NCBI GenBank assembly: GCA_036556665.1
Contig: DATBIX010000029.1
Location: forward strand, 6,429 to 70,428
Length of the DNA stretch: 64,000 nt
From: Acidimicrobiia bacterium
GTDB taxonomy: Bacteria; Actinomycetota; Acidimicrobiia; Spongiisociales; ZC4RG35
Reading direction: 5' to 3'
Shown: positions 1-64,000 of the stretch, piece after piece
Position numbering within the stretch: the stretch's first letter is position 1
Layout of the letters: each line of letters begins with the position of its first letter
Notes under the pieces: generated by a model
Told to the model about the DNA's origin: nothing
Seen by the model: only the letters and a program-made list of their open reading frames with translations
Databases searched by the model: none
Translations under genes and position numbers: made by a program

Positions 1-172
1 CGTCCAGCCCCAGGTCGATACCGGCCCTCCGGGCACGGTCCCGGTCGGAGGAGAGTGCGCCGGCCACCAGCTCGTAGCGATCGTCGAGGCGCGCCGCAGC
101 CCGGTGCATCCCACCTATGAAGCTGCCCGGCCCGCCGCCGATCACAGCGAGGCGAAGCCGGCGGCCCAGCAT
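1..172 (-). CDS. Gfo/Idh/MocA family oxidoreductase (N-terminal part; runs off window)
   Basis: Manual translation from ATG at 172: [43 protein letters not shown], Rossmann start typical of this family. Confidence 0.8.
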
Positions 173-192
173 TGCGATCACCGGGTTGCCGC

Positions 193-1770
193 TCACCGGC
201 TCTCCTCCCCCACGATGACCCAGCGACCGCTGGCCCCCTGGCGCATCACGAAGGTGGTGTCCAACTCCGTGGTGAGACGTTCCTGCTCCTCACCATTCGG
301 GTCGTATCCCACCTGGTCGACGGTGCCTCTGGCGACCAGTGCCAGGCTGGCGCCACCTTGAGGCCCGTCCGTGAAGACGACGTCGAGATGCAGACTGTCG
401 AAGCTGTGCTCGTCGACCACCAAGTTGCCCAGGGTGGCCGCCACCTCCACCTTCCGCTCCATCTCGATCAGGCGGGGACCGTCGTCGACCGCTCGCAGCA
501 AGGAGGTGTCCGAGGAGAGCATCGCCTCCCCCTCGACTGCGAGGTCCTCGGCCAGCATCAGGGCCAGCTCGTCGGGATCCACCTCGCTGCTCAAGGCGAG
601 GGCATCGGGGCTCACCGTCACTTCGGGAAGGGTCGATGGATCGATGTCGACGTCGACCGACGACGACCCTGCAGCCGGTGAGGCAGCCACCCGAGCAGGA
701 GCCCCTGCCGCGACGATCAGGGCGGCGAGCGCGACAAGGGCGGAGCCGACCATCGCACCACGGAGGAATACCCTCCGCCGGCCTCCCGACGGGAGCGTTT
801 CGGTGAGCAGCGAAACCGGGGATCGCGCCGGCTCGCGACCGGGGAGGAGGCGATCGAACAGGTAACGGAGTGGGGTGAGGACCACCAGACCGCCGAGGAG
901 GGCCACCTTCGCCCCGAACTCGGTTGTCTGAGGCGCCATCAGCAGGGTGCAGGCGAGTGCGAGGGTGATTCCGAAGACGATCCGGGCCGACTTCCCCGCC
1001 GGAATGGTCTTGGGATCGGTGATCATGAAGAAGAGGAAGATCAACACCTCGGGAGAGGTGATGATGGTCCACCAGAAGGTCGATCCGCACACGGGTTGCA
1101 GGGCCCATGCCGTGGTCATGCAATGCCCCGAGGCGGCGAGCACCCCGATCCCGGCGGCGAGAGTGAGCCAGAAGCCGGCGGCGAGGGCGAGAAGCCGCAA
1201 CCGTCGGGTTATGAGGAGACCCCCGACGAGGATGATCAGATAGGCGGCCGCCATCCCGGGGTCGAGGGGGGACCACCAGAAGTCGAGGGGCTCGATCACT
1301 TCGCTCCCGATCACCAGGAAGGCAACGACGAGCCCGAGGTTGGAGGGGTTGAACACGTGTGAGCCCCGGAAGCGGATCAGGTACTTGCTGAGAAGCGAGA
1401 AGGCGGCGATCCCGGCAAAGAAATACCAGCCCGACCAGGTCCAGTGATCGCCTCGATCCTGGCCGACGATGCGCAGGATCAGGGCGACCCCGCTCCCGGT
1501 GAGCATGGCGCTGGCCGGCCACACGATCTCCTTGCTCTTGACGAAGGTCCAGCCGACCTCGATCAGAGCGCAGGTGAGTATCGCCACCAGTATCTGCGGG
1601 ACCGAGACCCTGAACCCGAGCGAGGTCTGGCCGAGGACGTGGATGGAGATGATCACCGCGGCGAGATGAAGACGCGGGTCGCCCACGTTGGGCAGGACCA
1701 CCGGGTAGTCGGCAGAGCCGAGACGGAGGGTGCGCAGGCCGGCAGTAGTCATCTGGGGAAAGGCTGCCAC
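193..1770 (-). CDS. RnfD/NqrB-like (NQR2_RnfD_RnfE family) polytopic membrane protein with C-terminal extracytoplasmic domain
   Basis: Many TM segments; HVFNPSN and [11 protein letters not shown] resemble RnfD/NqrB motifs; start may be ATG 1752. Confidence 0.65.
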
Positions 1771-1791
1771 ACCAGCCGGGTCAACGCGTGA

Positions 1792-2175
1792 TCAGCTCTG
1801 GCCGTACTCGGTGTCGCTGACCTTGCCTTCCCAAGCAGTGGGCCCTCCGCTGGTGATCGAGAGGTGCATCATCGGAGAGTCGGGCCTCGCCCCATGCCAA
1901 TGGCGCTCGCCGGGGGCGGCCCAGACCACGTCACCGGCACCGATCGCCTCGGCCGGGGAGCCTTCGCTCTGGACCAAGCCGGCTCCCGACACGACGTAGA
2001 GCACTTGGCCTTCGGGGTGACTGTGCCAATCCGTGCGCGCCCCGGGCGAGAACTGCACGGCGATCACGGTCGGGCCCGGCTCGCCTTCGACCAACCTGGT
2101 GTTCCAGACCGCCCCGGTGAAGTGCTCGAAAGGAGATGGGGCCCATTCCATGTGCTCGCCGCTCTTGTGCTCCAT
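1792..2175 (-). CDS. cupin domain protein
   Basis: WHSHPEGQVLYV and GERHWHGA cupin motifs. Confidence 0.85.
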   Translation of the reverse strand: MEHKSGEHMEWAPSPFEHFTGAVWNTRLVEGEPGPTVIAVQFSPGARTDWHSHPEGQVLYVVSGAGLVQSEGSPAEAIGAGDVVWAAPGERHWHGARPDSPMMHLSITSGGPTAWEGKVSDTEYGQS

Positions 2176-2184
2176 GGGCCGAAC

Positions 2185-2688
2185 CTAGCTCTCTGATACC
2201 GACGGCCGGCCCGGCGTGTCGAATCGCCGGGCGAGAAGGCGGAACTGCCCCGCCAGGGTGCGGCGAGCCAGACGTGGATAGAGCATTCGAGCGGCAATCC
2301 CGGGCGGATGGCGGAAGGTGGCGGTGGTGACCTGGGTCACACGGGAGTGAAGGCCATCAGGCACGACCGTCATCTCGATGTCTCGGGTCTGGAAGCGATC
2401 GACGGCCGTCCAGCGAATCGTGAGGTCGTGGATGCTCACGACCTCCAGGTCGACGTCGAACTGGAGTCGCTTTCCCCGTGGGCGGTCGAGATGCTGATGG
2501 AACCGGAACCTGGTCCCGACCACGACACCGTCCCCTTCGATCAGCTCGACCCATTCGACATTGGGGCACCACTCAGGGTCGTTCCTCGAATCCGAGACGT
2601 AGGCGAATACGTCCCGGGGTGACGCCGGGATGCGGGCGGAGACGGTCACCGGCCGCATGGGAGCGTTGCCCGCCGGCTGCTCAGACAT
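2185..2688 (-). CDS. SRPBCC / polyketide cyclase-dehydrase family protein
   Basis: IPASPRDVFAYVSDSRNDPEWCP N-terminal SRPBCC pattern. Confidence 0.8.
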   Translation of the reverse strand: MSEQPAGNAPMRPVTVSARIPASPRDVFAYVSDSRNDPEWCPNVEWVELIEGDGVVVGTRFRFHQHLDRPRGKRLQFDVDLEVVSIHDLTIRWTAVDRFQTRDIEMTVVPDGLHSRVTQVTTATFRHPPGIAARMLYPRLARRTLAGQFRLLARRFDTPGRPSVSES

Positions 2689-3016
2689 GTCCGTCCGTTG
2701 ACAACACGAAGAGCGGGATCACCCGCTCGGTGCGGTCTTGATAGGTCCGGTAGAGCGGGAAGGCAGAGGTCACCAGACTCCACAGCCGTCCTCGCTCGCG
2801 GCCATCGACCTCTCGGGCGACCACCTCCCGGGTCTGGCTCCCCTGCTTCACCAGGGCTCGGGGATTCGAGCGCAGGTTGTGCGCCCATTGCGGGTCATGC
2901 TCCGCTCCTGCCCAGGATGCCACGACGACCAGCCGCTCCTCGTCCGGGTAGGCATAGAGACGCACGTCGCGGGCCATACCGCTCCTCCGCCCCGTGGTCG
3001 TGAGCGTGATCGTCAT
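2681..3016 (-). CDS. F420H2-dependent nitroreductase/quinone reductase (DDN family), short form
   Basis: LTTTGRRSG, VVVASWAG, PQWAHNLRSNP, YQDRTERVIPLFVL. Confidence 0.85.
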   Translation of the reverse strand: MTITLTTTGRRSGMARDVRLYAYPDEERLVVVASWAGAEHDPQWAHNLRSNPRALVKQGSQTREVVAREVDGRERGRLWSLVTSAFPLYRTYQDRTERVIPLFVLSTDGHV

Positions 3017-3035
3017 CGCGGCACGTTATCGAAAG

Positions 3036-3049
3036 GGGACTTCCGGCCC
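3036..3049 (+). promoter_or_regulatory. DosR/DevR-like box upstream of hemerythrin-like gene
   Basis: GGGAC-TTCC-GGCCC; 24 nt later GATAGT (-10-like, 3074-3079), then 6 nt to ATG 3086. Confidence 0.6.
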
Positions 3050-3085
3050 TTCCCCGACGGAGTCACTGGATCAGATAGTTGGGTC

Positions 3086-3553
3086 ATGAGCTCGACACTC
3101 CAGCACGATTCCCCGAGCCCACTGGTCAGGGCCAACCACCGCCGACGCGCTCTCCATGAGGCGATGACCCGGCTCGAGGGGGCAATCGCCCGGCCGGTCG
3201 CCTCCGATGACTGGCTCGCCGAGGTCGATAGCGGGATGAAGGCGGTCACCAACGGTCTGCAGGCGCACATCCAGGAGGTCGAGGGGCCCGAAGGCATCAT
3301 CGCCGACATCGTGGACGTCGCCCCACGTCTCAGCGCGGCTGCCACCGAGCTGGCCAACGAGCACCACGGGATAACCGCGGCGATGCGCCGAGCCGAAACG
3401 GCCCTCGAGGCCGCCCGCCGTGGGGGTGCGACCGAGAAGACGCTGCTCCGCCGCCGGGTCACCACCCTGCTCGGACGGCTCACCATTCATCGACAGCACG
3501 GCTCCGACCTGGTGTACGACGCCTACAACATCGACATCGAGGCGGGTGACTGA
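3086..3553 (+). CDS. hemerythrin-like four-helix protein
   Basis: ATG 3086 in ORF 2738..3553; LHEAM, AHIQEVE, LANEHHG, IHRQHGSD His/Glu pattern. Confidence 0.6.
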   Translation: MSSTLQHDSPSPLVRANHRRRALHEAMTRLEGAIARPVASDDWLAEVDSGMKAVTNGLQAHIQEVEGPEGIIADIVDVAPRLSAAATELANEHHGITAAMRRAETALEAARRGGATEKTLLRRRVTTLLGRLTIHRQHGSDLVYDAYNIDIEAGD

Positions 3554-6441
3554 CCTCCTGGGGCACGGCGATCGTCCCCCGACCAGACTGAGGCCTCGCC
3601 TTCGGTGCCCAGTCGCCGGGCGATCAGCTTCCGCAGCTCGGCTGCCCAGAGCACAAGGCTCGCCAGCGCGATGCAAATCGACCAGTCACGCGGTCCGAGC
3701 GGGACAGTGCCGAAGGCCTGATTGAGCCACGGGGCTTGGACCACCGCGACCTGAAGGAGCCCCGACAAGGCAACCGCACCCCAAAGCCACCCATTCGTGA
3801 ACAGGCTCCTGAAGGCGCTGCTTCGATCCGATCGTGCGTTGAAGCAATTGAACAGTTGGGCAAAGACCAGGGTGGTGAAGGCCATCGTGCGCGCCTCGTC
3901 GATCGTGCCGGTTCCCTCGAAGAGCCCACCGGGGAGCCCAAGGTCGAGGGCGGTCAACGTGACCACCGCCATCACCAACCCGACCCAGATGATCCCGATC
4001 CACATCTCCTTGTCGATGACCCGCTCGGTGAGATGCCGGGGTGGCCGGAGCATCACGTCGTGGGGGGGCGGCTCGACGCCCATGGCAAGTGCGGGCCCTG
4101 TGTCGGTGAGCAGGTTGATCCACAGGATCTGGGTGGCGAGAAGCGGCACGGCCACCGCCCCTCCCGCCTGTTCCAGCCCGATCACCCCGGCCAGGACCAC
4201 CCCGAGGAACATGGTCAAGACTTCCCCGGTGTTGGACGACAGGAGGAAGCGAAGGAACTTCCGGATATTGGCGAAGATGCCCCTCCCCTCGCGCACGGCA
4301 GCGATGATCGTGGCGAAGTTGTCGTCGGCCAAGACCATGTCAGAGGCCTCTTTGGTCACGTCTGTGCCGGTGAGGCCCATGGCCACGCCGATGTCGGCTG
4401 CTTTCAGCGCAGGGGCATCGTTCACCCCGTCACCGGTCATGGCGACGATGTTGCCCTCGGCCTGAAGTGCCCTGACGATCCGCAGCTTGTGCTCGGGAGC
4501 GACTCGGGCGAAAACGGTGGCACTCCTCACCACCGCACTCAGCCCATCGTCGTCCATCTCCTCCAGCTCGGAGCCGGTGACGACTGCCTCTTGCTCGGAA
4601 ATGCCCAGGTCCCCCGCGATCCGGGCCGCGGTGAGTGGGTGGTCGCCGGTGATCATCAGGATCCGGATCCTCGCCTCGAGGGCGTCGGCCACGGCGGCCC
4701 GCGCCTCGGGGCGGGGCGGATCGATGATCCCAACCGTTCCCAGGTAGATCATCTCCTGCTCCACGGCATCTTCGTCACTGCTGCTCGCCCCATCGGGGAG
4801 AGGGCGGTAGGCAACGGCCATGGTTCGCAGTGCCTGACCGGCGAGCCGGTCGACCGTGGCGAGTATCTGTCGGCGGCGCTCCTCGGTGAGCGCTCGCTTT
4901 TCGCCCGCCACCAGCTCCAGGGTGCATCGGGCGAGAAGGACGTCGGGCGCCCCTTTGGTGACCACGTCGACCTGACCGTCACGCTCGGCGTCGGCCTGCA
5001 GGGTGGTCATCAGCTTCCGCTCGGAGCTGAACGGGATCTCACCGACTCGCCGGAATCGGGCCTCGCGCGACGCGGTGAGCCCGAGTTTCGCCTCGGCGAC
5101 GAGGAAGGCGCCCTCGGTGGGATCGCCATGGATCACCCATTCACCGTTCTCCCGACGCAGGACCGCGTCGTTGGCCAGGCTGCCTCCCATCAAGACCAGG
5201 CCGACCTCCTCGAGGAGCGGCCCCTCAGGTATTGGCTCATCCCCCGCCAGCACCTCGCCCTCCGGCCGGTAGCCGGTGCCGGTCACGTCGACCTCCCCCG
5301 ACGGAGTCGCCACCTTCACGAGGGTCATCTCGCTTCGGGTCAGAGTGCCGGTCTTGTCCGAGCCCACCACCGAGGCCGAGCCGAGCGTCTCGACCGACGA
5401 CAGCTTCTTGACGATGGCGTTCTTGTGAGCCATGCGTTGCACGCCGAGGGCAAGCACAAGGGAGAGGACAGCGGGGAGACTCTCTGGCACCGCGGCCACC
5501 GCAAGGGACACCCCCACCAACAGCACCGCGACGAAGTCGGCGGGCTCCCGGATCTCGCTGCCGAGGAGGATCGTGCCCACGACCACCGCGGAGATGATGA
5601 TCACAGCGATCCCGAGGGCACGGCCGATGGCGTCTACCTCGCGCTGCAGTGGCGTGCGCGCCTCCTCGGTTGTATCGAGGAGCCGAGCGATGTTTCCCAT
5701 CTCACTGGCCATCCCGGTGGCCGTCACGATGGCGCGTCCCCGGCCTCTGGTCACAGCGGTGCCGTTGAACACCATGTTGGTCCGGTCGCCGAGAGAGGAG
5801 GGCTCGTCGAGAGGAGCCGTGCTCTTGCTGACCGGCTCACTCTCACCCGTCAGCGACGCCTCGGCCACCATCAGGGACGCCACGTCGAACACCCTCGCAT
5901 CTGCGCTGACCGCGTCACCCTCGGCGAGGAGCAGGACGTCTCCAGGCACGACTTCGACGGAAGGCACCTGCATCTCCTCGCCATCGCGCAGGACGGATGC
6001 AGATGTCGAAGCCATCTCCTGTAGCGCGGCCACCGCGCGCTCGGCGCGCGCCTCCTGAACGTACCCGAGGATGGCGTTGGCGATCACGATCACCAGGATC
6101 ACCAATGCCTCGAAGGGCACGTCCTCGGCTCCCTCGATGGCCCAGACCGCGAGAGACACCACGACTGCGGCCAGCAGGAGGTAGACCAGCGGGTCGGCGA
6201 GATGGGAGAGGAACTTGCGCCAGCGTGGGACCGGTGGCTCCGATTCGAGCCGGTTCGGCCCGAATCTCTCCAGACGGGCCGATGCGTCACCCGGCGTCAG
6301 GCCACGGCTGGTCTCACAACCCAGCCCTGAGGCCACCTCATCCGCCGAACGCAACCAGGGCTGATCGGGAAGGGCTGTCTCGACCGGGGTCTCGGGCACG
6401 TCGAAACGGTAGGCGACCAGGGTGGGTGTCTCGGGAGACAC
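3523..6441 (-). CDS. cation-translocating P-type ATPase, P2A (Ca2+/CtpF-like)
   Basis: TGES, DKTGTLT, KGAPD, GDGVND; TM4 VPESLP, TM5 SSNTGE, TM6 INLLTD. Confidence 0.92.
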   Translation of the reverse strand: MSPETPTLVAYRFDVPETPVETALPDQPWLRSADEVASGLGCETSRGLTPGDASARLERFGPNRLESEPPVPRWRKFLSHLADPLVYLLLAAVVVSLAVWAIEGAEDVPFEALVILVIVIANAILGYVQEARAERAVAALQEMASTSASVLRDGEEMQVPSVEVVPGDVLLLAEGDAVSADARVFDVASLMVAEASLTGESEPVSKSTAPLDEPSSLGDRTNMVFNGTAVTRGRGRAIVTATGMASEMGNIARLLDTTEEARTPLQREVDAIGRALGIAVIIISAVVVGTILLGSEIREPADFVAVLLVGVSLAVAAVPESLPAVLSLVLALGVQRMAHKNAIVKKLSSVETLGSASVVGSDKTGTLTRSEMTLVKVATPSGEVDVTGTGYRPEGEVLAGDEPIPEGPLLEEVGLVLMGGSLANDAVLRRENGEWVIHGDPTEGAFLVAEAKLGLTASREARFRRVGEIPFSSERKLMTTLQADAERDGQVDVVTKGAPDVLLARCTLELVAGEKRALTEERRRQILATVDRLAGQALRTMAVAYRPLPDGASSSDEDAVEQEMIYLGTVGIIDPPRPEARAAVADALEARIRILMITGDHPLTAARIAGDLGISEQEAVVTGSELEEMDDDGLSAVVRSATVFARVAPEHKLRIVRALQAEGNIVAMTGDGVNDAPALKAADIGVAMGLTGTDVTKEASDMVLADDNFATIIAAVREGRGIFANIRKFLRFLLSSNTGEVLTMFLGVVLAGVIGLEQAGGAVAVPLLATQILWINLLTDTGPALAMGVEPPPHDVMLRPPRHLTERVIDKEMWIGIIWVGLVMAVVTLTALDLGLPGGLFEGTGTIDEARTMAFTTLVFAQLFNCFNARSDRSSAFRSLFTNGWLWGAVALSGLLQVAVVQAPWLNQAFGTVPLGPRDWSICIALASLVLWAAELRKLIARRLGTEGEASVWSGDDRRAPGGQSPASMSML

Positions 6442-6484
6442 CGAGGTCTCCCAGGTGGCCGGGCCTTTCCAGGACGAAGACCGA

Positions 6485-8104
6485 TCAGCCTTCCACGATC
6501 ACCTTTGCCCTCATCCAGGGGTGAGGAGTGCAGAAGTACTCGAACTCACCGACCTCGGTGAAGGTGTAGCTGAACGTGGCGCCCGTCTCGAGGAATCCTG
6601 AATCGAACGACCCGTCCACCGCAGTGACCGTGTGCATCTGACCCTCGTCGTCGTTGGTCCAGGTCACGGTGGTGCCGACACTCACCGTGAGCGTGTTGAC
6701 GGAGTAGTCCGCGGGGTCCTCCGTGGCTTCGAACTCGTCGGGTGCGCTCAGATCCTGGGTGGTCCATGCACCGGGGAGTATCGAGACGCTCTCACCGGTG
6801 GCCGCACCCTCGGTGGTCCCGGTCATCTCGTGACCGCCCGCTGCCGCCTCACCGGTCCCGGTGACATCCTCGAAGATCTCCGGATTCGGATCGCCCGAGA
6901 TGACTATCTGACCGATGGCTCCCTTGTCGACTGCCCGGGCCAGCGCGTGGTCGACGAGGACGACGGTCGAAGGGACCTGACCGATCAGCTCCACGACGGT
7001 CCCTCCGCCGGCCGGGACCAGAGTGGTCTGCGAGCCGCGCAGAGGTGGGTTCAAGAGAGCCGCCTCGGGATAGACCTTGTCCCAGTGGGACCCGATGGGG
7101 TGGAAGTTGGAGTCGAGGTTCAGGCCCGCGTTGATGAAGTACAGGCGGGCACGCTCGCCCACAGCCATCTGCAAGGCGTTGTCCCCGGTGAGGGAGCCGA
7201 CGGCTCCGTTGAACACGACGAACGTCGGAGCCTCGTCGGTCACCGCGGCGCGATCGAACTCGACGACACCCGGCTGCCGGTCGACGGTGTAGTACTCGGA
7301 CTGGACCATGTACCACTCGTGAGCCACTACGGGTAGCGGGTCCTCGGGGTCGACCAGGATCCCACCGAACATCCCGTGTGAGATATGGGCCGGGATGTCC
7401 CCGTAGGCGCAGTGGTACATGAAGAATCCCGGATAGAGGAGGCGGGCTTCGATGGTCTTGGTCTCACCGGGAGCGACTGTCGTCGCTTCGGCGCCGCCAC
7501 CCTGGCCGGTCACCGAGTGGAAGTCCACGTTGTGCGGGTTGTGACTCGTGGACGGGTTGGTGATGGTGAAGCGAAGGACATCGCCGACACGGGCCCTGAT
7601 CACCGGTCCCGGGGTGCCAACGACCAGGCCGTCGGGGCCATCGAGAAGGCGATATCCCCAGGTCTCGGTCTCGATCCCCGTGGCGGGGTCGATCGTCGAA
7701 ATCCCCTCGACCACCTCGAAGTGGACCTCGACGATCGCCTGGTCCGCCCGACCCGACGGGGGAGGCATCTGTGGTGCGATGGCGACGTTGACCTCGTCGG
7801 ACGGCACGACAGAGAGTTGGTCCTTGGGCATCAGCGTCGGCATGACGTCCTCCGGGAGCTCCACGGTCCCGGCTACGTCGCCCGATGCCAGATAGGCGTC
7901 GATCCTGTCCGAGACGATCGCGTCGTCCACGGAGTCACGACTGGCGGTGATCATGAGCGAGGCGACGCCTATGCCCACCGCGATGAGAGTCCCAACGATT
8001 CCGAGGGCCACCAGAGTGCCCAGTGTGTAATGCGGGTGTGGAGGTGGGGGCGGCGGCTGCGTGTGGCCGGGTTGGGCTTGTGCACGATCCACTGTCTGCG
8101 CCAT
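6485..8104 (-). CDS. nirK: copper-containing nitrite reductase with N-terminal TM anchor and C-terminal cupredoxin domain
   Basis: HNVDFH, YHCAYGDIPAHISHGMFG, NFHPIG; C-terminal HTVTA...YFCTPHPWM type-1 Cu site. Confidence 0.9.
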   Translation of the reverse strand: MAQTVDRAQAQPGHTQPPPPPPHPHYTLGTLVALGIVGTLIAVGIGVASLMITASRDSVDDAIVSDRIDAYLASGDVAGTVELPEDVMPTLMPKDQLSVVPSDEVNVAIAPQMPPPSGRADQAIVEVHFEVVEGISTIDPATGIETETWGYRLLDGPDGLVVGTPGPVIRARVGDVLRFTITNPSTSHNPHNVDFHSVTGQGGGAEATTVAPGETKTIEARLLYPGFFMYHCAYGDIPAHISHGMFGGILVDPEDPLPVVAHEWYMVQSEYYTVDRQPGVVEFDRAAVTDEAPTFVVFNGAVGSLTGDNALQMAVGERARLYFINAGLNLDSNFHPIGSHWDKVYPEAALLNPPLRGSQTTLVPAGGGTVVELIGQVPSTVVLVDHALARAVDKGAIGQIVISGDPNPEIFEDVTGTGEAAAGGHEMTGTTEGAATGESVSILPGAWTTQDLSAPDEFEATEDPADYSVNTLTVSVGTTVTWTNDDEGQMHTVTAVDGSFDSGFLETGATFSYTFTEVGEFEYFCTPHPWMRAKVIVEG

Positions 8105-8514
8105 CAGTTGCCTCCTTGGAGCTCGGTCTGCAACACGAAGACCTCGTCGAAGCCATCATCGAGAACGCGCCTGGCTTCCACCCAGATGGCGTGGATGGGA
8201 CAGGAGATGTCTCCAGGGCACGGGGCATCCCGGAGGACGCACCGCCCACTGGCCGAAGGCCCCTCGGTGGCTTCGATCACCTGGAGAAGACGGGCCTGGT
8301 GGGCCGACTCGGTGAGCTCATAGCCCCCTCCGGGTCCTCGCCGGGAAACGACCCAGCCTCCCCGGACCAGGCCCGCCATGACCTGGGGCAGGAACGAGGA
8401 CGTGGTACCGATCGAACGGGCGAGCTCGGCTCGGCCCAGCCTCCCACCGGCCTCGAGGAGTGCCCGCATAGCCTCGAGGGCGAGATCGGTGCGACGGCTG
8501 AATGTGATGTTCAT
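8104..8514 (-). CDS. Rrf2 family transcriptional regulator with three Cys (Fe-S type)
   Basis: SRRGPGGGYEL; C-x6-C-x5-C (CVLRDAPCPGDISC); ATG 8514; TGATG overlap with nirK. Confidence 0.9.
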   Translation of the reverse strand: MNITFSRRTDLALEAMRALLEAGGRLGRAELARSIGTTSSFLPQVMAGLVRGGWVVSRRGPGGGYELTESAHQARLLQVIEATEGPSASGRCVLRDAPCPGDISCPIHAIWVEARRVLDDGFDEVFVLQTELQGGN

Positions 8515-8540
8515 TAGTTGTTGAGTCGACAACTGATGAA
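8510..8540. promoter_or_regulatory. 12-7-12 inverted repeat over the Rrf2 start (candidate Rrf2 operator)
   Basis: TTCATTAGTTGT-TGAGTCG-ACAACTGATGAA, 11/12 arm match, AT-rich in a GC-rich genome. Confidence 0.6.
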
Positions 8541-8552
8541 TTCGATCCAGTA

Positions 8553-8566
8553 GGGCCATTGGTCCC
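8553..8566. promoter_or_regulatory. DosR/DevR-like box between rrf2-nirK and mgtE
   Basis: TA-GGGCC-ATTG-GTCCC-TA. Confidence 0.6.
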
Positions 8567-8628
8567 TATCGGGGTCTCACGACGCCGGCGGCATGGCCCG
8601 AGACGGGACGCGCCCCTAGGTAACGTCC

Positions 8629-9624
8629 TTGGCCAGGAGCCAAGTCATCGAGTCTTCACCCCGGCCAGAGCCGACAAGCGAGAGCGCATTCGCCCTCGCC
8701 TCCACTCGTGTCCCCATCGCCGGTCGCCACGACACGGTGTCGGAGGTCCTCAGACGGCTCCGCGCCAATGGACGGCTCGAGACCATCGCCGACATCGCCG
8801 TGGTCGAAGACGGCCATCTGCTCGGGCTGGTCCCCATCGAGGATCTCCTCGCCGCTCCAGACGACGCGGTCGCCGCCACGCTGATGGATCCCGACCCGCC
8901 CCTGGTTCGGCCCGGTGTCGACCAGGAGGTGGCGGCCACCAAGGCGGTCACACGCGGTGAGAGCAGTCTGGCCGTGGTCGACGAGGACGGCCTCTTTCTC
9001 GGCCTGATCCCTCCGCATCGGATGCTCAGCGTCCTGCTGGAGGAGCATCGGGAGGACCTGGCTCGTCTCAGCGGGTACCTGCATCAGAGCGAGTCGGCGC
9101 GGTCAGCCAGCGAAGAAGGTGTCGCCCTTCGCCTTTGGCACAGGTTCCCCTGGCTGGTGGTAGGGCTGGCTTCGGCGATGGCGGCAGCCGTCATCGTCTC
9201 GGGCTTCGAACAGGGCCTCGCCTCCCACATCGAGCTGGTGTTCTTCATCCCGGGAATCGTCTACATCGCCGATGCGGTGGGAACGCAGACAGAGGTCCTG
9301 GTGGTGCGAGGGCTGTCCGTCGGCGTCTCGGTCCGCAGGATCGTCGGCAGGGAGCTTGCCACCGGATTGGCGCTCGGGCTCATCCTCGGCATCCTCGCCT
9401 TTCCCGCAGTGCTCTACTGGGTCGACCGGCCGGTGGCGTTGACGGTGTCGACCAGCATTTGGGCCGCATCGACCGTGGCGACCCTCGTCGCCATGGCCCT
9501 CCCCTGGCTGCTATCACGGGCCGGGTTGGACCCGGCTTTTGGGAGCGGGCCGCTGGCGACGGTGATCCAGGACCTGCTCTCCCTGGCCATCTACTTCGCC
9601 TTTGCCGGCCTGTTCGTGCTCTGA
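8629..9624 (+). CDS. mgtE: magnesium transporter MgtE-like (CBS pair + TM domain, no MgtE N-terminal domain)
   Basis: CBS repeats ([25 protein letters not shown]), [25 protein letters not shown]; start uncertain. Confidence 0.85.
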
Positions 9625-10626
9625 TCGGCCCGAGACGACGAGAACGGCGGCACCGGTCACCCTGTCCTGGGCCAGGTCGAGCAGGGCCCGACTCGCCTCG
9701 GAGAAGTCGTAGGCCACGGTGGTGGGCCTGATCGGGATGCGCGCGGCGATGTCGAGAAACTCACGGCCATCCTGACGGGTGTTGGCAGTGACCGACCTGA
9801 TCTGACGCTCCTCGAACAGCCATCGATACTCGAGCGCCGGGATATCGGTCAGGTGGATGCCGGCGATCGCCAACGTGCCGCCCCTGTGCAACGCCCGCAA
9901 AGCGGGCGGGACGAGATCCCCGACCGGGGCGAATAGGATGGCGGCATCGAGTCTCTCCGGAGGCTCGTCATACGCATCTCCCGCCGAGGAGCATCCCAGG
10001 TCCAGGGCCAGTCGGCGCGCCTCCTCAGACCGGGTCATCACATGCACCGTCGCCCCCTGGTAGATGGCGATCTGAGCGGTCAGATGAGCGGAGCCTCCGA
10101 ACCCGTAGATGCCGAGCCGTCCCCCTGGTGGCAACTCGGCACGGCGAAGGGCGCGATATCCGATGATCCCGGCGCAGAGCAAGGGAGCAGCCTCGTCATC
10201 GCTGAATACCTCCGGTATGGCATAGGCGTATCCCTCGGCCACGACCGCGTGCTCGGCGTATCCCCCGTCGGCGTCCCAGCCGGTGAACTCCGGTGACACA
10301 CAGAGGTTCTCAGAGCCGGCGAGGCACCACGGACAGGCGCCGCAGGTCTGCCTCAGCCAGGCGATCCCGACCCTGTCCCCGACTCCGAAGCGACTTGCCC
10401 CGGGGCCGATCGCATCGACCACTCCGACCACCTCGTGGCCCGGCACCACCCGGGCCCGATGGACTGGCAGATCACCCTCGACCACGTGGAGATCGGTGCG
10501 ACACACCCCGCACACCGAGACCCTGACCCTGATCTCGCCTCGACCCGGCGATGGCGTGGCCACGTCGGCGAGTTGGAGCGGTTCGCTCTCCATCGGTCCG
10601 GGGGTGTGAACCTGCCAGGCGCGCAT
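9514..10626 (-). CDS. zinc-binding alcohol dehydrogenase family protein
   Basis: [23 protein letters not shown]...ENLC, YGFGGSA. Confidence 0.92.
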
Positions 10627-10637
10627 GGTGCGGGAAA

Positions 10638-11588
10638 CTAGGAGCCGGTGTCTTTGCGTGCCCGCCCGGTGAGACCCTCTGTGAGCAAGGCCACCAGGAG
10701 CGCCTGCTCGGTGTGAAGCCGGTTCTCCGCCTGATCCCCGACCACCGATTGCCTCCCATCGAGAACGGCATCGACGACCTCGTCACCACGATGAGCCGGG
10801 AGACAATGCATGAAGATGGCGTTGGGCGAGGCCAGGTCCATCATCGCCTCATCGACCCGGAATGGGGCGAGCAGGGCCATTCGCCTCTCCTGGGGCTCCG
10901 GCGGGTCGCCAATGGGCCACACGTCGGTGTAGACGACATCGGCATCCTTGACCGCCTCGGCCGGGTCGTGACCGAGGTCGATGGTGGCTCCGGTTCGCCG
11001 GGCCACTGCCCTTGCCCGGTTCACCACTCCCCTGTCGGGAGCAAGTTCGGCCGGGGTGCCGACGACGAGGTGCAAACCCGCCAGGGCCGCAGCCTGGATG
11101 AGGCTGTGAGCCACATTGTTGCCATCGCCGAGGTAGGCGACCCGCCGGCCCTGCAGTGAGCCGAGGTGGTCTCTGACGGTGAGCATGTCCGCCAGAGCTT
11201 GACATGGGTGATGCATGTCGGTCAGGGCATTGATCACGGGGATCGTCGCCGCCGATGCGAATCTGGTCACTTGGCTGTGCTCGAAGGTTCCGATCACAGC
11301 AGCGCTCGCGTATCGGGACACGACCATGGCAGTGTCTTCGATCGTCTCAGCCCCGTCGAGCTGCAGCTCGGCGGGCCCAACGAATTCGGCCTCGCCGCCA
11401 AGGTGGGTGATGGCAGCGGCGAACGAGATGCGGGCCCGGGTGGAAGGCGTGGAGAAGTAGCAGAAGACGATCTCGTCGGCGAGAAGGCCGTCGCGCAAGT
11501 GCGGCATCTCACGGGCCTCCAGAGCTAGGTCGAGGAGCCGGTTGAGATCGTCCCGTGTGAGGTCGAGGACCTCGAGATAGTCCTTCAC
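10638..11588 (-). CDS. ornithine carbamoyltransferase-like transcarbamylase, divergent active site
   Basis: [23 protein letters not shown] present; STRA, IGTF and DVWPIG replace STRT, IRTF and SMG; GTG start 11588. Confidence 0.85.
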
Positions 11589-11665
11589 ATCCGTCCCTTG
11601 GTCGTGCCTTGCCAACGTAAGCCCGCACAGCTGCTGGGGGCCAGCGGCGTTTTCCTCCCCTACAT

Positions 11666-11679
11666 GGGACCTAATGCCC
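11666..11679. promoter_or_regulatory. DosR/DevR-like box between OTC-like gene and amino acid permease
   Basis: GGGAC-CTAA-TGCCC; AACGAT (11703-11708) 23 nt downstream. Confidence 0.55.
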
Positions 11680-11740
11680 TTGTCGCCGGGCGAGATCATC
11701 CGAACGATGAGGGGGTTGGGCCTGACAAGGAGGTGCTCTC

Positions 11741-13129
11741 GTGACCGTGCAGAGTCACACGAAGAGGCGAGCCCTGGGGCCTTGGTTGGCGACCGCCCTG
11801 GTCGTGGGCAACATGATCGGGTCGGGCGTCTTCCTTCTCCCCGCCGCGCTCGCCGAATACGGTGGTATCAGCCTCATCGGATGGCTGTTCACCGGTGCCG
11901 GAGCCGTGCTCCTGGCAATCGTCTTCGCCCGGCTGGGCCGGGCCTACCCGCGGACCGGCGGCCCCTATGAGTACAGCCGACGGGCCTTCGGGGAGTTCGT
12001 CGGGTTCCAGACGGCCTGGGGCTACTGGATCGCGATCTGGGCCGGGAACGCAGCCATCGCCGTGGCTTTCGTCGGCTACCTGGCAGTGTTCTGGGAGGGC
12101 TTGGCGGACAACGCCCTGCTCGCCGCGTTGGTGGCGGTTGGGGCCATCTGGCTGCTGACCTGGGTCAATGCCCTCGGGGTGAAGCAGGGCGGATGGGTCC
12201 AGGGGATCACGACGGTCTTGAAGGTCCTGCCCCTGCTCGCCATGGCGACAATCGGGCTCTTCTTCATGGACACCGCCAACTTCACCCCGTTCAACCTGAG
12301 CGGCGGCTCGGCTTTCGCCGCGGTGACTGCGGTGGCAGCCTTGACTCTCTGGGCATTCATCGGACTGGAGTCGGCCACTGTGCCGGCTGAAGACGTGCTC
12401 GATCCTGAGCGCAACATTCCGAGAGCGACCATCTGGGGGACGGTCGGCACGACGCTGATCTACATCCTCAGCACGGTTGCGGTGCTCGGGATCATCCCGG
12501 CGGCGACCCTTGTCAACTCGACGGCTCCTTTCGCCGATGCAGCGGAGTCTGCCTTTGGCGGCTGGGCGGGGACCCTGGTGGCGATCGGTGCCATCATCGC
12601 CACGTTCGGTGCGCTGAACGGCTGGATCCTGTTGCAGGCCCAGATCCCGATGGCGGCGGCTCGTGATCGGCTCTTTCCGAGCAGGTTTGGTCGCACCAAT
12701 CGAGCCGGCGCACCGGTGTTCGGGCTGGTGGTCTCCAGCGCCCTCGTGACGCTGCTGATGCTGGCCAACTACACCAAGGGGCTCGTCGAGCTGTTCACCT
12801 ACATGCTGCTCCTGGCAACGCTGACCACGCTGATCCCCTATGCCTATTCGGCGGCCGCCCAGCTGATGCTGTTCGTCACGGATCGGGAGAAGTTCTCCGG
12901 GATGCGCCTGGCCAAGGACTCCGTGATCGCCTCACTGGCGTTCGCCTACTCGGTTTGGGCCATCTACGGGGCGGGCCAGGAGGTTGTGTTCTACGGGCTG
13001 CTCCTCTTGCTTGCAGGGATCCCCATGTACGTGTGGGTGAAGTGGAGGAACAGGGTCCACGACGAGAAGCTGCCCGACGGGATCGTCATCCCCGACTCCC
13101 CTGCAGCGCTCTTCGACGGTTCGATCTGA
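11741..13129 (+). CDS. APC family basic amino acid antiporter (AdiC/ArcD-like)
   Basis: NMIGSGVFLLP, LWAFIGLESA, about 12 TM segments. Confidence 0.88.
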   Translation: MTVQSHTKRRALGPWLATALVVGNMIGSGVFLLPAALAEYGGISLIGWLFTGAGAVLLAIVFARLGRAYPRTGGPYEYSRRAFGEFVGFQTAWGYWIAIWAGNAAIAVAFVGYLAVFWEGLADNALLAALVAVGAIWLLTWVNALGVKQGGWVQGITTVLKVLPLLAMATIGLFFMDTANFTPFNLSGGSAFAAVTAVAALTLWAFIGLESATVPAEDVLDPERNIPRATIWGTVGTTLIYILSTVAVLGIIPAATLVNSTAPFADAAESAFGGWAGTLVAIGAIIATFGALNGWILLQAQIPMAAARDRLFPSRFGRTNRAGAPVFGLVVSSALVTLLMLANYTKGLVELFTYMLLLATLTTLIPYAYSAAAQLMLFVTDREKFSGMRLAKDSVIASLAFAYSVWAIYGAGQEVVFYGLLLLLAGIPMYVWVKWRNRVHDEKLPDGIVIPDSPAALFDGSI

Positions 13130-13140
13130 GAGGAGGAGAC

Positions 13141-14502
13141 ATGAAGAAGATCGTGATCATGGGAGCAGGGGGAAGGGACTTCCATGACTTCAACGTCGTT
13201 TATCGGGACGATCCCGACACACGTGTCATCGCGTTCACCGCAGCCCAGATCCCTGGCATTGCGGGTCGGGTGTACCCGCCCGCCCTGGCCGGCCCCCTCT
13301 ATCCCGAGGGGATACCGATCATGGACGAAGCCGACCTGGCCGATCTGATCGCGCGGGAGAAGGTGGATCAGGTGGTCTTCGCCTACAGCGACCTCTCCCA
13401 CGTCGAGGTGATGCACAAGGCCTCCCTGGCGCTGGCCCAGGGCGCAGACTTCGCCATGATCGGGCCGGCCCGGACCATGCTCTCCAGCACCAAGCCGGTC
13501 GTCGCCGTTTGCGCCGCCCGCACGGGTTGCGGGAAGAGCCAGACCAGCCGGTGGATCGGCAAGATCCTGACCGAGGCAGGCCTCGACGTCTCATTGATCC
13601 GCCACCCGATGCCCTACGGCAATCTGGAGCGGATGATGGTGCAGCGTTTCGAGACGATCGAGGACATCGATGCCTCGGACCCGACTATCGAGGAGCGTGA
13701 GGAGTACGAGGAGCCGGTGAGGGCAGGCCTCCTGATGTGGGCCGGAGTCGACTATGCCGAGATCCTGCACCGGGCCGAAGAGGAGTCCGACGTGATCGTC
13801 TGGGACGGCGGGAACAACGACTTCCCCTTCTATCGCCCGGATCTCTTCGTCACGGTGGTGGACCCCCTCCGGCCGGGTCACGAGCTGGAATACCACCCGG
13901 GCGAGATCAACGTGCGGATGGCGGACGTTGTCGTGATCAACAAGATCGACGTCTCCAACCCGCACGATGTGACGCTGGTCATGGAAAACGTCCGATCGGT
14001 CAACCCGAAGGCGACCATCGTCCAGACCGCCTCACCGGTTCGCCTGGAACCGGGACCCGAGTTGGCCGGGAAGAGGGTGCTGGTGGTGGAGGACGGCCCG
14101 ACCCTCACCCATGGCGGAATGCCTTTCGGGGCAGGGACAGTGGCCGCCCGTCACGCCGGGGTCGGAACCATCGTCGATCCGCGACCCCATGCCGTCGGCT
14201 CCATCGTCGACACGTTCTCCAGGTTCCCCATGCTGGGCCCCGTTCTCCCGGCAATGGGCTACGGCGAAGCGCAGCTTCAGGAGTTGGAGGCGACGATTCG
14301 CAACGTGCCGTGTGACGTCGTCGTGACCGGCACACCCATCGACCTGGGGCGGCTGATCGAGGCCGGGCACCCGGTGCGCCGGGCGGTCTACGAATCGGTG
14401 CAACTCGGTGAGCCGAGGCTCGAGGAGGTCCTGCGCGGTGTCATCGACGAGGCCTGGAATCGGAGGCAATCGACGGGCCCCTACGAGATAGCCGCCGGCT
14501 GA
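13141..14502 (+). CDS. cyclic 2,3-diphosphoglycerate synthetase-like P-loop enzyme; probable arginine synthetase (ArcE) homolog
   Basis: IMGAGGRDFHDFN, FTAAQIPGI, RTGCGKSQT, RHPMPYG, EEREEYE, WDGGNND, EDGPTLTHGGM; RBS AGGAGG. Confidence 0.8.
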   Translation: MKKIVIMGAGGRDFHDFNVVYRDDPDTRVIAFTAAQIPGIAGRVYPPALAGPLYPEGIPIMDEADLADLIAREKVDQVVFAYSDLSHVEVMHKASLALAQGADFAMIGPARTMLSSTKPVVAVCAARTGCGKSQTSRWIGKILTEAGLDVSLIRHPMPYGNLERMMVQRFETIEDIDASDPTIEEREEYEEPVRAGLLMWAGVDYAEILHRAEEESDVIVWDGGNNDFPFYRPDLFVTVVDPLRPGHELEYHPGEINVRMADVVVINKIDVSNPHDVTLVMENVRSVNPKATIVQTASPVRLEPGPELAGKRVLVVEDGPTLTHGGMPFGAGTVAARHAGVGTIVDPRPHAVGSIVDTFSRFPMLGPVLPAMGYGEAQLQELEATIRNVPCDVVVTGTPIDLGRLIEAGHPVRRAVYESVQLGEPRLEEVLRGVIDEAWNRRQSTGPYEIAAG

Positions 14503-14603
14503 AGTCGATCGACCCTGCAGGGCGGGCCGACCTCGTCGAGGCCTTCCGACGATGTGACTTTGTTCTCTGGCGAGCGGGAAAGCCCAGGACGGATCATTGG
14601 GTC

Positions 14604-15551
14604 ATGAGATACGGCACACGCACCCGTCGCTACGTCGTGTCCCTGGCGGCGATGTCTCTGATTCTCGCCGCCTGTGCCACCGAAGCAGGCGACGAATCCA
14701 CCACCAGCGAGGGTGCCACCAGCACCACCGCGGCGAGCACGACTACCGGCTCCGCCGAGACGTCGACCACGACAGTCCCATCAACGACGACCACCGCAAC
14801 GGAGACCTCCGGCTTTGTCGTCTACTTCATGCTCGAGGAGCTCGACGTGGACGACGGAACGCCGGGGCCATACCTGGTCCCGGTGTTTCGAGAGGCCCCT
14901 GAATCGGGCATCGAGGCAGAGACCGTGATGACGCTCCTGCTCGAAGGGCCCAATTCGGGTGAGACCTCCGGCGTCCCGCCGATCTCGACGGCTATCCCGG
15001 ACGGGACCTCGCTGCTCGGAGTGACGGTCGAATCCGGTCTGGCCACAGTCGATCTGAGTGGCGAGTACGACGACGGCGGAGGGAGCTTCGGCATGTTCGC
15101 CCGTCTCGCCCAGGTGGTCTACACCCTGACCCGCCTGCCCGATGTCGAGGAGGTTGCCTTCAGTGTCGATGGGACACCCGTTACCACGTTCTCGTCGGAG
15201 GGCATCGAGCTCGACGGGCCGCAGAGTCGGGAGGACTACTACGACCTGCTCCCGCCAGTCTTCGTCGACAGCCCGGCGTGGGGCCAGCCGGTCACCTCAC
15301 CAGTCTCGGTCTTCGGCCTTAGCAACGTCTTCGAGGCGGTGTCCCAGGTGATGCTGACCGACGATGACGGCCTGCCTCTCTTCGAGGATCACGTGATGGC
15401 AACGTGCGGCACCGGCTGCTGGGGCGAATGGTCTGTCGACATCACCTACGATGTCGACCGCGAACAGTTCGGGGCCCTGATCGTCTGGGAGATCTCGGCC
15501 AAGGACGGGAGCCAGGTCAACGTGCGCGAGTACCCGGTCATGCTCGGCTGA
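14604..15551 (+). CDS. GerMN-domain lipoprotein with C-terminal Ig-like (Gmad2-like) domain
   Basis: Lipobox ILAAC, Thr-rich linker, ATVDLSGEY...QVVYTLT GerMN motif, GLSNVFEA. Confidence 0.75.
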   Translation: MRYGTRTRRYVVSLAAMSLILAACATEAGDESTTSEGATSTTAASTTTGSAETSTTTVPSTTTTATETSGFVVYFMLEELDVDDGTPGPYLVPVFREAPESGIEAETVMTLLLEGPNSGETSGVPPISTAIPDGTSLLGVTVESGLATVDLSGEYDDGGGSFGMFARLAQVVYTLTRLPDVEEVAFSVDGTPVTTFSSEGIELDGPQSREDYYDLLPPVFVDSPAWGQPVTSPVSVFGLSNVFEAVSQVMLTDDDGLPLFEDHVMATCGTGCWGEWSVDITYDVDREQFGALIVWEISAKDGSQVNVREYPVMLG

Positions 15552-15570
15552 TACCGCCGACGCGCACAAA

Positions 15571-15584
15571 GGGCCGTTGGACTC
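15571..15584 (+). promoter_or_regulatory. DosR/DevR-like box upstream of hsp20
   Basis: GGGCC-GTTG-GACTC; CACCAT (15608-15613) 23 nt downstream. Confidence 0.5.
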
Positions 15585-15687
15585 TGGACGGGCACCGACC
15601 CGGGACGCACCATCGAATCAACAAGCCTCGGCCGCGTCGGGCCACGCCGGGTCAAAGGCATCAGGTCCGAGAGGGGAGGTGAACTGT

Positions 15688-16134
15688 ATGGAACTGAAGT
15701 TGTGGTCTCCGTTCCTCGATCTCGACAAGGAGTGGCGCTTCGACTTCCCGCGCCTCCTCGACTTCCCCATGCTGGGTCGTGAGTTGACCGGATTCGAATT
15801 CCGGCCGGCCATCGATCTGGTCAAGGAGGAGGGCGAGCTGGTGGCCACTATCGAGCTGCCCGGAATGGACCCGAAGGACATCGACGTCTCCATCGAGGGC
15901 GACTACCTGACCATCAAGGGCGAGAAGCACGAAGAGAAGGAGGTGTCCGAGGACGATCGCTACTTCCGTGAGCGGAGCTATGGCAAGTTCGAGCGGCGCT
16001 TCCGGCTCCCGGAAGGGACCAGCGCCGACAAGATGAGCGCGATGTACGACAAGGGCGTGCTCACACTGCATATCACGCTTCCGGAGGAGAAGCAGCTAGA
16101 GCCCCTCCACATCCCGATCGAGGCCAAGACCTGA
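15688..16134 (+). CDS. Hsp20/alpha-crystallin small heat shock protein
   Basis: ELPGMDPKDIDVSI, ERSYGKFERRFRLP, YDKGVLTLHI; RBS GGAGGT. Confidence 0.93.
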   Translation: MELKLWSPFLDLDKEWRFDFPRLLDFPMLGRELTGFEFRPAIDLVKEEGELVATIELPGMDPKDIDVSIEGDYLTIKGEKHEEKEVSEDDRYFRERSYGKFERRFRLPEGTSADKMSAMYDKGVLTLHITLPEEKQLEPLHIPIEAKT

Positions 16135-16149
16135 TCGACGATTTGCTCT

Positions 16150-16185
16150 GATGCGAGGAGATGAGAGTGCTCGTCTCCTCGCATC
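16150..16185 (+). terminator. 16-bp stem-loop after hsp20
   Basis: GATGCGAGGAGATGAG-AGTG-CTCGTCTCCTCGCATC; no U tract. Confidence 0.6.
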
Positions 16186-16221
16186 GCGTCTTCACCCCTG
16201 GCGCCCTCCTATGGTGTTGAG

Positions 16222-18984
16222 GTGCTCCCCGGGCCCTCACTGATGGTGCCGAGCCGGCAAGACCAGGCCGACGTAGCCGAGATGGCAACCGAGGAGGTCT
16301 ATCGGGCCCTCGGCACATCGCCGTCGGGTCTGACCCAGGAGGAGGCGGCCGAGCGGCTCGCCGTTCATGGCCCCAACACGATCAGCCCGATCTCACGGAG
16401 ACGCCTCGTATCGAGGCTCCTGTCGAACTTCGTGCACGTGATGGCGATTCTGCTTTGGGTTGGCGGCGCCGTTGCGTTTCTCGCCGATCTGCCGCAGCTC
16501 GGAGTGGCCATATGGGTGGTCAACGTGGTCAACGGCATCTTCAGCTTCTGGCAGGAGTTCAAGGCGGAAAAGGCGACGGAAGCCCTGCTCCGCCTTCTCC
16601 CCTCCACGGCCACGGTCCTTCGGGAAGCGGTGCTCGAGCAGGTGGATGCCACCGCACTCGTACCCGGCGACGTGGTCTTCATCGAAGAGGGTGACCGCAT
16701 CTCGGCCGACGGCCGGCTGGTGGAGCACGTGGCGCTGCGCGTCGACCAATCCACCCTCACCGGCGAGTCACGCTTGGTCCGCAAGGCCTCGGATCCGGTC
16801 GACACGGCAGGAAGGAGCCGCCTCGAGCTGCCCAATCTGGTGTTTGCCGGTACCACGGTGGGGTCGGGGCGGGGAAAGCTGGTCGTCACCTCGACCGGGG
16901 CCGGGACCGAGCTCGGCGGCATCGCCGCCCTGACCGGGTCACTGGCCGACACCCCCAGCCCCCTCCAGCGCGAGTTGAGGAGGGTCAGTCTCACTGTCAG
17001 CATCGTGGCGATCGGTGTCGGAGTGGTCTTCTTCATCCTGGCGCTCGCCCTGGGTGGTTTGCCCCTGGCCACCGGCTTCGTCTTCACCCTGGGGATGATC
17101 GTCGCCTTCGTCCCCGAGGGGCTCCTCCCCACCGTGACCCTCGCTCTCGCGATGGGCACCCAGAGAATGGCGGCACGCAACGCCTTGGTGAGGAAGCTGT
17201 CGGCGGTGGAGACCCTGGGGTGCACAACGGTGATTTGCACCGACAAGACCGGCACACTGACTCAGAACGAGATGACCGTCCGCTCGGCCCTCGTCGGCGG
17301 TCGGCGATATGAATTCGAGGGAGTCGGGTACCAGCCTGAGGGTCGGATCCATCCCGGGCCGGACGATGGCCTGGTCACACTTCTGGCCACCGCGGCTCGC
17401 GCCTCCAATGCGCGCCTGGTGCACAACGATGGAGACACCGGGAGACTGACCGTGGTCGGCGACCCGACCGAGGGCGCAATCCTCACCGCCGCAATGAAGG
17501 CGGGAATCGATCTCGACGTCCTGAGCTCGGATGCTCCCCGCGTCGCCGAATGGCCGTTCGACCCGGTTAGGAAGCGAATGAGCTCCGTGGCGCGCATGGG
17601 CGGGGAGTTGGTGGTCGCGACGAAGGGGGCTCCCGCCGAGCTCCTCGAGCGCTGCTCCTCACTCCATTCCGCCGATGGAACGCTGGCCCTCGAAGTGGAC
17701 GACCGAAAAGGGATCATCCAGGCGGTGAATGCGGCTGCGGCCGAGGGCCTGAGAGTCCTGGGGGTTGCACGTCGGGTGATCGACCATCTCCCCGATGAGC
17801 GCGAGGACTTCGAGATCGACCTCGAGTTCATCGGGCTGGTCGCCATGCACGACCCGCCGAGACCCGAGGTCGAGGCGGCCATCGCCAGTTGTAGGAGCGC
17901 GGGCATCCGGATCGTGATGATCACAGGGGACTATGGGATAACCGCTGAAGCGATCGGGCGCAGGATCGGCATGGTCGGTGAGGGCCAGGTGAGGGTGGTC
18001 AACGGCGACGAGATGGACGCCATCGATGACGCCGCCCTCGGCGCGATCCTGGACGATGAGGTGATCTTCGCCAGGGTGACCCCTTCTCACAAGATGCGGG
18101 TGGTCGCCGCTCTCCAGGATCGCGGTGCGGTGGTTGCGGTCACCGGGGACGGGGTCAACGATGCCCCGGCTCTCAAACTGGCCGACATCGGGGTCGCCAT
18201 GGGGCAGTCCGGCACCGACGTCGCCCGGGAGGCAGCCGACATCATCCTGCTCGACGACAACTTCGCATCGATAGTCGCCGCCATCGAGGAAGGGCGGGCC
18301 GTCTATGACAACATCAAGAAGTTCACGACCTACATCCTCACGTCCAACGTGCCCGAAGCCGTCCCGTTCGTGGTCTTCGCATTCTCCGGTGGGCGAATCC
18401 CGCTCGCATTGGGCGTGATGCACATCCTCGCCATCGACCTGGGCACCGACCTCGCCCCTGCCCTCGCCTTGGGGGCGGAGCCACCCGAGCCTGGTGTGAT
18501 GGACCGGCCACCCCGCTCGCTCGATGCCCGACTCATCGACCGGCCCCTACTTGCCCGCGCCTATCTCCTGCTCGGGCCGGTCCAGGCGCTCTTTGTCATG
18601 ATTGCCTTCTTCGGGGCCTACCGCCTGCAGGGTGTCGAGGACTGGTCCAACCTGGCCTCGTCGGGGACGATCTATCTCGCCGCCACGGCAATGGCGCTGG
18701 CAGGGGTGGTGACCACGCAAATCGGCAATCTCTTCGCCCAGCGATCGGCTCGGGTCTCGCTGCGCCGTATCGGTCTGGGAGGCAATCGCCTTCTCTGGTG
18801 GGGGATACTCTCCGAAGTGGTGGTCATTCTCCTCATCGTCTATCTGCCCCCGCTGCAGAGGGTCATCGGCACGGCTCCGTTCCCGCCGATCGGGTGGGCC
18901 TGGCTGCTTCTCGGAGTCCCCCTGCTGCCGCTGGCCGACGAAATCAGGAAAGCGCTCACCGCCCACCGGGGAAGAGCACGATGA
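16222..18984 (+). CDS. cation-translocating P-type ATPase, P2C (Na+/K+- or H+/K+-ATPase)-like
   Basis: TGES, DKTGTLT, GDGVND; IVAFVPEGLLPTVT, YILTSNVPEAVPF, ILAIDLGTD; start may be ATG 16243 or 16282. Confidence 0.88.
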   Translation: MLPGPSLMVPSRQDQADVAEMATEEVYRALGTSPSGLTQEEAAERLAVHGPNTISPISRRRLVSRLLSNFVHVMAILLWVGGAVAFLADLPQLGVAIWVVNVVNGIFSFWQEFKAEKATEALLRLLPSTATVLREAVLEQVDATALVPGDVVFIEEGDRISADGRLVEHVALRVDQSTLTGESRLVRKASDPVDTAGRSRLELPNLVFAGTTVGSGRGKLVVTSTGAGTELGGIAALTGSLADTPSPLQRELRRVSLTVSIVAIGVGVVFFILALALGGLPLATGFVFTLGMIVAFVPEGLLPTVTLALAMGTQRMAARNALVRKLSAVETLGCTTVICTDKTGTLTQNEMTVRSALVGGRRYEFEGVGYQPEGRIHPGPDDGLVTLLATAARASNARLVHNDGDTGRLTVVGDPTEGAILTAAMKAGIDLDVLSSDAPRVAEWPFDPVRKRMSSVARMGGELVVATKGAPAELLERCSSLHSADGTLALEVDDRKGIIQAVNAAAAEGLRVLGVARRVIDHLPDEREDFEIDLEFIGLVAMHDPPRPEVEAAIASCRSAGIRIVMITGDYGITAEAIGRRIGMVGEGQVRVVNGDEMDAIDDAALGAILDDEVIFARVTPSHKMRVVAALQDRGAVVAVTGDGVNDAPALKLADIGVAMGQSGTDVAREAADIILLDDNFASIVAAIEEGRAVYDNIKKFTTYILTSNVPEAVPFVVFAFSGGRIPLALGVMHILAIDLGTDLAPALALGAEPPEPGVMDRPPRSLDARLIDRPLLARAYLLLGPVQALFVMIAFFGAYRLQGVEDWSNLASSGTIYLAATAMALAGVVTTQIGNLFAQRSARVSLRRIGLGGNRLLWWGILSEVVVILLIVYLPPLQRVIGTAPFPPIGWAWLLLGVPLLPLADEIRKALTAHRGRAR

Positions 18985-19631
18985 GAGCCGTCGTCATCGG
19001 GTGCGGGAGAGTCGGCTCCGCCCTCGCCTACCTGCTCGAGATGAATGGCACCCAGGTCACCATCGTCGACCGCGACGCCAAGGCGCTCCAGAGGCTCGGT
19101 GAGGGGTTCCACGGCGAGATGCTCATCGGCGTGGGTCTCGACCAAGACCTACTGGAGAGAGCGGGGGTATCGAAGGCGGATGCCCTGGCGGCGGTCACCG
19201 GCAGCGACGAGACCAATGCCGTCCTGGCGCGGCTGGCCACACGCCGATTCCGCGTTCCGAGAGTGGTGGCGCGGATGTACGACCCGCGCCAGGCCGACCT
19301 CTACCGACGACTCGGGGTCATGACCATCTCGCCCGTCGAGTGGAGTGTCACCAAGTTCGGTCACCTGCTCAGCCTGCAAGATCTGGCTCCGATCAGTGCC
19401 ATCGGCGCAGGTCAGGTACAGGTCGTGGAGGCATCGGTGACGCCAGGGCTCGCCGGACGGGCGGCTGGAGAGCTGGAGGTCCCTGGGGAGACCAGGCTGA
19501 TCGCCCTGACCCGTGCCGGGCGGACCTTCCTCGGCGCCTCCAACGTGATCCTCGAGCCCGGCGACGTCGTCTCGATCGCTGTGACCTCGGGGTCCGAGAC
19601 GAGACTTCAGCAACTGCTGGGGCTCGGATGA
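18981..19631 (+). CDS. trkA: TrkA/RCK family NAD-binding potassium uptake regulatory protein
   Basis: VVIGCGRVG, AVTGSDETN, RCK_C; ATGA overlap with ATPase. Confidence 0.9.
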   Translation: MRAVVIGCGRVGSALAYLLEMNGTQVTIVDRDAKALQRLGEGFHGEMLIGVGLDQDLLERAGVSKADALAAVTGSDETNAVLARLATRRFRVPRVVARMYDPRQADLYRRLGVMTISPVEWSVTKFGHLLSLQDLAPISAIGAGQVQVVEASVTPGLAGRAAGELEVPGETRLIALTRAGRTFLGASNVILEPGDVVSIAVTSGSETRLQQLLGLG

Positions 19632-19641
19632 GGGAGGTCTG

Positions 19642-20328
19642 ATGTCCTCTGTGATCGTCATCGGCGGAGGGAAGGTCGGCTCATACCTGGCCCCGTTGCT
19701 CATGGAGGGTGGGCACTCGGTGACCGTCATCGAGCTGGTTGACGAGCGAGCCAGTGAAATCCGGGCGCGTCTCGACGGGGGCGTCGTCGTCGCCGGGTCG
19801 GGGACCGATGCGACCGTCCTGGAGAGGGCAGGAGTCAGAGGGTGTGACGTGGTCGCCGCCGTGACCGGGAACGATGAGACGAACCTCGTGGTCGCCTCCC
19901 TGGCGCGATTCGAGTTCGAGGTCCCCCGTGTCATCGCCCGAATCGACGATCCCTCCAATGCCTGGCTCTTTGCCCCCGACATGGGTGTCGACGTCGCCCT
20001 CAACCAGGCGGATCTACTCGCCCATCTCGTGGCAGAGGAGATGTCGATGGGCGAGATGACAACTCTCCTCAAGCTCCGGAAGGGCCAGTTCGCCCTCGTC
20101 GAGCAGAAGGTCGCTCCTGAAGCCTCGGTTGTCGGGCGCTCGATCGAAGAGATCGAATGGCCGGCTCGCTGTCAACTGGTGGCCGTGCTGCGGAAGGGAG
20201 ATCTCATCGCCCCCGAAGGAGAGATCGTGCTCCAGGCCGCAGATGAGGTGTTGGCGGTCGCACACTCCGACAGTGCGCCGATTCTGGAGGCGTTGCTCGA
20301 TCGGCCGCAACGGGGAGAGGCCGGCTGA
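19642..20328 (+). CDS. trkA: second TrkA/RCK family protein
   Basis: VIGGGKVG, AVTGNDETN, LFAPDMGVD, RCK_C. Confidence 0.9.
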   Translation: MSSVIVIGGGKVGSYLAPLLMEGGHSVTVIELVDERASEIRARLDGGVVVAGSGTDATVLERAGVRGCDVVAAVTGNDETNLVVASLARFEFEVPRVIARIDDPSNAWLFAPDMGVDVALNQADLLAHLVAEEMSMGEMTTLLKLRKGQFALVEQKVAPEASVVGRSIEEIEWPARCQLVAVLRKGDLIAPEGEIVLQAADEVLAVAHSDSAPILEALLDRPQRGEAG

Positions 20329-20437
20329 CCGCCACCACGGCCTCAGGCCGTCTCAATCGAATGATCACGCCCGGATAATCAGGTAGTCGCCGGGATCGGG
20401 GAGAATCCCACTATGTCCCGGCCGCCGGGCGGGGTTC

Positions 20438-20451
20438 GGGTCTTTCGGCTC
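20438..20451 (+). promoter_or_regulatory. DosR/DevR-like box (weaker) upstream of GT4 operon
   Basis: GGGTC-TTTC-GGCTC; GAGACT (20476-20481) 24 nt downstream. Confidence 0.4.
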
Positions 20452-20484
20452 TATGGCGGGAACGACTGGGCGAAGGAGACTCGA

Positions 20485-21672
20485 ATGAGAGAGCCAAGGA
20501 TTCGTCCCGTGATCGCAGACCTGACCTCGAGTCCCCGTCTGCTCTTCGTGAGCACCTACCCGCCAACGCGCTGTGGGATCGCCGGGTTCACCCAGTCGCT
20601 GATCGAGTCACTGGAGGAGATCAGGGGAGAGAGATCCGACAGCGGAGTGATCAGGCTTCGCCCCGGGTGGGACGACACCGTTCATACCCATCAGGAGGTC
20701 GTGGCCGAGGTCGACGTCGACTCGGCCGGATGGGCCACGCGTATCGCCACCTGGTGCAATGGCTTCGATCTGCTCTGGATCCAGCACGAGTTCGGCATTT
20801 TCGGCCCCGAGGACGGGATCGAGGTCCTCGAACTGAGCCGCCGGTCGCCGCTCCCCGTCGCCACGACGCTGCACACGGTGGTTGCGAAGCCGACAGATCG
20901 CCAGCGCCAGATCATCGAGAGTCTCGGGGTGTCCTCCGAATTGCTGGTCGTGATGTCGCAGCAAGCGGCGGAACGCCTGCTCGACGTCTATGACATCGAG
21001 CAAGGGAAGGTGCACGTCGTCCCTCACGGTGCCAAGCCGTCGCCGGCTCGCCTGTCCGCGGTCGAACCGGGCCGACGGCCCACCATCGTGAACTGGGGTC
21101 TGATCGGGCCAGGGAAGGGATTGGAGTGGGGCATCCAGGCGATGGCCCGACTGCGACACCTGGATCCTCGCCCTCGCCTCGTGATCAGAGGGACCACCCA
21201 CCCGAACGTGAAGAGGCGGGAGGGCGAGCTCTACCGCGAGCACCTGGTCGAGCTGGTCCACACCCTCGGTGTCGAGGACTCGGTTGTCATCGAAGACGGG
21301 TACATGTCCCCGGCTGAGCTCGATCGGCTCGTTCGCAACGCCGACCTCGCCCTCCTCCCCTACGACAATTCCGAGCAGGTCACGTCTGGAGTGCTGGTCG
21401 ATGCCATTGGGGCCGGTTTGCCGGTGGTGGCCACTCGGTTCCCCCACGCGGTCGAGGTGCTCGCAACCGGGGCCGGCCTGATCGTGTCGCAGGGTGACGA
21501 TGAAGCCATGGCGGCCGCAATCGAGCAGCTCCTCACCCGCCCGGCGTTGCTGAGGGGGGCCGCAGAGGAGGCTCGCAGGGTGGGACAGCGCTTCTCGTGG
21601 CCTCGTGTGGCCGCGGCCTATGAAAGGCTGGCACGCCTGGTGGTGACGCGGGACAAGACCAGCGTCGCCTGA
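20485..21672 (+). CDS. glycosyltransferase family 4 (mannosyltransferase-like)
   Basis: STYPPTRCGIAGFT, QHEFGIFG, WGLIGPGKGLE, SEQVTSGVL; start ATG 20485 or GTG 20509. Confidence 0.9.
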   Translation: MREPRIRPVIADLTSSPRLLFVSTYPPTRCGIAGFTQSLIESLEEIRGERSDSGVIRLRPGWDDTVHTHQEVVAEVDVDSAGWATRIATWCNGFDLLWIQHEFGIFGPEDGIEVLELSRRSPLPVATTLHTVVAKPTDRQRQIIESLGVSSELLVVMSQQAAERLLDVYDIEQGKVHVVPHGAKPSPARLSAVEPGRRPTIVNWGLIGPGKGLEWGIQAMARLRHLDPRPRLVIRGTTHPNVKRREGELYREHLVELVHTLGVEDSVVIEDGYMSPAELDRLVRNADLALLPYDNSEQVTSGVLVDAIGAGLPVVATRFPHAVEVLATGAGLIVSQGDDEAMAAAIEQLLTRPALLRGAAEEARRVGQRFSWPRVAAAYERLARLVVTRDKTSVA

Positions 21673-21673
21673 G

Positions 21674-22741
21674 ATGGAGCAGCTGCTGCCGGAGCCGAGG
21701 ATCGACCATCTGGCCCGGCTCAGTGACGACATCGGGATCTTCGAGCACGCCTCCGGCCTCGAACCGCGGCGAGAGCTCGGCTACACCACCGAGGATGCGG
21801 CCCGTGCCTTGATCGTTACGGTCAGGTGGCAGCCCCAAACCGAAATGACCATGGCGCTGACACGCACCTACCTCGCCTTCGTGGCGGGATCGATTGTCGA
21901 GGGTGGGCCGATTCGGAATCGCATGACAACGGCGGGGGAATGGGTGGGACCTCCCTCGGCCGACGCTCATGGGCGCACCATCTGGGGATTGTGCGTGGCC
22001 GCGGCCGAATCCGCGGCCAACGAAACGGTCGAGGCGGCACTTTCCTGCCTGGAGCGGATCGGCGTCGTCGACGACCCGTCGATCCGCCCGTGGGTCTACA
22101 CCGGGATCGGCGTTGCCGAGCTGCTCTCTGCCCTGCCCGGCCATGGTTGGGCACGCCTCATCGCCAACCAGGTGCTCGGGCGCCTGCCCGGGCCCAGCGG
22201 TTCCGGGTGGATCTGGCCCGAGCCGCGGCTCACCTATGACAACGCCCGGTTGACCCAGTGCCTCCTCGACCTGGGTCGGGTGTTGGACCACCCGGAAGCG
22301 ATGGAGGACGGGCTCCGTCTGCTCGGCTGGCTTGTGACGTTGGAGCGCAACGGTGACCACTTCTCGTTCACCCCGGTCGGAGGCAGGGGCCCGGAGGACA
22401 CGTCACCCGCCTTCGACCAACAGCCCCTCGAGGCGAGTGCGATGGCTGATGCGTGCGTCGCAGCCTGGGAGGTCGATGGCGACGAGCGGTGGCTCGAACT
22501 CGCCTACCAGGCCGCACAGTGGTTCACGGGACGCAACGATGGGGCCGTCTCACTTTACGACCCGCAGACCGGGGCGGGGCATGACGGGCTCACCGAGGGG
22601 GGCGTCAACGCCAACGCGGGAGCAGAGTCCACCATCTCGGCCCTCGCAGCACTGCAACGTGGCAGACTCATCGAGCCCCACCGAGCTTCGGGCTGGAAGA
22701 AGACCATGCCGGTGGAGACTCTCCCGGCGGCACGAGCCTGA
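21674..22741 (+). CDS. six-hairpin glycosidase-like protein (partner of GT4)
   Basis: GYTTEDAARAL, YDNARL, FDQQPLEA, HDGL, NAGAESTIS motifs seen in GT4-associated (alpha/alpha)6 proteins. Confidence 0.7.
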   Translation: MEQLLPEPRIDHLARLSDDIGIFEHASGLEPRRELGYTTEDAARALIVTVRWQPQTEMTMALTRTYLAFVAGSIVEGGPIRNRMTTAGEWVGPPSADAHGRTIWGLCVAAAESAANETVEAALSCLERIGVVDDPSIRPWVYTGIGVAELLSALPGHGWARLIANQVLGRLPGPSGSGWIWPEPRLTYDNARLTQCLLDLGRVLDHPEAMEDGLRLLGWLVTLERNGDHFSFTPVGGRGPEDTSPAFDQQPLEASAMADACVAAWEVDGDERWLELAYQAAQWFTGRNDGAVSLYDPQTGAGHDGLTEGGVNANAGAESTISALAALQRGRLIEPHRASGWKKTMPVETLPAARA

Positions 22742-22742
22742 C

Positions 22743-23687
22743 ATGACACAAGCGAGAAGCCAGCAACTATTCACCCGACACGAGGGCAACCCGATTCTCA
22801 CCGCCCTCGACTGGCCCTACACGGTCAACGCGGTGTTCAACCCCGGGGCCACCACCGGGCCCGATGGCGACACCATCCTCCTCGTCAGGGTCGAGGACCG
22901 GGCCGGTCTGTCCCATCTCACCGTTGCCCGCAGTCGGGATGGCCTGAACGACTGGAAGATCGACACCCAACCCTCATTCGCCCCGCAGACCTCGACATAC
23001 GCCGAATGTTGGGGGGTCGAGGACCCCCGGATCACCAAGGTCGGTGATGAGTACCTCATCGCCCACACTGCGGTCTCGCGGAGCGGGCCGCTGGTCTCCC
23101 TGGTGTCGACCACCGACTTCGTCGACTTCACACGCCGCGCCATCGTGTCGCCCCCCGAGAACAAAGACGCGGCCTTGTTCCCCGTCAAATTCGACGACCG
23201 CTACGCCATGATCCACCGGCCGGTCTACTTCGCCGACGGCGGCGCCGCCCACATGTGGATCTCCTACAGCCCCGACCTCAGGCATTGGGGCGACCATCGG
23301 ATCCTCATGGAGAGCCGTAGGTCTGGTTACTGGGATCGCGACAAGGTGGGTCTCGGTCCGCCCCCGCTTCGGACCGACCAGGGATGGCTGATCATGTTCC
23401 ACGGGGTGAGGGACACTGCCGCGGGAGCGCTCTATCGGGCCGGGCTGGCCGTGCTCGACCTCGAGGAGCCGACCACGGTGTTGGCTCGAGCCGACGAGTG
23501 GGTGCTGGGGCCGGAGGTTGAGTACGAGCGAATGGGTGACGTGCCCGGTGTGGTGTTTCCCTGCGGTTGGATCGCCGACGACGACGGCATGCTTCGCCTC
23601 TACTACGGAGCGGCAGACACGTGTGTGGCCGTGGCCACGGCGCGTATCGACGATCTGGTCGCCTTCGCCTTCTCGCACACGATCTAG
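22743..23687 (+). CDS. GH130 family glycoside phosphorylase/glycosidase
   Basis: NAVFNPGA, GVEDPRIT, NKDAALFP, MIHRP, PGVVFPCG, YYGAADTC. Confidence 0.9.
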   Translation: MTQARSQQLFTRHEGNPILTALDWPYTVNAVFNPGATTGPDGDTILLVRVEDRAGLSHLTVARSRDGLNDWKIDTQPSFAPQTSTYAECWGVEDPRITKVGDEYLIAHTAVSRSGPLVSLVSTTDFVDFTRRAIVSPPENKDAALFPVKFDDRYAMIHRPVYFADGGAAHMWISYSPDLRHWGDHRILMESRRSGYWDRDKVGLGPPPLRTDQGWLIMFHGVRDTAAGALYRAGLAVLDLEEPTTVLARADEWVLGPEVEYERMGDVPGVVFPCGWIADDDGMLRLYYGAADTCVAVATARIDDLVAFAFSHTI

Positions 23688-23688
23688 A

Positions 23689-23904
23689 TCAGGCGGACCG
23701 TTTGCCCTGATGCATCGGCTTGTGATGCTCGATGACGGCGTCGCTGCCGGGGAACAGCACCACCTCGCGCCCGTCGGCTTCCCAACGAACCAGATAGGGA
23801 GGTTGTCCCTTCTCGCCGTGTACCTCGAGGATCTCGCCTTCGGCGTCGGCTTGTCCGGTCCGGTGGCCCTTGATCACCAGACGATCGCCGGGTTTTGCCT
23901 GCAT
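23689..23904 (-). CDS. DUF1918 domain protein (Rv0569-like)
   Basis: MQAKPGDRLVI...GEILEV...PPYLVRW...PGSDA; RBS GGAGGT. Confidence 0.88.
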   Translation of the reverse strand: MQAKPGDRLVIKGHRTGQADAEGEILEVHGEKGQPPYLVRWEADGREVVLFPGSDAVIEHHKPMHQGKRSA

Positions 23905-23958
23905 GATGACCTCCAACGCTCTGCGTCGAGAATGACACCGGAGTGACCGCCGACACTA

Positions 23959-23972
23959 GGGCACAAAGACCC
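23959..23972 (-). promoter_or_regulatory. DosR/DevR-like box upstream of DUF1918
   Basis: TA-GGGCA-CAAA-GACCC-AA (+ strand); minus-strand CATTCT (23934-23929) 24 nt downstream. Confidence 0.6.
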
Positions 23973-23986
23973 AACGCGGCAGCGAT

Positions 23987-24373
23987 TCAGGGCTGACGGG
24001 CCTCGACTTCGGCTGCGATCGCATCGAGATCGCCGGCAACCGGCTCGTGGGTCAGCACCTTGAGCCCCTTGACCACCTCCGGGTACCTCTCCGCCTGCCC
24101 GGGTCGGATGACGACACGGATCGGGATGTCGCTGCTGAGCGACTCCTTGTATCGGGAGAGGATCGCCCGGTGCTGGGCTCGATCGAGGTCGAGCTCGAAC
24201 ACGATCCCTTGGGCGCCCTCGGCCAGCTCACAACCGGCGCCGGTGAGGATCGGGCAAATCTGGCCCTCTCCCGGCCCGGGGCAGGTCATCACCCGGTGGC
24301 CGAGTTGTTCCAGGAATCGGTGATCCGTCGGCTCGCTGCCACCCGGGATATCGAAGAGGATGTAGTCGTCCAT
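23987..24373 (-). CDS. hypothetical protein with CPGP-x5-CP-x6-C motif
   Basis: ATG 24373 with GGAGGT RBS; TCPGPGEGQICPILTGAGC. Confidence 0.7.
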   Translation of the reverse strand: MDDYILFDIPGGSEPTDHRFLEQLGHRVMTCPGPGEGQICPILTGAGCELAEGAQGIVFELDLDRAQHRAILSRYKESLSSDIPIRVVIRPGQAERYPEVVKGLKVLTHEPVAGDLDAIAAEVEARQP

Positions 24374-24419
24374 CGCACCTCCTTTGACCCAGCATCCCGT
24401 CACCGGCGTTGGGCCACCA

Positions 24420-24433
24420 GGGGATTAAGTCCC
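24420..24433 (-). promoter_or_regulatory. DosR/DevR-like box upstream of the Cys-motif hypothetical gene
   Basis: GGGGA-TTAA-GTCCC; minus-strand GATGCT (24396-24391) 23 nt downstream. Confidence 0.6.
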
Positions 24434-24504
24434 AAAGCCAACTCTTTGTCCGTGACCGGGATCTTGCCGCGCTTCCAGCTGATCACTTATCCAACGGTTA
24501 CAAC

Positions 24505-24518
24505 GGGTCATTCGACCC
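24505..24518 (+). promoter_or_regulatory. DosR/DevR-like box upstream of fadD
   Basis: GGGTC-ATTC-GACCC; GATAGT (24542-24547) 23 nt downstream. Confidence 0.55.
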
Positions 24519-24567
24519 TTGTCAACCGACCGAGGAGATCGGATAGTCGAAGACAGGAGGTCGAATC

Positions 24568-26304
24568 ATGAGACCAGCGCTGTCCGCACAGGCCCGGCCC
24601 TGGCACAGCCACTACGACGATGGAGTGCCGCCGAGCCTCAGGTATCCCGACACCACACTGGACGAGGTGCTGAGGCAAACCGCCACTCGGTTTCCCGAGC
24701 AACCCGCCCTCGTCTTCTTTGGCAACCGGATCACCTACCACCGGCTCGACGAGCTGGTCGACCGGATGGCGAGCAGCCTCCAGGCGATGGGGGTGCGACC
24801 CGGTGATCGGGTCGCCGTGTTCATGCCCAATTGCCCGCAGATGGTCATCTCCTACTACGGGATCTGGCGCGCCGGCGGCGTGGTCGTCCCGATCAACCCG
24901 CTCTACACCGGCGCCGAGTTCGAGCGACAGGTCAATGATTCCGGCGCCACCACAGCCATAGTGCTCAGCGCCTTCTACAACCGGGTCAAGGCCGTGCGAG
25001 ACCGCACGGGCGTGAACAAGGTCGTGGTGACCAACATCAAGGAGTACTTCCCTCCCCTGCTGCGCGCCTTGTTCACCATCGCCAAGGAGAAGAAGGAGGG
25101 CCATCGCGTCCGCCTGCCCGGGAGCGATGACGTGCTCGCCTTTCCACGGGCCCTTCAGCTCGGGTCCGACAAACCGCTCGCCTCGTTCTCACGTCCGGAC
25201 GAGACCGCCGCCCTCCTCTACACCGGTGGGACCACCGGGATCCCCAAGGGAGCCGTGCTCTCCCACCGCAACCTGCTGTGCAACGCACAGCAGGTAGGGG
25301 TGTGGGCCACCGGGCTGGATGATGGTGCCGAGGTCATGATGTCAGCCCTCCCCCTGTCTCACTGTTACGCCATGACCGTGTGCATGAACCTGTCGATCCA
25401 GCGTGGCTGGGCCCAGGTCCTCCTGCCCGACCCGAGGGATCTCTCCCGCCTGCTCTCTGAGATACAGGGGAACCGCGTGACCATCCTGCCCGGCGTGCCC
25501 ACCCTGTACGCGGCGATCGCCAACCATCCCGATGTCCGAGCCGGCAAGTACGACGTCCGCTCGATCGAGGTATGCATCAGCGGTGCAGCGGGGCTCCCCT
25601 CCGAGGTGCAAGCCGAGTTCCAGCGGATCACCGGCGGGCGGCTCGTCGAGGGCTATGGCCTAACCGAGGCATCTCCCGTCACCCACGCCAACCCCATCGG
25701 AAGTGGGGGGCGGACCGGGACGATCGGTCTACCGCTTCCCGACACCAGATGCAAGATCGTCGATGTGGAGACCCAGTCGGAGGAGATGGAGCCGGGTCGA
25801 CCCGGGATCCTCTGCATCTCCGGACCTCAGGTCATGTCCGGCTACTGGAACCGTGCCGACGAGACGGAGTCGACGCTGCGGGTTGACGACGACGGCGTGT
25901 CCTGGCTCCATACCGGGGACGTGGCCGAGATGAGCCCCGACGGCTACTTCCGCATCATCGATCGGCAGAAGGACATGATCCTCGCCGCCGGCGGCCTGAA
26001 CGTCTATCCCCGTGAGATCGAAGACGTCCTGTACCAGCATCCCAAGGTCCTGCAGGCCGCGGTCATCGGGGTGCCGGTCGGAGGGATGGACCAGCGGGCC
26101 AAGGCGTTCGTGGTGCTGCGCGAGGGTCAGAAGGCCACCGAGGAGGAGATCCTCGGCTACCTGGGCACGATGCTGGCCAGGTTCAAGGTCCCGAAGTCAG
26201 TCGAGTTCCGCGAAGAGTTGCCTCTTGCCTTCACCGGCAAGGTGCTGCGACGGGTGCTGGCCGAGGAGGAGCGATCCAAGGCCGATCGGGAGGAAGTCTC
26301 CTGA
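24568..26304 (+). CDS. fadD: long-chain fatty acid--CoA ligase
   Basis: YTGGTTGIPKG, EGYGLTE, WLHTGD, DRQKDMI, VYPREIE. Confidence 0.92.
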   Translation: MRPALSAQARPWHSHYDDGVPPSLRYPDTTLDEVLRQTATRFPEQPALVFFGNRITYHRLDELVDRMASSLQAMGVRPGDRVAVFMPNCPQMVISYYGIWRAGGVVVPINPLYTGAEFERQVNDSGATTAIVLSAFYNRVKAVRDRTGVNKVVVTNIKEYFPPLLRALFTIAKEKKEGHRVRLPGSDDVLAFPRALQLGSDKPLASFSRPDETAALLYTGGTTGIPKGAVLSHRNLLCNAQQVGVWATGLDDGAEVMMSALPLSHCYAMTVCMNLSIQRGWAQVLLPDPRDLSRLLSEIQGNRVTILPGVPTLYAAIANHPDVRAGKYDVRSIEVCISGAAGLPSEVQAEFQRITGGRLVEGYGLTEASPVTHANPIGSGGRTGTIGLPLPDTRCKIVDVETQSEEMEPGRPGILCISGPQVMSGYWNRADETESTLRVDDDGVSWLHTGDVAEMSPDGYFRIIDRQKDMILAAGGLNVYPREIEDVLYQHPKVLQAAVIGVPVGGMDQRAKAFVVLREGQKATEEEILGYLGTMLARFKVPKSVEFREELPLAFTGKVLRRVLAEEERSKADREEVS

Positions 26305-26328
26305 CCGGGTAACGGGCACTACCTTGTC

Positions 26329-26859
26329 GTGATGGCGCCGGGCCGGAACCTCATCCTCACCGGGTTCATGGGCACCGGGAAGACAACGGTCGGCCGGGGG
26401 TTGGCCGACCGGCTCGGAATGCCCTTCATCGACACCGACCGGGTGATCGAGGAGCAACATGGGCCCATCGATCGGATCTTCGCCGAACTCGGAGAGGCCG
26501 AATTCCGTGAGATCGAGAGAAGCGTTGCCGTGGAGGTGAGCCACCTCGACGACCACGTGGTCGCCACCGGCGGCCGGATGTTGCTCGACCCGGCCAATCT
26601 GCGGGTGCTCGCCGTGAGCGGGCGCATCTTCTGTCTCGTCGCATCTCCCGAGGAGATCTACCGACGCCTCTCGGTCGATGGAAGCCCGGCGAAGCGACCT
26701 CTCCTCGCCACCTCCGATCCGGAGCGGAGGATCCGAGAGCTCCTGGCCGAGCGCGCGGCCGGCTACGGCCGGTTCACCCAGGTGAGCACGGATAGCAGGG
26801 ATGTTGCCGAGGTCGTCGAGGAGTTGGTCGATCTGTGGGAGGCGGACGAGGGCTCCTGA
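26329..26859 (+). CDS. aroK: shikimate kinase
   Basis: LTGFMGTGKT, DTDRVIE, GEAEFREIE, VATGG, RPLL. Confidence 0.9.
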   Translation: MMAPGRNLILTGFMGTGKTTVGRGLADRLGMPFIDTDRVIEEQHGPIDRIFAELGEAEFREIERSVAVEVSHLDDHVVATGGRMLLDPANLRVLAVSGRIFCLVASPEEIYRRLSVDGSPAKRPLLATSDPERRIRELLAERAAGYGRFTQVSTDSRDVAEVVEELVDLWEADEGS

Positions 26860-26863
26860 CCGG

Positions 26864-27619
26864 TCACCGCTCCAGCTTCGATCCGACCATCGCGGGGGAC
26901 GAGTTGGCGATGGCCAGATGCAGCTCGTGATATCGATGCAGCTCCTGCTCCTGCCGGGAGGTGATTCGCTGGCAGACGAAGTCCCAATGCATCGCCACCA
27001 GATCGCCCACGCCGATCTCCCCCGCGCCCAAAGGTGGTGACACCGCCTCGACTCTCGTGGGCCCGACGTCGAGCCGCCGACCGTCCCAGACGAGCGGGGA
27101 GGATTCGACCAGCAACGACCCGTCTGCCTCGCCCACCACGGCTCCCCATCGGACACGGCAGCGATCGAGCACCTCGAGGGCTCGGTCACCTGTCCCGGCT
27201 CGGAGGAGGCCGACCCAGGGGTAGATGCAGAAGACATGGAAGGAATGGGTTGGCCGGCCCCCGCCGATGAGAGCCCCGGCCACCTGGTCCCAATCCCAGC
27301 CGGCGCGTCTCCGGAATCGATCGTCCACGCTGTTTCCCATTTCGAGGAGGTCGACACGATCGAGCAAGGGGTTCCCAATCCAATAGGCTTCCACGACCCT
27401 GGCGTCGAGTGGGTCGAGACGAGCGCTCAGGCCGATCAGCTGGAGGTAGGGCCAGGCGCCGGCGAAGGCCGGGGCCAGGTGTCTGATCTCGTCTGCAGCG
27501 TCCTTCCCCCCGTTCACCACCTCGAGAAGCAGCTGAGGGTCGGAGGGACCGCAGTAGCCGAGCGAGTTGGGCGGGTAGGCGAACCTGAGGAACATGTCGA
27601 GGCCGAAGCGGCCCCTCAT
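26864..27619 (-). CDS. DUF6390-like protein (hydrogenase-associated, unknown function)
   Basis: AYPPNSLGYCGP, VVEAYWIGN, PTHSFHVF, LDRCRVRWG, GDLVAMHWDFVC; ATG 27619 overlaps DMT stop. Confidence 0.7.
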   Translation of the reverse strand: MRGRFGLDMFLRFAYPPNSLGYCGPSDPQLLLEVVNGGKDAADEIRHLAPAFAGAWPYLQLIGLSARLDPLDARVVEAYWIGNPLLDRVDLLEMGNSVDDRFRRRAGWDWDQVAGALIGGGRPTHSFHVFCIYPWVGLLRAGTGDRALEVLDRCRVRWGAVVGEADGSLLVESSPLVWDGRRLDVGPTRVEAVSPPLGAGEIGVGDLVAMHWDFVCQRITSRQEQELHRYHELHLAIANSSPAMVGSKLER

Positions 27620-28530
27620 GGCCCGGATGTGAGCTGCCGGGCCCGGGCCATCATCAACAGCACCACACCGGTTGCGACCAGGGCCAGGCCGGCGACGGGA
27701 GGCAGCTCCACGCCACGGATCCCGGTCTCGAGGAGGGCCGTGATGACGGCACCGCCGACCAACACCGCAGTCACATCGACGGCGGGAGCCCGGGACAAGG
27801 CGGCGTACCAGGTCCACACGTAGCAGGCCAGGGTCACGGCGGTGAGGGCGATCCACCCCAGGTGGAGCGCAGTGACTTCTCCCAAGGTCGAGAACGCGCC
27901 GCGGATGAGCCCGTACCCGATCAGTAGGGCTGCTCCGCCCGCCATGCGGGCAACCGCCAGGGTGGGCGGGCTCACCGTGACGAGGAGGCGCTTGGCGATC
28001 ACGGTTTCGATCGCCCAGAGGATGGTGGCTGCCAGGATCATCCACTCTCCCGGGCCGAGGGACACCTGGTCGACGCCGCCCGACAGAACCGCCTGCCCGA
28101 CCAGGAGTAGGGCAACCGCCCCGAGTTGCAGCAGACCCACCCTCTCGTGGAGGAGCACGGTGGCGAGCACTATGACCCAGATGACCAGGGTCTTGTGGAT
28201 GAAGGCCGCGTCGGTCGAGGTCGCCAGAGCAAGGCCCTCGAAGAAGAGGACGAAGGGCACACTGCCTCCCACCACCGCTACCACACCCAGCCCGATCCGG
28301 TTGCGTCTCGGCTCGACCACCTCGGGCGCCCGATCGGATCGCCTCCTTCCCACCAGGCCGGCGGTGACGAGGAGGATCAGAGCGGCGCCGGCGTTCTTCA
28401 GAGTGGTGTAGGTGGTGGGATCGGAGACCTCGGCCCAGACACGAACCCCATAGCCGTTGACGAATACCGACACCCCGCTGATCAGGGCCGCCAGCGCCGC
28501 CATGAGCAGACCGGTGTCACGTCGCTGCAT
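27616..28530 (-). CDS. DMT/EamA family transporter
   Basis: About 10 TM segments, LFFEGLAL...AAFIHKT; ATG 28530. Confidence 0.8.
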   Translation of the reverse strand: MQRRDTGLLMAALAALISGVSVFVNGYGVRVWAEVSDPTTYTTLKNAGAALILLVTAGLVGRRRSDRAPEVVEPRRNRIGLGVVAVVGGSVPFVLFFEGLALATSTDAAFIHKTLVIWVIVLATVLLHERVGLLQLGAVALLLVGQAVLSGGVDQVSLGPGEWMILAATILWAIETVIAKRLLVTVSPPTLAVARMAGGAALLIGYGLIRGAFSTLGEVTALHLGWIALTAVTLACYVWTWYAALSRAPAVDVTAVLVGGAVITALLETGIRGVELPPVAGLALVATGVVLLMMARARQLTSGP

Positions 28531-28635
28531 CTCTGAAGATCGGAACCCGGTCGCCACGAGCTTCAACCCTACCCACGGGCGCATAGGGGGGAGAGCCGGC
28601 ACCCCCGACATGTAGGGTTTCTGGATGGAGCCGCG

Positions 28636-29735
<1,100 letters not shown>

Positions 29736-29739
<4 letters not shown>

Positions 29740-30194
29740 ACCTGGAATCGCTGCGCCGAGACAGCGAGCTCCTCCGGTCGCTCGACGAGGCCCAGGTCGC
29801 TTTCCTGGAGTCGGTCTCGGAGGAGACGAACGTAGTTGCAGGCGAGACCCTGTTCGAGGAAGGCGGCCAGGCCGACCGTTTCTACGTGGTCTCGGTAGGA
29901 AAGGTCGCTCTCGAGATGACCAGCCCCGGACGTGCGCCCATGGTCATCCAGACCCTGGGCCCGGGCGAGCTCGTCGGTGTGAGCTGGCTGTTCCCGCCCC
30001 ATCGATGGAATTGGCGCGCCCGCGCCGTGGTCGACACCAAACTGGCCCGATTCGATGCGGCAGAGGTGCGCCGTCGATGCGAGGAGGACGCCGGGCTCCG
30101 AAGCGCGCTCCTTGCGGTCGTGGCCGAGGAGGTGGTGGGTCGTCTTCATCGAGCCCGGATCCAACTGCTCGACCTCTATCGGAGCGGCTCATGA
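29736..30194 (+). CDS. stand-alone cyclic nucleotide-binding domain protein
   Basis: LFEEGGQADRFYVV, LGPGELVG; no HTH. Confidence 0.85.
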
Positions 30195-31047
30195 CAGCCC
30201 AGCTCACACCGCCGGGCCCCGCAGCCGTCCCGGAGGCGATGCTGCCCCGGCCCTTTCGCGTCCTGTCCAAGACACATGAGACCGACGACACCGTCACCCT
30301 CGAGCTCGCCTCGGACGATGCGGCGCCGCTCGAGTTCAGCCCGGGCCAGTTCACCATGCTCTATTGCTTCGGGATCGGCGAGGTGCCGATATCCATCTCC
30401 GGAGACCCCCACCACCCGGCCACCCTGACTCACACCGTGAGAGCCGTGGGTGCGGTGACCGAGGCCATCGCCCGGTTGCAGGCCGGTGACTACGTGGGGA
30501 TCCGGGGCCCATACGGATCGGGCTGGCCGGTCGATCGGGCACAGGGAAGAGACCTGGTCTTGGTCGGCGGGGGAATCGGCCTGGCTCCGCTCCGCCCGGC
30601 GGTCCTCGACGTGCTGAGGAGGAGGGAGGAGTTTGGATCGGTCTCGCTGGTCTACGGCGCCCGCACCCCGGCCGATCTCCTCTATGCCGACGAGCTGCAC
30701 AGCTGGCGAAGCCGTTTCGACTTCCAGGTGGAGGTCACGGTCGACCGCTCCGAAGGCGGATGGCTCGGCGACGTGGGGGTCGTCACCGGGCTTCTTCCCC
30801 GAGTCGATCACGATCCTGCCGGCACGGTGGCCATGCTCTGTGGGCCGGAGATCATGATGAAGGTGGTGGCCACTCAGCTGGTCAACCGCGGAGTCACGGG
30901 CTCCGACATCTACCTCAGCCTGGAGCGCAACATGAAATGCGCCATCGGGCTCTGTGGGCATTGCCAGTTCGGGCCGGACTTCGTCTGCTGGGCAGGTCCC
31001 GTCCTTCCCTTCGAGAGGGTCGAGGCAAGACTCAGGGTGCCGGAGCT

Positions 31048-31051
<4 letters not shown>
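30191..31051 (+). CDS. hydG: group 3b hydrogenase gamma subunit (FAD/NAD(P), 2Fe-2S)
   Basis: [35 protein letters not shown]...C. Confidence 0.9.
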
Positions 31052-31813
<762 letters not shown>

Positions 31814-31824
<11 letters not shown>

Positions 31825-33109
31825 ACGCGAGATCGAGGTCGGCTACCTGGCCCGGGTCGAGGGCGAGGGGGCCATGTACTTGAAGCTCGATGGGGATGAG
31901 GTCCTCGACCTCGAGTTCCGGATCTTCGAGCCGCCCCGATTCTTCGAGGCATTCCTCCAGGGCCGCCGCTTCTCCGAGGCACCCGACATAACCGCGCGCA
32001 TCTGCGGGATCTGCCCCATCGCATACCAGACCAGTGCCTGCAACGCCATGGAGGTGGCCGCAGGAGCCCGGCTCGTGGGAGGTCTCCGCGACCTGAGACG
32101 CCTCATCTACTGCGGCGAGTGGATAGAGAGCCACGCCCTGCACGTCTTCTTCCTGCATGCTCCTGACTTCCTCGGCTACGAGAGCGCGATAGCCATGGCG
32201 GGCGAGCATCCCGATCGGGTCGCCACCGGGCTGCGGCTCAAGAAGGTGGGAAACGGGATCATGACCCTTCTCGGAGGACGCGAGATACACCCGATCAACG
32301 TGCGGGTCGGTGGGTTCTACCGGGTCCCGACGAGAGCCGACCTGCTCGCCCTCGTCCCCGACCTCGAATGGGCCCTGGAAGCAGCCATCGAAACGGTCGA
32401 CTGGGTCTCGAGCCTGCCTTTCCCCGACTTCGAGCGTGACTACGAGTTCGTCTCACTGAGCCATCCCGACGAATACCCGATTCACGAGGGCCGGATCGTC
32501 TCCAATCGCGGCCTCGACATCGGAGTCGATGAATGGGAGGAGCATTTCGAGGAAAGTCACGTCGCTTGGTCAAACGCGCTGCACGCCCGCCGGCAACCGG
32601 GAGGAACGGCCTACCACGTCGGACCGATGGCCCGTTACTCGCTCAACTTCGAGAAGCTGACCCCCCGGGCCGGCGCGGCTGCCCTCGCTGCCGGCCTCGA
32701 GGAAACCTGCCGCAACCCGTTCCGCAGCATCGTGGTACGGGCGGTCGAGATCGCTTTTGCGTGCGAGGAGGCCCTGCGCCTCATCGACGGCTACTCCATG
32801 CCTGACAGCCCGTTTATCCACGCCGAGCCGCGCTCGACCGTCGGCCACGGCGCCTCCGAGGCGCCACGCGGGCTGCTCTATCACCGTTACACGATCGATG
32901 GAGAGGGATTGATCACCGACGCACACATCGTCCCGCCCACTTCCCAGAACCAGCTGAGCATCGAGGACGACCTGCGCGCCTATGTGCCCGGGCGGGCCGG
33001 TCTCCCCGATGATCGCCTCCAGTGGGAGTTGGAGCAGGCGATTCGCTGCTACGACCCGTGCATCTCCTGCGCAACGCATTTCCTCGACCTCACCGTGGAG
33101 AGACAGTGA
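31814..33109 (+). CDS. hydA: group 3b [NiFe]-hydrogenase large (alpha) subunit
   Basis: RVEGEG, L1 [11 protein letters not shown]2 [10 protein letters not shown] plus short cleavable tail. Confidence 0.93.
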
Positions 33110-33531
33110 GACGCGTGGTGATCGGGGTCGGCAACCCGGACCGGGGCGACGACGGCGCCGGCATCGAGGTGGCCAGACGCGTCCGTGGAGTGGATGCCTT
33201 TCAGGACGCGACTGGGTCGTACCGGCTGATCGACCTGTGGGAGGGAGCCGCCGAGGTGATAGTGGTCGATGCAGCCCGGTCGGGCGCCCCTGCGGGCACC
33301 GTGCACCGGTTCCAGGAGCCGGATCGGCCTCTTTCCCCCGGTGTCCTCAGCAGCAGCACCCATTCGATCGGGGTGCAGGACACGGTCGAGCTCGCCCGGA
33401 CACTGGGACGCCTGCCCGAGCGAATCACGGTCTACGGCATCGAAGTGGCAGATGTCACCCAGGGCCACGGCCTGTCGCCTCCGGTTGAGGATGCAGTGCG
33501 CCGGCTGGTGGAGGAGATCGAAGATGCATGA
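33106..33531 (+). CDS. hydrogenase maturation protease
   Basis: GVGNPDRGDDGAG, VVDAA, SSTH. Confidence 0.9.
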   Translation: MRRVVIGVGNPDRGDDGAGIEVARRVRGVDAFQDATGSYRLIDLWEGAAEVIVVDAARSGAPAGTVHRFQEPDRPLSPGVLSSSTHSIGVQDTVELARTLGRLPERITVYGIEVADVTQGHGLSPPVEDAVRRLVEEIEDA

Positions 33532-33784
33532 GAGCGGACTGGTCCGTGACCTGATGGGGAAGGTGGAGTCTGAGCTGGAGGGCACCACGGCGAGGGTGAA
33601 TCGGGTCAGACTCCGGGTGGGAGCGATGTCGGGGATCGATCCGGCCGCACTGCGCGAAGGCGCCCGGCACTATGCCCTGGAAGATTGGGGCTATGTGCCC
33701 GAGATCGAAGTGGAGACTTCGACCGACCCGACAGATGTCAACGCCCTTGGTGTGCTCCTGGTCGCCATCGGAGTGGACGGCTGA
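33524..33784 (+). CDS. hypA: HypA-like nickel metallochaperone, short Cys-free form
   Basis: MHE N-terminus, VRLRVGAMSGIDP; no CxxC zinc motifs. Confidence 0.75.
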   Translation: MHESGLVRDLMGKVESELEGTTARVNRVRLRVGAMSGIDPAALREGARHYALEDWGYVPEIEVETSTDPTDVNALGVLLVAIGVDG

Positions 33785-33785
33785 G

Positions 33786-34016
33786 ATGTGTGTCGCGGTG
33801 CCGGGACGAGTCGTTGCCATCGGGAACCCATCGCCGATCTCGATCCCGGCCACTGTCGACATCGGAGGAGTGCAACGCGAGATCGATCTGGTCATGATCC
33901 CTGTGGCGACAGTCGGTGACTACGTGGTGACCCATTCCGGATACGGCATCGAGATCATCCCCGCTCAACGCGCCGTCGAGACCCTGGCACTGCTCCACGG
34001 GTCATCGGGCGACTGA
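33786..34016 (+). CDS. hypC: HypC/HupF hydrogenase chaperone
   Basis: MCVAVPGRVV, VGDYVVTHSGYGI. Confidence 0.88.
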   Translation: MCVAVPGRVVAIGNPSPISIPATVDIGGVQREIDLVMIPVATVGDYVVTHSGYGIEIIPAQRAVETLALLHGSSGD

Positions 34017-35251
34017 TGCAGCCGCAACGACAGCGCCGAGCCCGATTCGGCTCACTGGGGCTGATCCGGTTCCGGAGGCTCGAGCTCAGCCCCACGAAGC
34101 GACGTCTGCGCCAGGGGGTCTCGGTGGCCGACCTGCGCCGCCTGGCCCGGCGTCGCCTGCCCCGAGGGGTCTTCGACTACATCGACGGCGGCGCCGAGGA
34201 CGAGATCACGCTGGCATCCAACGTCGAGGCATACCGGCGCGTGACCTTCCGGCCCCGGGTGTTGCGGGACATCGAGGAGATCGAAACAGCCACGACCCTG
34301 CTCGGCAAGCCGCTCTCGTTTCCCCTGGTGCTGGCTCCAACCGGCTTCACCCGGATCGCCGACCCCGACGGTGAGCTGGCCGTGGCCAGGGCGGCGGCCA
34401 GAGCCGGCATCCCCTACTCGCTGTCGACTCTGAGCACCCGGTCGATCGAGGAGGTGGCATCGGTCGGCACCGGGAGGCTCTGGTTCCAGGTCTACCTCTG
34501 GAAGGACCGGGATCTGCAGATCGAGATGCTGAAAAGAGCCGCGGCGGCCGGCTACGAGGCGATCTGCCTCACGGTCGACACGGCGGCCCTGGGACGGCGG
34601 GAACGGGACGTCCGGCGCGGTTTCACCCTGCCTCCGAAGATCGGGCCATCCACGATCCTCGACGGAATCCTCCATCCCTCCTGGACGTGGAGGTTCGTCA
34701 CGTCGGAGCCGATCGTCTTCGCCAACGTGACCGGCCGGGAGGTTGGAGACGGGACCGAGGCGGTTTCGCTGGCCGCGTACTTCGCCGGACAACTCGAGTT
34801 GCGTCTCTCCTGGCAGGACGTTGCCTGGTTGCGCGACAACTGGGACGGGCCCATCGTCTTGAAGGGGATCCAGACGGTCGAGGACGCATTGATCGCGGCA
34901 GCCGAAGGCGTGGATGCGATCGCCCTCTCCAATCACGGCGGCCGGCAGCTCGACTCGGCCCCATCCCCCCTCATTCTCCTCCCCGACGTCGCCGAGGCCG
35001 TAGGCGATCGCATCGAGATCATCTGCGACGGCGGGATACGCCGCGGCAGCGACATCGTCAAGGCGCTTGCCCTCGGAGCCCGCGCCTGCATGGCGGGCAG
35101 GGCCTACCTCTACGGTCTTGGCGCAGCCGGGGAAGCAGGTGTCGACCAGGTGCTCGAAATCCTGGCTACGGACTTGAGACGGACAATGGCCCTGATCGGA
35201 TGCCGGTCGGTGGCCGATCTGAGCAGGGACTACGTGTCGTTCGAGGCCTGA
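34016..35251 (+). CDS. FMN-dependent alpha-hydroxy acid dehydrogenase (L-lactate dehydrogenase-like)
   Basis: FDYIDGGAEDE, LAPTG, LTVDT...RERD, SNHGGRQLD, DGGIRRGSD. Confidence 0.9.
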   Translation: MQPQRQRRARFGSLGLIRFRRLELSPTKRRLRQGVSVADLRRLARRRLPRGVFDYIDGGAEDEITLASNVEAYRRVTFRPRVLRDIEEIETATTLLGKPLSFPLVLAPTGFTRIADPDGELAVARAAARAGIPYSLSTLSTRSIEEVASVGTGRLWFQVYLWKDRDLQIEMLKRAAAAGYEAICLTVDTAALGRRERDVRRGFTLPPKIGPSTILDGILHPSWTWRFVTSEPIVFANVTGREVGDGTEAVSLAAYFAGQLELRLSWQDVAWLRDNWDGPIVLKGIQTVEDALIAAAEGVDAIALSNHGGRQLDSAPSPLILLPDVAEAVGDRIEIICDGGIRRGSDIVKALALGARACMAGRAYLYGLGAAGEAGVDQVLEILATDLRRTMALIGCRSVADLSRDYVSFEA

Positions 35252-35266
35252 GCCGGTCGGCCGGTG

Positions 35267-36355
35267 TCAACCGGGGCCCGGGGCGAGCTCGACCCCGATC
35301 TCGGTTGCCTTGATCGAGACCCAGATACGGTGGCCGGGTGCCAGGTCGAGCTCGTCGGCAGCCGCCGTGGTCACCTCGGCGGTGAGGGGAAGAGGCTGGC
35401 CGACGGCGACCCGGGCTCGCTCTCCCAGACGCTCGACCGCCCCGATCGTCGCCTCCCATGAGTTGCGCGGGCTGCCCTCGGGCCTGGAGCGATGGAGCGA
35501 GATCGCCGAGGGTCTGATGCTGACCAGCACCTCGCCGGAAAAATCCGGGTCTGCAGTCTGGAGGAGGTGGCCACCTGCGTCCACGGTCCCATCGGAGGCA
35601 TACCCGACGAAAAGGTTGGAACCGGCCAGATCTGCCGCATACGACGTTCGAGGTCGGAGTCGGATCGCCTCAGCGCTCCCGACCTGGGTGATCCGACCAT
35701 CCTCGATGATGTGGATCTCGTCGGAGAGGAGGAATGCCTCGGCCGGGTCGTGAGTGATCATGAGACGGGGGCCGGCGAAGGCGGTGAGATGCTCCGCCAG
35801 CTCCCTGCGCAGCTTGGCCCGGGTGGTCACGTCCAGTGCCGAGAGTGGCTCGTCCAGAAGCAGCATCCTCGGCTCGGTGACCAGAGCACGGGCCAGCGCC
35901 ACACGCTGAGCCTGACCACCGGAGAGGGACCCAGGCTTCTGCTCGGCAACTCGATCCAGGCCAAGCCGGTCGATCCAGCCTCTCGCCCTCCACCTCGCCT
36001 CCTCCCGGCCGAGACCGTGGTTGCGGAGCCCGAAGGCGACGTTGTCGACGACGCTCATATGGGGGAAGAGCAGGTAGTCCTGGAAGACGACGCCCATGCC
36101 CCGCTCCTCAGGTGGCACGAAGACGCCTGTCTGTGGATCATCGAGCACGTCTTCCCCCAGACGGACACACCCGCTGTCCACGGGGATCAGACCGGCCAGA
36201 GCTGCCACGGCAGTCGACTTGCCCGCCCCGTTGGGCCCGAGCAACGCCACTGTTCGCCCGGGAGGGATGGACAGTTCGATGTCGAGGAGGAACGACTGGC
36301 CGTGCCGGACGTCGAGCCGAGCTTCGAGCTCTCCGCTCACAGTGCCTTCCACCAT
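35267..36355 (-). CDS. modC: molybdate ABC transporter ATP-binding protein with TOBE domain
   Basis: GPNGAGKS, LSGGQ, LLDEP, C-terminal TOBE. Confidence 0.88.
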   Translation of the reverse strand: MVEGTVSGELEARLDVRHGQSFLLDIELSIPPGRTVALLGPNGAGKSTAVAALAGLIPVDSGCVRLGEDVLDDPQTGVFVPPEERGMGVVFQDYLLFPHMSVVDNVAFGLRNHGLGREEARWRARGWIDRLGLDRVAEQKPGSLSGGQAQRVALARALVTEPRMLLLDEPLSALDVTTRAKLRRELAEHLTAFAGPRLMITHDPAEAFLLSDEIHIIEDGRITQVGSAEAIRLRPRTSYAADLAGSNLFVGYASDGTVDAGGHLLQTADPDFSGEVLVSIRPSAISLHRSRPEGSPRNSWEATIGAVERLGERARVAVGQPLPLTAEVTTAAADELDLAPGHRIWVSIKATEIGVELAPGPG

Positions 36356-37149
36356 CGTTCGCGTAGGGCGATCAGCACCGCCAGAGAGACGACCACCATG
36401 AGCAGGCTGAGAGCCACCGCTGTGTCGCGATCGCTCTCCAAGGCGACGAACACAGCCAGTGGCAGGGTCTGCGTCCTCCCCTGAAGGTTGCCGGCGAAGG
36501 TGATCGTGGCCCCAAACTCACCGAGGGCCCGGGCCCAGGTCAACACCAGCCCGGCGGCCAGCGATGGCGCGATCATCGGCAGCGTCACTCTGCGCAGGAC
36601 GGTCCATTGCCCGGCACCGAGGGTGGCGGCGGCTCCCTCGTAGCGCCGGTCCAGATTGCGCAGGGCGCCCTCGACCGTGATCACGAGGAATGGCATGGCC
36701 ACGAAGGTGTTGGCCACGACCACGCCCCATGTGGAGAAGGGCAACAGCAGGCCGGTCGCTTGGTTGAGCGGCTCGCCGACGATTCCCCGTCGGCCCAGGG
36801 CAAACAGCAGCGCGGCCCCTCCGACGACCGGGGGCAGGACCAGAGGCAGGGTGACGAAGCCTCGCATCAGCCATCGGCCCGGAAACTCGACCCTGGCCAT
36901 CAACCAGGCGAGGGGCACCCCGATGACGAATGAGAGGGCGGTGGCGGCCAAGGAGGTGGTGATCGAAAGGCGAAGGGCTTGGGTCACGAGCTCGCTCGAG
37001 AGGAGTGATGGAAGCTCGCCCCAGGGCACCCGGGCGAGCAGGCCGAGGAACGGGATCACGAAGACCGAGAGCCCGAGACATCCCAGCACGATCAGCAGGG
37101 CTGGGGGCCTCATGAGGCGCCGCCGCTCCCCGGTCGTTGCTCGGGTCAA
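36337..37149 (-). CDS. modB: molybdate ABC transporter permease
   Basis: LPLVLPPVVGG, ARALGEFGATITFAGN, TQTLPLAV. Confidence 0.9.
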   Translation of the reverse strand: MTRATTGERRRLMRPPALLIVLGCLGLSVFVIPFLGLLARVPWGELPSLLSSELVTQALRLSITTSLAATALSFVIGVPLAWLMARVEFPGRWLMRGFVTLPLVLPPVVGGAALLFALGRRGIVGEPLNQATGLLLPFSTWGVVVANTFVAMPFLVITVEGALRNLDRRYEGAAATLGAGQWTVLRRVTLPMIAPSLAAGLVLTWARALGEFGATITFAGNLQGRTQTLPLAVFVALESDRDTAVALSLLMVVVSLAVLIALRERWWKAL

Positions 37150-37940
37150 GGTGAGGTGAAACCGTACTCGTCGAGGATCTCCTGGCCCTCGGCCGAGAGA
37201 GCGAACTCCACGAACGCCGCCGCCCCATCAGGGTTGAGCCCCCCAGCCAGGTGGACGATCGGGTAGGAGGCGACCACGTTGTGCTCCTCGGGGATGGACA
37301 CGCCTTCCACCATGCCCCCCGCCGCCAGCACGTCTGTGACATAGGTGATCCCGGCATCGAGCTCCCCTGCCTCGATCTTGGTCAGCAGCGCCCTGACGTC
37401 CGGCTCATTGGTGTCGATGACGGGGGTGACACCCGCCTTCTGCAGCGCCTGAAGGCCGAAATCGCCACAGGGCACGCCCTCGGCGCACAGACCGATCAAG
37501 AGGTCCTCCCTGGCGAAGTCCTCGAGACCGGTCACACCGGCCGGGTTGCCGGCCGGGACCGCGATCTGCAGGAGGTTGGTGGTGAAGACCTCGGGCTCTC
37601 CCGCCGCTTCGCCCGCCTCGACCACCTGGTCCATGTTGGTGGTGTTGGCGGAGGCGAACACGTCCGCCGGAGCCCCTTCCAGGATCTGCTCCCGCAGCGC
37701 CGAGCTGGCGCCGAGGTTGAGAACGACGTCGAGATCCGGATTGGCCACCTCCAAGGCCGACTCGAAGTCGGCAAAGGCATCGGTCAGCGAAGCGGCCGCC
37801 GACACGAGCAGCTCGCCGCTCGGCTCGGACACGGATCCGGTCGTCGTTGCTGTCTGCCCATCCGTGGCGGCGCAGGCCGAGCCGGCCAACGTCAGGGCTA
37901 CGACCACTGCCGATGAGAGCCGGCGCAAGACTTCCTCCAT
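37146..37940 (-). CDS. modA: molybdate ABC transporter substrate-binding lipoprotein
   Basis: AAASLTDAF, GASSAL, GAPADVFASA, VPCG, YVTDV. Confidence 0.92.
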   Translation of the reverse strand: MEEVLRRLSSAVVVALTLAGSACAATDGQTATTTGSVSEPSGELLVSAAASLTDAFADFESALEVANPDLDVVLNLGASSALREQILEGAPADVFASANTTNMDQVVEAGEAAGEPEVFTTNLLQIAVPAGNPAGVTGLEDFAREDLLIGLCAEGVPCGDFGLQALQKAGVTPVIDTNEPDVRALLTKIEAGELDAGITYVTDVLAAGGMVEGVSIPEEHNVVASYPIVHLAGGLNPDGAAAFVEFALSAEGQEILDEYGFTSP

Positions 37941-37942
37941 AT

Positions 37943-37976
37943 TCTCACTGTGACTAGCGGACTAGTCGCAGTGAGA
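37943..37976. promoter_or_regulatory. 15-4-15 inverted repeat between modA and padR
   Basis: TCTCACTGTGACTAG-CGGA-CTAGTCGCAGTGAGA, 14/15 match. Confidence 0.6.
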
Positions 37977-38038
37977 GTAGCGACGCGCTCCTGCTCTCGC
38001 CGGGCAGGGGGTTGGTCGCGCCTGCCTAGCCTCCTCAC

Positions 38039-38554
38039 ATGAGCGCCCCACCGTTGTCCCTGACCGAGTGGGCAGTGCTCGGACTCCTCGCCGAGCAGCC
38101 GGCTCATGGCTTCGCCATCTCCAAGCTGCTGCAGGTATCCGGCGCCGTCGGCAAGATCCTCACCGTCCGGAGGCCGCTCGTCTACCGCGCCCTCGACCGG
38201 CTCGCCGACCTCGAGCTCATCGAGCCGGCTCACACCGAGCCGGGTGTCGGCGGGCCCCACCGGACCATCTACCGGGTCACTCGTCGTGGACGGCGCCGCC
38301 TCGGCGGTTGGCTGTCGGAGCCCGTGGCCCACGTACGCGATCTCCGCATCGAGTTCCAGCTCAAGCTGGCGCTCCTGGTGCGGACGGGCCGGTCTCCCCT
38401 CGATCTGATCCGGACGCAGAGGTTGGTGTTGGAGCCCACCCTCGGTGCTTTGGACTCGGGGTCCGAGGGCGGGATCGACCACCTCGAGTTGTGGCGACGC
38501 CACATGGCGGTGGCCGCCGCCCGATACCTCGAGGACCTGGAGAGTCGTTACTGA
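38039..38554 (+). CDS. PadR family transcriptional regulator
   Basis: AVLGLLAEQPAHGF, VYRALDRL, YRVTRRGR, C-terminal helical domain. Confidence 0.88.
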   Translation: MSAPPLSLTEWAVLGLLAEQPAHGFAISKLLQVSGAVGKILTVRRPLVYRALDRLADLELIEPAHTEPGVGGPHRTIYRVTRRGRRRLGGWLSEPVAHVRDLRIEFQLKLALLVRTGRSPLDLIRTQRLVLEPTLGALDSGSEGGIDHLELWRRHMAVAAARYLEDLESRY

Positions 38555-38578
38555 CCAGCCTGGCGTCTCTCGGAACCA

Positions 38579-38604
38579 TGTCGATCCCGGCTCGGCCATT
38601 CGTT
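38579..38604 (+). promoter_or_regulatory. candidate ECF42-type promoter
   Basis: TGTCGA-N16-CGTT upstream of a DGPF/YciI gene. Confidence 0.45.
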
Positions 38605-38653
38605 GTGTATGCATCGACCAAGTTGGGTAACCCCCAACTGAAAGGAGACCGAC

Positions 38654-39076
38654 ATGAGAGTCATGGTGCTGATCAAGGGCGACACAGAGTCCGAAGCAGG
38701 AGTGCTCCCCGACGAGAAGACCCTCACCGAGATGGGGAACTTCAACGAGGAACTGGTGAAGGCGGGCGTGATGCTGGCCGGCGAGGGGCTCCACCCCACC
38801 TCGAGAGGGGCCAAGGTCAGGTTCTCCGGTGGCACCACCAGCGTGACCCAGGGGCCGTTCGCCGATGGGAAGGACCTCGTCGCCGGATTCTGGATCTGGC
38901 AGGTCGACTCGCTCGACGAGGCGATCGATTGGGTGAAGCGAGTGCCCAGCCCCGACGGTGCGGGTCAAGGCGAGATAGAGATCCGGCCCATCTTCGAACT
39001 GGAGGATTTCGGGGAGGCGATCACTCCAGAGTTGCGTGAGCAGGAGGAGCGGCTCCGGACGCAGACGACCGCGTAG
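38654..39076 (+). CDS. YciI/DGPF family protein
   Basis: AGEGLHPTS, TQGPFADGKDLVAGFW, EIEIRPIFE. Confidence 0.9.
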   Translation: MRVMVLIKGDTESEAGVLPDEKTLTEMGNFNEELVKAGVMLAGEGLHPTSRGAKVRFSGGTTSVTQGPFADGKDLVAGFWIWQVDSLDEAIDWVKRVPSPDGAGQGEIEIRPIFELEDFGEAITPELREQEERLRTQTTA

Positions 39077-39222
39077 CCCAGGTCATCCCGCTGGCGCCTC
39101 TCCAGACCAGTGGGGAGATGGCCAGCCCGCCTGACAGACCCGACCGGCCGGGTTGGTAGTCTCGTCCAAGAGCCGAGGAGCACTCCCCGGTCCTGTGAGT
39201 GAAGTAATGAAAGGATTGGGTT

Positions 39223-39918
39223 GTGCGCACGATTCGCTTGATGCTCCTGATGGCCCTGGTGGCTGTCGCCGCCTGTGGCGGGGGTGGGGATGGAGCCACC
39301 ACGACGGCCGGGGCCGAAGACGAGGCAACCACTACCACCGCTGCCGAGGCAGAGGCCACGACGACCACTGCCGCCGACGAGGACGAGGGCGGGGAATCGG
39401 TGTCGATCGACGACATCCCGCGGGAGTGCATGGAGGCATTCGTCGCCTTTCTCCGGGAGATCGAGCCGCTGGTCGAGCCCATCGACTGGGCCAATGCAAC
39501 CACGGAGGATCTGGAGGAGGTGGGGACCGCACTCGAGCCCATCGGCACCGAGTACGAGACGACGTTCGAGACCGCCGGCTGCGACGACATCCAGTTGGAG
39601 GGCACCGATGAGGAGCAGTTCGAGGTCATGATCGCGATCGCCGAGCGGGAGGCGCCGGGAACCGTCGGATACTTCGAGTGGATCCGGGACTTCGCCACGG
39701 GGTCGAGCGACGCGCCGGAGGCGAGTGGCGACTGTGAGACCGACATCGCAGCCATGCAGGCGATCGTCGACGAGGGACAGACGATGAACCAGCTCCCGAT
39801 CGCAGAGCTGCAGTCGGTGGGAACCTTGATGACCGCCATCGCCATGGAGTGCCCGCCTGAGCGGAGCGCTGAGTTCTTCGAGAAGGAGGACGTGGCCAAC
39901 TTCACCGGCAGCGGTTGA
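39223..39918 (+). CDS. hypothetical acidic lipoprotein
   Basis: Lipobox VAAC, Thr/Glu linker, four further Cys. Confidence 0.7.
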   Translation: MRTIRLMLLMALVAVAACGGGGDGATTTAGAEDEATTTTAAEAEATTTTAADEDEGGESVSIDDIPRECMEAFVAFLREIEPLVEPIDWANATTEDLEEVGTALEPIGTEYETTFETAGCDDIQLEGTDEEQFEVMIAIAEREAPGTVGYFEWIRDFATGSSDAPEASGDCETDIAAMQAIVDEGQTMNQLPIAELQSVGTLMTAIAMECPPERSAEFFEKEDVANFTGSG

Positions 39919-41948
39919 TCGACGTGGCCGAAAGCAGCGCTCTTGGGCGTCTGATGCGCCGTCGGGCGAGCAACACCGGCCTCGTCATGGCCGCTACCGC
40001 CACCCCCTACACCTTCCAGCGGACTCTGGTGACGCGCAACAACGCCGACCAGGCGATCGTCACCGGCCTCTCGTTCCTGCTCCACCAGACCACGACCTCG
40101 GCCATCCAGGAGACACTTCAGTTCCTGGCTCGCCCCCGGAAGACGGATCTGGACAGCGCGGATGGTGCCCACCGCTGGAGCAAACGCTCGATCGCGGTCG
40201 ATCTCGCCGCCTTCGCCGGTGGCATCGGAGTCCAGCGCGCTTTGAGGCAAGAGCAGGATGAGCCGATCCGGCGCGCCGCGGGGCGCACCGGCGGATGGCT
40301 GGTCTCCGCCGCCGGCGCTGCCGGCGCCCTGGTCGGAGTCGGACAGGAAGCGGCCGTGGCCGCACGACCCGGCGACCGCCGTTTCACCGGTTTGGGGGCG
40401 ACGGCATTGATCGCCGGAGCCATGGCGGGCCTGCGCGAGTTCGCCCGGCGCAGGGCAGCAGACCTCGACTCCGACCTCGGTCTGGAGCCATCGGACATCT
40501 CGGCCGGCCGGTCGCTGGCGCTGGCGCTAGGAGTCACCGCCGGATCGGCGCTGGTCGGCCACGGTGAGCGGGTGCTGGCCGACAGGGTCGCCTGGCTGTT
40601 CTCCAAGGCTCTGCCGGGGGATGAAGATCAGTGGCGCCCAATCGGGCATGTCGCCACCCTGGCCGCAGTCGGTTGGGGAGGCCGTTTGGCGGCTGCCCGG
40701 GTGGCCCATCTCATCGAGGGACGGGAGAAGCGCATGGAGCCCGCCCTCGACGTCCCGCCGCTGGCCCCCGAATTGAGCGGTGCGACGGGGAGCCTGGTCC
40801 CCTATCGAACCATGTCACGAATGGGTCGGCGGTTCGTCTGGACGGTGCGGAGGCCGGAGGAGATCGAGAGGGTGATCGGCGAGCCCGCCCTCGCCCACCC
40901 GATCCGCTCCTATGTGAGCTTGGAAGCGGCACCGTCCGAGGAGGAGAGGGTCTCGTTGGCCCTGCGTGAGCTGGAGCGGGCGGGTGGTCTCGATCGATCC
41001 TGGCTGATGGTCGCCTCCCCGACCGGCACCGGGTACGTCAACTATGCCGCCGCCGGGGCCCTGGAGTTCCTCACCAAGGGCGACTGCGCCACCCTGGCCA
41101 TGCAGTACTCGCAGCGACCATCCCCTCTATCTCTCGACCGGGTGAGCCATGGCCGGTCCCAGTTCTCCAAGTTGATGACGGCGCTTTCCGAAAAGCTCCG
41201 TTCGCTTCCCGAAGACGGTCGCCCCAAGGTCGTCTTGTTCGGCGAGAGCCTCGGCGCCTGGACCAGCCAGGACGCCTTCCTCGGCCAAGGGACACGAGGT
41301 CTCCGATCCGCCGGGATCGACTTCGCCATCTGGATCGGCACCCCGTACGGAAGCGAATGGAAGGACCAGGTGCTGGAAGGGCCCTCGGTCGACGTCGACC
41401 CATCTCTGATCGGGGTCTTCGACAGGATCGAGGAGCTGGAAGCCCTGGACGAGGCAGCGAGGAAGGAGATCCGCTACGTCATGGTCACTCACACCAATGA
41501 CGGCGTCGCCCTGTTCGGCCCCGAGCTCCTCGTGCAGCAGCCCGACTGGTTGGGAGTGCCGGAGACCCGCCCGCGCAAGATCCCGAAGAGCCAGAAGTGG
41601 ACGCCGATCACCAGCTTCGTGCAGACCATGATCGACACCAAGAACGCGGCACGAGTCGTGCCGGGCCGGTTCGATGCGGAAGGGCACGACTACCGAGCAG
41701 ACATCGTCCCGTTCTTCGATGCGGTGCTCGGCTTTGGGCGTCCGACCGATCTACTCGCCGCGATCGCCCGGGCGCTTGAGGAGGAGGAGGCGTTTCGGAC
41801 CGAGTGGATCGCAGAGCACGGGGAGGTGGGCAAGAGCATGGCATCGGTGGTCCTGTCCGAGGTGAGGGAGAGTCATCCCGAGGTGTTTCTCGAGGCCGTC
41901 TACTCGTTGAGGAGAAAACGGGGTCAGACCGTCTCTGACGCCGGTTGA
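39915..41948 (+). CDS. membrane-anchored alpha/beta-hydrolase (abhydrolase_9 type)
   Basis: PTGTGYVN, MQYS, GESLG nucleophile motif, GHDY. Confidence 0.82.
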   Translation: MIDVAESSALGRLMRRRASNTGLVMAATATPYTFQRTLVTRNNADQAIVTGLSFLLHQTTTSAIQETLQFLARPRKTDLDSADGAHRWSKRSIAVDLAAFAGGIGVQRALRQEQDEPIRRAAGRTGGWLVSAAGAAGALVGVGQEAAVAARPGDRRFTGLGATALIAGAMAGLREFARRRAADLDSDLGLEPSDISAGRSLALALGVTAGSALVGHGERVLADRVAWLFSKALPGDEDQWRPIGHVATLAAVGWGGRLAAARVAHLIEGREKRMEPALDVPPLAPELSGATGSLVPYRTMSRMGRRFVWTVRRPEEIERVIGEPALAHPIRSYVSLEAAPSEEERVSLALRELERAGGLDRSWLMVASPTGTGYVNYAAAGALEFLTKGDCATLAMQYSQRPSPLSLDRVSHGRSQFSKLMTALSEKLRSLPEDGRPKVVLFGESLGAWTSQDAFLGQGTRGLRSAGIDFAIWIGTPYGSEWKDQVLEGPSVDVDPSLIGVFDRIEELEALDEAARKEIRYVMVTHTNDGVALFGPELLVQQPDWLGVPETRPRKIPKSQKWTPITSFVQTMIDTKNAARVVPGRFDAEGHDYRADIVPFFDAVLGFGRPTDLLAAIARALEEEEAFRTEWIAEHGEVGKSMASVVLSEVRESHPEVFLEAVYSLRRKRGQTVSDAG

Positions 41949-43549
41949 CGCCCAGCTTCTGAGCCCACCGGCTCCACCGGGACCAGACGGGTGTAGTGGA
42001 GAGCGATGAGGGCGACAACGGCCAGCACTGCCAGGCTTGCCCGCAACCCGGCGATTCGCGCCATCTCGTTCTCCTCCATGATGGCGGCCGCCTCCTCCGC
42101 CGGGACCCCGGCCTCATCGAGCCCGGCTTGAAGCTGGGCATTGGAGACGAACGGGATCCCGCCTGCCAGCTCTACCTCGGCCTCGGCGGTCGCCTCGGGT
42201 GGTACGGCCGGGTTCTCCTGGATGCCCTGGATGAAGGCAGTGGTGAGAGCGGCGATCAAGATCGAGCCGGCCAGGGCAGTGCCGAGCGAGGCGCCCAGGT
42301 TGGTCATCGTGTTCTGCAGGCCACCGACCTCTCCACTCTCCTCATCAGGCACGGCGGAAACCGTGACCGCGCCCAGCTGCGAGGCGAGGGCGCCCACTCC
42401 GATACCGGCGAAGAGCAAGGGCACGGTGACGATCTCGGCGCCGGCCCCGGCTTCGAGAGCCGCGATCAACGAGACGATCCCGGCCAGCAGCGCCAGAAGC
42501 CCCCAACGCACCACCTTGCGTGGCGGCGCCTGGGGCCAATACCTGGGAATGGCCACGGCGGCCAGGAGCAGCGTGACCGAGAGCGGGAGCAGCCGTATCC
42601 CGGTATCCAACGCACTCAGGCCAAGTGCGACCGAGAGAAACAACGGCACGGTGAAGAACAGCCCCGCCTGGATCAGAAACTGGAAGAAGAACATGGTGAG
42701 CCCGCCGCGAAGCTGGGGGTTGTCGAGCATGGCGCGGCGAACCAGAGGCTCCCGGCCCTGGGCGACCACACGCTCCTCCCAGCCGAAGAAGAGCCAGACC
42801 ACGAACATCCCGGCCAGGATCAACCACAACGTCGGGGAGATCCCGAGGAAGTCCGGTCCCCCTGGCTTGGGCTGAACCCAGCCCCACTCACCGCTGCGAA
42901 GCACCCCAAAGACGGCGAGACCGAGCCCGATGGCGGAGAGCATCGCTCCGACCACATCCAACCGGTACCGGGCTTCGGGGGGAGCGTCGTTCATCCGTCG
43001 TGAAAGGGCGAGAATGGCGATGACGATCAGCACCTCGCCGGCGAACACGTAGCGCCACGTCCAGTAGGTGGTGACCGCCCCTCCGATCAAGGGGCCTGCC
43101 GCCACCGCGATGGCGCCTGCGGAGGCCACCAGGCCATATGCCCGCGGCCTCCCCGCCGGGGGGAAGTTGGAGGCGACCAGGGCGACGATGGCCGGCATGA
43201 TCAGCGCCGCCCCGATCCCCTCCAGGAAGGACCATCCGATGATGAGGACTGTCAGGTTCGGGGCGAGAGCGGTGGTCAAGGAACCGGCGCCATAGATGAT
43301 GCACCCGATGCTGAAGGCCTTGCGCCGGCCGATGAGGCTGCCGATCTTGCCCCCGGTGATCATCAGAGTGGCCATCACCAGCGTGTACAGCGTGATGGCG
43401 GTCTGGATGCCGGTGACCGTGGTTCCCAGATCCTCGGCGACCTGGGCGATCGACACGTTCATGACTGAGCTGTCGAGCGTCATCAGGAACTGGCCCGAGG
43501 CCAGTGTCAGCAGGACGATTCCTGTGCTGCTGCGCGCTGGCGTCGTCAC
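41924..43549 (-). CDS. MFS transporter (14-TM DHA2-like)
   Basis: LDSSVMNV, GGKIGSLIGRRK, GPLIGG. Confidence 0.9.
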   Translation of the reverse strand: MTTPARSSTGIVLLTLASGQFLMTLDSSVMNVSIAQVAEDLGTTVTGIQTAITLYTLVMATLMITGGKIGSLIGRRKAFSIGCIIYGAGSLTTALAPNLTVLIIGWSFLEGIGAALIMPAIVALVASNFPPAGRPRAYGLVASAGAIAVAAGPLIGGAVTTYWTWRYVFAGEVLIVIAILALSRRMNDAPPEARYRLDVVGAMLSAIGLGLAVFGVLRSGEWGWVQPKPGGPDFLGISPTLWLILAGMFVVWLFFGWEERVVAQGREPLVRRAMLDNPQLRGGLTMFFFQFLIQAGLFFTVPLFLSVALGLSALDTGIRLLPLSVTLLLAAVAIPRYWPQAPPRKVVRWGLLALLAGIVSLIAALEAGAGAEIVTVPLLFAGIGVGALASQLGAVTVSAVPDEESGEVGGLQNTMTNLGASLGTALAGSILIAALTTAFIQGIQENPAVPPEATAEAEVELAGGIPFVSNAQLQAGLDEAGVPAEEAAAIMEENEMARIAGLRASLAVLAVVALIALHYTRLVPVEPVGSEAGRQPASETV

Positions 43550-43616
43550 CGGGGCAAGCTACCGGGTGGAACTGGTGGATTGAGGAATTGGAAGCCGGCT
43601 GGCCGCCGAGACGAGG

Positions 43617-44804
43617 TCAGGTCGGCTCCGACCACGGGTCGCGCATATGGATCTTGGCCCAAACGTAGGAGAGAACGATCCTGAGATTGGCGACGATCGG
43701 AACGGCGAGTATCGCCCCCAGGATCCCGGCCACCTGGTAGGCGGCGGTGATCGAGATCAGGACCACGAGCGGAGGCAGGGTGACCGAGTGGCCCATGACC
43801 TTGGGAGCGATCAGGTTGCTCTCCAGTTGCTGGATCAGGATGTAGGCGACGATCACGATCAGGGCGAACAGGAAGTTGTTCATGTCGAATCGGGTCGAGC
43901 CCTGGAACAGGGCGATGAGAACTGCAGGGATTGTGGCGATGATCGGACCGAAGGTCGGGATCACCTCGAGCAATCCTGCTATCACACCGAGGAAGAGGGC
44001 ACCGGGAACCCCGATCAGCCAGGTCACCACGAAAGTGGTGAATCCGATGACCAGCACCATGATCCCCTGGCCACGGATGTAGTCGCTCCACGACCTGTTC
44101 AGTCGCCGGCCGAGCTCGATGACCTCGGGTCGGTTCTTCTCTCGTACGAGGCCGGGAAGAGGGCGGAACAGCCTTTGAGAATCGACGCTCAAGTAGATGG
44201 CGATGATCAGCACGAAGAAGATGGAGGAGACAACGCTCACCAAAACCCCGACCAACCCCGCCGCAGCGGCCAGGGCTTCCTCGAAAGCAGTGAGAAGGGC
44301 GCCGGGCTCGAGGAGCCCTGCCCCCTCCGATGCCTCGCTGCTCGCGCTCGTGATCGCCCCGGAGAGACCCGAGAAGTCGATTCCCATGAAGTCGCTCTCC
44401 TCCAGGCTCATGGCGAGATCGGTCAGCCAGGCATCGAGGTCGGCGACGATCTCCGAGAAATCGATCTGGGCGATCGAGTTGATCAGCAGTATGGGAAGAA
44501 GGAAGACGGCTCCGTAGGCAATGGCGGCGACGATCAGGTAGGTGACGGTCACCGCCGCCCACCGGGGTAGATGGAGCTTGCTGACCGCCAGACGCAGGAT
44601 CGGCTCGATCAGAAACGCCAGCAAGGCGGCGATCACGATCGAGTCGAGCACCCCGAACAGAAGGAAGAACCCAAGGACGACCACCCCGACCACGGTGGCG
44701 ATCGCTGCCAGGCGCCTCGTAGGCGCGTCCCAGACCGGCGAGCTCGGTCGTCGCGCTTCGAGGTCGCCGCCGGTTGTGGTCGGTTCGGACTGGTCGCCTG
44801 TCAT
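43617..44804 (-). CDS. AI-2E (PerM) family transporter
   Basis: YIRGQ, LEVIPTFGP, QQLESNLIAPKVMG; ATG 44804 with GAGGTG RBS. Confidence 0.88.
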   Translation of the reverse strand: MTGDQSEPTTTGGDLEARRPSSPVWDAPTRRLAAIATVVGVVVLGFFLLFGVLDSIVIAALLAFLIEPILRLAVSKLHLPRWAAVTVTYLIVAAIAYGAVFLLPILLINSIAQIDFSEIVADLDAWLTDLAMSLEESDFMGIDFSGLSGAITSASSEASEGAGLLEPGALLTAFEEALAAAAGLVGVLVSVVSSIFFVLIIAIYLSVDSQRLFRPLPGLVREKNRPEVIELGRRLNRSWSDYIRGQGIMVLVIGFTTFVVTWLIGVPGALFLGVIAGLLEVIPTFGPIIATIPAVLIALFQGSTRFDMNNFLFALIVIVAYILIQQLESNLIAPKVMGHSVTLPPLVVLISITAAYQVAGILGAILAVPIVANLRIVLSYVWAKIHMRDPWSEPT

Positions 44805-45047
44805 CGTCACCTCGGGGAGGATCTGCCCATTCTCGAGCCCCGCCTGGCTGACGAAAGGTAGCGGCGACCACGCCACACCGCCCGGCTCTTCCTTGGTGCC
44901 GGACGGCTCCTCAGGCAACCCTCGATGCTCGAGAAGGCTCCCATGGGGCGCCCCAGGTCATCGCACTGGCGACGAAGAGCTGCAGCCGCTCCTGCAACGG
45001 TGAGCTCATCGCCTTCGCCCAGCGACCCTGTCCTCGAGCAGGTTGGT

Positions 45048-46472
45048 TCACCCCGGAGGTGACAGGACCGCGTTGACCACATGAGCCAGACCGTTGGCCC
45101 CGGTTACGTTGCTGACAGTCACGATTGACGAGCCATTGAGCACCACCTGCCCTTGGTCCAACGATATGGCGATATCGCTCCCCTGAGCCGTGGTCACCGA
45201 GCTCGACCCCATCAGGTCGAACCCGCTCAGGCTGCCCTCCACCACGTGGTAGAGGAGCACCGCTTGCAGCGCTTCGGGATCGGTGGGCAATGGCTCGGCC
45301 AACTGGCCGAACGCCTCGTCGGTGGGTGCGAACAGGGTGAACGGGCCAGGTCCCGAGAGTGTCTCGGTCAGACCGGCTGTCTCGATCGCAGCCAGGAGCT
45401 GGGTGAACTGTCCCGCCTCGGCCAGGACGTCGAGGACCCCTCCCGAGACAGGCGGCACCGTCGTCGCCGGTGGGGTGGTTGTGGTTGGCGCCGCGGTGGT
45501 TGTGGTCTCCGCCGCCGTCGTTTCCGGCGCAGGAGCGGTGGTGGTCGCTCCGGCGGCTGTCGTCGAAGTCGTGGGGGGCGGGTTGCCCGCATCTTCGAGC
45601 GCTGCCTCGAAGGCGCGCATGGTGGCGGCATCCACCACACCGGTGGCGGGAACTCCCAGATCGGTCTGCAGGGCCTTCAGCGCCTCCTCGACCTCTGGCG
45701 ACCACTGCCCGTCCACGGGTCCGCCGTAGTGGCCGGTGGCGGTCAGGATCCCCTGCAGTGCTCCGATCTCGGCAGAAGACCTCTGACCGAGGGCGGCGGC
45801 GAGGGCTGCCTGTGTCGCCGGGTCCATCAACCCGGTCACAGGCAGGCCTGCCTCCTCCTGGAGGGTCTCCACCGCGGCGATGGTCATCGGACCGTAGATA
45901 CCGTCGATGCGCCCGGTGTAGTAGCCGACAGCAGTGAGATCGGTCTGCAACGCGGTCACGTAGTCGGAGACCCATTGCGTGGCCTGGGCCTCGTCCTCGA
46001 TGCACCCGGCGTCGGCGAAGAGAAGCGCCCACGCGACCTGAAGCTGATAAGCCGCCGAAGTGAAGGCAACGCCGGCGTCGACCACCGCCGTCCGCTGGTC
46101 GATTCCGGCCACCGCGTCCGCAAATGCAGCCTCCGCCTCTTCGACCGCCTCGATGCTCTCCGGCTCGACGATCTCGATCGTGACCGCCGAATCGGGGTCG
46201 GCCTGCACAGCCTCCTGGAACTCGGTGGCCGAGTCGAGCACGGCATCACGGGCCGGCTCCAGGTCGGCTCCGGCCGACTGGACGTCGCCGACGGTCAGTT
46301 CGACGTCTTCGAACAACCCTCCGTATGTGTCCAGGGCTGTCACGTACTCCTCGACGTCGGAGCAGAACTGTGCCTGGGCCTCCTCGACGTCAATCTCGTC
46401 CGACTGTCCGCAGGCCGAAACGGCGAGGGCGAGAACGACGATCCCGGTGAGAGTGCGTAGTCCGGCATTCAT
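45048..46472 (-). CDS. lipoprotein with two peptidoglycan-binding domains and C-terminal fasciclin (FAS1) domain
   Basis: Lipobox VSAC; DGIYGPMT..AV..LQ and DGQWSPEV..AL..LQ; FTLFAPTDEAF, LLYHVV, HVVNAVL. Confidence 0.82.
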   Translation of the reverse strand: MNAGLRTLTGIVVLALAVSACGQSDEIDVEEAQAQFCSDVEEYVTALDTYGGLFEDVELTVGDVQSAGADLEPARDAVLDSATEFQEAVQADPDSAVTIEIVEPESIEAVEEAEAAFADAVAGIDQRTAVVDAGVAFTSAAYQLQVAWALLFADAGCIEDEAQATQWVSDYVTALQTDLTAVGYYTGRIDGIYGPMTIAAVETLQEEAGLPVTGLMDPATQAALAAALGQRSSAEIGALQGILTATGHYGGPVDGQWSPEVEEALKALQTDLGVPATGVVDAATMRAFEAALEDAGNPPPTTSTTAAGATTTAPAPETTAAETTTTAAPTTTTPPATTVPPVSGGVLDVLAEAGQFTQLLAAIETAGLTETLSGPGPFTLFAPTDEAFGQLAEPLPTDPEALQAVLLYHVVEGSLSGFDLMGSSSVTTAQGSDIAISLDQGQVVLNGSSIVTVSNVTGANGLAHVVNAVLSPPG

Positions 46473-47293
46473 TGGGTTTTCGTCTCCTGATCGGAAGTCT
46501 GGGGCTTCTGGCCCCGCTTCGGCGTCGCCGGGGCAGACGGCCGCAACTGGGAGGAGAAGTAGTCGAGGGCGCTCTTGGTCTTGGTCGCCTGCTCCCCACT
46601 CAGGTCGACCCCGTGTGCAGTGAGAAAGGCACGCGCCTCGGCCGCCACCTGAAAGGCCTCGGCCGGCAGGCACTTGGTGGACAGCTCGAGGATCCGCGAT
46701 CCGTCCGGGTACAGCCAGAGCTCTGCCACCATCTTGCGGTCGAAGTCGGCTGGGTTGAACTTGAGTTTCAGGATGTTGATCGGGCCCAGCATGGCGAGAT
46801 CGTTCATCTTGAGGTCCTCGGGAGCGTGCTCCTTGTAGAACGCCTTCTGCTCCTTGGAGAAGACCTGGCCGGTCTTCGCCTTCCCAAGTGCCACCTCACG
46901 AACGGCTGCCGCGCTCGACTTGCCCTTCATCGAGGCCGAGCAGACAAAGCCGCCCGGCATCGCATCGACTTCGACACCGAACCCCGTCGAGCGACGTCTC
47001 TCGGGGGACAGCTGGTCGGGTACGACAGGTCGAAGCTTGATCACCGTGTCGCCCGCGCCGCCCTGGATCCGCCGGGCTCTGACCACCAGTCCGGCCTGAT
47101 TCAGGGTGAGCTCGGGCGTGTCGAAGAACAAGACCTGCCGTATCTCGGCGTCCAGAGGATCCATCCCTAGTGCGCTCGCCGTGGAGCGGATGTCCGAGTC
47201 GGGCACCGTGAGCTTGAGCTCGACCGTGTCCGACTTCTTCACCAGTTCGAGCATCTCGACCACCTGGGTGTCGGTAAGTCCTGGCGTCGTCAT
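46469..47293 (-). CDS. CYTH-like (triphosphate tunnel) protein
   Basis: VELKLTV, FFDTP, VRARR, VIKLRP, LELSTKC. Confidence 0.65.
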   Translation of the reverse strand: MTTPGLTDTQVVEMLELVKKSDTVELKLTVPDSDIRSTASALGMDPLDAEIRQVLFFDTPELTLNQAGLVVRARRIQGGAGDTVIKLRPVVPDQLSPERRRSTGFGVEVDAMPGGFVCSASMKGKSSAAAVREVALGKAKTGQVFSKEQKAFYKEHAPEDLKMNDLAMLGPINILKLKFNPADFDRKMVAELWLYPDGSRILELSTKCLPAEAFQVAAEARAFLTAHGVDLSGEQATKTKSALDYFSSQLRPSAPATPKRGQKPQTSDQETKTQ

Positions 47294-47312
47294 GGCGTCT
47301 ACCTCCTCGATG

Positions 47313-47636
47313 TCATTCGAACTCGATTGCCCGGTCGACGTCGTATCCGAGGGCCGCGGCGAGGCGAGGGGCCGCGGCCACGATCCTGGCTACCCCGGCG
47401 ACGGAGGCGACCGCCAACAGGGCGCCCACACACTCGGTGGGGCTGGCGCCGCCGGCGATGGCGTCTTCGACCAGGCGCCCGTAGGTTTGTGTCGAGGCCC
47501 CCATGGCAACGGCGGCACCGATCCCAACCAGGCCGCGCGTCCTCTGGTCCAGGGCGGGCGGCTTGAGCTTCCTCGGGGGGCCACCGGCCAGCCTCAACTC
47601 CGCCAGGATCGACTCGACTGTTCGGGAAGGGCTCAT
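47313..47636 (-). CDS. carboxymuconolactone decarboxylase (CMD/AhpD-like) family protein
   Basis: LDQRTRGLVGIGA...AIAGGAS; ATG 47636 preferred (ORF extends to 47714). Confidence 0.7.
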   Translation of the reverse strand: MSPSRTVESILAELRLAGGPPRKLKPPALDQRTRGLVGIGAAVAMGASTQTYGRLVEDAIAGGASPTECVGALLAVASVAGVARIVAAAPRLAAALGYDVDRAIEFE

Positions 47637-47709
47637 GTCTACGTGATGTCCATTGCTCGGACCAGCGAGCATCGCTTCGACCAGCAGACTGGGTGAGGGG
47701 TTGGAAAGC

Positions 47710-47728
47710 ATCACCCCTGGGGGATGAA
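47710..47728. promoter_or_regulatory. ATCRYCC-N5-GGRYGAW palindrome, copy 1
   Basis: ATCACCC-CTGGG-GGATGAA upstream of CMD-CYTH-fasciclin genes. Confidence 0.6.
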
Positions 47729-47734
47729 ACCCCT

Positions 47735-49951
47735 TCAGATGCCGAGCAAACCCGTCTCCTCGGCCTTTCGTACCGCCTCGCTTCTCGATGAGGCCTCAAG
47801 CTTTCGATAGATGGACATTGCCTGTGTCTTCACCGTATGTCTGGAGACAAAGAGACGCTCGCCGATCTCGGGGAAGCTGAGATGGGTCGCAAGCATCGGG
47901 AGCAGCCGCAACTCGGCATTGGTGAGAGCGGAGGCGCCCACCCGACCAGAATCCGGCGTCAAACCCATCTTGATCTCCTCGATTCTCTTGGGGAGAAGCC
48001 CCAGATCGGGGCGCTGGATGACTATGTCCTCGGCCTCACGAAGGACCTGTCTCGCTCCGGCCACGTCCGCCAGCTCGACGTAGGTGGTGGCCATCTCGAG
48101 TAGCGCCTGCACCGAGTATCCCGGCAGAGCCGCGTTGAGACGGGGTCGAAGACTCGCCGCTCGGGCCAGCAACTCGCGCGCCTTGGTCAGGTCGTTGCGT
48201 CTGCGAGCCAGCCGCGCCGACACGACGAAGGCGAGTGCGCTCGTGGCATACCCCTCGAGGCCGTAGTCGATGACATGACGCAACGACTTCGATGCGAAGT
48301 CGTTGGCCCGAGCCCAGTCCCCTGAATCGATGGCGATGACGGCGCGCTCCGCCAGGGCGACCGTGGCCGCGGCAGTGGCCAGATGGGGCTCGCTCAGTGT
48401 CACCGCCTCGGCGAACAATGAGTCTGCCCGTTCGACATCGCCATCCCACAGGGTGCCCATCCCCTCGATGGCGAACGCAGCCGGCACGAATCCCGAGCCG
48501 GGAGCCAGCTCTTCCCTTGCCGAGCGGGCATCCTCCACCATCGCCAAGGGCCCCGACCGGGTCTGGAGCGCTCGTGCCAGCCGGGCTATGGGATGCCGGG
48601 GCTCTTCTGCACCCAGCCACCTCTCCGCCCCCAACCCATCGCCGCTGAGGGCGGAGACCATTGCGCCCATGGCGGCGACGACCGGATAACGAGCCATCTC
48701 CCCGTTGTCCGCCAGCCAGTTCAGCCATGCCAGCAGGGTGTCGGAGCGGCCTCGCCCATAGGTGGCCCGGCCGATGTCGGCCACGATTCGCGCCACCCGA
48801 TCCACATCGCCGGCTCTCTGAGCATGATGGATGGCCATTTCCGGCAAGTGGTTGGCTTCGAACCACTCCGCGGCTCGGGCATGCAGGTCGACGATGTCTT
48901 CGGGATGGCGCAGGGCCAGCTCGGCCTGAAGCAGATCCTGGAACATGTGGTGATAGCGATGCCACTCCCGGGTGCGGTCGAGACGCAGGATGAGCAGATT
49001 GGACTCTTCCAGCGCCTCCAACACACGCCCTGAGCCAGTCGTCCCCAACACGGCATCGCACAAGGGGCCGCTGAGCTGGTCGAGAATCGAGGTTCGAACC
49101 AAGAACGACACCCGAGCCGGAGAGAGCCGATCGAGGACCTCACTGCGCATGTAGTCGGCCACGAACAGATCGTCACCTCCGACCGACAGGGGTCGTGGCT
49201 CCGAGGAACCGAGCTGCATGGCGAGCCCGGTGAGATGGACGCCGACCGGCCAGCCTTCGGTCCGCGTCATCACCTCTCCGAGGTCGTACCCCGCATCCAC
49301 CCCCATGGCGTCGAGGAGGGCGGCCGCCTCCGCCTCGTCGAAGGCGAGATCCTGGGCGGTCACCTCCAGGTGTGCCCCCCCGGATCGGAGCGCCGACATC
49401 GGCAAGTTCCTGTCGGAGCGTGAGGCGACGACTACCTGCATCCTCCGCCCCAGTTGGAACAGCAAGGCTCCCAGGACGTCGATCGACGAACGGTTGCGCA
49501 ACGAGTCGACATTGTCGAGGAAGACGAGCCCCTCCGAGCCAGACCGGATCGCCCGCATCAGCCGGGAGATTCCATGGGAGATCGCCTCGTCCGATGTGAA
49601 ATGGAGCTCCGAAGAGTTCCTCGACCTCATCAGACCTGCCCCGCGCAGCGCGACCGCGATGTGAGAGAGAAGGTCGGCGGGATCGTCGTCGGTGCGATCG
49701 AGAGACAACCAAGCAGTCGGCATCGCCGCGTCGACCATCGACTGCGCCATCAGTAGGGTCTTGCCATATCCCGCGGGAGCGACGATGGTGACCACCCGAC
49801 CAGCTCCTACCGCCCCGAGACGGGGGATCAGCTGCTCGCGCCGAACGAGACTGGGACGGAGGGCGGGGGGATGGAATTTGACCTCTGGGATGCCAGCCAC
49901 CGGAGGATGGTGGCCCGACAGCCCCGGCGACGGGCCACTGGTGGTGGTCAT
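47735..49951 (-). CDS. MalT-like LuxR family regulator (P-loop, TPR-like sensor, LuxR HTH)
   Basis: APAGYGKT, AWLSLD, RTEGWP, YHHMF, LTNAELRLL...TVKTQ..SIYRKL. Confidence 0.9.
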   Translation of the reverse strand: MTTTSGPSPGLSGHHPPVAGIPEVKFHPPALRPSLVRREQLIPRLGAVGAGRVVTIVAPAGYGKTLLMAQSMVDAAMPTAWLSLDRTDDDPADLLSHIAVALRGAGLMRSRNSSELHFTSDEAISHGISRLMRAIRSGSEGLVFLDNVDSLRNRSSIDVLGALLFQLGRRMQVVVASRSDRNLPMSALRSGGAHLEVTAQDLAFDEAEAAALLDAMGVDAGYDLGEVMTRTEGWPVGVHLTGLAMQLGSSEPRPLSVGGDDLFVADYMRSEVLDRLSPARVSFLVRTSILDQLSGPLCDAVLGTTGSGRVLEALEESNLLILRLDRTREWHRYHHMFQDLLQAELALRHPEDIVDLHARAAEWFEANHLPEMAIHHAQRAGDVDRVARIVADIGRATYGRGRSDTLLAWLNWLADNGEMARYPVVAAMGAMVSALSGDGLGAERWLGAEEPRHPIARLARALQTRSGPLAMVEDARSAREELAPGSGFVPAAFAIEGMGTLWDGDVERADSLFAEAVTLSEPHLATAAATVALAERAVIAIDSGDWARANDFASKSLRHVIDYGLEGYATSALAFVVSARLARRRNDLTKARELLARAASLRPRLNAALPGYSVQALLEMATTYVELADVAGARQVLREAEDIVIQRPDLGLLPKRIEEIKMGLTPDSGRVGASALTNAELRLLPMLATHLSFPEIGERLFVSRHTVKTQAMSIYRKLEASSRSEAVRKAEETGLLGI

Positions 49952-50005
49952 GCTCAGGCGAAGGGTAACCAGGACACATCCATGGTCAGTCCAGACAGGG
50001 GAGAG

Positions 50006-50332
50006 CTAGCTCTTTCCCGGCTCGATTCCGAATGCGGCGCTCAACTCAGGCACGGCGCTGCCGAGGCGGGCGGCTCCCACCAGTGGCGAGATGACGACAA
50101 CGGCCTCCAGGATCTCTTCGTCGTCGAGACCGGCGGCGTGAGCCCGGTCTATGGCCACCTGATACGAAGCGCCCTCCGCCTCCAGGGCGACGAGCGCCGC
50201 GATCAGGACCAACGCCGACGTGCGGTGGTCGAGGCCGCAGGCGACTTCGTTGTGGGCCAGGTTGTCGAAGGCATTCTCGTCGCCGAGGGTCAGCCGTCGG
50301 AGCAACTCTTCGAGGTTTTCGGGGATCGCCAA
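50006..50332 (-). CDS. CMD/AhpD-like family protein (second paralog)
   Basis: LDHRTSALVLIAA...AHAAGLDDEEI. Confidence 0.75.
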   Translation of the reverse strand: MAIPENLEELLRRLTLGDENAFDNLAHNEVACGLDHRTSALVLIAALVALEAEGASYQVAIDRAHAAGLDDEEILEAVVVISPLVGAARLGSAVPELSAAFGIEPGKS

Positions 50333-50400
50333 TGATTCCTCGAGACGGTCGCCTGGAAGCTCTTTCGAGCGTCATCGTCCGCTACCCGTTCGAAAGATCC

Positions 50401-50442
50401 ATCGCCCTCCATGGGTGATTCGTATCATCCAAGGTGGGCGAT
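50401..50442. promoter_or_regulatory. tandem ATCRYCC-N5-GGRYGAW palindromes, copies 2 and 3
   Basis: ATCGCCC-TCCAT-GGGTGAT tcgt ATCATCC-AAGGT-GGGCGAT in the divergent CMD/SHOCT intergenic region. Confidence 0.65.
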
Positions 50443-50499
50443 GCACAACGCCCCCTAGCTTCGTTGTATTGACAGCGACGACAACCGGAAAGGAGAGAA

Positions 50500-50883
50500 A
50501 TGCCACTGTTGGATCTGTTCTGGGCCATGCTCTGGTTCTTCATGTTCTTCGTCTGGATCTGGCTGTTGATCAGCCTGTTCGGAGACATCTTCAGGAGCGA
50601 GGACCTGTCAGGCTGGGGCAAGGCCGGATGGACGATCTTCATCATCCTCCTGCCCTTCCTCGGAGTGCTGGTCTATCTGATTGCGAGAGGCAAGTCGATG
50701 CAGGAGCGGGCCCTGAAACAGGCCGCGGAACAAGAGAAGATGACTCGCCAGTACATCCAGGAGGTGTCGGGCGCGTCCGGCGCCTCGGCAGCCGACGAGA
50801 TCGCCAAACTCGCCGCATTGCGGGATCAGGGCGTTCTGACCAACGAGGAGTTCAACGCCCAGAAGGCTGCCCTCCTCGGCTGA
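50500..50883 (+). CDS. PLDc_N + SHOCT domain membrane protein
   Basis: DIFRSEDLSGWGKAGW...LPFLGVLVYLIARG; ADEIAKLAALRDQGVLTNEEF. Confidence 0.9.
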   Translation: MPLLDLFWAMLWFFMFFVWIWLLISLFGDIFRSEDLSGWGKAGWTIFIILLPFLGVLVYLIARGKSMQERALKQAAEQEKMTRQYIQEVSGASGASAADEIAKLAALRDQGVLTNEEFNAQKAALLG

Positions 50884-50940
50884 GTCATGGAAAGTGGCAG
50901 TTTCCTGGCTGACAGCCGGAACTGTCTCCTGCGGTACGGG

Positions 50941-50970
50941 GCAGTAGAGGTGCCGGGGCACCTCTACTGC
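50941..50970 (+). terminator. perfect stem-loop after SHOCT gene
   Basis: GCAGTAGAGGTGCC-GG-GGCACCTCTACTGC. Confidence 0.6.
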
Positions 50971-50993
50971 CTCGTCTTCGGATAGGTTCCCCG

Positions 50994-51461
50994 TTGGCGA
51001 GATCACAGCAATCCCGTTGGCGTTTCGCGACCAACAACTGGCGGGTGGCTCTGGTTCGCTTCATGGTGAGCGGGCTGCTCGTGGTCTTGGTCATCGCCCT
51101 ACTCCCTTCGATCGACAGCGAGTTGGAGACGCCGATCGCCTCGGTTCTCACGCTCGCGGTGGTGTACGCACTCCTCGATGCCTTCGTTCGACCCTTTCTC
51201 AACGTCCTGCTGATGCCGTTCGTGGTCCAGTCCTATGGCCTGGCCCTCGTGGCGGTCGACATCCTGATCTTCGCCCTACTCCTTCGCTTCTCCCGAGGGT
51301 TTCTCGAGCTCTTGGGCAGCACCATCGTGGTCGACAGCCTCTGGCCGATCCTGATCGGCGGGCTTGTACTTGGCCTGCTCAAACTCGGTGCGGAGGCGGT
51401 GCTCGGACTCACCCCACCGGTCGAGGTGGAAGCAGGACCCGATCGGGCGTCGGCGAGATGA
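50994..51461 (+). CDS. 4-TM holin-like (superfamily IV / DUF360) membrane protein
   Basis: ALLDAFVRPFLNVLLMPF...GLALVAVD; start uncertain. Confidence 0.7.
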   Translation: MARSQQSRWRFATNNWRVALVRFMVSGLLVVLVIALLPSIDSELETPIASVLTLAVVYALLDAFVRPFLNVLLMPFVVQSYGLALVAVDILIFALLLRFSRGFLELLGSTIVVDSLWPILIGGLVLGLLKLGAEAVLGLTPPVEVEAGPDRASAR

Positions 51462-53206
51462 GACTCGGATCCGGAGCCGAGGAACGTCTTCGCCTGTTAC
51501 GCGTCTACGACACGCTCTGGGCATACGGGATCGATGCCGTCTTCGATCGCGAGGGGCTGATCGCCCGAACCCGGTGGCGCATGCAGAACTGGCTGTGGCG
51601 GCCCGACGTGACGCCCTCGCACGTTCCGGCCCCGGTCAGGTTCCGTTTGCTGCTCCAGGAGCTAGGTCCCACCTATGTGAAGATCGGCCAGATCGTCTCC
51701 AGCCAGGGGCGGGCCTTGCCCGCCGATTGGGCTCTCGAGCTGGAGAGGCTGCAGAGCGATGTGAAGCCATTCCCCTATGAGGAGGTGGAGGAGCGGATCA
51801 TCACCGACCTCGGCGCGCCCCCCCAAGAGCTCTACGCAACTTTTGAAAAGGAGCCCTTGGCGGCAGCCTCGCTGGCTCAGGTCCACCGCGCCAGCACCCG
51901 TGATGGCCGCCAGGTGGTGGTCAAGGTGCAGCGTCCCGGCATCCACGGTCAGCTTCGCTCCGACGTCCGCATCCTGGTTCGCATGGCACATGCCCTGGAG
52001 CGACGGACGCGGTGGGCGCAAGACGTCGACCTGTCGGGGGTTCTCCTCGAATTCGGCACCACCCTCCTGCGAGAGCTCGACTACTCGATCGAGGCATACA
52101 ACGCCCGGCGTCTCAACCGAGTGTTGGAGCCGATCGAAGGTCTCCACGTGCCCGAAGCGATCCCGGAGCTCTCATCATCCCAGGTCTTGACTCTCGAGTT
52201 CATCGACGGGGTCAAGCCGACGCGAAGTGCCGAGATCGATGCTGCCGGGATCGATCGCGCGGTTCTGGCGGATCGCATGATCCGGGGCGCGGTCAAGATG
52301 ATGATCATCGATGGGTTCTTCCACGGGGACCCGCATCCCGGCAACGTCCTCGTCGAGTTGGGCACGGGCCGATTGACCATGCTCGACACCGGGATGGTCG
52401 GCGAACTGACCGTACATGATCGGATCAAGCTCGGCAGCTTGATGCTGGTGATTCGAAATCGAGACGTGACCGGCCTGGCCCAGACCCTCAAGTCGCTCTC
52501 CACACCGTTTCGCGAGACCGACGACACCAGGTTCTACAAGGACTTCGAGCGGAAGCTCACCCCTTTCCTCGACCCACCACCAGGCCGGACGATCGAGGTG
52601 GTCTCAAAGGTGATCCCGAAATCGATGGATCTCCTTCGTGACCACGGATACCGGCTCGACCCCCAGTTGACGCTGGCGATCAAGTCGCTGACCCAGGCGG
52701 AGGCCATAACCACGGCCCTGGTGCCGGAATGGTCTGGGAGCGAGTTCATGCAGCGGGCGCTCGACGCATCCTTCGACCTTCTCCCCGAGGTGGTCACTCC
52801 GGAGGCAGTCAAGGACGTGGTGGTGAAGCAGGCCAGCTACGTGGTCAGGGAGGCGGCACAACAGCTGCCCTCCTTCCAGGAGGGTGCCTTCAAGTGGCTC
52901 GAGCACCTGAGACGAGGCGGTCTCAAAGTCGAATTGGACACCACCGGGCTCGATCGGCAGGTCAAGCAGCTGAGCGGCATCTCGAAGCTGCTCGCTCTGG
53001 CGATCCTCATCACCGGTCTGGTGATCGGGTCGGCCATCGCCGCCGGGGTTGCCGGCATCGAGGAGAGCCCGCTCTCCCCGGTGCGCGATTTCAGCCTCCT
53101 CATCTTCGCCGGGTCATCATTGATAGGCGCGGTCGCAGTCATCTATCTGGCCTGGCGCTTGGTGCGTGGCGAGCGAAAACCGAGGGAGCCGATCGACCGG
53201 CTGTGA
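51458..53206 (+). CDS. AarF/UbiB/ABC1 atypical kinase
   Basis: LGPTYVKIGQ, AAASLAQVH, VKVQRP, ELDY, FHGDPHPGN, LDTGMVG; C-terminal TMs. Confidence 0.92.
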   Translation: MRLGSGAEERLRLLRVYDTLWAYGIDAVFDREGLIARTRWRMQNWLWRPDVTPSHVPAPVRFRLLLQELGPTYVKIGQIVSSQGRALPADWALELERLQSDVKPFPYEEVEERIITDLGAPPQELYATFEKEPLAAASLAQVHRASTRDGRQVVVKVQRPGIHGQLRSDVRILVRMAHALERRTRWAQDVDLSGVLLEFGTTLLRELDYSIEAYNARRLNRVLEPIEGLHVPEAIPELSSSQVLTLEFIDGVKPTRSAEIDAAGIDRAVLADRMIRGAVKMMIIDGFFHGDPHPGNVLVELGTGRLTMLDTGMVGELTVHDRIKLGSLMLVIRNRDVTGLAQTLKSLSTPFRETDDTRFYKDFERKLTPFLDPPPGRTIEVVSKVIPKSMDLLRDHGYRLDPQLTLAIKSLTQAEAITTALVPEWSGSEFMQRALDASFDLLPEVVTPEAVKDVVVKQASYVVREAAQQLPSFQEGAFKWLEHLRRGGLKVELDTTGLDRQVKQLSGISKLLALAILITGLVIGSAIAAGVAGIEESPLSPVRDFSLLIFAGSSLIGAVAVIYLAWRLVRGERKPREPIDRL

Positions 53207-53252
53207 CCCGAACGGGCTCGTCGGACGGGCAGAGACGGCGCGTGTAGCCTCG

Positions 53253-53271
53253 ATCACCCGATGTGGGCGAT
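53253..53271. promoter_or_regulatory. ATCRYCC-N5-GGRYGAW palindrome, copy 4
   Basis: ATCACCC-GATGT-GGGCGAT upstream of DUF7144-like gene. Confidence 0.6.
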
Positions 53272-53346
53272 GACGAGGAGCTACGTGAGAGTTCGACTGT
53301 GGGAGACGGGGGCGAAGACGGTCGGGGGCACGTTCAAGGAGGCATT

Positions 53347-53748
53347 GTGACGAATCGAGAGACGAGCGGCTGGGCGATCGGATGGATCACCTTCGCCGCG
53401 GTGATGATGATCATGATCGGTTTCTTCCATGGGATCGCAGGTCTGGTCGGCGTGCTCGAGGACGACCTCTACGTGCTCACCAACGAGTACTTGTTCGAGC
53501 TCGATGTCACGACCTGGGGTTGGATACACCTGGTGATGGGTGTGCTGGCGATCGTTGCCGGGTTCTACCTCTTCACCGGGGCGGTGTGGGCCCGCACCAT
53601 CGGCGTGATCCTCGCCGTCGTGAGCGCCCTGGCCAACTTCGCCTGGCTCCCCTGGTACCCGGTCTGGTCGATCATCATGATCACGGCCAGCGTCTTCGTG
53701 ATCTGGGCGCTCACGGCTCACGGCCGCGACGTCGTTCAGCGCGTCTGA
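53347..53748 (+). CDS. DUF7144-like four-TM membrane protein
   Basis: GWITFAAVMMI, TTWGWIHL, WARTIGV, FAWLPWYPVWS. Confidence 0.8.
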   Translation: MTNRETSGWAIGWITFAAVMMIMIGFFHGIAGLVGVLEDDLYVLTNEYLFELDVTTWGWIHLVMGVLAIVAGFYLFTGAVWARTIGVILAVVSALANFAWLPWYPVWSIIMITASVFVIWALTAHGRDVVQRV

Positions 53749-53779
53749 GGAGGATGAGCCTGACGGCGGGAGCCGGGGA

Positions 53780-54235
53780 TTGACCGGCAACCTGGTCGAC
53801 GGTCTCTCGTTGCAGCTCACCGGGCTGCTCCCGGCGGACGGTTCTCATGTCCGCCGGGAGCTGTTCGACGAGATCGAGAGACGACTCCCCAGGGACCCGG
53901 AGGCAAGGGTCAACGTGCAGCTCTCCGAGCTCAACCCGGGCCGAACCGCGTCGTGGCACGTTCACAACGGGATCGTCTACTTCGTGATCGTGCGCGGGCT
54001 GATCACCCTGCACTACGAGGGCAGGTCGGAGCACTACTCGGCCGGCGACGTCTACACCGAGCCGATCGGCGTGGTGCACCGGGCGCTCAACCCCCATCCT
54101 GATATCCCGGCATCACTGATCGGGTTCTGGGTGACCGCAGCAGACCGGCCCCACGTGACCGAGGTGAGCCCTCCTCCCTGGGAGCCGGAGAAGACCAACC
54201 ACCCCTCCCTCGAGCGGGAGTCGTCCACGGGCTGA
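53780..54235 (+). CDS. cupin domain protein
   Basis: SWHVHNG, YSAGDVYTEPIGVVH. Confidence 0.75.
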   Translation: MTGNLVDGLSLQLTGLLPADGSHVRRELFDEIERRLPRDPEARVNVQLSELNPGRTASWHVHNGIVYFVIVRGLITLHYEGRSEHYSAGDVYTEPIGVVHRALNPHPDIPASLIGFWVTAADRPHVTEVSPPPWEPEKTNHPSLERESSTG

Positions 54236-54257
54236 TCGGCCACGGTCATCGCGAACA

Positions 54258-54271
54258 GGGCCGTTCGCCCC
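54258..54271 (+). promoter_or_regulatory. possible DosR/DevR-like box upstream of sugar isomerase-like gene
   Basis: GGGCC-GTTC-GCCCC; GAGAAT (54296-54301) 24 nt downstream; overlaps a GCGAAC/GTTCGC hairpin, so ambiguous. Confidence 0.3.
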
Positions 54272-54311
54272 TGGATCGTTGTGGGACTTGGATCCGAGAA
54301 TCGGCATCATC

Positions 54312-55532
54312 ATGGCCCGTTTCACCTACCAGACCGTCACCTCGGGGCTCCAGAAAAGGCCGGAATCGGCTTCGTGGCAACGTCTGGCTGTCACACTCGC
54401 CGGCTGCGGTGGCGTTCCGGCCAACGGCCCAATAGCCCACGACCTCGACGTGTACGCCGTTCTGACCGGAGGCACCGAGAGGAAGCTGGCCGATCTGTGG
54501 CTGAGCCGCCCCGACCGAAACGCCCCGGTCCTGTTGGTCGCCCACCCCGAGGACAACTCATTGCCCGCGGCCCTGGAGGCGCTGGCCTGGTGGCAGCAAC
54601 AGGGAAACAGGGGCCAGATCGTGTTCATGGCCGGCGACGAGGACCAAGCCTCACTCGAGTCCGCCCTCGAGGACCTCGAGGCATGGCACACGCTGCGCCG
54701 CAGTCGAATCGGGGTAGCCGGTGTGTCGGATTGGCTGATCGCCTCATCACCGGACCCCTCCGATGTCCGCCGGGTGTGGGGCCCGGAGGTGGTGACCCTC
54801 GACCTCGCCCCGGCGATCAGGTCGTACGCCATGGTCGGGGCTGACGGGGGTCTCGCACTGAGCGAGAGCGTCGAGCGCGGTGCTCTGGAGACTGTCGAAC
54901 CGACCTCGATGGGGATCCGCCATGCCGCCGACGTGCTCCCCTCCCTGGTGGGGATGATGGAAGGACAGCACCTCGATGCCGTGACCGTGCGTTGCTTCGA
55001 CCTGCTGGAGGCGCTGGGGACATCCGGCTGCCTGGCATTGGCCGAGCTCAACGACCGGGGAGTCGTCGCCGGCTGCGAGGGAGACGTGCCAAGCACGCTG
55101 GGAATGCTGTGGGCACGAGCCCTGATCGGCACAACCTCGTGGATGGCGAACCCGGCTCGGGTCGACACGGCGACGAACAGCCTCCTGGTGGCGCACTGCA
55201 CCATTGCCCGTTCGATGGTGAGCTCCTACACCTTGCGGTCACACTTCGAGTCGGGGATCGGCGTGGCCATCGCGGGTCGGATGCCTGCAGGCGATTACAC
55301 GATGCTTCGAATCGGGGGCCGTCGTCTCGAGAGCTTGTGGCTGGCCGAGGGAGTGGCCACCGATCGGTCGGCCGAGGAAGGGCTCTGCCGCACCCAGCTC
55401 GAGCTACTGCTCGACAGGGGCTCCGTCGACGAGCTGCTGATGAGACCACTCGGAAACCACGTTGTGGTACTTCGCGGCCGGCAGGCCGACCGCCTGCACA
55501 AGTGGTGGCAGACCTTTGTGGCTGCACCATGA
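54312..55532 (+). CDS. L-fucose/L-arabinose isomerase-like protein
   Basis: TVRCFDLL, AGCEGD, WMANP, AHCT, LGNH. Confidence 0.7.
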   Translation: MARFTYQTVTSGLQKRPESASWQRLAVTLAGCGGVPANGPIAHDLDVYAVLTGGTERKLADLWLSRPDRNAPVLLVAHPEDNSLPAALEALAWWQQQGNRGQIVFMAGDEDQASLESALEDLEAWHTLRRSRIGVAGVSDWLIASSPDPSDVRRVWGPEVVTLDLAPAIRSYAMVGADGGLALSESVERGALETVEPTSMGIRHAADVLPSLVGMMEGQHLDAVTVRCFDLLEALGTSGCLALAELNDRGVVAGCEGDVPSTLGMLWARALIGTTSWMANPARVDTATNSLLVAHCTIARSMVSSYTLRSHFESGIGVAIAGRMPAGDYTMLRIGGRRLESLWLAEGVATDRSAEEGLCRTQLELLLDRGSVDELLMRPLGNHVVVLRGRQADRLHKWWQTFVAAP

Positions 55533-55544
55533 CCCAGGTCGGCC

Positions 55545-55994
55545 TCAGCCGGCCTCGATGAGGCGGACCAGTGGAATCACACGAACCGTGCTCGCCTGAT
55601 AATCGGCGAACTGCGGCGCTCTGGGGACGACCACCGACTCCCAGAGCCGGTCCCGCTCGGCACCGTCGATGGTGACCGCGGTGGCGGGGTAGAACCGGGC
55701 ATCCCGTCTCACCCACACCCTCCGGTCGGCGACGAGATTGAGGTACCAGTCGGGGTGGTGGGGTGAGCCGCGGTACGAGGCAGCCACCAATAGGTCATCG
55801 CCGACCTCGAAGAACCTGACCGGAGTCCTTCGGATCTCGCCGGAAGAGCGGCCTTTCGTGTAGAGCAAGATGAGATTGCCTGCCGCCGGATGGTCTACCT
55901 GCGCGCCGTCACTCGCCAGATACTGGCGGGCATGCTCGGCGGCGTGGGCGGCGGCGCTGTCCGTTGCCCGGCCTTCGATGCTCGATTCGGTCAT
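55545..55994 (-). CDS. F420H2-dependent nitroreductase/quinone reductase (DDN family)
   Basis: LYTKGRSSG, VAASYRG, PDWYLNL, YQAST.RVIPLV. Confidence 0.85.
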   Translation of the reverse strand: MTESSIEGRATDSAAAHAAEHARQYLASDGAQVDHPAAGNLILLYTKGRSSGEIRRTPVRFFEVGDDLLVAASYRGSPHHPDWYLNLVADRRVWVRRDARFYPATAVTIDGAERDRLWESVVVPRAPQFADYQASTVRVIPLVRLIEAG

Positions 55995-56017
55995 CGAGCC
56001 AACCTACCTGGGCGATC

Positions 56018-56767
56018 TCAGGCCCGTCCCTGCGCCCTGGGGTCGAACCGGTAGGGAAGCTCGAGCCGGTGCCGCCGCATCAGCTCGTCATCGGTGAGGA
56101 TGTCAGCGGTCTGATCAGCGGCCACGATCCGGCCCTGATCCATGACCAGGGCACGCGGGCACAACTCCAAGGCGAAGGGAAGGTCATGGGTGGCCACCAG
56201 TTGGGTCACGGGCAGCTCGCGCAGCACTTCGATCAGCTCACGCCGGGAGGCGGGGTCCAGGTTCGAAGTCGGCTCGTCGAGGACCAATATCTCCGGCTTG
56301 ATCGCCAGGGCGGTTGCGATGGCTACCCGTCTTCGCTCCCCGTAGCTGAGATGGTGCGGTGCGCGATCGGCAGAGTCGGCCATGGAGACTGCTCCCAGTG
56401 CCTCGGTGACACGCACGTCAAGATCCTCGCCCTCCACACCGAAGTTGGCCGGCCCAAAGGCGACGTCCTGGCCCACGGTCGGCATGAACAGTTGGTCGTC
56501 GGGGTCCTGAAACACCAGGCCGACCCTCCGCCTCACCTCCATTGACGTGTCTGAGCCGACCTCGAGCCCCGAGACCCGCACCCGGCCCGAGGCCGCGGTC
56601 AGGATGCCGTTGAGATGGAGCAGCAGGGTGGTCTTCCCCGCCCCGTTGGGCCCGAGTAGGGCGACCCGTTCCCCGTGGTGGACATGGAGGTCGACACCGC
56701 TCAGCGCCTCGTGCCCGTCCGGGTAGGAAAAGCAGAGGTCGACGACCTCGAGCGAAGGCTCGCTCAC
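56018..56767 (-). CDS. cbiO: ECF Ni/Co transporter ATPase
   Basis: GPNGAGKT, FQDPDDQLF, LSYGERRR, LDEPT; GTG 56767. Confidence 0.9.
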   Translation of the reverse strand: MSEPSLEVVDLCFSYPDGHEALSGVDLHVHHGERVALLGPNGAGKTTLLLHLNGILTAASGRVRVSGLEVGSDTSMEVRRRVGLVFQDPDDQLFMPTVGQDVAFGPANFGVEGEDLDVRVTEALGAVSMADSADRAPHHLSYGERRRVAIATALAIKPEILVLDEPTSNLDPASRRELIEVLRELPVTQLVATHDLPFALELCPRALVMDQGRIVAADQTADILTDDELMRRHRLELPYRFDPRAQGRA

Positions 56768-57534
56768 GACAGCACCGTCAGTGAGAGAAACGCCAGCACC
56801 AGGGCTGCAGCCGGCACGGACAGCCCCACCACCCACTCGCGGGCGGTAGCGGGCCGATCGCCGAAGGACGGCATCCGCCCCGAGAACCCGCGCGCCACCA
56901 TCGCCTGATGGACCCGCTCCCCTCGTTCGTAGGACCGGATGAACAGCGCCCCGGCCGACTGAGCCATGGGACCGGTCTGCCACCACCACCTCGGCTGGTA
57001 TCCGCGCGCCGACATCGCCACCTTCCGTCTGGAGAACTCCCCGGCGACGATGTCCAGATAGCGCACCATGAACCCGGCGATGGCCGTGATCACCCTCGGC
57101 ACACGAATATGGTCCATTGCCCGGATGATGTCGGGGATCGTCGTCGTCGAGGCGAGGGCTATCGACGCCCCCAGACCCAGAGTGGCCTTGGCGATGATGG
57201 TCCAGGCTCCCCACAGGCCTTCGACCGACAAGGTCAGGCCCAGGACCTCGGTCGTCTCACCCTGGCCGAAGAAGGGCAAGAGAAGGGCGAACACCAGGAT
57301 CGGGATTTCCACGACCAGCCGACGGAGGACCAAGCCGGCGGGCAACTCGGCCAGGATCATCACCCCGGCGAGGAGACAGCCGGCGAGGGCGTAGGCCCAG
57401 AAGGCCTGGGAAGGGATGAAGAGCACCGCCACCACGAACACGAGGAGACCGACCAGTTTGACGTGGGCGGGAAGCCGGTGGACCGGGGTGTGACCATGCA
57501 GGTAGAGGACATGGGCGTGGTGTGTCCCGCTCAG
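56764..57534 (-). CDS. cbiQ: ECF Ni/Co transporter T component (probable CTG start)
   Basis: YLHGHTPVHRLPAHVK, MSARG, RSYERGERVHQAMVARG. Confidence 0.88.
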   Translation of the reverse strand: MSGTHHAHVLYLHGHTPVHRLPAHVKLVGLLVFVVAVLFIPSQAFWAYALAGCLLAGVMILAELPAGLVLRRLVVEIPILVFALLLPFFGQGETTEVLGLTLSVEGLWGAWTIIAKATLGLGASIALASTTTIPDIIRAMDHIRVPRVITAIAGFMVRYLDIVAGEFSRRKVAMSARGYQPRWWWQTGPMAQSAGALFIRSYERGERVHQAMVARGFSGRMPSFGDRPATAREWVVGLSVPAAALVLAFLSLTVLS

Positions 57535-58520
57535 ATCTTCGACGCGCTCCTCTTTCTCAGCACCACGAATGTGGCGACGATGGCAACACCGACTCCGAAC
57601 GTGATGAGGACACCGACCAGACCCGCCACCCTGGTACCTGCTGTCTCGTCCTCGACGCCTGAGACTCCGTAGTCGGCCAGGGGCGAGCCGGAAAGGGGGT
57701 GGTCCTCGGCCTCTTCGATGAAGCCCTGGTCGATCGCCACCCGCTCCAAACCGTCGGGTTGGCTCGACGCCAGAGGGGCCGCCACCAGGACCAGGATCGC
57801 AGCTACCGCCAGCCCGGCGGCCACGAAGCCCCATATCCCGGATCGTACGGTCGTCCTGTCGGCGCCCCGGATGTCGAAGCCCTCCAGCCCTGCGATCAAC
57901 TCAGGTCGCGCTGCACCTACCGCTCCCACCGCGGCCGCAGAAATGAGACCTTCCCCGAGTCCGATCAGGAAATGGACCCCGACCATGGCGGTGAACACGG
58001 TGGCCACCTCGACATTGCCCCGCCCCCCGATGGCGTACTCGATGACGAAAGCGATCGACGAGGCAACCACAGAGGCCAGGGCAGCCGAGAAAGTGGAGAC
58101 GAGAACCGAGGTCCAGGTCTTGGGCAGGAACCTCATCAGCGACCTGAACACGATCCAGCCCACCGTCCCGGTGACCAGAGCCATGTTGAGGATGTTGGCC
58201 CCGAGGGCGGAGACCCCGCCGTCGGCCATGATCAGGGCCTGGACGAGGACCACCACGCTCACCGCGGTGATACCGAGCCAGGGCCCGACCAGGATCACGG
58301 CGAGCGCCCCACCGAGGAGGTGGCCCGAGGTCCCCGCGGCGACCGGGAAGTTGAGCATTTGGAGGGCGAACACGAACGCCGCCACCAGACCGGTCATGGC
58401 GATCGCCTTGTCCTGGAGGTAGGCGCCGGCCCGTCTGATCGAGTAACCGAGGCCAGTGGCAGCCACCACCGCGGTTCCCGCCGAGGTGGCACCGTTGAGG
58501 AATCCGTCCGGGATGTGCAT
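57531..58520 (-). CDS. nikMN: ECF Ni/Co substrate component NikM/CbiM fused to PDGLE (NikN) domain
   Basis: MHIPDG N-terminus, GTSGHLLGG, QPDGLERVA. Confidence 0.9.
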   Translation of the reverse strand: MHIPDGFLNGATSAGTAVVAATGLGYSIRRAGAYLQDKAIAMTGLVAAFVFALQMLNFPVAAGTSGHLLGGALAVILVGPWLGITAVSVVVLVQALIMADGGVSALGANILNMALVTGTVGWIVFRSLMRFLPKTWTSVLVSTFSAALASVVASSIAFVIEYAIGGRGNVEVATVFTAMVGVHFLIGLGEGLISAAAVGAVGAARPELIAGLEGFDIRGADRTTVRSGIWGFVAAGLAVAAILVLVAAPLASSQPDGLERVAIDQGFIEEAEDHPLSGSPLADYGVSGVEDETAGTRVAGLVGVLITFGVGVAIVATFVVLRKRSASKI

Positions 58521-58530
58521 CTCGCCTCTC

Positions 58531-58547
58531 TTGCGAACCAGTCGCAA
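58531..58547. promoter_or_regulatory. Nur-box-like palindrome upstream of nikM
   Basis: TTGCGA-ACCAG-TCGCAA, 11-27 nt before the ATG. Confidence 0.6.
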
Positions 58548-58574
58548 CAAGCCTAGCAAGGCGACAGGATGCGC

Positions 58575-59006
58575 TCAATCGGCGCAATTGGCGCACAGGC
58601 CGGAAAGGGCGAAATGACTGGCGTCGAGACGGAAGCCAGTCGACTCCTCGATCGACCCGGCCAGCTTCCTCGTCTCCTCGTCGGGCAGGGTGAGTGTCGC
58701 ACCGCATTTGATGCAGATGAGATGTTGGTGGCCAGAGTCCTCCGACAGGTGGTACACCGACGGCCCGTGGCCGAGATGTGAGTGCGTGAGCAGGCCCGCG
58801 CCCTCCAGGGCGTCGAGGGTCCGGTAGACCGTGGACCGGTCGAGCCGTGTCCCGGATTGGGCTCGTGCCCGGTCGTAGATGTCCGCGGCGGTGAGGTGCT
58901 CGTCATGGGCGGCGGCGATCACCTCACACACGGCGCGTCGAGCCCTGGTGATCCGGTAGCCGTCGCGGCTCAGTGTGTCGATCAGCGTCCCCGCCGTGAT
59001 GTGCAC
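58575..59006 (-). CDS. nur: Fur family regulator, Nur (nickel uptake regulator)-like
   Basis: STVYRTL, THSHLGHG..VYHL, HLICIKC, HFA..G.C..C; GTG 59006. Confidence 0.8.
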   Translation of the reverse strand: MHITAGTLIDTLSRDGYRITRARRAVCEVIAAAHDEHLTAADIYDRARAQSGTRLDRSTVYRTLDALEGAGLLTHSHLGHGPSVYHLSEDSGHQHLICIKCGATLTLPDEETRKLAGSIEESTGFRLDASHFALSGLCANCAD

Positions 59007-59061
59007 CGACTCCAGGGTATGCCCCGATCGGGAGCGGCGCCGCCGGTTAGCTTCGGGGATC

Positions 59062-59862
59062 ATGCCGATCGCCCTCGTCACCGGGCCAGGTTCCGGTATT
59101 GGAAGGGCCACCGCCCTGGAACTGGCGATCGAGGGTTATCACGTGGTGGCGGCCGGGCGATCCCCTGAGAGAATCGAGCTCGTGATCGGCGCCATCGAAA
59201 GGTCTGGTGGCACGGCCGAGTTCCTCGGGCTCGATCTCTCGTCGCTTGCATCAGTTCGGTCCGCCGTCGCTCGATTCCTCGACTCGGGGCGGAACCTCGA
59301 CGTGCTGGTCAACAACGCCGGGATCGGGATCAACCGACGGGGTTTGACCGACGACGGTTTCGAGGTGCATTTCGGGATCAACCACCTCGGGCACCACCTC
59401 CTCACCACCGGACTGAGCGCAGCCTTCCACCCCGGGACCAGAGTCGTGTCCCTGGCCAGCGCGGTCCACTTCCGTGCCAGGGGAATCGACTTCGATGCGG
59501 TGAGAAGGCCGATCCGAGGGATCGGTTACGACGCCTACGCCGTCTCCAAGCTGGCCAATGTCCTCTTCATCAGGGAACTGGGCCGTAGGCACCCCGAATG
59601 GGATTCATACGCGGTGCACCCAGGTCTGGTCGACACCCCCCTCATTCCCCGCTGGGTGAGGCTGTTCACCCGATCCTCGATGCTCACCCCCGAGCAGGGG
59701 GCGGACACCGTGGTGTGGTGCGCCACCTCCGATGAAGCGAGCGGCCAGACCGGCCACTACTACCAACGCCGCCAGGTCACGACACCCTCCTTGCCCGCCC
59801 AGGACGACCAACTCGCCCTCCAGCTCTGGGAGCGATCCGAGCAGTGGTGCCTGCAGCCGTGA
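59062..59862 (+). CDS. SDR family oxidoreductase (retinol dehydrogenase-like)
   Basis: VTGPGSGIG, NNAG, NHLGH, YAVSK, VHPG. Confidence 0.9.
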   Translation: MPIALVTGPGSGIGRATALELAIEGYHVVAAGRSPERIELVIGAIERSGGTAEFLGLDLSSLASVRSAVARFLDSGRNLDVLVNNAGIGINRRGLTDDGFEVHFGINHLGHHLLTTGLSAAFHPGTRVVSLASAVHFRARGIDFDAVRRPIRGIGYDAYAVSKLANVLFIRELGRRHPEWDSYAVHPGLVDTPLIPRWVRLFTRSSMLTPEQGADTVVWCATSDEASGQTGHYYQRRQVTTPSLPAQDDQLALQLWERSEQWCLQP

Positions 59863-59893
59863 CACACGCCATGCACGCCGACAATTAGCGTCA

Positions 59894-60982
59894 ATGGTGA
59901 TGGACCAGGACCTGTACTACGGAAGCTATCTCCAGCTGGACAAGCTGCTCGACGCACAGGAACTGGAGAGCGCCCGGAAGGGGCGAGCGGTCCACGACGA
60001 GATGCTCTTCATCGTCGTTCATCAGGCGTACGAGCTCTGGTTCAAGCAGATCCTCTGGGAGATCGACGAGGTGCGACGCATCTTCGGCCAGGAGACGGTC
60101 GACGACGCCGACATGGGCACCGTCGTCTCCCTGCTCCGCCGCATCACCGAGATCCAGAAGCTGCTCATCCAGCAGGTCTCGGTGCTGGAGACCATGACCC
60201 CGCTCGACTTCCTCGACTTCAGGGACTATCTGTTCCCCGCCTCCGGGTTCCAATCGGCCCAGTTCCGGCTGGTCGAGAACAGGCTGGGGCTGAGGGCGCA
60301 GGACCGGATGAAGCTGGGGGGCGCCCCCTACACCGCCCGGTTCAGCGCCGAGGACCGGGCCAGGGTGGTGGAGACCGAGTCCGGGCCGTCGCTATTCGAT
60401 CTCGTCGAGCGATGGCTGGAGCGAACCCCCTTCCTCGACCACGGGGACTTCAGCTTCCGGGAGGCTTTCCAGCAAGCGGTCAAGACCAGACTCGAAGCCG
60501 ATCGGGAGGTGGTGCGGACCAATCCACGTCTCACCGAGGAGGAGCGGGAGGCGCAGCTCAAGGAGTTCGTGAGCACGATGGAGCAATACGAGGCCATCTT
60601 CGACCCCGCCCTCCACGGCGAGCAGCAGGCGGCCGGGAGACGCCGTCTCTCCCATCGCGCCTTCCAGGCGGCACTGTTCATCACTCTGTACCGCGACCAG
60701 CCGGCTCTTCAGGAGCCGTTCCGGCTGCTCGAGCTTCTCATGGACGTCGACGAGGGCTTCACCTCATGGCGCTACCGGCATGCCCAGATGGCGCTGCGCA
60801 TGATCGGGCGGAGGATTGGCACCGGGGGCTCGGCAGGCGCCAAGTACCTGGAGAGGTCGGCGGAGCGAAGCCGCATCTTCGGCGACCTGTACGACCTCTC
60901 GACCTTCCTCATCCCGAGGGCCGACCGGCCCCCTCTGCCCCAGGGCATCGTCGAGTCGATGCGATTCAAGTACGAGGGATGA
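59894..60982 (+). CDS. kynA: tryptophan 2,3-dioxygenase, long (eukaryote-like) form
   Basis: YGSYLQL, HDEMLFIVVHQAYELWFKQ, SGFQS, WRYRH, GTGGSAG. Confidence 0.92.
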   Translation: MVMDQDLYYGSYLQLDKLLDAQELESARKGRAVHDEMLFIVVHQAYELWFKQILWEIDEVRRIFGQETVDDADMGTVVSLLRRITEIQKLLIQQVSVLETMTPLDFLDFRDYLFPASGFQSAQFRLVENRLGLRAQDRMKLGGAPYTARFSAEDRARVVETESGPSLFDLVERWLERTPFLDHGDFSFREAFQQAVKTRLEADREVVRTNPRLTEEEREAQLKEFVSTMEQYEAIFDPALHGEQQAAGRRRLSHRAFQAALFITLYRDQPALQEPFRLLELLMDVDEGFTSWRYRHAQMALRMIGRRIGTGGSAGAKYLERSAERSRIFGDLYDLSTFLIPRADRPPLPQGIVESMRFKYEG

Positions 60983-62112
60983 ACCTCAAAGAGGGCTTCT
61001 CCCGATTCCTTGCCGCGAGACCGGGCCGTCTGCACTTCGCGGCTCATTCGCATCATCCCTGGCCAGACGTCAGCTTCGGAGCCCAGCAGCAGGCCTGGCT
61101 GGATGCGACCGAGCGAGTTGACGACAAGTGGGACCACGTGCTCGGGACGGTGGTCCCCTCGGCTGCTTCGGGTGTGGCACGGATCTTGGGCCTGTCCGAT
61201 CCGGGCACCATCACCTTCGGGCCGAACACCCACGGTTTCCTCATGCGGATCTTCTCCTGTCTCGAGCCCCCGGTGCGGGTGCTCACCAGCGACGCCGAGT
61301 TCCACTCCTTCACCAGGCAGTCGAGGCGATGGGAGGAGGCCGGTCTCGCCATCGTCGACCGGATCCAATCCGAGCCGTTCGACACCTTCGCCGAGCGATT
61401 CACCCGGGAAGCGAGGGCGGGCGTCCACGACCTGATCTACCTGAGCCAGGTGTTCTACGACTCGGGCTTCGTGGTACCCGACCTGGACCGTGTGGTGTCG
61501 TCGGCCCCGGAGGACCGGACCTTCATCGTGATCGACGGCTATCACGGCTTCATGGCCATACCCACCCACCTCGGTGCCGTGCAGGATCGGGTCTTCTACC
61601 TGGCGGGCGGGTACAAGTACGCCATGGCCGGCGAGGGTGCCTGTTTCCTCCATTGCCCGCCCGGATACGGTCCGCGACCGATCGACACCGGCTGGTATGC
61701 CGGATTCGGGCAGTTGGAGACAGGGGTCGGAGCGGAGATCTCATACCGGGAGGACGGGAGCCGGTTCGCCGGCGCCACCTATGACCCATCCGGGGTCTAC
61801 CGGTTGGATGCCGTGCTCCGCTGGCTCGACGAGGTGGGAATGACCGTGCCGGCGATCCACGCCCATGCCGTCTCGCTGCAGGAGCGGTTCTTGGCCGCCG
61901 ACGCGATGCCGGGCGAGCTGCTCCCACCGGCCCGACACGACCGAGGCAATTTCATCACCTTCCGCTCCGATACGGCAGGCGACACCTACCGCGCCCTCCA
62001 CGACCGGGGGGTGATCACCGACTACCGGGGCGACCGTCTCCGCTTCGGCTTCGGGATATACCAGGACGAGGGAGACGTCGAGCGGCTGCTCGCCATCCTG
62101 GCCGGTATCTGA
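60979..62112 (+). CDS. PLP-dependent class V enzyme, kynureninase/PvdN-like (AAHSHH type)
   Basis: HFAAHSHH, IDGYH, GGYKYAMAGEG, GATYDPS; ATGA overlap with TDO. Confidence 0.75.
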   Translation: MNLKEGFSRFLAARPGRLHFAAHSHHPWPDVSFGAQQQAWLDATERVDDKWDHVLGTVVPSAASGVARILGLSDPGTITFGPNTHGFLMRIFSCLEPPVRVLTSDAEFHSFTRQSRRWEEAGLAIVDRIQSEPFDTFAERFTREARAGVHDLIYLSQVFYDSGFVVPDLDRVVSSAPEDRTFIVIDGYHGFMAIPTHLGAVQDRVFYLAGGYKYAMAGEGACFLHCPPGYGPRPIDTGWYAGFGQLETGVGAEISYREDGSRFAGATYDPSGVYRLDAVLRWLDEVGMTVPAIHAHAVSLQERFLAADAMPGELLPPARHDRGNFITFRSDTAGDTYRALHDRGVITDYRGDRLRFGFGIYQDEGDVERLLAILAGI

Positions 62113-62142
62113 CCGGCCAGGATGGGTGAGGGAGCCAGTTAC

Positions 62143-62235
62143 TCAGTCCTCGTCGTTGCGGTTGATCAGCCGCTTGGGCAGAACCACGAATGCAACGAAC
62201 ATCGCAATGAAAGCGCCTATCGCCACGAACTCCAT
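62143..62235 (-). CDS. small single-TM protein (30 aa) downstream of amt
   Basis: MEFVAIGAFIAMFVAFVVLPKRLINRNDED*; RBS AAGGAGAGG; absent from supplied ORF track (below length cut-off). Confidence 0.65.
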   Translation of the reverse strand: MEFVAIGAFIAMFVAFVVLPKRLINRNDED

Positions 62236-62256
62236 GACCGCCTCTCCTTTCCTTGC

Positions 62257-63606
62257 CTATCGCGGGCTCTCGGACAACTCCAAGACATATCCGGGCTGGG
62301 TGAACTCGGTGGCGTCGACACCGGCCTCCTCGTCCTCGGCGGAGACCCTGAGGCCGATGGTGCGCTTGATGAAGCCGAACACCACCACCGAGGCAAGACC
62401 GGTCCAGGCCACTACGGTGACCATCGAGACCAGTTGGGCGACGAAGGTGTCGGTCCCACCGGCGATCAGACCGGCGACATCGAGGTACTCACCGTTGGCG
62501 AAGATCCCCAACGCCAGCAGCCCCCAGAGTCCCCCGAGGCCATGGCAGGCGATGGCCCACACCGGATCGTCGACCTTCAGCCTCTTCTCGATGAATGCTG
62601 CGCCGAAGATGACCAGTGCCCCGCCGATCCCACCTATGACCACTGCGGCCCAGTAATCCACGAAGGCACAGGGGGCCGTGATGGCGACCAGACCGCCGAT
62701 GATCCCGGAGCAGGTGGCTGCGATGTCCGCCTTGCCGGTTCTCACCAACTGGATGTAGTAGGCAACCAGGCCAGCGGCGATGCCGGCCAGGAAGGTGTTG
62801 ACCGCGATCACCGCGATCTGGGGGTCGTTTCCGTTGAGCGTGGAGCCGGGGTTGAAGCCGAACCAGCCGACGAAGAGGATCATCGTGCCCAGGACGACGT
62901 ATCCCATGTTGTGACCGGGGATGGATCGAGGCTTGCCATCCGGGTCGAACTTGTCCCTGCGGGGGCCCACCATCCTGGCTCCCACGAAGGCGGCCACCCC
63001 ACCCACCGCGTGCACCACGCCGGAACCGGCGAAGTCCCATGCACCCAACTCGGCCAGCCATCCACCGCCCCACACCCAATGGCCGTAGATCGGGTAGATG
63101 AGGGCTGAGATCAGGAACGAGTACGCCATGTACGAGTCGAGCCGGGTCCGCTCGGCGAGCGCGCCGGAGACGATGGTGGCGGCAGTGGCGGCGAACACCA
63201 TCTGGAAGAACCAGAGCAGGGCGGTGTCGGCCGTCCCGTAGTCGCCGGAGAGGAAGAAGCCCTCGGTGCCGAAGAACTGGTTGCCCGGTCCGAACATGAG
63301 GGCGAAACCGAAGGCCCAGAAGGCGAGCCCGCACATGCAGAAGTCCATCAGGTTCTTCATGAACACGGAGCCGGCGTTCCGGGATCGGGTCGAACCGGCC
63401 TCGAGCAGGGCGAAACCGGCCTGCATGAAGAAGACGAGGACCGCGGCGACCATCACCCAGACGAAGTCGACCGCCGAGGCAACACTCTCGACCGTGGGGC
63501 CCTCCTGTCCCAGAGCCATTCCGCCCGGCACCATCCCGATCACCAACAGCACCAACGCCACCCAGAGCCGCCGCTGCCGCACCCAACGCCTCAAAACACC
63601 CGCCAT
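62257..63606 (-). CDS. amtB: ammonium transporter
   Basis: FFMQAGF, FQMVFAATAATIVSGA, DFAGSGVVH, GWFGFN, DDP...H (twin His). Confidence 0.95.
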   Translation of the reverse strand: MAGVLRRWVRQRRLWVALVLLVIGMVPGGMALGQEGPTVESVASAVDFVWVMVAAVLVFFMQAGFALLEAGSTRSRNAGSVFMKNLMDFCMCGLAFWAFGFALMFGPGNQFFGTEGFFLSGDYGTADTALLWFFQMVFAATAATIVSGALAERTRLDSYMAYSFLISALIYPIYGHWVWGGGWLAELGAWDFAGSGVVHAVGGVAAFVGARMVGPRRDKFDPDGKPRSIPGHNMGYVVLGTMILFVGWFGFNPGSTLNGNDPQIAVIAVNTFLAGIAAGLVAYYIQLVRTGKADIAATCSGIIGGLVAITAPCAFVDYWAAVVIGGIGGALVIFGAAFIEKRLKVDDPVWAIACHGLGGLWGLLALGIFANGEYLDVAGLIAGGTDTFVAQLVSMVTVVAWTGLASVVVFGFIKRTIGLRVSAEDEEAGVDATEFTQPGYVLELSESPR

Positions 63607-63673
63607 ACCTTCGCAGTCTCCTGAATCGCGTTGCCTGGTACCTCCAGGATGGGCAAGAGGTTTCCGCGCGAAT

Positions 63674-63700
63674 GTTTCGAGGCTGTTTCGCGTTAGTTGC
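63674..63700 (-). promoter_or_regulatory. GlnR-like box upstream of amt
   Basis: Minus strand GCAAC-n6-GAAAC-n6-GAAAC, plus another GAAAC at 63664-63660. Confidence 0.6.
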
Positions 63701-63714
63701 GAGTTGACGATCGG

Positions 63715-64000
63715 TCAGGAACCGGGGACGACGGCGACACAGACCAGTTCGACGAGTGCCCGCTCGTCGAAGAGCCGCTCGACTCCGATCAGCGCCATGG
63801 CTGGGAAGTGCCGTCCGAACACGGCGCGATAGGCCGCACCGATCGGGCCCAGGTTGGCCCGATAACCATCGACGTCGGTGGTGTAGATGGTCATCGAGAT
63901 CAGGTCCGACGGCTCCCCACCCGCATTCCCGATCACACGCGCCACCGAGCGGCAGGCCTGGGCGAACTGGTCGACCAGGCTTGGGTCGATGGTGAGATCC
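63715..64000 (-). CDS. RidA/YjgF family protein (C-terminal part; starts outside window)
   Basis: DQFAQAC, TIYTTD, FPAMALIGV, LVELVCVA. Confidence 0.85.
   Translation of the reverse strand, partial: DLTIDPSLVDQFAQACRSVARVIGNAGGEPSDLISMTIYTTDVDGYRANLGPIGAAYRAVFGRHFPAMALIGVERLFDERALVELVCVAVVPGS

Follow-up and report, generated by a model that had tools for sequence, protein, structure and literature searches.

The closest described counterpart of the locus analysed here is the regulon of the response regulator DosR (DevR) of Mycobacterium tuberculosis, which is served by the kinases DosS and DosT, each with two GAF domains. DosR recognizes an 18-20 bp palindrome, TTSGGGACTWWAGTCCSGAA, and a stringent mycobacterial consensus, GGGACTTNNGNCCCT, has been reported (PMC6448022); bases G5 and C7 of the site are essential for binding of M. 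tuberculosis DevR (PMC3177182), and the contacts made in the DosR activation complex have been described by cryo-EM (PMC13486717). In M. tuberculosis and M. smegmatis the proximal box abuts the -35 region at about 33-35 bp from the transcript start (measured values of 33-34 bp at each of the eight mapped M. tuberculosis promoters), and every mapped M. tuberculosis promoter contains at least 2 tandem boxes. Two other systems share features with the elements described below. The OsdR-OsdK pair of Streptomyces coelicolor (SCO0204/0203) is associated with the 16-nt palindrome AGGGCC-N4-GGCCCT, and the FNR/CRP class II activators are dimers that act from a 14-16 bp palindrome centred at about -42, next to a weak -35, with contacts to sigma region 4 and to the alpha subunit.

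The DNA studied here, which we refer to as the window, is a 64-kb stretch from an uncultured soil actinobacterium of class Acidimicrobiia with a 66% G+C genome and, unlike M. tuberculosis, belongs to a non-pathogenic lineage. The initial annotation listed nine 14-mers in this window and described them by the pattern GGGNCNNNNGNCCC (GGGNC-N4-GNCCC). All 9 were present where they had been placed, 3 of them (8553, 23959 and 24420) on the minus strand, but the literal pattern itself was not enriched (7 matches vs 7.6 expected from shuffled sequences) and was fitted only by the sites at 3036, 8553, 24505 and 54258, the remaining listed sites departing from it at 1-2 positions. An alignment of 55 non-redundant orthologous promoters from other Acidimicrobiia defined the element instead as a directional 15-mer, G[G/T]GAC[T/C]TTyGnC[C/T]CT, whose 3'-terminal T hardly varies. 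Positions 3, 5 and 12 are identical in 55/55 sites; position 10 is G in 38 and T in 16 of the 55, and position 2, in the left half-site, is T in 35 and G in 20. Positions 3 and 5 correspond to G5 and C7 of the DosR site, and position 12 to G5 of its other half-site. The profile of these 55 sites, and of 119 further ones, matched the DosR consensus, and the 15-mer, taken with its invariant essential bases and its promoter geometry, largely bears out the DosR-like reading that had been proposed. One difference concerns the highly conserved G4 of M. tuberculosis, since at the equivalent position 2 of the upstream half-site the Acidimicrobiia prefer T.

We scored the window with a weight matrix built from the orthologous promoters of the 55 other Acidimicrobiia sequences, the window itself being left out; it should be noted that the matrix was seeded with a consensus string, although the conserved block can also be seen in the raw sequences upstream of the genes. 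All 9 listed sites scored 12.5-19.0 bits and fell among the 14 best in the window. At a threshold of at least 13 bits there were 11 matches against 1.3 expected, the maximum in 100 shuffles being 5. Matches of at least 12 bits numbered 10 in the intergenic 8% of the window and 5 in the coding 92% (Fisher p = 2e-8), a density 23 times higher in intergenic DNA. A tenth site, absent from the earlier list, was located at 14554-14568 (plus strand; GTGACTTTGTTCTCT), 5' of a Germane/Gmad2 gene.

The positions of the boxes relative to putative -10 elements were equally regular. As had been claimed, an NAnnnT hexamer, always with a non-T first base, begins 23 or 24 nt past the 14-mer, and this holds for 9 of the 10 window sites; 8553 is the exception, as also claimed, being followed by TCGACT and then GACTCA, with no clean NAnnnT. 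Among 119 independent contexts of the box in other genomes, an xAxxxT hexamer starts 23 nt past the box in 47 and 24 nt past it in 21 (68/119 combined), and every remaining offset in the range 5-44 accounts for 0-7 cases. With 23-24 nt from box end to -10, the corresponding 18-20 bp box lies 33-35 bp from the predicted start, which matches the distances measured in M. tuberculosis. The ATGs at 3086, 14604 and 8514, 37-39 nt past their boxes, coincide with the predicted start and would be leaderless. In contrast to M. tuberculosis, the window's ten promoters have one box each: the interval 17-26 bp upstream of the ten sites gave no second box beyond a marginal 2.7-bit match at 11666, nor was there an aggregate signal of one. 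Cryptic secondary boxes may nonetheless be present at the window promoters.

Beginning at the 5' side of the window, box GGGACTTCCGGCCCT (3036-3050, plus strand, 17.1 bits; -10 GATAGT at 3074-3079) precedes its predicted target, an apparently leaderless ORF (3086-3553) that we call hemerythrin-like on the basis of a sub-threshold Pfam Hemerythrin match (E = 0.014). Box GGGACCAATGGCCCT (8552-8566, minus strand, 14.1 bits; TCGACT at 8524-8529) stands before an operon encoding an Rrf2-family regulator (8104-8514), a NirK-type nitrite reductase (6485-8104) and a P-type ATPase (3523-6441); the Rrf2 ATG is 39 nt past the box, at about the expected transcript start. An Rrf2 orthologue in locus L028 has a 17.8-bit box, NirK-type genes are boxed in L074 and L164, and conserved boxes occur in 3 species. 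Box GGGACCTAATGCCCT (11666-11680, plus, 13.1 bits; -10 AACGAT at 11703-11708) has as predicted targets an amino-acid permease (11741-13129) and an ArcE-like putative arginine synthetase (13141-14502). The box lies directly upstream of ArcE-like orthologues as the near-identical GGGACCTAATGCTCT in L001 and as the same GGGACCTAATGCCCT in L169, is weaker in L171 and is missing in L170 (3-4 of 5 loci overall); no box is oriented towards the divergent OTCase gene. The additional box GTGACTTTGTTCTCT scores 17.3 bits, with -10 GATCAT at 14592-14597, and its predicted target is the leaderless Germane/Gmad2 lipoprotein gene (14604-15551). Box GGGCCGTTGGACTCT (15571-15585, plus, 12.5 bits; -10 CACCAT at 15608-15613) precedes an HSP20/alpha-crystallin gene (15688-16134), its predicted target, and transcription possibly reads through into a second P-type ATPase (16222-18984). 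Each of the 9 HSP20 orthologues from genome loci is preceded, at about 72-96 nt, by a box scoring 12 bits or more; of 4 in metagenome loci, 2 reach 15.5 bits and 2 reach 9.0. Orthologues of the second ATPase, which served as a negative control, have no box of their own.

The best-scoring box, GGGTCTTTCGGCTCT (20438-20452, plus, 19.0 bits; -10 GAGACT at 20476-20481), heads a sugar operon made up of a GT4 glycosyltransferase (GTG at 20509 or 20548, end at 21672), unk355 (21674-22741) and a GH130 mannoside phosphorylase-like protein (22740-23687). Non-redundant GT4 orthologues of 48-65% identity have a 13-20 bit box in 11/12 cases, and the internal genes of the operon, again a negative control, are boxless in orthologous loci apart from one in-gene match. 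On the minus strand, box GGGTCTTTGTGCCCT (23958-23972, 16.9 bits; -10 CATTCT at 23929-23934) has the Rv0569-like DUF1918 gene (23689-23904) as its predicted target, with boxes at 5/6 orthologues (3/4 + 2/2), and box GGGACTTAATCCCCT (24419-24433, 15.4 bits; -10 GATGCT at 24391-24396) has unk138 (23987-24373), a 128-aa Cys-motif protein with a predicted receiver-like fold. At unk138 loci the box is conserved in 65/69 and the spacer is not. Box GGGTCATTCGACCCT (24505-24519, plus, 14.5 bits; -10 GATAGT at 24542-24547) precedes a FadD-type acyl-CoA ligase gene (24568-26304), its predicted target, with which shikimate kinase (26329-26859) probably forms one unit. The outlying box GGGCCGTTCGCCCCT (54258-54272, plus, 14.5 bits; -10 GAGAAT at 54296-54301) is predicted to serve a 406-aa ORF without assigned function (54312-55532; leader of about 4 nt).

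Within the window, the overlap with the classical DosR targets consists of HSP20, DUF1918 and the P-type ATPases. When the relatives are included, in which genes for USP, CBS and flavodoxin proteins, pyruvate:ferredoxin oxidoreductase and a hydrogenase subunit either follow a box or neighbour a boxed gene, the target types in common with the DosR regulon are HspX-type HSP20, Rv0569-type DUF1918, CtpF-type ATPase, USPs, a CBS protein, ferredoxin and flavodoxin. Not among the classical targets are the receiver-like Cys protein, the GT4/GH130 operon, the ArcE-like enzyme with its permease, NirK with Rrf2, the Germane lipoprotein and FadD. The proposal that the regulon had recruited new members is supported by box conservation for the Cys-motif protein, the GT4-unk355-GH130 operon, the ArcE-like enzyme and nirK; the support is thin for the hemerythrin-like protein (2/2 orthologues boxed, in L020 and L021) and for FadD (1/1, in L004, at 15.2 bits).

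The window was said to contain no DosR or DosS gene, and we likewise found no REC-GerE regulator in its 64 kb and no haem-GAF kinase of the DosS/DosT type. Related Acidimicrobiia islands do encode DevR orthologues of REC-GerE architecture, in which the recognition helix LAEKTVKNYVS is kept (K179, K182, N183), its AEKTVKNYVS portion being identical to that of DosR. For 2 of these proteins the best match among solved structures was DevR 3c3w (E = 4e-43 and 5e-69), at 151 and 235 bits vs 113 and 151 for VraR. In L163-L166 the adjoining kinase has a GAF-HisKA_3-HATPase architecture with one GAF domain, which matches the haem GAF of DosT 2vzw (E = 1e-41) and that of DevS (E = 1e-35). The DNA-reading residues of DosR and a haem-GAF kinase are common to M. 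tuberculosis and these relatives. Unlike M. tuberculosis, the relatives have 2 DevR paralogues, one of them in an operon with a CBS protein. This CBS-regulator operon is found in L074, L084, L085, L086 and L163-L168, and in L074 and L084-L086 no kinase lies next to it; in L163-L166 the haem-GAF kinase and the second DevR, which shares its recognition helix with the first, lie within 3-4 kb of it. At the CBS-devR promoter 2 tandem boxes are spaced 21 bp apart, centre to centre, in four aligned species, and the same layout recurs in a fifth, L164; tandem, helically phased boxes occurred only here. Judging from these self-boxes, the operon would be autoregulated, as the regulator operon of M. tuberculosis is through tandem boxes. 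In one metagenome-assembled genome, DATFBM01, the regulator (L085) occurs together with unk138 and HSP20 genes that have boxes (L033).

The OsdR system shares with the Acidimicrobiia boxes the outer A/T and the GGG...CCC core, some of its sites being identical to them in core sequence, e.g. CGGGACCTTCGGCCCT. Its regulon is also clustered around its regulator, and the target types in common are USPs, a Zn-dehydrogenase, pyruvate phosphate dikinase, a PNP-oxidase-like protein and a hemerythrin-domain protein. However, the centre of the OsdR box is GC-rich (CCGNNCGG) and that of the Acidimicrobiia box T-rich (ACTTyG), and OsdR, whose sites lie at variable distances from genes, is tied to development. 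A matrix built from 25 published OsdR sites (AGGGCCGATCGGCCCT) gave 6 matches of at least 10 bits in the window vs 6.3 expected, with only 54258, 3036 and 8553 ranking high; it failed to separate the window sites from background.

Could the boxes be functionless palindromes that arise by chance in a 66% G+C genome? The lack of enrichment of the literal degenerate pattern and the five coding matches noted above would fit such a view, but the excess over shuffled sequence, the intergenic bias, the fixed coupling of box to -10 and the retention, in dozens of species, of boxes whose spacers have diverged led us to reject it, and we consider its probability negligible. Recognition by a Crp/Fnr-family protein, activating in class II fashion from a centre near -41.5, would account for the 5-4-5 layout, as in the FNR box, and for a centre at about -42 to -43; the T at position 2 moreover yields GTGAC in 35/55 sites, resembling the GTGA of CRP sites, and a few sites (L040, L044, L045) read GTGAC-N4-GGCAC. 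Yet the right half reads GnCCC or GnCTC rather than TCAC or ATCAA, the boxes do not show TGTGA-N6-TCACA or TTGAT-N4-ATCAA half-sites, and the single Crp-like gene in 1.06 Mb of loci, an unrelated one, is not adjacent to boxes. No Crp/Fnr gene is tied to the islands; the regulators inside them, with their own promoters boxed, are DevR orthologues, of another protein family, with the exact DosR reading residues. A Crp/Fnr reader is accordingly very unlikely.

Less probable still is control of the island by the window's own Rrf2 protein as an NsrR-like NO sensor, even though it is the sole small regulator inside the island and the first gene of the boxed nirK operon. It has one orthologue among 70 related loci, nearly all of which have boxes, and its box at about -43 is in an activator position before its own leaderless gene; Rrf2 binding sites, furthermore, are longer and AT-rich. 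A simpler reading makes Rrf2 one of the targets, through which nirK would come under a second level of control. A further alternative accepts a DevR-type reader and assigns the boxes to the CBS-linked paralogue, not to the DosS-paired one; as this DevR has no adjacent kinase, the input would be mainly energy or adenylate status, via the CBS protein, and not O2, NO or CO. The CBS-regulator operon is the conserved one, it has no neighbouring kinase in L074 and L084-L086, and the recognition helix does not tell the paralogues apart. Against this, the haem-GAF kinase and second DevR are close by in L163-L166, where more sequence is available, the targets NirK, hydrogenase, pyruvate:ferredoxin oxidoreductase and USP fit O2 limitation, and DosT of M. 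tuberculosis is likewise unlinked to dosR. We regard this alternative as unlikely, though less so than the two preceding ones.

On sequence grounds, we therefore favour, with a probability of roughly 0.8, the reading that a DosR/DevR-type response regulator (NarL family), encoded outside the window, binds the boxes as a dimer. We infer that this genome encodes such a regulator and that it would bind the boxes and activate transcription in response to low O2 or NO. Each box would lie directly 5' of a rudimentary -35 (T15-K-G) and end 23-24 nt before a putative VAnnnT -10 hexamer, which places its centre near -43. In the proposed mechanism, the downstream subunit of the phosphorylated dimer contacts sigma-A region 4 and the upstream subunit the alpha C-terminal domain, and through these contacts RNA polymerase would be brought to promoters with little strength of their own. 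The signal would probably reach the regulator from a DosS/DosT-type kinase with a haem-GAF domain, one that responds to NO, CO or the loss of O2. The predicted output comprises HSP20, DUF1918, two P-type ATPases, the Rrf2-NirK operon, the arginine permease with the ArcE-like enzyme, the GT4/GH130 sugar operon, FadD, the Germane lipoprotein, and the hemerythrin-like and receiver-like Cys proteins.

A more elaborate scheme, which we offer as speculative and rather improbable, is a switch with 2 regulators, in which the DosS/T-DosR pair senses gas, the kinase-less, CBS-cotranscribed DevR senses energy charge, unk138 feeds back on the phosphorelay and the regulon switches metabolism. If so, unk138, the most conserved target and a receiver-like protein that stands alone and has an insertion with three cysteines, could serve as a redox gate or as a sink for phosphate, and the cell would turn to nitrite reduction, a mannoside reserve and substrate-level ATP made from arginine by way of the arginine synthetase (ArcE). 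Under the favoured DosR/DevR-type reading, the range of a regulon described in Mycobacterium and Streptomyces would come to include a new class, the Acidimicrobiia, with several new target genes.

The initial annotation had read nine 14-mers in this window (at 3036, 8553, 11666, 15571, 20438, 23959, 24420, 24505 and, tentatively, 54258) as boxes of a DosR-like regulon, and each of the nine was found at its position. The literal pattern GGGNCNNNNGNCCC, by which they were described as recurrent, is not enriched (7 matches versus 7.6 expected), and it fits only 4 of the 9 listed sites, the rest departing from it. As written, the pattern is too loose to prove anything; we therefore dropped it and built an independent description of the box from orthologous promoters. 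We used 69 loci, taken from species-representative genomes, around orthologues of unk138, a 128-amino-acid Cys-motif protein encoded at 23987-24373 (-). A box is present in 65 of the 69: in the raw sequence upstream of these genes, a single conserved block precedes a spacer that is not conserved, after which come another small block, the ribosome-binding site and the start codon. After removal of near-duplicates, 55 sites, with the window itself not included, gave the profile G[G/T]GAC[T/C]TT[C]G[S]C[C/T]C-T, in which positions 3, 5, 12 and 14 are invariant and position 15 is T in 54 of the 55. Farther downstream the profile has A at position 39 and T at position 43, that is, an NAnnnT hexamer beginning exactly 23 nt past the 14-mer.

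When the window was scanned with the resulting weight matrix, all nine listed sites fell within the top 14 matches, at 12.5-19.0 bits, and a tenth box was revealed at 14554 (17.3 bits). There were 11 matches of at least 13 bits versus 1.3 expected. At 12 bits or more, 10 matches were intergenic versus 5 coding in a window that is 92% coding, which corresponds to a 23-fold ratio of densities (p = 2e-8). With the orthologue matrix, then, the motif is commoner than expected and denser in intergenic than in coding DNA, and the original observation is confirmed and sharpened. The coding-region matches, of 12-15 bits (10874 (+), 38806 (-), 36067 (-), 4577 (+) and 33444 (-)), are most likely due to chance. 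The -10 hexamer is absent at four of them, and the one at 36067, inside modC, has CAACGT at the right offset.

The claim of a fixed spacing of 23-24 nt between box and -10 element also held. We observed VAnnnT at that distance at nine of the ten window sites (three of the ten, 8553, 23959 and 24420, read on the minus strand), always in the orientation preferred by the matrix; at 8553, the one exception and already recognized as such, a degenerate GACTCA stands in place of the hexamer, and the ATG of the Rrf2 gene (8514) lies 39 nt past the box, near where the transcript would begin. Among 119 non-redundant contexts from other genomes, a set that left out the sites used for matrix building, xAxxxT begins 23 nt past the end of the 14-mer in 47 contexts and 24 nt past it in 21, the other offsets from 5 to 44 having 0-7 each. 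Because the -10 element is not part of the matrix, this result is an independent confirmation. The description of these elements as weak is supported by work in mycobacteria, where ANNNT is the normal -10 and VANNNT promoters are weaker than TANNNT promoters (PMC6448022). The predicted start point lies about 36-37 nt past the 14-mer end, equivalent to 33-35 for a box of 18-20 bp; in M. tuberculosis, each of the eight mapped promoters has its proximal Dev box at 33-34 bp from the start point. The promoters at 3036 and 14554 have the same string, GATnnT-TGGGTC-ATG (3074-3088 and 14592-14606, respectively), and in both the ATG begins 37 nt past the box, so that the two transcripts are predicted to be leaderless. 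No second, tandem box was recognizable at any of the ten window promoters.

The window has a G+C content of 66%, and contigs nearly identical to it are present in JGI soil metagenomes; soil samples with this population include JGI 3300036848, 3300049743 and 3300049587/8. Gene calls, based on third-position GC with Pfam and NCBIfam hits, place a Ddn-like F420H2 quinone reductase gene at 2681-3016 (-), a hemerythrin-like ORF at 3086-3553 (+), an operon of Rrf2, NirK and P-type ATPase genes from 8514 down to 3523 (-), MgtE/CBS at 8629-9624 (+), Zn-ADH at 9514-10626 (-), OTCase at 10638-11588 (-), an amino-acid permease at 11741-13129 (+), an ArcE-like ORF at 13141-14502 (+), Germane/Gmad2 at 14604-15551 (+) and HSP20 at 15688-16134 (+). 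A P-type ATPase gene and then two TrkA genes (+) separate HSP20 from the GT4-unk355-GH130 operon (20509 to 23687, +), beyond which lie DUF1918 at 23689-23904 (-), unk138, and FadD at 24568-26304 (+). A second Ddn-like F420H2-dependent quinone reductase gene is found at 55545-55994 (-). Each of the two Ddn-like genes is arranged back to back with a boxed promoter pointing the other way; in the related locus L074, the orthologue of the Ddn-like gene has its own 17.3-bit box. The convergent MgtE/CBS and Zn-ADH genes share about 110 nt at their 3' ends (9514-9624), as they do in the JGI gene calls of the near-identical contigs L159 and L162; L161 has a shorter ADH call (322 aa), which abuts MgtE/CBS without overlap. 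Just beyond the boxed island, the segment 28636-37940 holds genes typical of low-oxygen metabolism, all without a box, including those for a 4Fe-4S protein, an FMN-dependent lactate-type dehydrogenase and modABC, and a NiFe-hydrogenase-like ORF (31457-33109) with a partial Pfam match only. An Rfam scan of positions 1-64000 gave no RNA family at gathering score, and unk138, unk355 and the ORF at 54312 had no significant match in NCBIfam or Pfam.

Conservation of the box was then followed gene by gene. HSP20 orthologues have a box of at least 12 bits in 9 of 9 genome loci, and four metagenome loci gave 15.5 bits (two loci) and 9.0 bits (two loci). Boxes were also found upstream of DUF1918 orthologues (3/4, plus 2/2) and of orthologues of the hemerythrin-like (2/2), FadD (1/1) and Rrf2 (1/1) genes, and NirK-type genes have a box of their own in L074 and L164. 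For GT4, 11 of 12 non-redundant metagenome orthologues, at 48-65% identity, have a box of 13-20 bits, the box-less one being the orthologue at 45% identity. Orthologues of unk355, GH130 and ATPase2, which served as negative controls, have no box, apart from an in-gene match in one unk355 orthologue. Across the loci, other boxed genes encode USPs, PEP synthase or pyruvate phosphate dikinase, the NiFe hydrogenase small subunit, pyruvate:ferredoxin oxidoreductase, flavodoxin and P-type ATPases.

Orthologues of the ORF at 13141-14502 are annotated as "predicted GTPase" or "cyclic 2,3-diphosphoglycerate synthase", and among solved structures the ORF has only a local match to the latter enzyme. It fits the description of the arginine synthetase ArcE, including adjacency to OTCase (PMC11032458), and we regard it as a putative ArcE. 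Almost the same box variant lies directly upstream of its orthologues in L001 (GGGACCTAATGCTCT) and L169 (GGGACCTAATGCCCT); the box is weaker in L171, and L170 has none. The OTCase gene, transcribed in the opposite direction, lacks a box of matching orientation. The ORF is near both the OTCase and the amino-acid permease genes, and a carbamate kinase gene was not found in the window. In L169, the gene directly 3' of the boxed ArcE-like gene (6227-8491) encodes a P-type ATPase that has a hemerythrin domain at its C terminus (Pfam E1-E2_ATPase, Hydrolase and Hemerythrin).

The most conserved member of the regulon is unk138, with more than 500 homologues, all named ones being from Acidimicrobiia metagenome-assembled genomes. 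Its AlphaFold model is a confident (beta-alpha)5 fold (pLDDT 83), and its best structural matches (TM scores 0.5-0.6) are response-regulator receiver domains, one of them a receiver-derived redox sensor from a streptococcus. The invariant D8, D62 and K105 are predicted to occupy the places of the receiver acidic pocket, and an insertion contains three invariant cysteines, C31, C40 and C48. We treat the receiver-like (CheY-type) fold as a lead rather than a finding; possibly, unk138 is a stand-alone pseudo-receiver or a redox sensor.

As the initial annotation had stated, the window encodes neither DosR nor DosS: no REC-GerE protein was found in it, and the LuxR-STAND protein (47735-49951) was rejected as DosR-like on account of its helix, which reads HTVKTQ. 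The walk beyond the window ends covered contigs of up to 20 kb from the same population. Past the left end, the contigs carrying the cupin gene are no longer than 4.3 kb, and the longest, L070, extends about 2 kb beyond the window and encodes no regulator. The regulator P0132, which comes from other samples, was not accepted as that of this population. REC-GerE genes near unk138 in L050, L058, L006 and L029 were dismissed as readers of the box for want of a K-x-x-K-N helix, and a search for Crp/Fnr genes across the loci gave one match, which was unrelated. The queries in these searches were the M. tuberculosis DosR and the E. coli FNR and CRP sequences, and comparison with solved structures bore out the DevR result.

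In L074-L077, a REC-GerE protein of 243 aa is encoded 5 kb from unk138, in an operon with a CBS protein. The helix of this regulator, LAEKTVKNYVS, is identical to that of DevR, and among solved structures the protein matches DevR 3c3w best (E = 4e-43, 151 bits, versus 113 for VraR). This family is widespread in Acidimicrobiia, many members being named DevR by JGI, and the operon recurs in L084, L085, L086 and L163-L168, with USP, P-type ATPase, NirK, Germane, flavodoxin, pyruvate:ferredoxin oxidoreductase and pyruvate phosphate dikinase genes in its surroundings. The gene for the 137-aa CBS protein overlaps the DevR-like gene (L074 15437-16565; about 9526-10741 in L084, L085 and L086; also L163-L168), and no kinase is adjacent to the operon in L074 or L084-L086. 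The CBS protein recalls Rv2626c of the M. tuberculosis regulon, although here its gene is part of the regulator operon. The operon promoter, aligned from four species, reads [GGGTnGAAnGnCCC] - 7 nt - [GGGACCTTTGnnnn] - 23/24 nt - [nAnnnT]; this arrangement of two boxes in tandem, spaced 21 bp and with the proximal box the weaker, resembles that of M. tuberculosis P-S promoters, and the layout in L164 is the same. L163-L166 encode, in addition, a second DevR (235 bits to 3c3w) and, divergent from it, a kinase of the GAF-HisKA_3 type; the GAF domain of this kinase has matches in the haem-binding GAF domains of DosT (E = 1e-41) and DevS (E = 1e-35). Since L085 and L033 are from one assembly, one and the same genome has both the regulator and boxed targets.

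The Acidimicrobiia 15-mer matches GGGACTTNNGNCCCT, which has served as the stringent DosR consensus in M. smegmatis (PMC6448022). Each half-site of the M. tuberculosis Dev box requires its G5 and C7, the latter being present in all 47 footprinted boxes (PMC3177182), and these two bases correspond to the invariant positions 3 and 5 here. By cryo-EM of the DosR activation complex, K179, K182 and N183 read GGGACT, the downstream subunit contacts sigma-A region 4 and the upstream subunit contacts the alpha C-terminal domain (PMC13486717); the geometry of that complex is the one that the present boxes would imply. In contrast to the M. tuberculosis model, position 2 prefers T over G, the ten window promoters have a single box, two DevR paralogues occur, and several targets are new. 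The Streptomyces OsdR consensus, AGGGCCGATCGGCCCT (PMC5069765), shares the outer A/T and GGG...CCC with our box. Its site centre is GC-rich, however, and for this reason an OsdR matrix from 25 published sites gave no discrimination in the window. In the aggregate, the box, its enrichment, the fixed -10 offset, its conservation and the DevR orthologues in relatives support the DosR-like reading, from which we infer the binding, the inducing signal and a regulator in the source genome. We conclude, with good support, that a known regulon reaches into a class new to it, where promoter grammar and target set differ somewhat.

Almost all work on the DosR/DevR dormancy switch concerns Mycobacterium or, under the name OsdR, Streptomyces, and the literature that we searched yielded no paper connecting it with Acidimicrobiia, which are abundant in soil and water and largely uncultured. 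The box offers a sequence-only route, from metagenomes, to the low-oxygen response of uncultured actinobacteria. New candidate functions in hypoxia are arginine synthetase, an ATP-yielding enzyme of recent discovery, the mannoside operon with GT4 and GH130, a copper nitrite reductase and a receiver-like Cys protein, and the single-box promoters bear on the need for tandem boxes in DosR activation. The same box, geometry and DNA-reading residues in this deep-branching class imply that the promoter architecture seen by cryo-EM for M. tuberculosis would be ancient.

Follow-up and report, generated by a model that had tools for sequence, protein, structure and literature searches.

The nirK locus and its neighbourhood

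The window analysed here is a 64 kb stretch of DNA from an uncultured soil Acidimicrobiia bacterium, in which a nirK gene encoding a nitrite reductase with an additional C-terminal cupredoxin domain adjoins the gene of an Rrf2-family regulator (Table 1). The preliminary description, made from the sequence alone, had reported an N-terminal transmembrane (TM) helix, a complete set of T1Cu ligands, T2Cu and catalytic residues, an acidic linker and a second T1Cu domain, and all of these elements are present where they had been placed, far beyond what chance would produce. The linker (residues 411-465) contains 12 Asp/Glu and no Lys/Arg residues and includes a conserved segment, VSI..GAW..QD...DEF (438-460), predicted to form a beta-strand, while the stalk preceding the core has a conserved R-[ND]-SVDD motif in the alignment and a short helix at residues 61-73 in the AF2 model. 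The GGH-x-M motif of the linker and the HPHY motif preceding the TM helix are confined to the near subclade, and a role as family-wide copper-handling motifs is not supported.

Table 1. Coordinates of nirK, its segments and the adjoining regulator gene in the window
Feature	Position	Strand	Remarks
Rrf2-family regulator	8104-8559	-	Upstream of nirK; overlapping stop/start, translationally coupled; likely true start M16 (nt 8514)
Shine-Dalgarno AAGGAGG	8111-8117	-	Strong; 6 nt 5' of the nirK ATG; sequence read directly
nirK ATG	8104-8102	-	Overlaps the Rrf2 stop TGA 8106-8104 (TGATG)
nirK ORF	6485-8104	-	539 aa, ATG to stop; Pfam, NCBIfam and PDB matches and direct sequence read
NirK residues 1-26	8027-8104	-	Pro/His-rich tail, presumed cytoplasmic; HPHY at residues 23-26 conserved
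NirK residues 27-55	7940-8026	-	Uncharged hydrophobic helix, read as signal-anchor, N-in/C-out (Kyte-Doolittle, conservation, AF2)
NirK residues 56-110	7775-7939	-	Acidic juxtamembrane stalk, 12 D/E and 3 K/R
NirK residues 111-412	6869-7774	-	Two-cupredoxin-domain catalytic core, class II AniA-like
NirK residues 413-465	6710-6868	-	Acidic tether free of K/R; GGHEM at 429-433
NirK residues 466-539	6488-6709	-	C-terminal type-1-copper cupredoxin, loop CTPHPWM

The uninterrupted ORF recurs in many contigs of independent origin and from different sources, which fall into more than 120 clusters at 90% identity. Dozens of reference MAGs also have it, as do 24 soil and rhizosphere runs, which contain 79-99% of the sampled words. 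This recurrence refutes the notion that nirK was joined to a separate cupredoxin gene by misassembly or a frameshift to give a spurious three-part ORF, and nothing was found in its favour. Contigs of at least 95% identity covering parts of nirK also occur in three soil metatranscriptomes.

The Rrf2-family protein matches PF02082 (E=3.5e-23) and carries three cysteines (C107, C114 and C120) typical of the Fe-S-binding Rrf2 proteins; its gene adjoins nirK in about 22 of 37 loci. NsrR exerts NO/nitrite-responsive control of aniA and nirK. The match of the protein to ScNsrR (5n07) is weak (E=4.5e-5) and weaker than that to IscR, and neither an NsrR equivalog nor an NsrR-specific profile was matched. 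The regulator, putatively co-transcribed and Fe-S-binding, would probably control nirK expression in an NsrR-like manner, possibly by sensing NO. Among the 43 annotated ORFs of the 64 kb window, no nar, nor or nos genes, cytochromes, free cupredoxins or obvious electron donor were found. The product of the downstream P-type ATPase gene (3523-6441), considered as a copper supplier of NirK, was rejected as such: it has Cation_ATPase_N/C domains but no HMA domain and belongs to the P2-type cation pumps. Synteny of its gene is limited to the nearest relative.

Catalytic core and C-terminal cupredoxin domain

The core matches the NCBIfam profile TIGR02376 over residues 110-414 (E=5.8e-82) and, among the PDB sequences, AniA (1kbv, E=2e-73) far better than AcNiR/AxNiR (about 1e-39). 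An AF2 monomer built with close relatives only (67-82% identity) was poor (pLDDT 58), and the use of a diverse alignment raised the pLDDT to 86.7; the resulting model has the NirK fold, with its two Greek-key cupredoxin domains, and was superposed by Foldseek on AniA with a TM score of 0.94, an rmsd of 1.6 A and 42-44% identity. The corresponding identities are 29-31% to the class I enzymes, about 40% to the RpNiR/PhNiR-type core and 24% to TsNirK. Sequence comparison thus assigns the core to the class II (AniA-type) NirKs rather than to the class I enzymes AcNiR/AxNiR. The TIGR02376 score of 275.6 bits lies below the curated equivalog cut-off of 296.3, which is a narrow miss of a divergent clade, no catalytic feature being missing.

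The core T1Cu ligands H191, C232, H240 and M245 align to those of AniA, the T2Cu ligands are H196, H231 and H386, the Cys-His bridge H231-C232 is present and the sensing loop, H191-N-V-D194-F-H196, is canonical. In 36 relatives with 67-82% identity, the four ligands of the C-terminal domain are invariant, and the seven ligands and two catalytic residues of the core are invariant or nearly so, the Asp-CAT D194 being invariant and the His-CAT H335 nearly invariant; these residues are largely retained in a 45-sequence alignment with identities down to 31%. A multicopper-oxidase reading of the core was discarded, the sequence having H-C-A in place of H-C-H and no HxH motifs.

The C-terminal domain matches PF00127 (E=1.9e-11, residues 465-538) and the amicyanin profile TIGR02657 (E=3.6e-16), the latter with 59.3 bits against an equivalog cut-off of 110.2, and has a complete His2-Cys-Met ligand set (H491, C525, H528 and M531) in QMHTVT...CTPHPWM, at which copper would be bound; in this respect the protein conforms to the three-domain (class III) CuNiRs with a C-terminal cupredoxin. 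Residues P527, H528, P529 and W530 of the loop are invariant in the 36 relatives, as expected of a constrained electron-transfer port. The label 'amicyanin-like' given earlier to this domain is borne out by 43% identity over 77 residues to the Paracoccus amicyanin and by the identical C-x2-H-x2-M spacing of the loop (CTPHPFM in amicyanin), yet the nearest solved relative is the dangling cupredoxin of Nmar_1354 (PDB 9CCK; E=5e-20, 56% identity), and the C-terminal domain of TsNirK is barely related (E=6e-4). Amicyanin is a free periplasmic carrier for methylamine dehydrogenase, whereas the domain described here is fused to NirK; no mau/MADH genes occur among the annotated ORFs of the window.

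The kinship with Nmar_1354, together with the lack of other denitrification genes in the 64 kb window, raises the question of whether the main reaction is the oxidation of a nitrogen intermediate, e.g. of hydroxylamine to NO or HNO, rather than the reduction of nitrite; the archaeal NirK of Ns. viennensis is reported to produce NO from NH2OH as well (PMC6308003). Such a function is improbable for a core that has the NirK motifs (H-C-A, no HxH, Asp-CAT/His-CAT) and no trinuclear-cluster oxidase features, and that shares 42-44% identity with AniA, a bona fide nitrite reductase. The conserved Rrf2 neighbour is moreover consistent with NO/nitrite-responsive control, and the 64 kb window contains no ammonia-oxidation genes.

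Probable membrane retention and distribution of the architecture

Residues 27-55 have a Kyte-Doolittle 19-mer maximum of 2.34, form a helix in the AF2 model (28-55) and are conserved in the relatives. The directly following I-T-A|S satisfies the -3/-1 rule of signal peptidase I and is a possible cleavage site, and actinobacterial signal peptides are often long. The segment could conceivably serve as a long Sec signal peptide that is cleaved off, leaving a mature enzyme that is soluble or wall-associated, but this is rather unlikely: the uncharged stretch of about 29 residues far exceeds a typical h-region, the preceding 26-residue Pro/His-rich tail has almost no positive charge, and the helix is conserved along with the downstream R-[ND]-SVDD motif. 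In addition, the TM helix found in the Acidimicrobiia and the Nitriliruptoria is replaced by lipobox-like signals in the Chloroflexota and in Ilumatobacter, and membrane retention therefore appears to have been selected. A lipid anchor is also present in AniA.

The full architecture is concentrated in the Actinomycetota and the Chloroflexota, being common in the Acidimicrobiia, the Nitriliruptoria and the Chloroflexota, and it seems to represent the usual form of nirK in many Acidimicrobiia and Chloroflexota of soil and rhizosphere. Within the literature searched, no paper describing this Acidimicrobiia/Chloroflexota NirK lineage specifically was found. Most of the relatives are named 'plastocyanin/azurin family copper-binding protein' by NCBI, probably because they score just below the TIGR02376 equivalog cut-off. 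Soil nitrite reducers that produce NO may consequently be undercounted in surveys that use the NCBI names or classical nirK primers.

In the tree of the core, proteins with a C-terminal cupredoxin prevail. Nested among them are an Acidimicrobiia subclade (L034, P0125), with a cytochrome c (CAACH) at the place otherwise occupied by the cupredoxin, and a Chloroflexia subclade (72% core identity), which has no C-terminal domain. The occurrence of a cupredoxin, a cytochrome c or nothing at the C-terminus within one clade constitutes a natural experiment on the interchange of modules.

Relation to characterised enzymes and proposed function

Fused NirKs were taken in the preliminary description to carry either an N-terminal cupredoxin or a C-terminal cytochrome c. 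This view is contradicted by TsNirK of Thermus scotoductus SA-01 (PDB 6HBE; Opperman et al. 2019, PMC6400189), a CuNiR with a C-terminal tethered cupredoxin, and the premise of novelty is out of date because this structure was solved in 2019. TsNirK shares with the NirK described here the order of two-domain core, linker and C-terminal T1Cu cupredoxin, the amicyanin-like His2-Cys-Met site with its C-x2-H-x2-M spacing, and the three Cu per monomer with a T1CuC to T1CuN to T2Cu route that are expected in both proteins. The differences are also considerable. The core of TsNirK has a Gln axial ligand and a Ser-CAT (H-G-L-S-I-H), as against Met245 and Asp194 (H-N-V-D-F-H); its linker is about 26 residues long, as against about 55; and no TM anchor is described for it in the accessible part of the TsNirK report. 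The possibility, allowed for from the outset, that the architecture was already characterised thus proves partly true, for the C-terminal cupredoxin tether; the present lineage differs by its canonical Asp-CAT/Met core, its anchor and its 24% identity. The two fusions are probably independent. As TsNirK, the only solved example of the architecture, has an atypical Ser-CAT/Gln core, the protein described here offers a cleaner natural system for the effect of tethering on CuNiR catalysis, which is still debated.

Nmar_1354 (MCO4) of Nitrosopumilus maritimus (PDB 9CCK, 2025; PMC11761707) resembles the present NirK in combining a trimeric-type two-cupredoxin-domain enzyme with a tethered T1Cu domain, of loop CTLHPWM instead of CTPHPWM. 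It differs in being an archaeal multicopper oxidase and in its linker of 15 residues against about 55. Its core reduces O2 and converts NH2OH to HNO, and contains a trinuclear T2/T3 cluster in place of the mononuclear T2Cu of the present NirK. AniA of Neisseria gonorrhoeae (PDB 1KBV, 5TB7), the best match of the core, agrees with it in ligands and catalytic residues and is likewise membrane-attached, being described as bound to the outer membrane; it is however a two-domain enzyme of a diderm outer membrane, without a tethered cupredoxin, and receives its electrons from separate cytochromes. A class II-type core with a C-terminal one-electron carrier on a long linker is also found in RpNiR and PhNiR (PDB 3ZIY, 2ZOO), with a distance of about 10 A between the carrier and the T1Cu of an adjacent subunit; these periplasmic enzymes of Proteobacteria have a haem c domain as carrier rather than a cupredoxin. 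Within the present clade the same architecture is that of L034 and P0125. Some actinobacterial NirKs, such as that of Propionibacterium acnes (Helen et al. 2016, PMC4770552), are likewise membrane-associated and have an extra T1Cu cupredoxin. In these it lies at the N-terminus, in some together with a TM domain some 400 aa in length, whereas the protein described here has a single TM helix at that end and its cupredoxin at the other. No class with a C-terminal cupredoxin was reported in a survey of 267 NirKs (PMC4770552).

On the basis of the sequence features and of the analogues above, the protein is probably an extracytoplasmic, membrane-retained nitrite reductase, in which the tethered cupredoxin relays electrons to the core for the reaction nitrite + e- + 2H+ -> NO + H2O. 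The single N-terminal TM helix would hold the enzyme at the external side of the cytoplasmic membrane in this monoderm Acidimicrobiia bacterium, and the acidic stalk of about 55 residues would lift the core off the membrane. Homology predicts that the core trimerises and that the T2Cu sites lie between the subunits. The C-terminal cupredoxin, on its acidic tether of about 55 residues, would act as a built-in carrier that takes one electron from a membrane-bound respiratory donor, possibly the dihaem cytochrome c of the actinobacterial bcc complex, and the electron may then pass from the C-terminal T1Cu to the core T1Cu and over the Cys232-His231 bridge to the T2Cu, the putative site of nitrite reduction.

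It had been suggested earlier that a tethered donor suits a monoderm, which has no periplasm to retain soluble carriers. Circumstantial support for this comes from the concentration of the architecture in the Actinomycetota and the Chloroflexota, from the presence of either a TM helix or a lipobox-like signal, and from the replacement of the cupredoxin by a cytochrome c. The link to monoderms is however not exclusive, since the clade of TsNirK includes diderms (Thermus, Crenothrix) and archaeal-looking versions occur.

Tethering is in itself no guarantee of function in electron transfer. In Hyphomicrobium HdNiR the extra T1Cu lies about 24 A from the core, and its N-terminal domain has been argued to be off the productive electron path; the characterised tethered CuNiRs are about 10-fold less active than the two-domain enzymes, and removal of the cytochrome domain of RpNiR changes its Km and potentials. 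By the same reasoning, the C-terminal cupredoxin may bind Cu and yet serve other roles, such as modulation of substrate binding or redox potential, protection from reductive inactivation or stabilisation of the trimer, and the Chloroflexia subclade dispenses with the domain at 72% core identity. The AF2 model provides no reliable docking of the domain either: superposition of all three domains of the monomer gave rmsd values of 18.6 A on 6HBE and 23.5 A on 9CCK, the modelled position of the C-terminal domain differing from both structures, and the domain placement is unusable on account of these deviations of 18-23 A. Such an off-path role is nevertheless considered unlikely. The ligands and the P-H-P-W port residues of the domain are invariant, another electron carrier, the cytochrome c, takes its place in the nested subclade, and in the two nearest characterised analogues the extra T1Cu is much closer to the core T1Cu, at 14.1 A in TsNirK, where nitrite reoxidises both T1Cu centres (PMC6400189), and at 13.5 A in Nmar_1354, where the dangling domain is metalated (PMC11761707).

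An extension of the relay reading, which is doubtful at present, would make the enzyme of the monoderm Actinomycetota and Chloroflexota the fixed end module of a respiratory assembly in the membrane. The cupredoxin would dock directly on a membrane-bound cytochrome (e.g. QcrC of the bcc complex) and use its long acidic tether to shuttle between this donor and the core T1Cu, and the subclade-specific motifs HPHY and GGH-x-M would serve in copper acquisition or gating. If true, it would imply a nitrite respiration or detoxification free of soluble carriers, widespread in soil and largely hidden by the annotation as 'plastocyanin/azurin family protein'.

Anatomy, conservation and probable anchoring of the window NirK

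The window has a G+C content of about 66%. The start of the window NirK is well supported, since its ATG follows AAGGAGG at a spacing of 6 nt and shares bases with the stop of the Rrf2-family gene upstream (TGATG), the two genes being translationally coupled. With Pfam, residues 159-254 were assigned to cupredoxin domains of the multicopper-oxidase type and residues 465-538 to a copper-binding domain of the plastocyanin/azurin type. Residues 110-414 match the NCBIfam copper nitrite reductase model TIGR02376 (E=5.8e-82) at 275.6 bits, slightly below its equivalog cut-off of 296.3 bits, and residues 467-538 match the amicyanin model (E=3.6e-16) under that model's cut-off. In the PDB, AniA of Neisseria (E=2e-73) ranks highest together with the three-domain enzymes of Ralstonia and Pseudoalteromonas, as against about 1e-39 for the class I enzymes. 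Residues 27-55 carry no charge (Kyte-Doolittle 2.34), and the linker 411-465 holds 12 acidic and no basic residues. Every element of the anatomy in the preliminary description, namely a TM helix, complete type-1 (T1Cu) and type-2 (T2Cu) copper sites with catalytic residues, an acidic linker and a second T1Cu domain, was recovered from these domain models, PDB alignments and direct motif location.

Features of the window NirK and of its surroundings
Feature	Position	Strand	Remarks
Window NirK ORF	6485-8104	minus	539 aa
H-P-H-[YF]	8027-8038	minus	residues 23-26
G-G-H-x-M	6806-6820	minus	residues 429-433
Core T1Cu ligands			H191, C232, H240, M245; PDB alignments and direct motif location
T2Cu ligands			H196, H231, H386; same basis
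Catalytic residues			Asp-CAT D194, His-CAT H335; same basis
C-domain T1Cu ligands			H491, C525, H528, M531 (CTPHPWM); same basis
Rrf2-family regulator	8104-8559	minus	upstream of nirK; E=3.5e-23
P2-type cation ATPase	3523-6441	minus	43 nt downstream of nirK, same strand
Second P2-type cation ATPase	16222-18984	plus	
4Fe-4S dicluster protein (Fer4_22)	28636-29739	plus	
Partial [NiFe]-hydrogenase large subunit match	31457-33109	plus	550 aa; PF00374, E=4e-22, two stretches
Three-gene ABC transporter	35267-37940	minus	SBP_bac_11, permease, ATPase with TOBE domain

An AF2 monomer model built from a diverse alignment (pLDDT 86.7, pTM 0.67) superposes on AniA with a TM of 0.94 and an rmsd of 1.6 A at 42-44% identity, and shares about 40% identity with the core of RpNiR, a C-terminally cytochrome c-tethered enzyme. 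On all three domains of TsNirK, the C-terminal cupredoxin-tethered enzyme of Thermus scotoductus, and on the Nitrosopumilus oxidase 9CCK the rmsd rises to 18.6 A (24% identity) and 23.5 A (26% identity), respectively, so that the placement of the C-terminal domain in the monomer model is untrustworthy. The core motif is H-C-A, as against H-C-H in the trinuclear-cluster oxidases, and no HxH motif was found on direct reading of the core. Oxidation as the physiological reaction, as in the archaeal relatives, is therefore unlikely, the active site being of the NirK type.

Of some 5.8 billion proteins searched, 1839 matched at E<=1e-10. The best 120 are 67-100% identical, all agree in length and domain content and, where named, derive from Acidimicrobiia MAGs. 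Among 36 of these 120 that were aligned, the copper ligands and catalytic residues are all invariant or nearly so, and the C-domain loop C-x-P-H-P-W-M, the TM helix, HPHY before it and R-[ND]-SVDD after it are conserved. The main rival to a retained anchor is removal of the hydrophobic segment as a signal peptide, for which I-T-A/S is a possible cleavage site. The window NirK is considered here to be an NO-forming nitrite reductase, presumably trimeric, membrane-retained and, in its predicted topology, extracytoplasmic. A near-intact nirK locus is present in 24 soil and rhizosphere metagenome runs, and recurrence in relatives and in these runs rules out an assembly or frameshift artefact as the origin of the three-part ORF. 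Contigs from three soil metatranscriptomes (X25-X27), of low depth and with possible DNA carry-over, cover the nirK stretches 6663-7129 and 7420-7994 and, within 3000-10000, part of the downstream genes and none of the Rrf2 gene (at least 95% identity), a weak but positive indication that nirK is transcribed in soil.

The H-P-H-[YF] motif, invariant and directly N-terminal of the helix on its presumed cytoplasmic side, is restricted to the TM-anchored Acidimicrobiia subclade. The G-G-H-x-M motif inside the acidic tether is conserved in the near subclade only, with sporadic counterparts elsewhere (HDM in P0133, P0140 and L029), and may serve in copper handling or gating, or have no role at all.

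Comparison with known tethered enzymes and the proposed electron path

Fused NirKs had been taken in the preliminary description to carry either N-terminal cupredoxin or C-terminal cytochrome c domains. Its reading is thus partly supported: the anatomy stands, and the novelty of the fusion does not, as the C-terminal cupredoxin architecture is already known in kind from TsNirK (PMC6400189). There the amicyanin-like C-terminal T1Cu and the core T1Cu are 14.1 A apart within one subunit, and nitrite elicits a response from both blue centres (PMC6400189; summarised in PMC7201279 and PMC13324648); uncharacterised relatives with extended C-termini occur in Fraserbacteria and Crenothrix (PMC6400189). 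A 2016 survey of 267 NirKs recorded C-terminal haem and N-terminal cupredoxin extensions (with or without TM), the latter in all Actinobacteria sampled, and the C-terminal cupredoxin class is absent from it (PMC4770552).

When the C-terminal 136 residues were searched alone, the best solved match was 9CCK (E=5e-20, loop CTLHPWM), compared with about 2e-12 for amicyanin and E=6e-4 for TsNirK. 9CCK is Nmar_1354, a two-domain multicopper oxidase of Nitrosopumilus whose 'dangling' C-terminal cupredoxin is metalated, at a distance of 13.5 A to the core T1Cu (PMC11761707). Pairwise identity is 56% to this dangling domain and 43% to amicyanin. In TsNirK the axial ligand is Gln and the sensing loop is of the Ser-CAT type (H-G-L-S-I-H), whereas the window NirK has Met245 and the canonical H-N-V-D-F-H. 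The two share domain composition but differ in core clade and cupredoxin subfamily, which points to independent fusions. In this abundant uncharacterised lineage a core of canonical class II type is combined with a C-terminal cupredoxin of the MCO4/amicyanin type and with a membrane anchor, and the lineage offers a canonical-core model for studying tethering.

In the proposed path, electrons from a presumed membrane-bound donor would enter the tethered T1Cu via the exposed ligand His528 in the invariant P-H-P-W patch and, if the domain is metalated and competent in inter-domain transfer, pass to the core T1Cu and through the Cys232-His231 bridge to the T2Cu, where nitrite would be reduced with protons from Asp194 and His335. 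The main rival places the C-terminal cupredoxin off the productive path, as argued for the N-terminally cupredoxin-tethered HdNiR of Hyphomicrobium, and the effect of tethering in these enzymes is still debated (PMC7201279, PMC13324648).

Distribution and interchange of the tethered domain

Among 1.84 billion cluster representatives scanned exhaustively with HMMER, 433 matched at E<=1e-30. Motif classification of the best 150 of these yielded 71 core-only NirKs, C-terminal carriers of a cupredoxin (11) or haem (2), N-terminal carriers of a cupredoxin (3) or haem (4), and about 40 proteins made up of cupredoxins alone. Among the latter (P0129, P0134, P0138, P0141 and about 35 others) are many poly-cupredoxin proteins of 570-1150 aa, in which 5-10 cupredoxins akin to the C-domain (with loops like CAIHPDM) follow one another in tandem; several have a terminal hydrophobic segment, and a NirK core is lacking. 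The C-terminal cupredoxin representatives vary in architecture, with a single TM anchor (P0121, P0131), some 230 aa of polytopic membrane domain at the N-terminus together with the loop CAPHPWA, in which Ala replaces the axial Met (P0123), a DsbB-like N-terminal membrane domain with a CKLCW motif (P0127), two tandem C-terminal cupredoxins (P0133), and archaeal-looking forms with a C-terminal TM (P0139) or twin-arginine signal (P0147).

The GTDB species genomes that encode the full architecture belong to Acidimicrobiia (best 81% identity), Nitriliruptoria, Ca. Microthrix, Ilumatobacter and Chloroflexota (Limnocylindrales, Chloroflexia, Thermomicrobiales); for relatives in Verrucomicrobiota, Gemmatimonadota and other phyla the match is confined to the core. 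The 120 best protein matches described above are named 'nitrite reductase (NO-forming)' by JGI and mostly 'plastocyanin/azurin family copper-binding protein' by NCBI; the NCBI names and the sub-threshold TIGR02376 score suggest systematic under-annotation of this nirK clade, and the lineage would help to correct the annotation of soil nirK.

In ORFs extracted from related loci, a strong TM helix is found in Acidimicrobiia and Nitriliruptoria members and lipobox-like signals (e.g. LAAC, LAGC, LVGC) in most Chloroflexota and Ilumatobacter members. The C-terminal domain is mostly a cupredoxin and is a cytochrome c (CAACH) in the locus L034; four loci of Chloroflexia, with 72% identity in the core, have none. 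A rough neighbour-joining tree, computed from the core only and without support values, nests the domain-less Chloroflexia and the cytochrome c carriers (L034, P0125) within cupredoxin-bearing lineages. The simplest reading of these sequences is that the C-terminal cupredoxin is ancestral and was later lost or replaced by another one-electron carrier, the pattern to be expected of an electron-entry module. The lineage provides a natural cupredoxin/cytochrome/none series. Closely related Acidimicrobiia NirKs with the TM motif WQFALLFAV... carry the cytochrome c (L034, P0125) or a cupredoxin (L025, L029, L031), and the tethered carrier looks to have been swapped recently between them.

Regulator and genomic neighbourhood

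By tblastn, about 22 of the 37 related loci have an Rrf2 homologue beside nirK; in Acidimicrobiia it lies upstream on the strand of nirK, and in Chloroflexota it is divergent. The true start of the Rrf2 protein is probably M16 (nt 8514), as its Pfam match begins at residue 21, and three Cys (C107, C114, C120) lie in the usual cluster-binding region. No NsrR-specific model was matched in NCBIfam, and PDB matches to IscR, RsrR and NsrR are all weak, so that the label 'NsrR-like' rests on context; the regulator may sense NO.

The ATPase downstream of nirK was rejected as a copper pump, being, like the second, of the P2 type (Cation_ATPase_N/C, PEGL-like motif), and is syntenic with nirK in the nearest relative only (L001/L002). 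Genes for nar, nor or nos and candidate electron donors are absent among the annotated ORFs of the 64-kb window; nirK and its regulator thus look like a self-contained module, the situation of many partial denitrifiers. The remaining genes serve ordinary housekeeping, transport and regulation, and include an MgtE-type transporter, ornithine carbamoyltransferase, a [NiFe]-hydrogenase-like large subunit, a molybdate-type ABC transporter, Fur, CbiM and Amt. The 4Fe-4S dicluster protein lies near the 550-aa ORF, and the two may represent a hydrogenase locus in this soil Acidimicrobiia genome. The arrangement of solute-binding protein, permease and TOBE-domain ATPase in the three-gene transporter is typical of molybdate or sulfate uptake.

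Follow-up and report, generated by a model that had tools for sequence, protein, structure and literature searches.

An open reading frame of 316 amino acids with a GTG start (positions 10638–11588, minus strand), found in DNA of an Acidimicrobiia bacterium (GCA_036556665.1, contig DATBIX010000029.1, positions 6,429–70,428, forward strand; this whole analyzed stretch of 64,000 nt is called the window), raises the question whether a protein recognized as an ornithine carbamoyltransferase (OTC) can still be one after several of its ligand-binding residues have been replaced. The original prediction, which listed such substitutions, offered three readings: the acceptor or donor specificity is new, the protein serves as a pseudoenzyme partner, or the gene is a paralog in decay. 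Judged by the residues at the ligand-binding sites, canonical OTC chemistry has most likely been lost.

Family assignment and ligand-binding motifs

The OTC-like protein matches the Pfam domains OTCace_N (PF02729, E = 5e-37) and OTCace (PF00185, E = 1e-51), and has the two-domain architecture and fold of the transcarbamylase superfamily according to Pfam, AF2, and Foldseek. The AF2 model (pLDDT 94) superposes on solved OTCs with TM 0.92–0.97, rmsd 1.1–1.9 Å, and 42–44% identity in Foldseek, the best sequence match to a solved OTC having E = 8e-80. The top matches in both sequence and structure are the unknotted OTCs of P. furiosus (1A1S), B. anthracis (4NF2), and M. tuberculosis (ArgF, 7NNV/2I6U); they share with the OTC-like protein the two-domain fold, HPCQ, HCLP, and the terminal Arg, but have STRT, the Arg106 equivalent, and SMG where it has STRA, Gly100, and PIG in a shortened loop. 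The protein scores 330.8 bits against the NCBIfam OTC equivalog TIGR00658 (cut-off 280.85) and 349.1 bits against NF001986 (cut-off 306); since both equivalog cut-offs are exceeded, pipelines call it an OTC, and several sources have already given it the name ornithine carbamoyltransferase.

The GTG start is preceded, at a distance of 5 nt, by the Shine–Dalgarno-like sequence AAGGGA (together 11586–11599, minus strand). Orthologs have ATG at the same codon, hence the start has become weaker; some gene callers choose ATG at 11699, yielding a protein of 353 amino acids. In the intergenic region between this gene and the divergent antiporter gene, an Rfam search gave no match, and the conserved leader hairpin has a folding z-score of −0.87, which is not significant.

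The carbamoyl-phosphate/ornithine motif FxKxSxRT is degenerate, reading F45-S-T47-P-S-T-R-A52 (11433–11456, minus strand), i.e., K53T and T58A in the E. coli OTC numbering; the Ala codon is GCC (11433–11435), while orthologs have ACC. Both the Lys and the Thr of this motif are invariant in homologues (119/119), and the segment departs from the superfamily motif Fx(E/K/N/D/A/Q)xSxRT, as Thr at the third position lies outside the allowed set and the final Thr is replaced by Ala. The 80s loop is Q76-L-D-G79-A80-E (11346–11363, minus strand) in place of the subfamily consensus QL(G/D)RGE: Gln76, equivalent to E. coli Gln82, is kept, while the Arg (117/119 homologues) and the Gly (119/119) are both replaced. 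In I99-G100-T-F (11283–11294, minus strand), Gly stands for the equivalent of Arg106, with codon GGA at 11289–11291 against CGN or AGG in orthologs; Arg is found here in 119/119 homologues, and the Arg105/106 characteristic of the superfamily is thus absent (Gly100). The ornithine loop DxxxSMG typical of OTCs has degenerated to D222-V-W-P225-I226-G-D (10905–10925, minus strand; S235P and M236I), with one codon deleted in frame ahead of Pro225, where orthologs read DVWLSMGD; the Ser is seen in 118/119 homologues and the Met in 119/119.

Other motifs are intact on the same strand: HPCQ (His127–Gln130, 11199–11210), agreeing with HPxQ; HCLP (residues 261–264, 10797–10808), agreeing with HxLP; and Arg290 in ENRLH, the equivalent of E. 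coli Arg319 (10719–10721). In the pair of residues binding ornithine, Lys53 is lost (Thr47), while the equivalent of Asn167 is kept in DGNNV. In total, five of the 16 canonical ligand contacts are lost (Lys53, Thr58, Arg106, Ser235, and Met236, E. coli numbering) and 11 are kept; at the ligand sites, each substitution introduces a residue that is smaller or carries no charge. The motifs named in the original prediction were all confirmed in the DNA (STRA, IGTF with GGA, QLDGAE, and DVWPIGD as changed; HPCQ, HCLP, and the terminal Arg290 as intact); its list was incomplete, lacking K47T, G80A, the codon deletion in the SMG loop, and the change of start from ATG to GTG.

Thr58 and Arg106 help to stabilize the tetrahedral intermediate/transition state, while Asp231, Ser235, Met236, Asn167, and Lys53 are ligands of ornithine (PMC4581275; PMC8517447). 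Equivalents of Thr58 and Arg106 are kept by all nine characterized types of transcarbamylases, and for all nine the Arg105/106 equivalent is given as a residue of the carbamoyl-phosphate site (PMC4581275, Table 1). Carbamoyl phosphate and ornithine would no longer be bound productively, so that the protein would have lost all or nearly all ability to catalyze the OTC reaction and be "dead" in this sense; "dead" here follows from residue roles known in other transcarbamylases.

Several related families were considered and rejected. For putrescine transcarbamylase (PTCase), TIGR04384 gives 261 bits against the cut-off of 500, and the protein has Thr at motif position 3, a W-P-I-G loop, and just six extra C-terminal residues. 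PTCase (E. faecalis, 4A8H) belongs to the OTC branch, likewise lacks DxxxSMG, and takes part in catabolism together with carbamate kinase and an antiporter; however, it keeps SxRT and Arg103, and its Gln in the third position of FxQxSxRT, (Y/W)(G/W)(V/L/I)x loop, and approximately 20 extra C-terminal residues are all missing from the OTC-like protein. The knotted N-acetyl/N-succinyl-ornithine transcarbamylases (NF003384, 154.6 against 288) and YgeW (NF005538, 66.4 bits against 453), the group marked by a proline-rich loop and an extended 120s loop, were rejected by score and also because the top structural matches are unknotted OTCs. YgeW is a transcarbamylase-fold protein as well, encoded near carbamate kinase, but, unlike the OTC-like protein, it is knotted, longer, and keeps S71-T-R-T74 and Arg122. 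Aspartate transcarbamylase (ATCase) was rejected with 126.4 bits for TIGR00670 (cut-off 236.95) and no RxQxER 240s loop.

Distribution and genomic context

All 119 closest database homologues are canonical, with STRT, Arg at the IRTF position, and SMG present in 119/119. Seven of the 93 near-invariant columns (at least 97% conserved) are changed in the OTC-like protein, all seven in ligand-binding motifs, and none of the remaining 86. Among 113 full-length homologues, 106 deviate at 0–2 near-invariant columns, and more than seven deviations are seen only in two more divergent sequences; the motif changes are thus well beyond chance.

Only a single species-level population, with identity of at least 98%, carries the substitution set; it is represented by 26 contigs of soil and rhizosphere origin, taken from independent JGI samples, every one of which has the complete set of motif changes. 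Identical motif changes are present in an NCBI MAG and in Logan assemblies, approximately 24 SRA DNA runs contain the gene's sequence, and DNA depth is even across the locus. With these observations, an error of sequencing, assembly, or binning, or a chimeric contig, has practically no probability. Scans of the species genomes in GTDB and of metagenome contigs from JGI, neither of which returned the source species itself, gave no intermediates and no other carriers of the set; the best non-self match is 81% identical and canonical. In a second lineage of the OTC module (P0081), the 80s and SMG loops are degenerate, and a gene 96% identical to it (P0285) is frameshifted or fused past residue 236; OTCs of this kind can thus proceed to loss.

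The gene order HSP20, Germane, COG2403, antiporter, followed by divergent OTC and alcohol dehydrogenase (ADH), is the same in the window and in two sister species (L001 and L080), whose OTCs are canonical; the canonical orthologs are approximately 80% identical to the OTC-like protein. The gene is, therefore, a syntenic ortholog of these OTCs, and not a paralog, as one of the initial readings had it. The Zn-dependent ADH (9514–10626, minus strand), starting 12 nt past the stop of the OTC-like gene, occupies the slot held by carbamate kinase (CK) in more distant relatives. On the other side, transcribed divergently, lies a basic amino acid/polyamine antiporter of the APC family, AdiC/PotE-like (11741–13129, plus strand), a conserved partner in the clade; it is 89.5% identical to its L001 ortholog, with pairwise dN/dS of 0.07. 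It is followed by the gene of a P-loop protein resembling cDPGS and LpxK (13141–14502, plus strand), assigned to COG2403 ("predicted GTPase"), which is a conserved neighbour of the OTC clade and adjoins OTC in every relative with at least 61% identity and enough flanking sequence.

CK is present in seven relatives (L003, L081, L087, L169, L005, L015, and L168), following OTC in the first four, which are closer than L168; in L168 (61% identity), arginine deiminase (ADI) is present as well, and OTC lies inside a permease/ADI–OTC–CK operon. The clade is of the catabolic type, by its linkage to CK and, once, to ADI. The cDPGS-like P-loop gene adjoins OTC at loci without an ADI gene, in several phyla standing between OTC and CK; the OTC/P-loop/CK module is seen in Actinomycetota, Dormiibacterota, and Clostridia. 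The 64-kb window contains no second transcarbamylase, CK, or ADI, and so lacks the adjacency of catabolic arc-type loci. Literature searches for COG2403, or for a "predicted GTPase" with CK and OTC, returned nothing relevant, and no description of the pair of a catabolic-type OTC and a P-loop protein was found in them.

The nearest homologues (56–81% identity) resemble ArcB, the catabolic OTC of ADI-type operons, and the divergent antiporter recalls ArcD. Unlike ArcB operons, the locus and the whole window are without ADI and CK, and a P-loop gene stands beside OTC; unlike in ArcB, SxRT, Arg106, and DxxxSMG are broken in the OTC-like protein.

Selection and transcription

Pairwise dN/dS is uninformative here, being approximately 0.1 everywhere with dS saturated at approximately 1; hence, we used relative-rate tests and lineage and population counts instead. 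In the relative-rate test, the OTC-like protein has 28–30 substitutions against 11–12 in the sisters (p ~0.008), an approximately 2.5-fold difference, while the test for COG2403 is symmetric. Of approximately 20 lineage-specific substitutions, five fall on the 16 a priori ligand residues (hypergeometric p = 0.002); with the 80s loop included, seven of 18 ligand positions (approximately 40%) are replaced (hypergeometric p = 3e-5). Such enrichment in the active site alone does not imply a retained role, because residue replacement can be favoured simply for stabilizing a protein that has fallen out of use.

Lineage-specific synonymous and nonsynonymous changes number 50:21 in the OTC-like gene and 37:7 and 35:8 in the sisters. 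The N:S ratio of the whole gene is 0.42, the neutral expectation being approximately 2.9; without the seven motif changes, the count becomes 50:14, i.e., N:S 0.28, compared to 0.19–0.23 in the sisters. The population sample for pN/pS was anchored on COG2403, as a sample picked by the OTC protein variant is biased. In it, pN/pS is 0.69 for the OTC-like gene and approximately 0.1 for the pooled neighbours, with 3:6 synonymous to nonsynonymous polymorphisms against 20:5 (Fisher p = 0.033). The OTC-like protein cluster has eight variable sites, while COG2403 is represented by one sequence on 25 contigs. Of the eight amino-acid polymorphisms, seven fall in columns whose entropy exceeds the 70th percentile (binomial p = 0.0013).

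No stops or frameshifts are seen in the gene in the 26 contigs, the sole indel being in frame and within the SMG loop; neither the disrupted frame nor, by the N:S ratio, the neutral evolution of a pseudogene is observed. Constraint is relaxed approximately two-fold, yet far from neutral, and purifying selection persists in the protein everywhere but in the ligand-binding motifs. The original prediction was to fall if the substitutions were private to this genome and selection relaxed; they are indeed private, but to a species-level population, and the relaxation is limited to the extent just given. Separately, one low-depth contig of run X2 contains a putative 1-nt insertion after position 10964, which may come from a cross-mapped homologue.

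In two soil metatranscriptomes, RNA depth over the OTC-like gene is 2–5, whereas over the flanking ADH and MgtE genes it is near zero; as DNA depth is uniform, the signal is unlikely to be DNA carry-over, and the gene is transcribed at a low level. RNA depth of the antiporter is approximately 30, the OTC-like gene being approximately 7–10 times below the divergent antiporter/COG2403 pair.

Explanations for the loss of ligand contacts

Pseudoenzymes are defined by the loss of conserved catalytic motifs (PMC5106787; PMC10211241), and the OTC-like protein has an enzyme fold without conserved catalytic and ligand motifs. We tentatively favour the explanation that it is a pseudoenzyme, in which the ligand sites have been lost and the fold retained for a non-catalytic reason. 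The gene is the ortholog of a catabolic-type OTC from a conserved module that includes a cDPGS-like P-loop protein and, variably, an antiporter and CK. In one soil/rhizosphere species, it has dropped five of 16 ligand contacts, the Arg–Gly of the 80s loop, and a residue from the SMG loop; by the structural model, the protein is still an intact, confidently folding subunit of the OTC type, kept, on this reading, as a folded trimer. Association with strongly conserved and better expressed neighbours is a candidate reason for keeping the trimer; that selection maintains the remodelled trimer as a subunit without catalysis, or one independent of carbamoyl phosphate, which works with the P-loop protein and the antiporter, seems unlikely, if conceivable.

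Less probable than a pseudoenzyme, and on balance doubtful, is an early and slow pseudogenization, whereby a catabolic OTC became dispensable (one possible cause being that CK is no longer adjacent in this clade, another that the genome has a full arc operon at a different site) and the gene is left without function, its open frame and fold persisting through selection against misfolding of a product that is still expressed and because too little time has elapsed. This agrees with the restriction of the changes to one species-level population, the 2.5-fold amino-acid rate and pN/pS of 0.69 against approximately 0.1 in the neighbours, low RNA and the GTG start, the absence of CK and ADI from the window, and the loss-type nature of all changes (Arg to Gly twice, Lys to Thr, Thr to Ala); further, there is the parallel of P0081 and P0285, where degenerate loops were followed by a truncated or fused gene, and the putative X2 insertion, unless it stems from a cross-mapped homologue. 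However, neutral drift replacing approximately 40% of ligand positions would predict dozens of nonsynonymous changes, as well as stops and indels, while the other 86 near-invariant columns are untouched, N:S outside the motifs is 0.28 instead of approximately 2.9, 26 contigs contain no stops or frameshifts and a single in-frame indel in the SMG loop, and polymorphisms avoid conserved columns.

The preserved fold thus fits a pseudoenzyme or slow decay, while a new specificity is the least supported of the three readings initially offered. An enzyme of the transcarbamylase fold with an enlarged, less positive pocket, which would use another acceptor and/or replace carbamoyl phosphate by a different donor in a pathway with the antiporter and the P-loop protein, is improbable, even though the changes cluster in the 80s and 240s loops, which set the second substrate throughout the family, S-T-R, HPCQ, DGNN, Asp222, HCLP, and Arg290 are kept, the remainder of the protein is under purifying selection, and the partner genes show both high conservation and expression. 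Thr58 and Arg106 are kept by every characterized member whatever its acceptor, so the common catalytic machinery has been hit too; moreover, lineage-specific changes include no evident compensating residues, the pattern is absent from other lineages and hence does not mark a conserved new subfamily, constraint is relaxed, RNA is low, and the signatures of PTCase, N-acetyl- and N-succinyl-ornithine transcarbamylases, and ATCase are absent. Slightly more improbable still is a working OTC, perhaps slow or of high Km, in which other parts of the structure make up for the losses: the score above the NCBIfam equivalog cut-off, the OTC fold, and 11 of 16 kept contacts speak for it, but five contacts, the Arg of the 80s loop, and the geometry of the SMG loop have been lost together, at positions near-invariant or invariant among 119 homologues, and Arg106 and Thr58 stabilize the transition state. 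In human OTC, as in ATCase and OTCase of E. coli, replacing just one of the equivalent residues lowers activity by orders of magnitude.

For the pseudoenzyme, a likeness is offered by CAD-like proteins of fungi (PMC4581275), whose catalytically inactive DHOase domain also keeps its fold without catalytic residues, in a pathway complex. Pseudoenzymes of carbamoyl-phosphate pathways are ancient and widely conserved, and their structural roles have been shown, whereas the OTC-like protein is limited to one species-level lineage and has a candidate role only. Literature searches combining OTC and pseudoenzyme found no description of a catalytically dead transcarbamylase; a non-catalytic subunit, if such it is, would be the first pseudo-transcarbamylase described, as far as the searched literature goes, and would provide a handle on the role of the OTC/P-loop/CK module.

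The OTC-like protein passes the curated OTC threshold, yet lacks residues kept by every characterized transcarbamylase, and metabolic reconstructions of this lineage of soil Acidimicrobiia would wrongly assign the citrulline/ornithine step. With canonical orthologs at approximately 80% identity, it offers a rare view of an enzyme just past catalytic loss, in which trade-offs between function and stability are testable by reversion of seven residues. The COG2403 P-loop protein is probably a more interesting target than the OTC-like gene itself.

Descent and motif changes of the OTC-like protein

The OTC-like ORF (10638..11588 (-), 316 codons) carries both transcarbamylase Pfam domains and scores above the NCBIfam ornithine carbamoyltransferase cut-offs (TIGR00658, 330.8 bits vs 280.85; NF001986, 349.1 vs 306). 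Among solved proteins, those nearest to it are unknotted OTCs from Pyrococcus furiosus, Bacillus anthracis, and Mycobacterium tuberculosis, on which the AlphaFold2 model (52 homologues, pLDDT 94) superimposes with TM 0.92–0.97. The start is GTG at 11588, with AAGGGA 5 nt upstream; the same codon is ATG in orthologs. The alternative start ATG 11699, used by some gene callers, lacks a ribosome-binding site, and its 37-residue extension is absent from orthologs.

Codon-level inspection confirms the changes listed in the original prediction, i.e., STRA (A52, GCC vs ACC in orthologs), IGTF (G100, GGA at 11289..11291 vs CGN or AGG), QLDGAE (G79 and A80 replacing R and G), and DVW-PIGD (S to P, M to I, and a one-codon in-frame deletion), as well as the intact HPCQ, HCLP, and terminal Arg (R290); DGNN is also unaltered. 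The motif loss is larger than was stated there, as the Lys of FxKxSxRT is changed (K47T) and the start codon is GTG in place of ATG. In E. coli numbering, K53T, T58A, R106G, S235P, and M236I affect five of the 16 canonical contacts, in addition to the 80s-loop changes and the shortened SMG loop; S55, T56, R57, Q82, H133, Q136, N167, D231, C273, L274, and R319 are kept. The canonical residues are present in all 119 closest database homologues (56–81% identity). By a leave-one-out count, the protein deviates at seven of 93 columns conserved at 97% or more, all seven in ligand-binding motifs, while 106 of 113 full-length homologues deviate at just 0–2 of these columns.

Transcarbamylases are defined by Fx(E/K/N/D/A/Q)xSxRT, HPxQ, and HxLP, and OTCase by DxxxSMG together with K53 and N167; the tetrahedral intermediate is stabilised by R57, T58, R106, H133, and Q136, and equivalents of T58 and R106 are given for nine of nine characterised family types (PMC4581275). 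In descent, the protein belongs to the arcB-type OTCs, but judged by its motifs it fails both the OTCase and the general transcarbamylase definitions; despite this failure, it passes the HMM threshold that assigns the OTC name. It presumably no longer performs the OTC reaction, and in its mode of working it resembles nothing characterised so far.

Distribution and gene neighbourhood

The variant is limited to one 90%-identity cluster of 18 sequences, at least 98% identical, from JGI soil and rhizosphere metagenome contigs, Logan assemblies, and a single 88,852-bp NCBI MAG contig. The gene is found in about 24 DNA runs, and the full change set is seen on all 26 retrieved contigs; an artefact is excluded. 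No intermediate forms are found among about 150 related loci (GTDB species-genome and JGI metagenome-contig scans). The closest relatives belong to Acidimicrobiia MAGs.

The gene order, HSP20, a Germane-domain protein, the P-loop protein COG2403 (13141..14502 (+)), an APC-family antiporter (11741..13129 (+)), then divergently OTC and a Zn-dependent alcohol dehydrogenase (ADH), is identical in two sister species, L001 (Acidimicrobiia MAG PPR_0124) and L080, whose OTCs are 79–81% identical to the OTC-like protein and fully canonical. The gene is thus their syntenic ortholog, not the paralog initially suggested.

COG2403 adjoins OTC in all relatives at 61% identity or more whose flanks are long enough. 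Carbamate kinase (CK) lies immediately downstream of OTC in relatives' loci L003, L081, L087, and L169; OTC–COG2403–CK operons are seen in a Dormiibacterota MAG (L005) and Clostridia MAGs (L015, L019, L108); CK stands beside COG2403 alone in L166, and COG2403 adjoins OTC and ATCase in L014. At 61% identity, L168 has a textbook permease/ADI–OTC–CK operon (ADI, arginine deiminase). Given these CK neighbours and the L168 operon, the clade looks like the catabolic, arcB-like kind. CK adjacency is lost in the sub-clade of the window, L001, and L080; the 64-kb window has no CK, ADI, or second transcarbamylase, and there are no arginine-biosynthesis genes near the locus. ADI is also absent from the compared COG2403 loci (window, L005, L015, L019, L108, L166, L014, L003, L081, L087, L169).

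NCBI lists COG2403 ("predicted GTPase") in relatives under the name cyclic 2,3-diphosphoglycerate synthase (cDPGS); copies from different classes share about 70% identity. The top fold match of its AlphaFold2 model (pLDDT 89) is M. fervidus cDPG synthetase 8ORU (E = 2.5e-16, 14% identity), followed by LpxK; both are P-loop kinase/synthetase enzymes. A literature search on this protein found nothing. The conserved OTC/cDPGS-like P-loop/CK module probably offers the better lead. The locus is flanked by an ion-homeostasis/stress neighbourhood (3523..8559 and 16222..20328); nearby genes of this type encode two P-type cation ATPases, a multicopper oxidase/cupredoxin protein, an Rrf2 regulator, MgtE, two TrkA-domain proteins, and HSP20.

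Selection, expression, and possible roles

Pairwise dN/dS is about 0.1 in all comparisons, with dS saturated. Tajima relative-rate tests with the relative L002 as outgroup give 28–30 lineage-specific amino-acid changes in the OTC-like protein vs 11–12 in the sisters (p ~0.008), COG2403 being symmetric (20 vs 21). Lineage-specific synonymous and nonsynonymous changes are 50:21, compared to 37:7 in L080 and 35:8 in L001. Without the seven motif changes the count becomes 50:14 (ratio 0.28; sisters 0.19–0.23; neutral expectation ~2.9), close to the sisters; hence, the excess essentially consists of ligand-site changes. Of about 20 substitutions specific to the lineage, five fall on the 16 contact residues chosen a priori (p = 0.002); with the 80s loop counted in, seven of 18 ligand positions are substituted (p = 3e-5).

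We also considered a population sample anchored on the COG2403 protein and therefore unbiased for OTC. Here, the OTC-like gene has three synonymous and six nonsynonymous polymorphic codons (pN/pS 0.69), vs 20 and five in five pooled neighbour genes (Fisher p = 0.033). Database-wide, the OTC-like cluster has eight variable amino-acid sites, and COG2403 is one sequence on 25 contigs. In the family alignment, seven of the eight sites rank above the 70th percentile of entropy (p = 0.0013), and none is at a conserved column. No stops or frameshifts of the gene are seen in any of the 26 contigs. The ligand residues are no longer constrained; the fold still is, though somewhat less than in the orthologs; substitution is shown to be targeted rather than random, and selection partly relaxed. 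As to the dN/dS comparison proposed earlier, purifying selection persists outside the motifs, while the substitutions are seen in one species-level lineage alone and constraint is weakened.

In DNA run X2, one low-depth Logan contig (2.1 of ~10) has a 1-nt insertion after 10964 that would frameshift the gene. Loose ends of other runs cluster in the conserved OTC segment 10951..10970, hence, the insertion may represent a cross-mapped homologue, not a disrupted allele.

The gene is present in two soil metatranscriptomes. RNA contig depth, a rough measure, is 2–5 for the OTC-like ORF, 30–35 for the antiporter and COG2403, about 0 for ADH and MgtE, and 700–980 for the small heat-shock gene HSP20 (15688..16134 (+)), whose transcript far exceeds all others of the region. 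Since DNA-run depth is flat (~8–10) over the whole locus and the flanks are near zero in RNA, the gene is transcribed, if weakly. Depth spikes of 5–25 times the surroundings at 13675..13861 and 11992..12178 in DNA and RNA runs, accompanied around 13620..13800 by numerous loose ends and "skips", are most likely cross-mapped contigs of other organisms on the most conserved COG2403/antiporter segments, not structural variants.

A separate, independent Acidimicrobiia lineage with the COG2403–antiporter/OTC–CK architecture has the OTC P0081 (L169, 7001..7942), with ELDLDHGE (Q82 to D, R to H) and GVWTPMGD (D231 to G, S235 to P), and with STRT and R106 intact; its SMG-loop S to P change is shared with the OTC-like protein of the window. 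P0285, 96% identical to P0081, diverges fully past residue 236 and is 412 aa long, which indicates either a frameshift or a fusion in the direction of the CK gene.

We tentatively favour a catalytically dead protein that would be retained as a folded trimer, i.e., a pseudoenzyme, as the original prediction had allowed: an unconstrained gene would gather substitutions, stops, and indels while some 40% of ligand positions were replaced, and no such build-up is seen. A literature search found no paper on a catalytically dead transcarbamylase. The main rival, somewhat unlikely, holds that a dispensable accessory gene is slowly becoming a pseudogene, the decay suggested earlier though not of a paralog. 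It is supported by the raised pN/pS, low RNA, and weakened start codon, by degenerate P0081 and frameshifted or fused P0285 in a second lineage of the same module architecture, and by the known tendency of active-site residues to give way to stabilising residues when a function has become dispensable. A new acceptor or donor specificity, also proposed originally, is improbable, as the common catalytic residues are altered, beyond the acceptor loops alone, and the pattern is conserved in no other lineage. Slightly less probable still is a functional OTC, for which the combined losses would demand unprecedented tolerance.

Possible antiporter leader and ADH tail

For the antiporter, GTG 11741 is the most likely start, with AAGGAGG 7 nt upstream and conserved in orthologs; the product is then 462 aa vs the 447 aa called in JGI contigs. 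Upstream (11640..11740, + strand), two intergenic blocks are 100% conserved among the window, L001, L080, and the relative L085, even though dS in the flanking genes is near 1. Pairing between the blocks is possible only on the + strand (five G-U pairs), round a loop of variable sequence, and the outer CCUCC:GGAGG stem covers the Shine–Dalgarno sequence of the antiporter. The element may be a translational-control leader of the antiporter/COG2403 operon; it matches no Rfam family, shows no covariation, its arms being invariant, and has a folding z-score of only -0.87.

The last ~40 codons of the ADH ORF (9514..9636 (-)) extend beyond the TIGR02822 match and into the convergent MgtE gene (8629..9624 (+)). 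As certain haplotypes in the population terminate at codon 334, and gene calls of 322–323 aa also occur, this tail looks like dispensable read-through.
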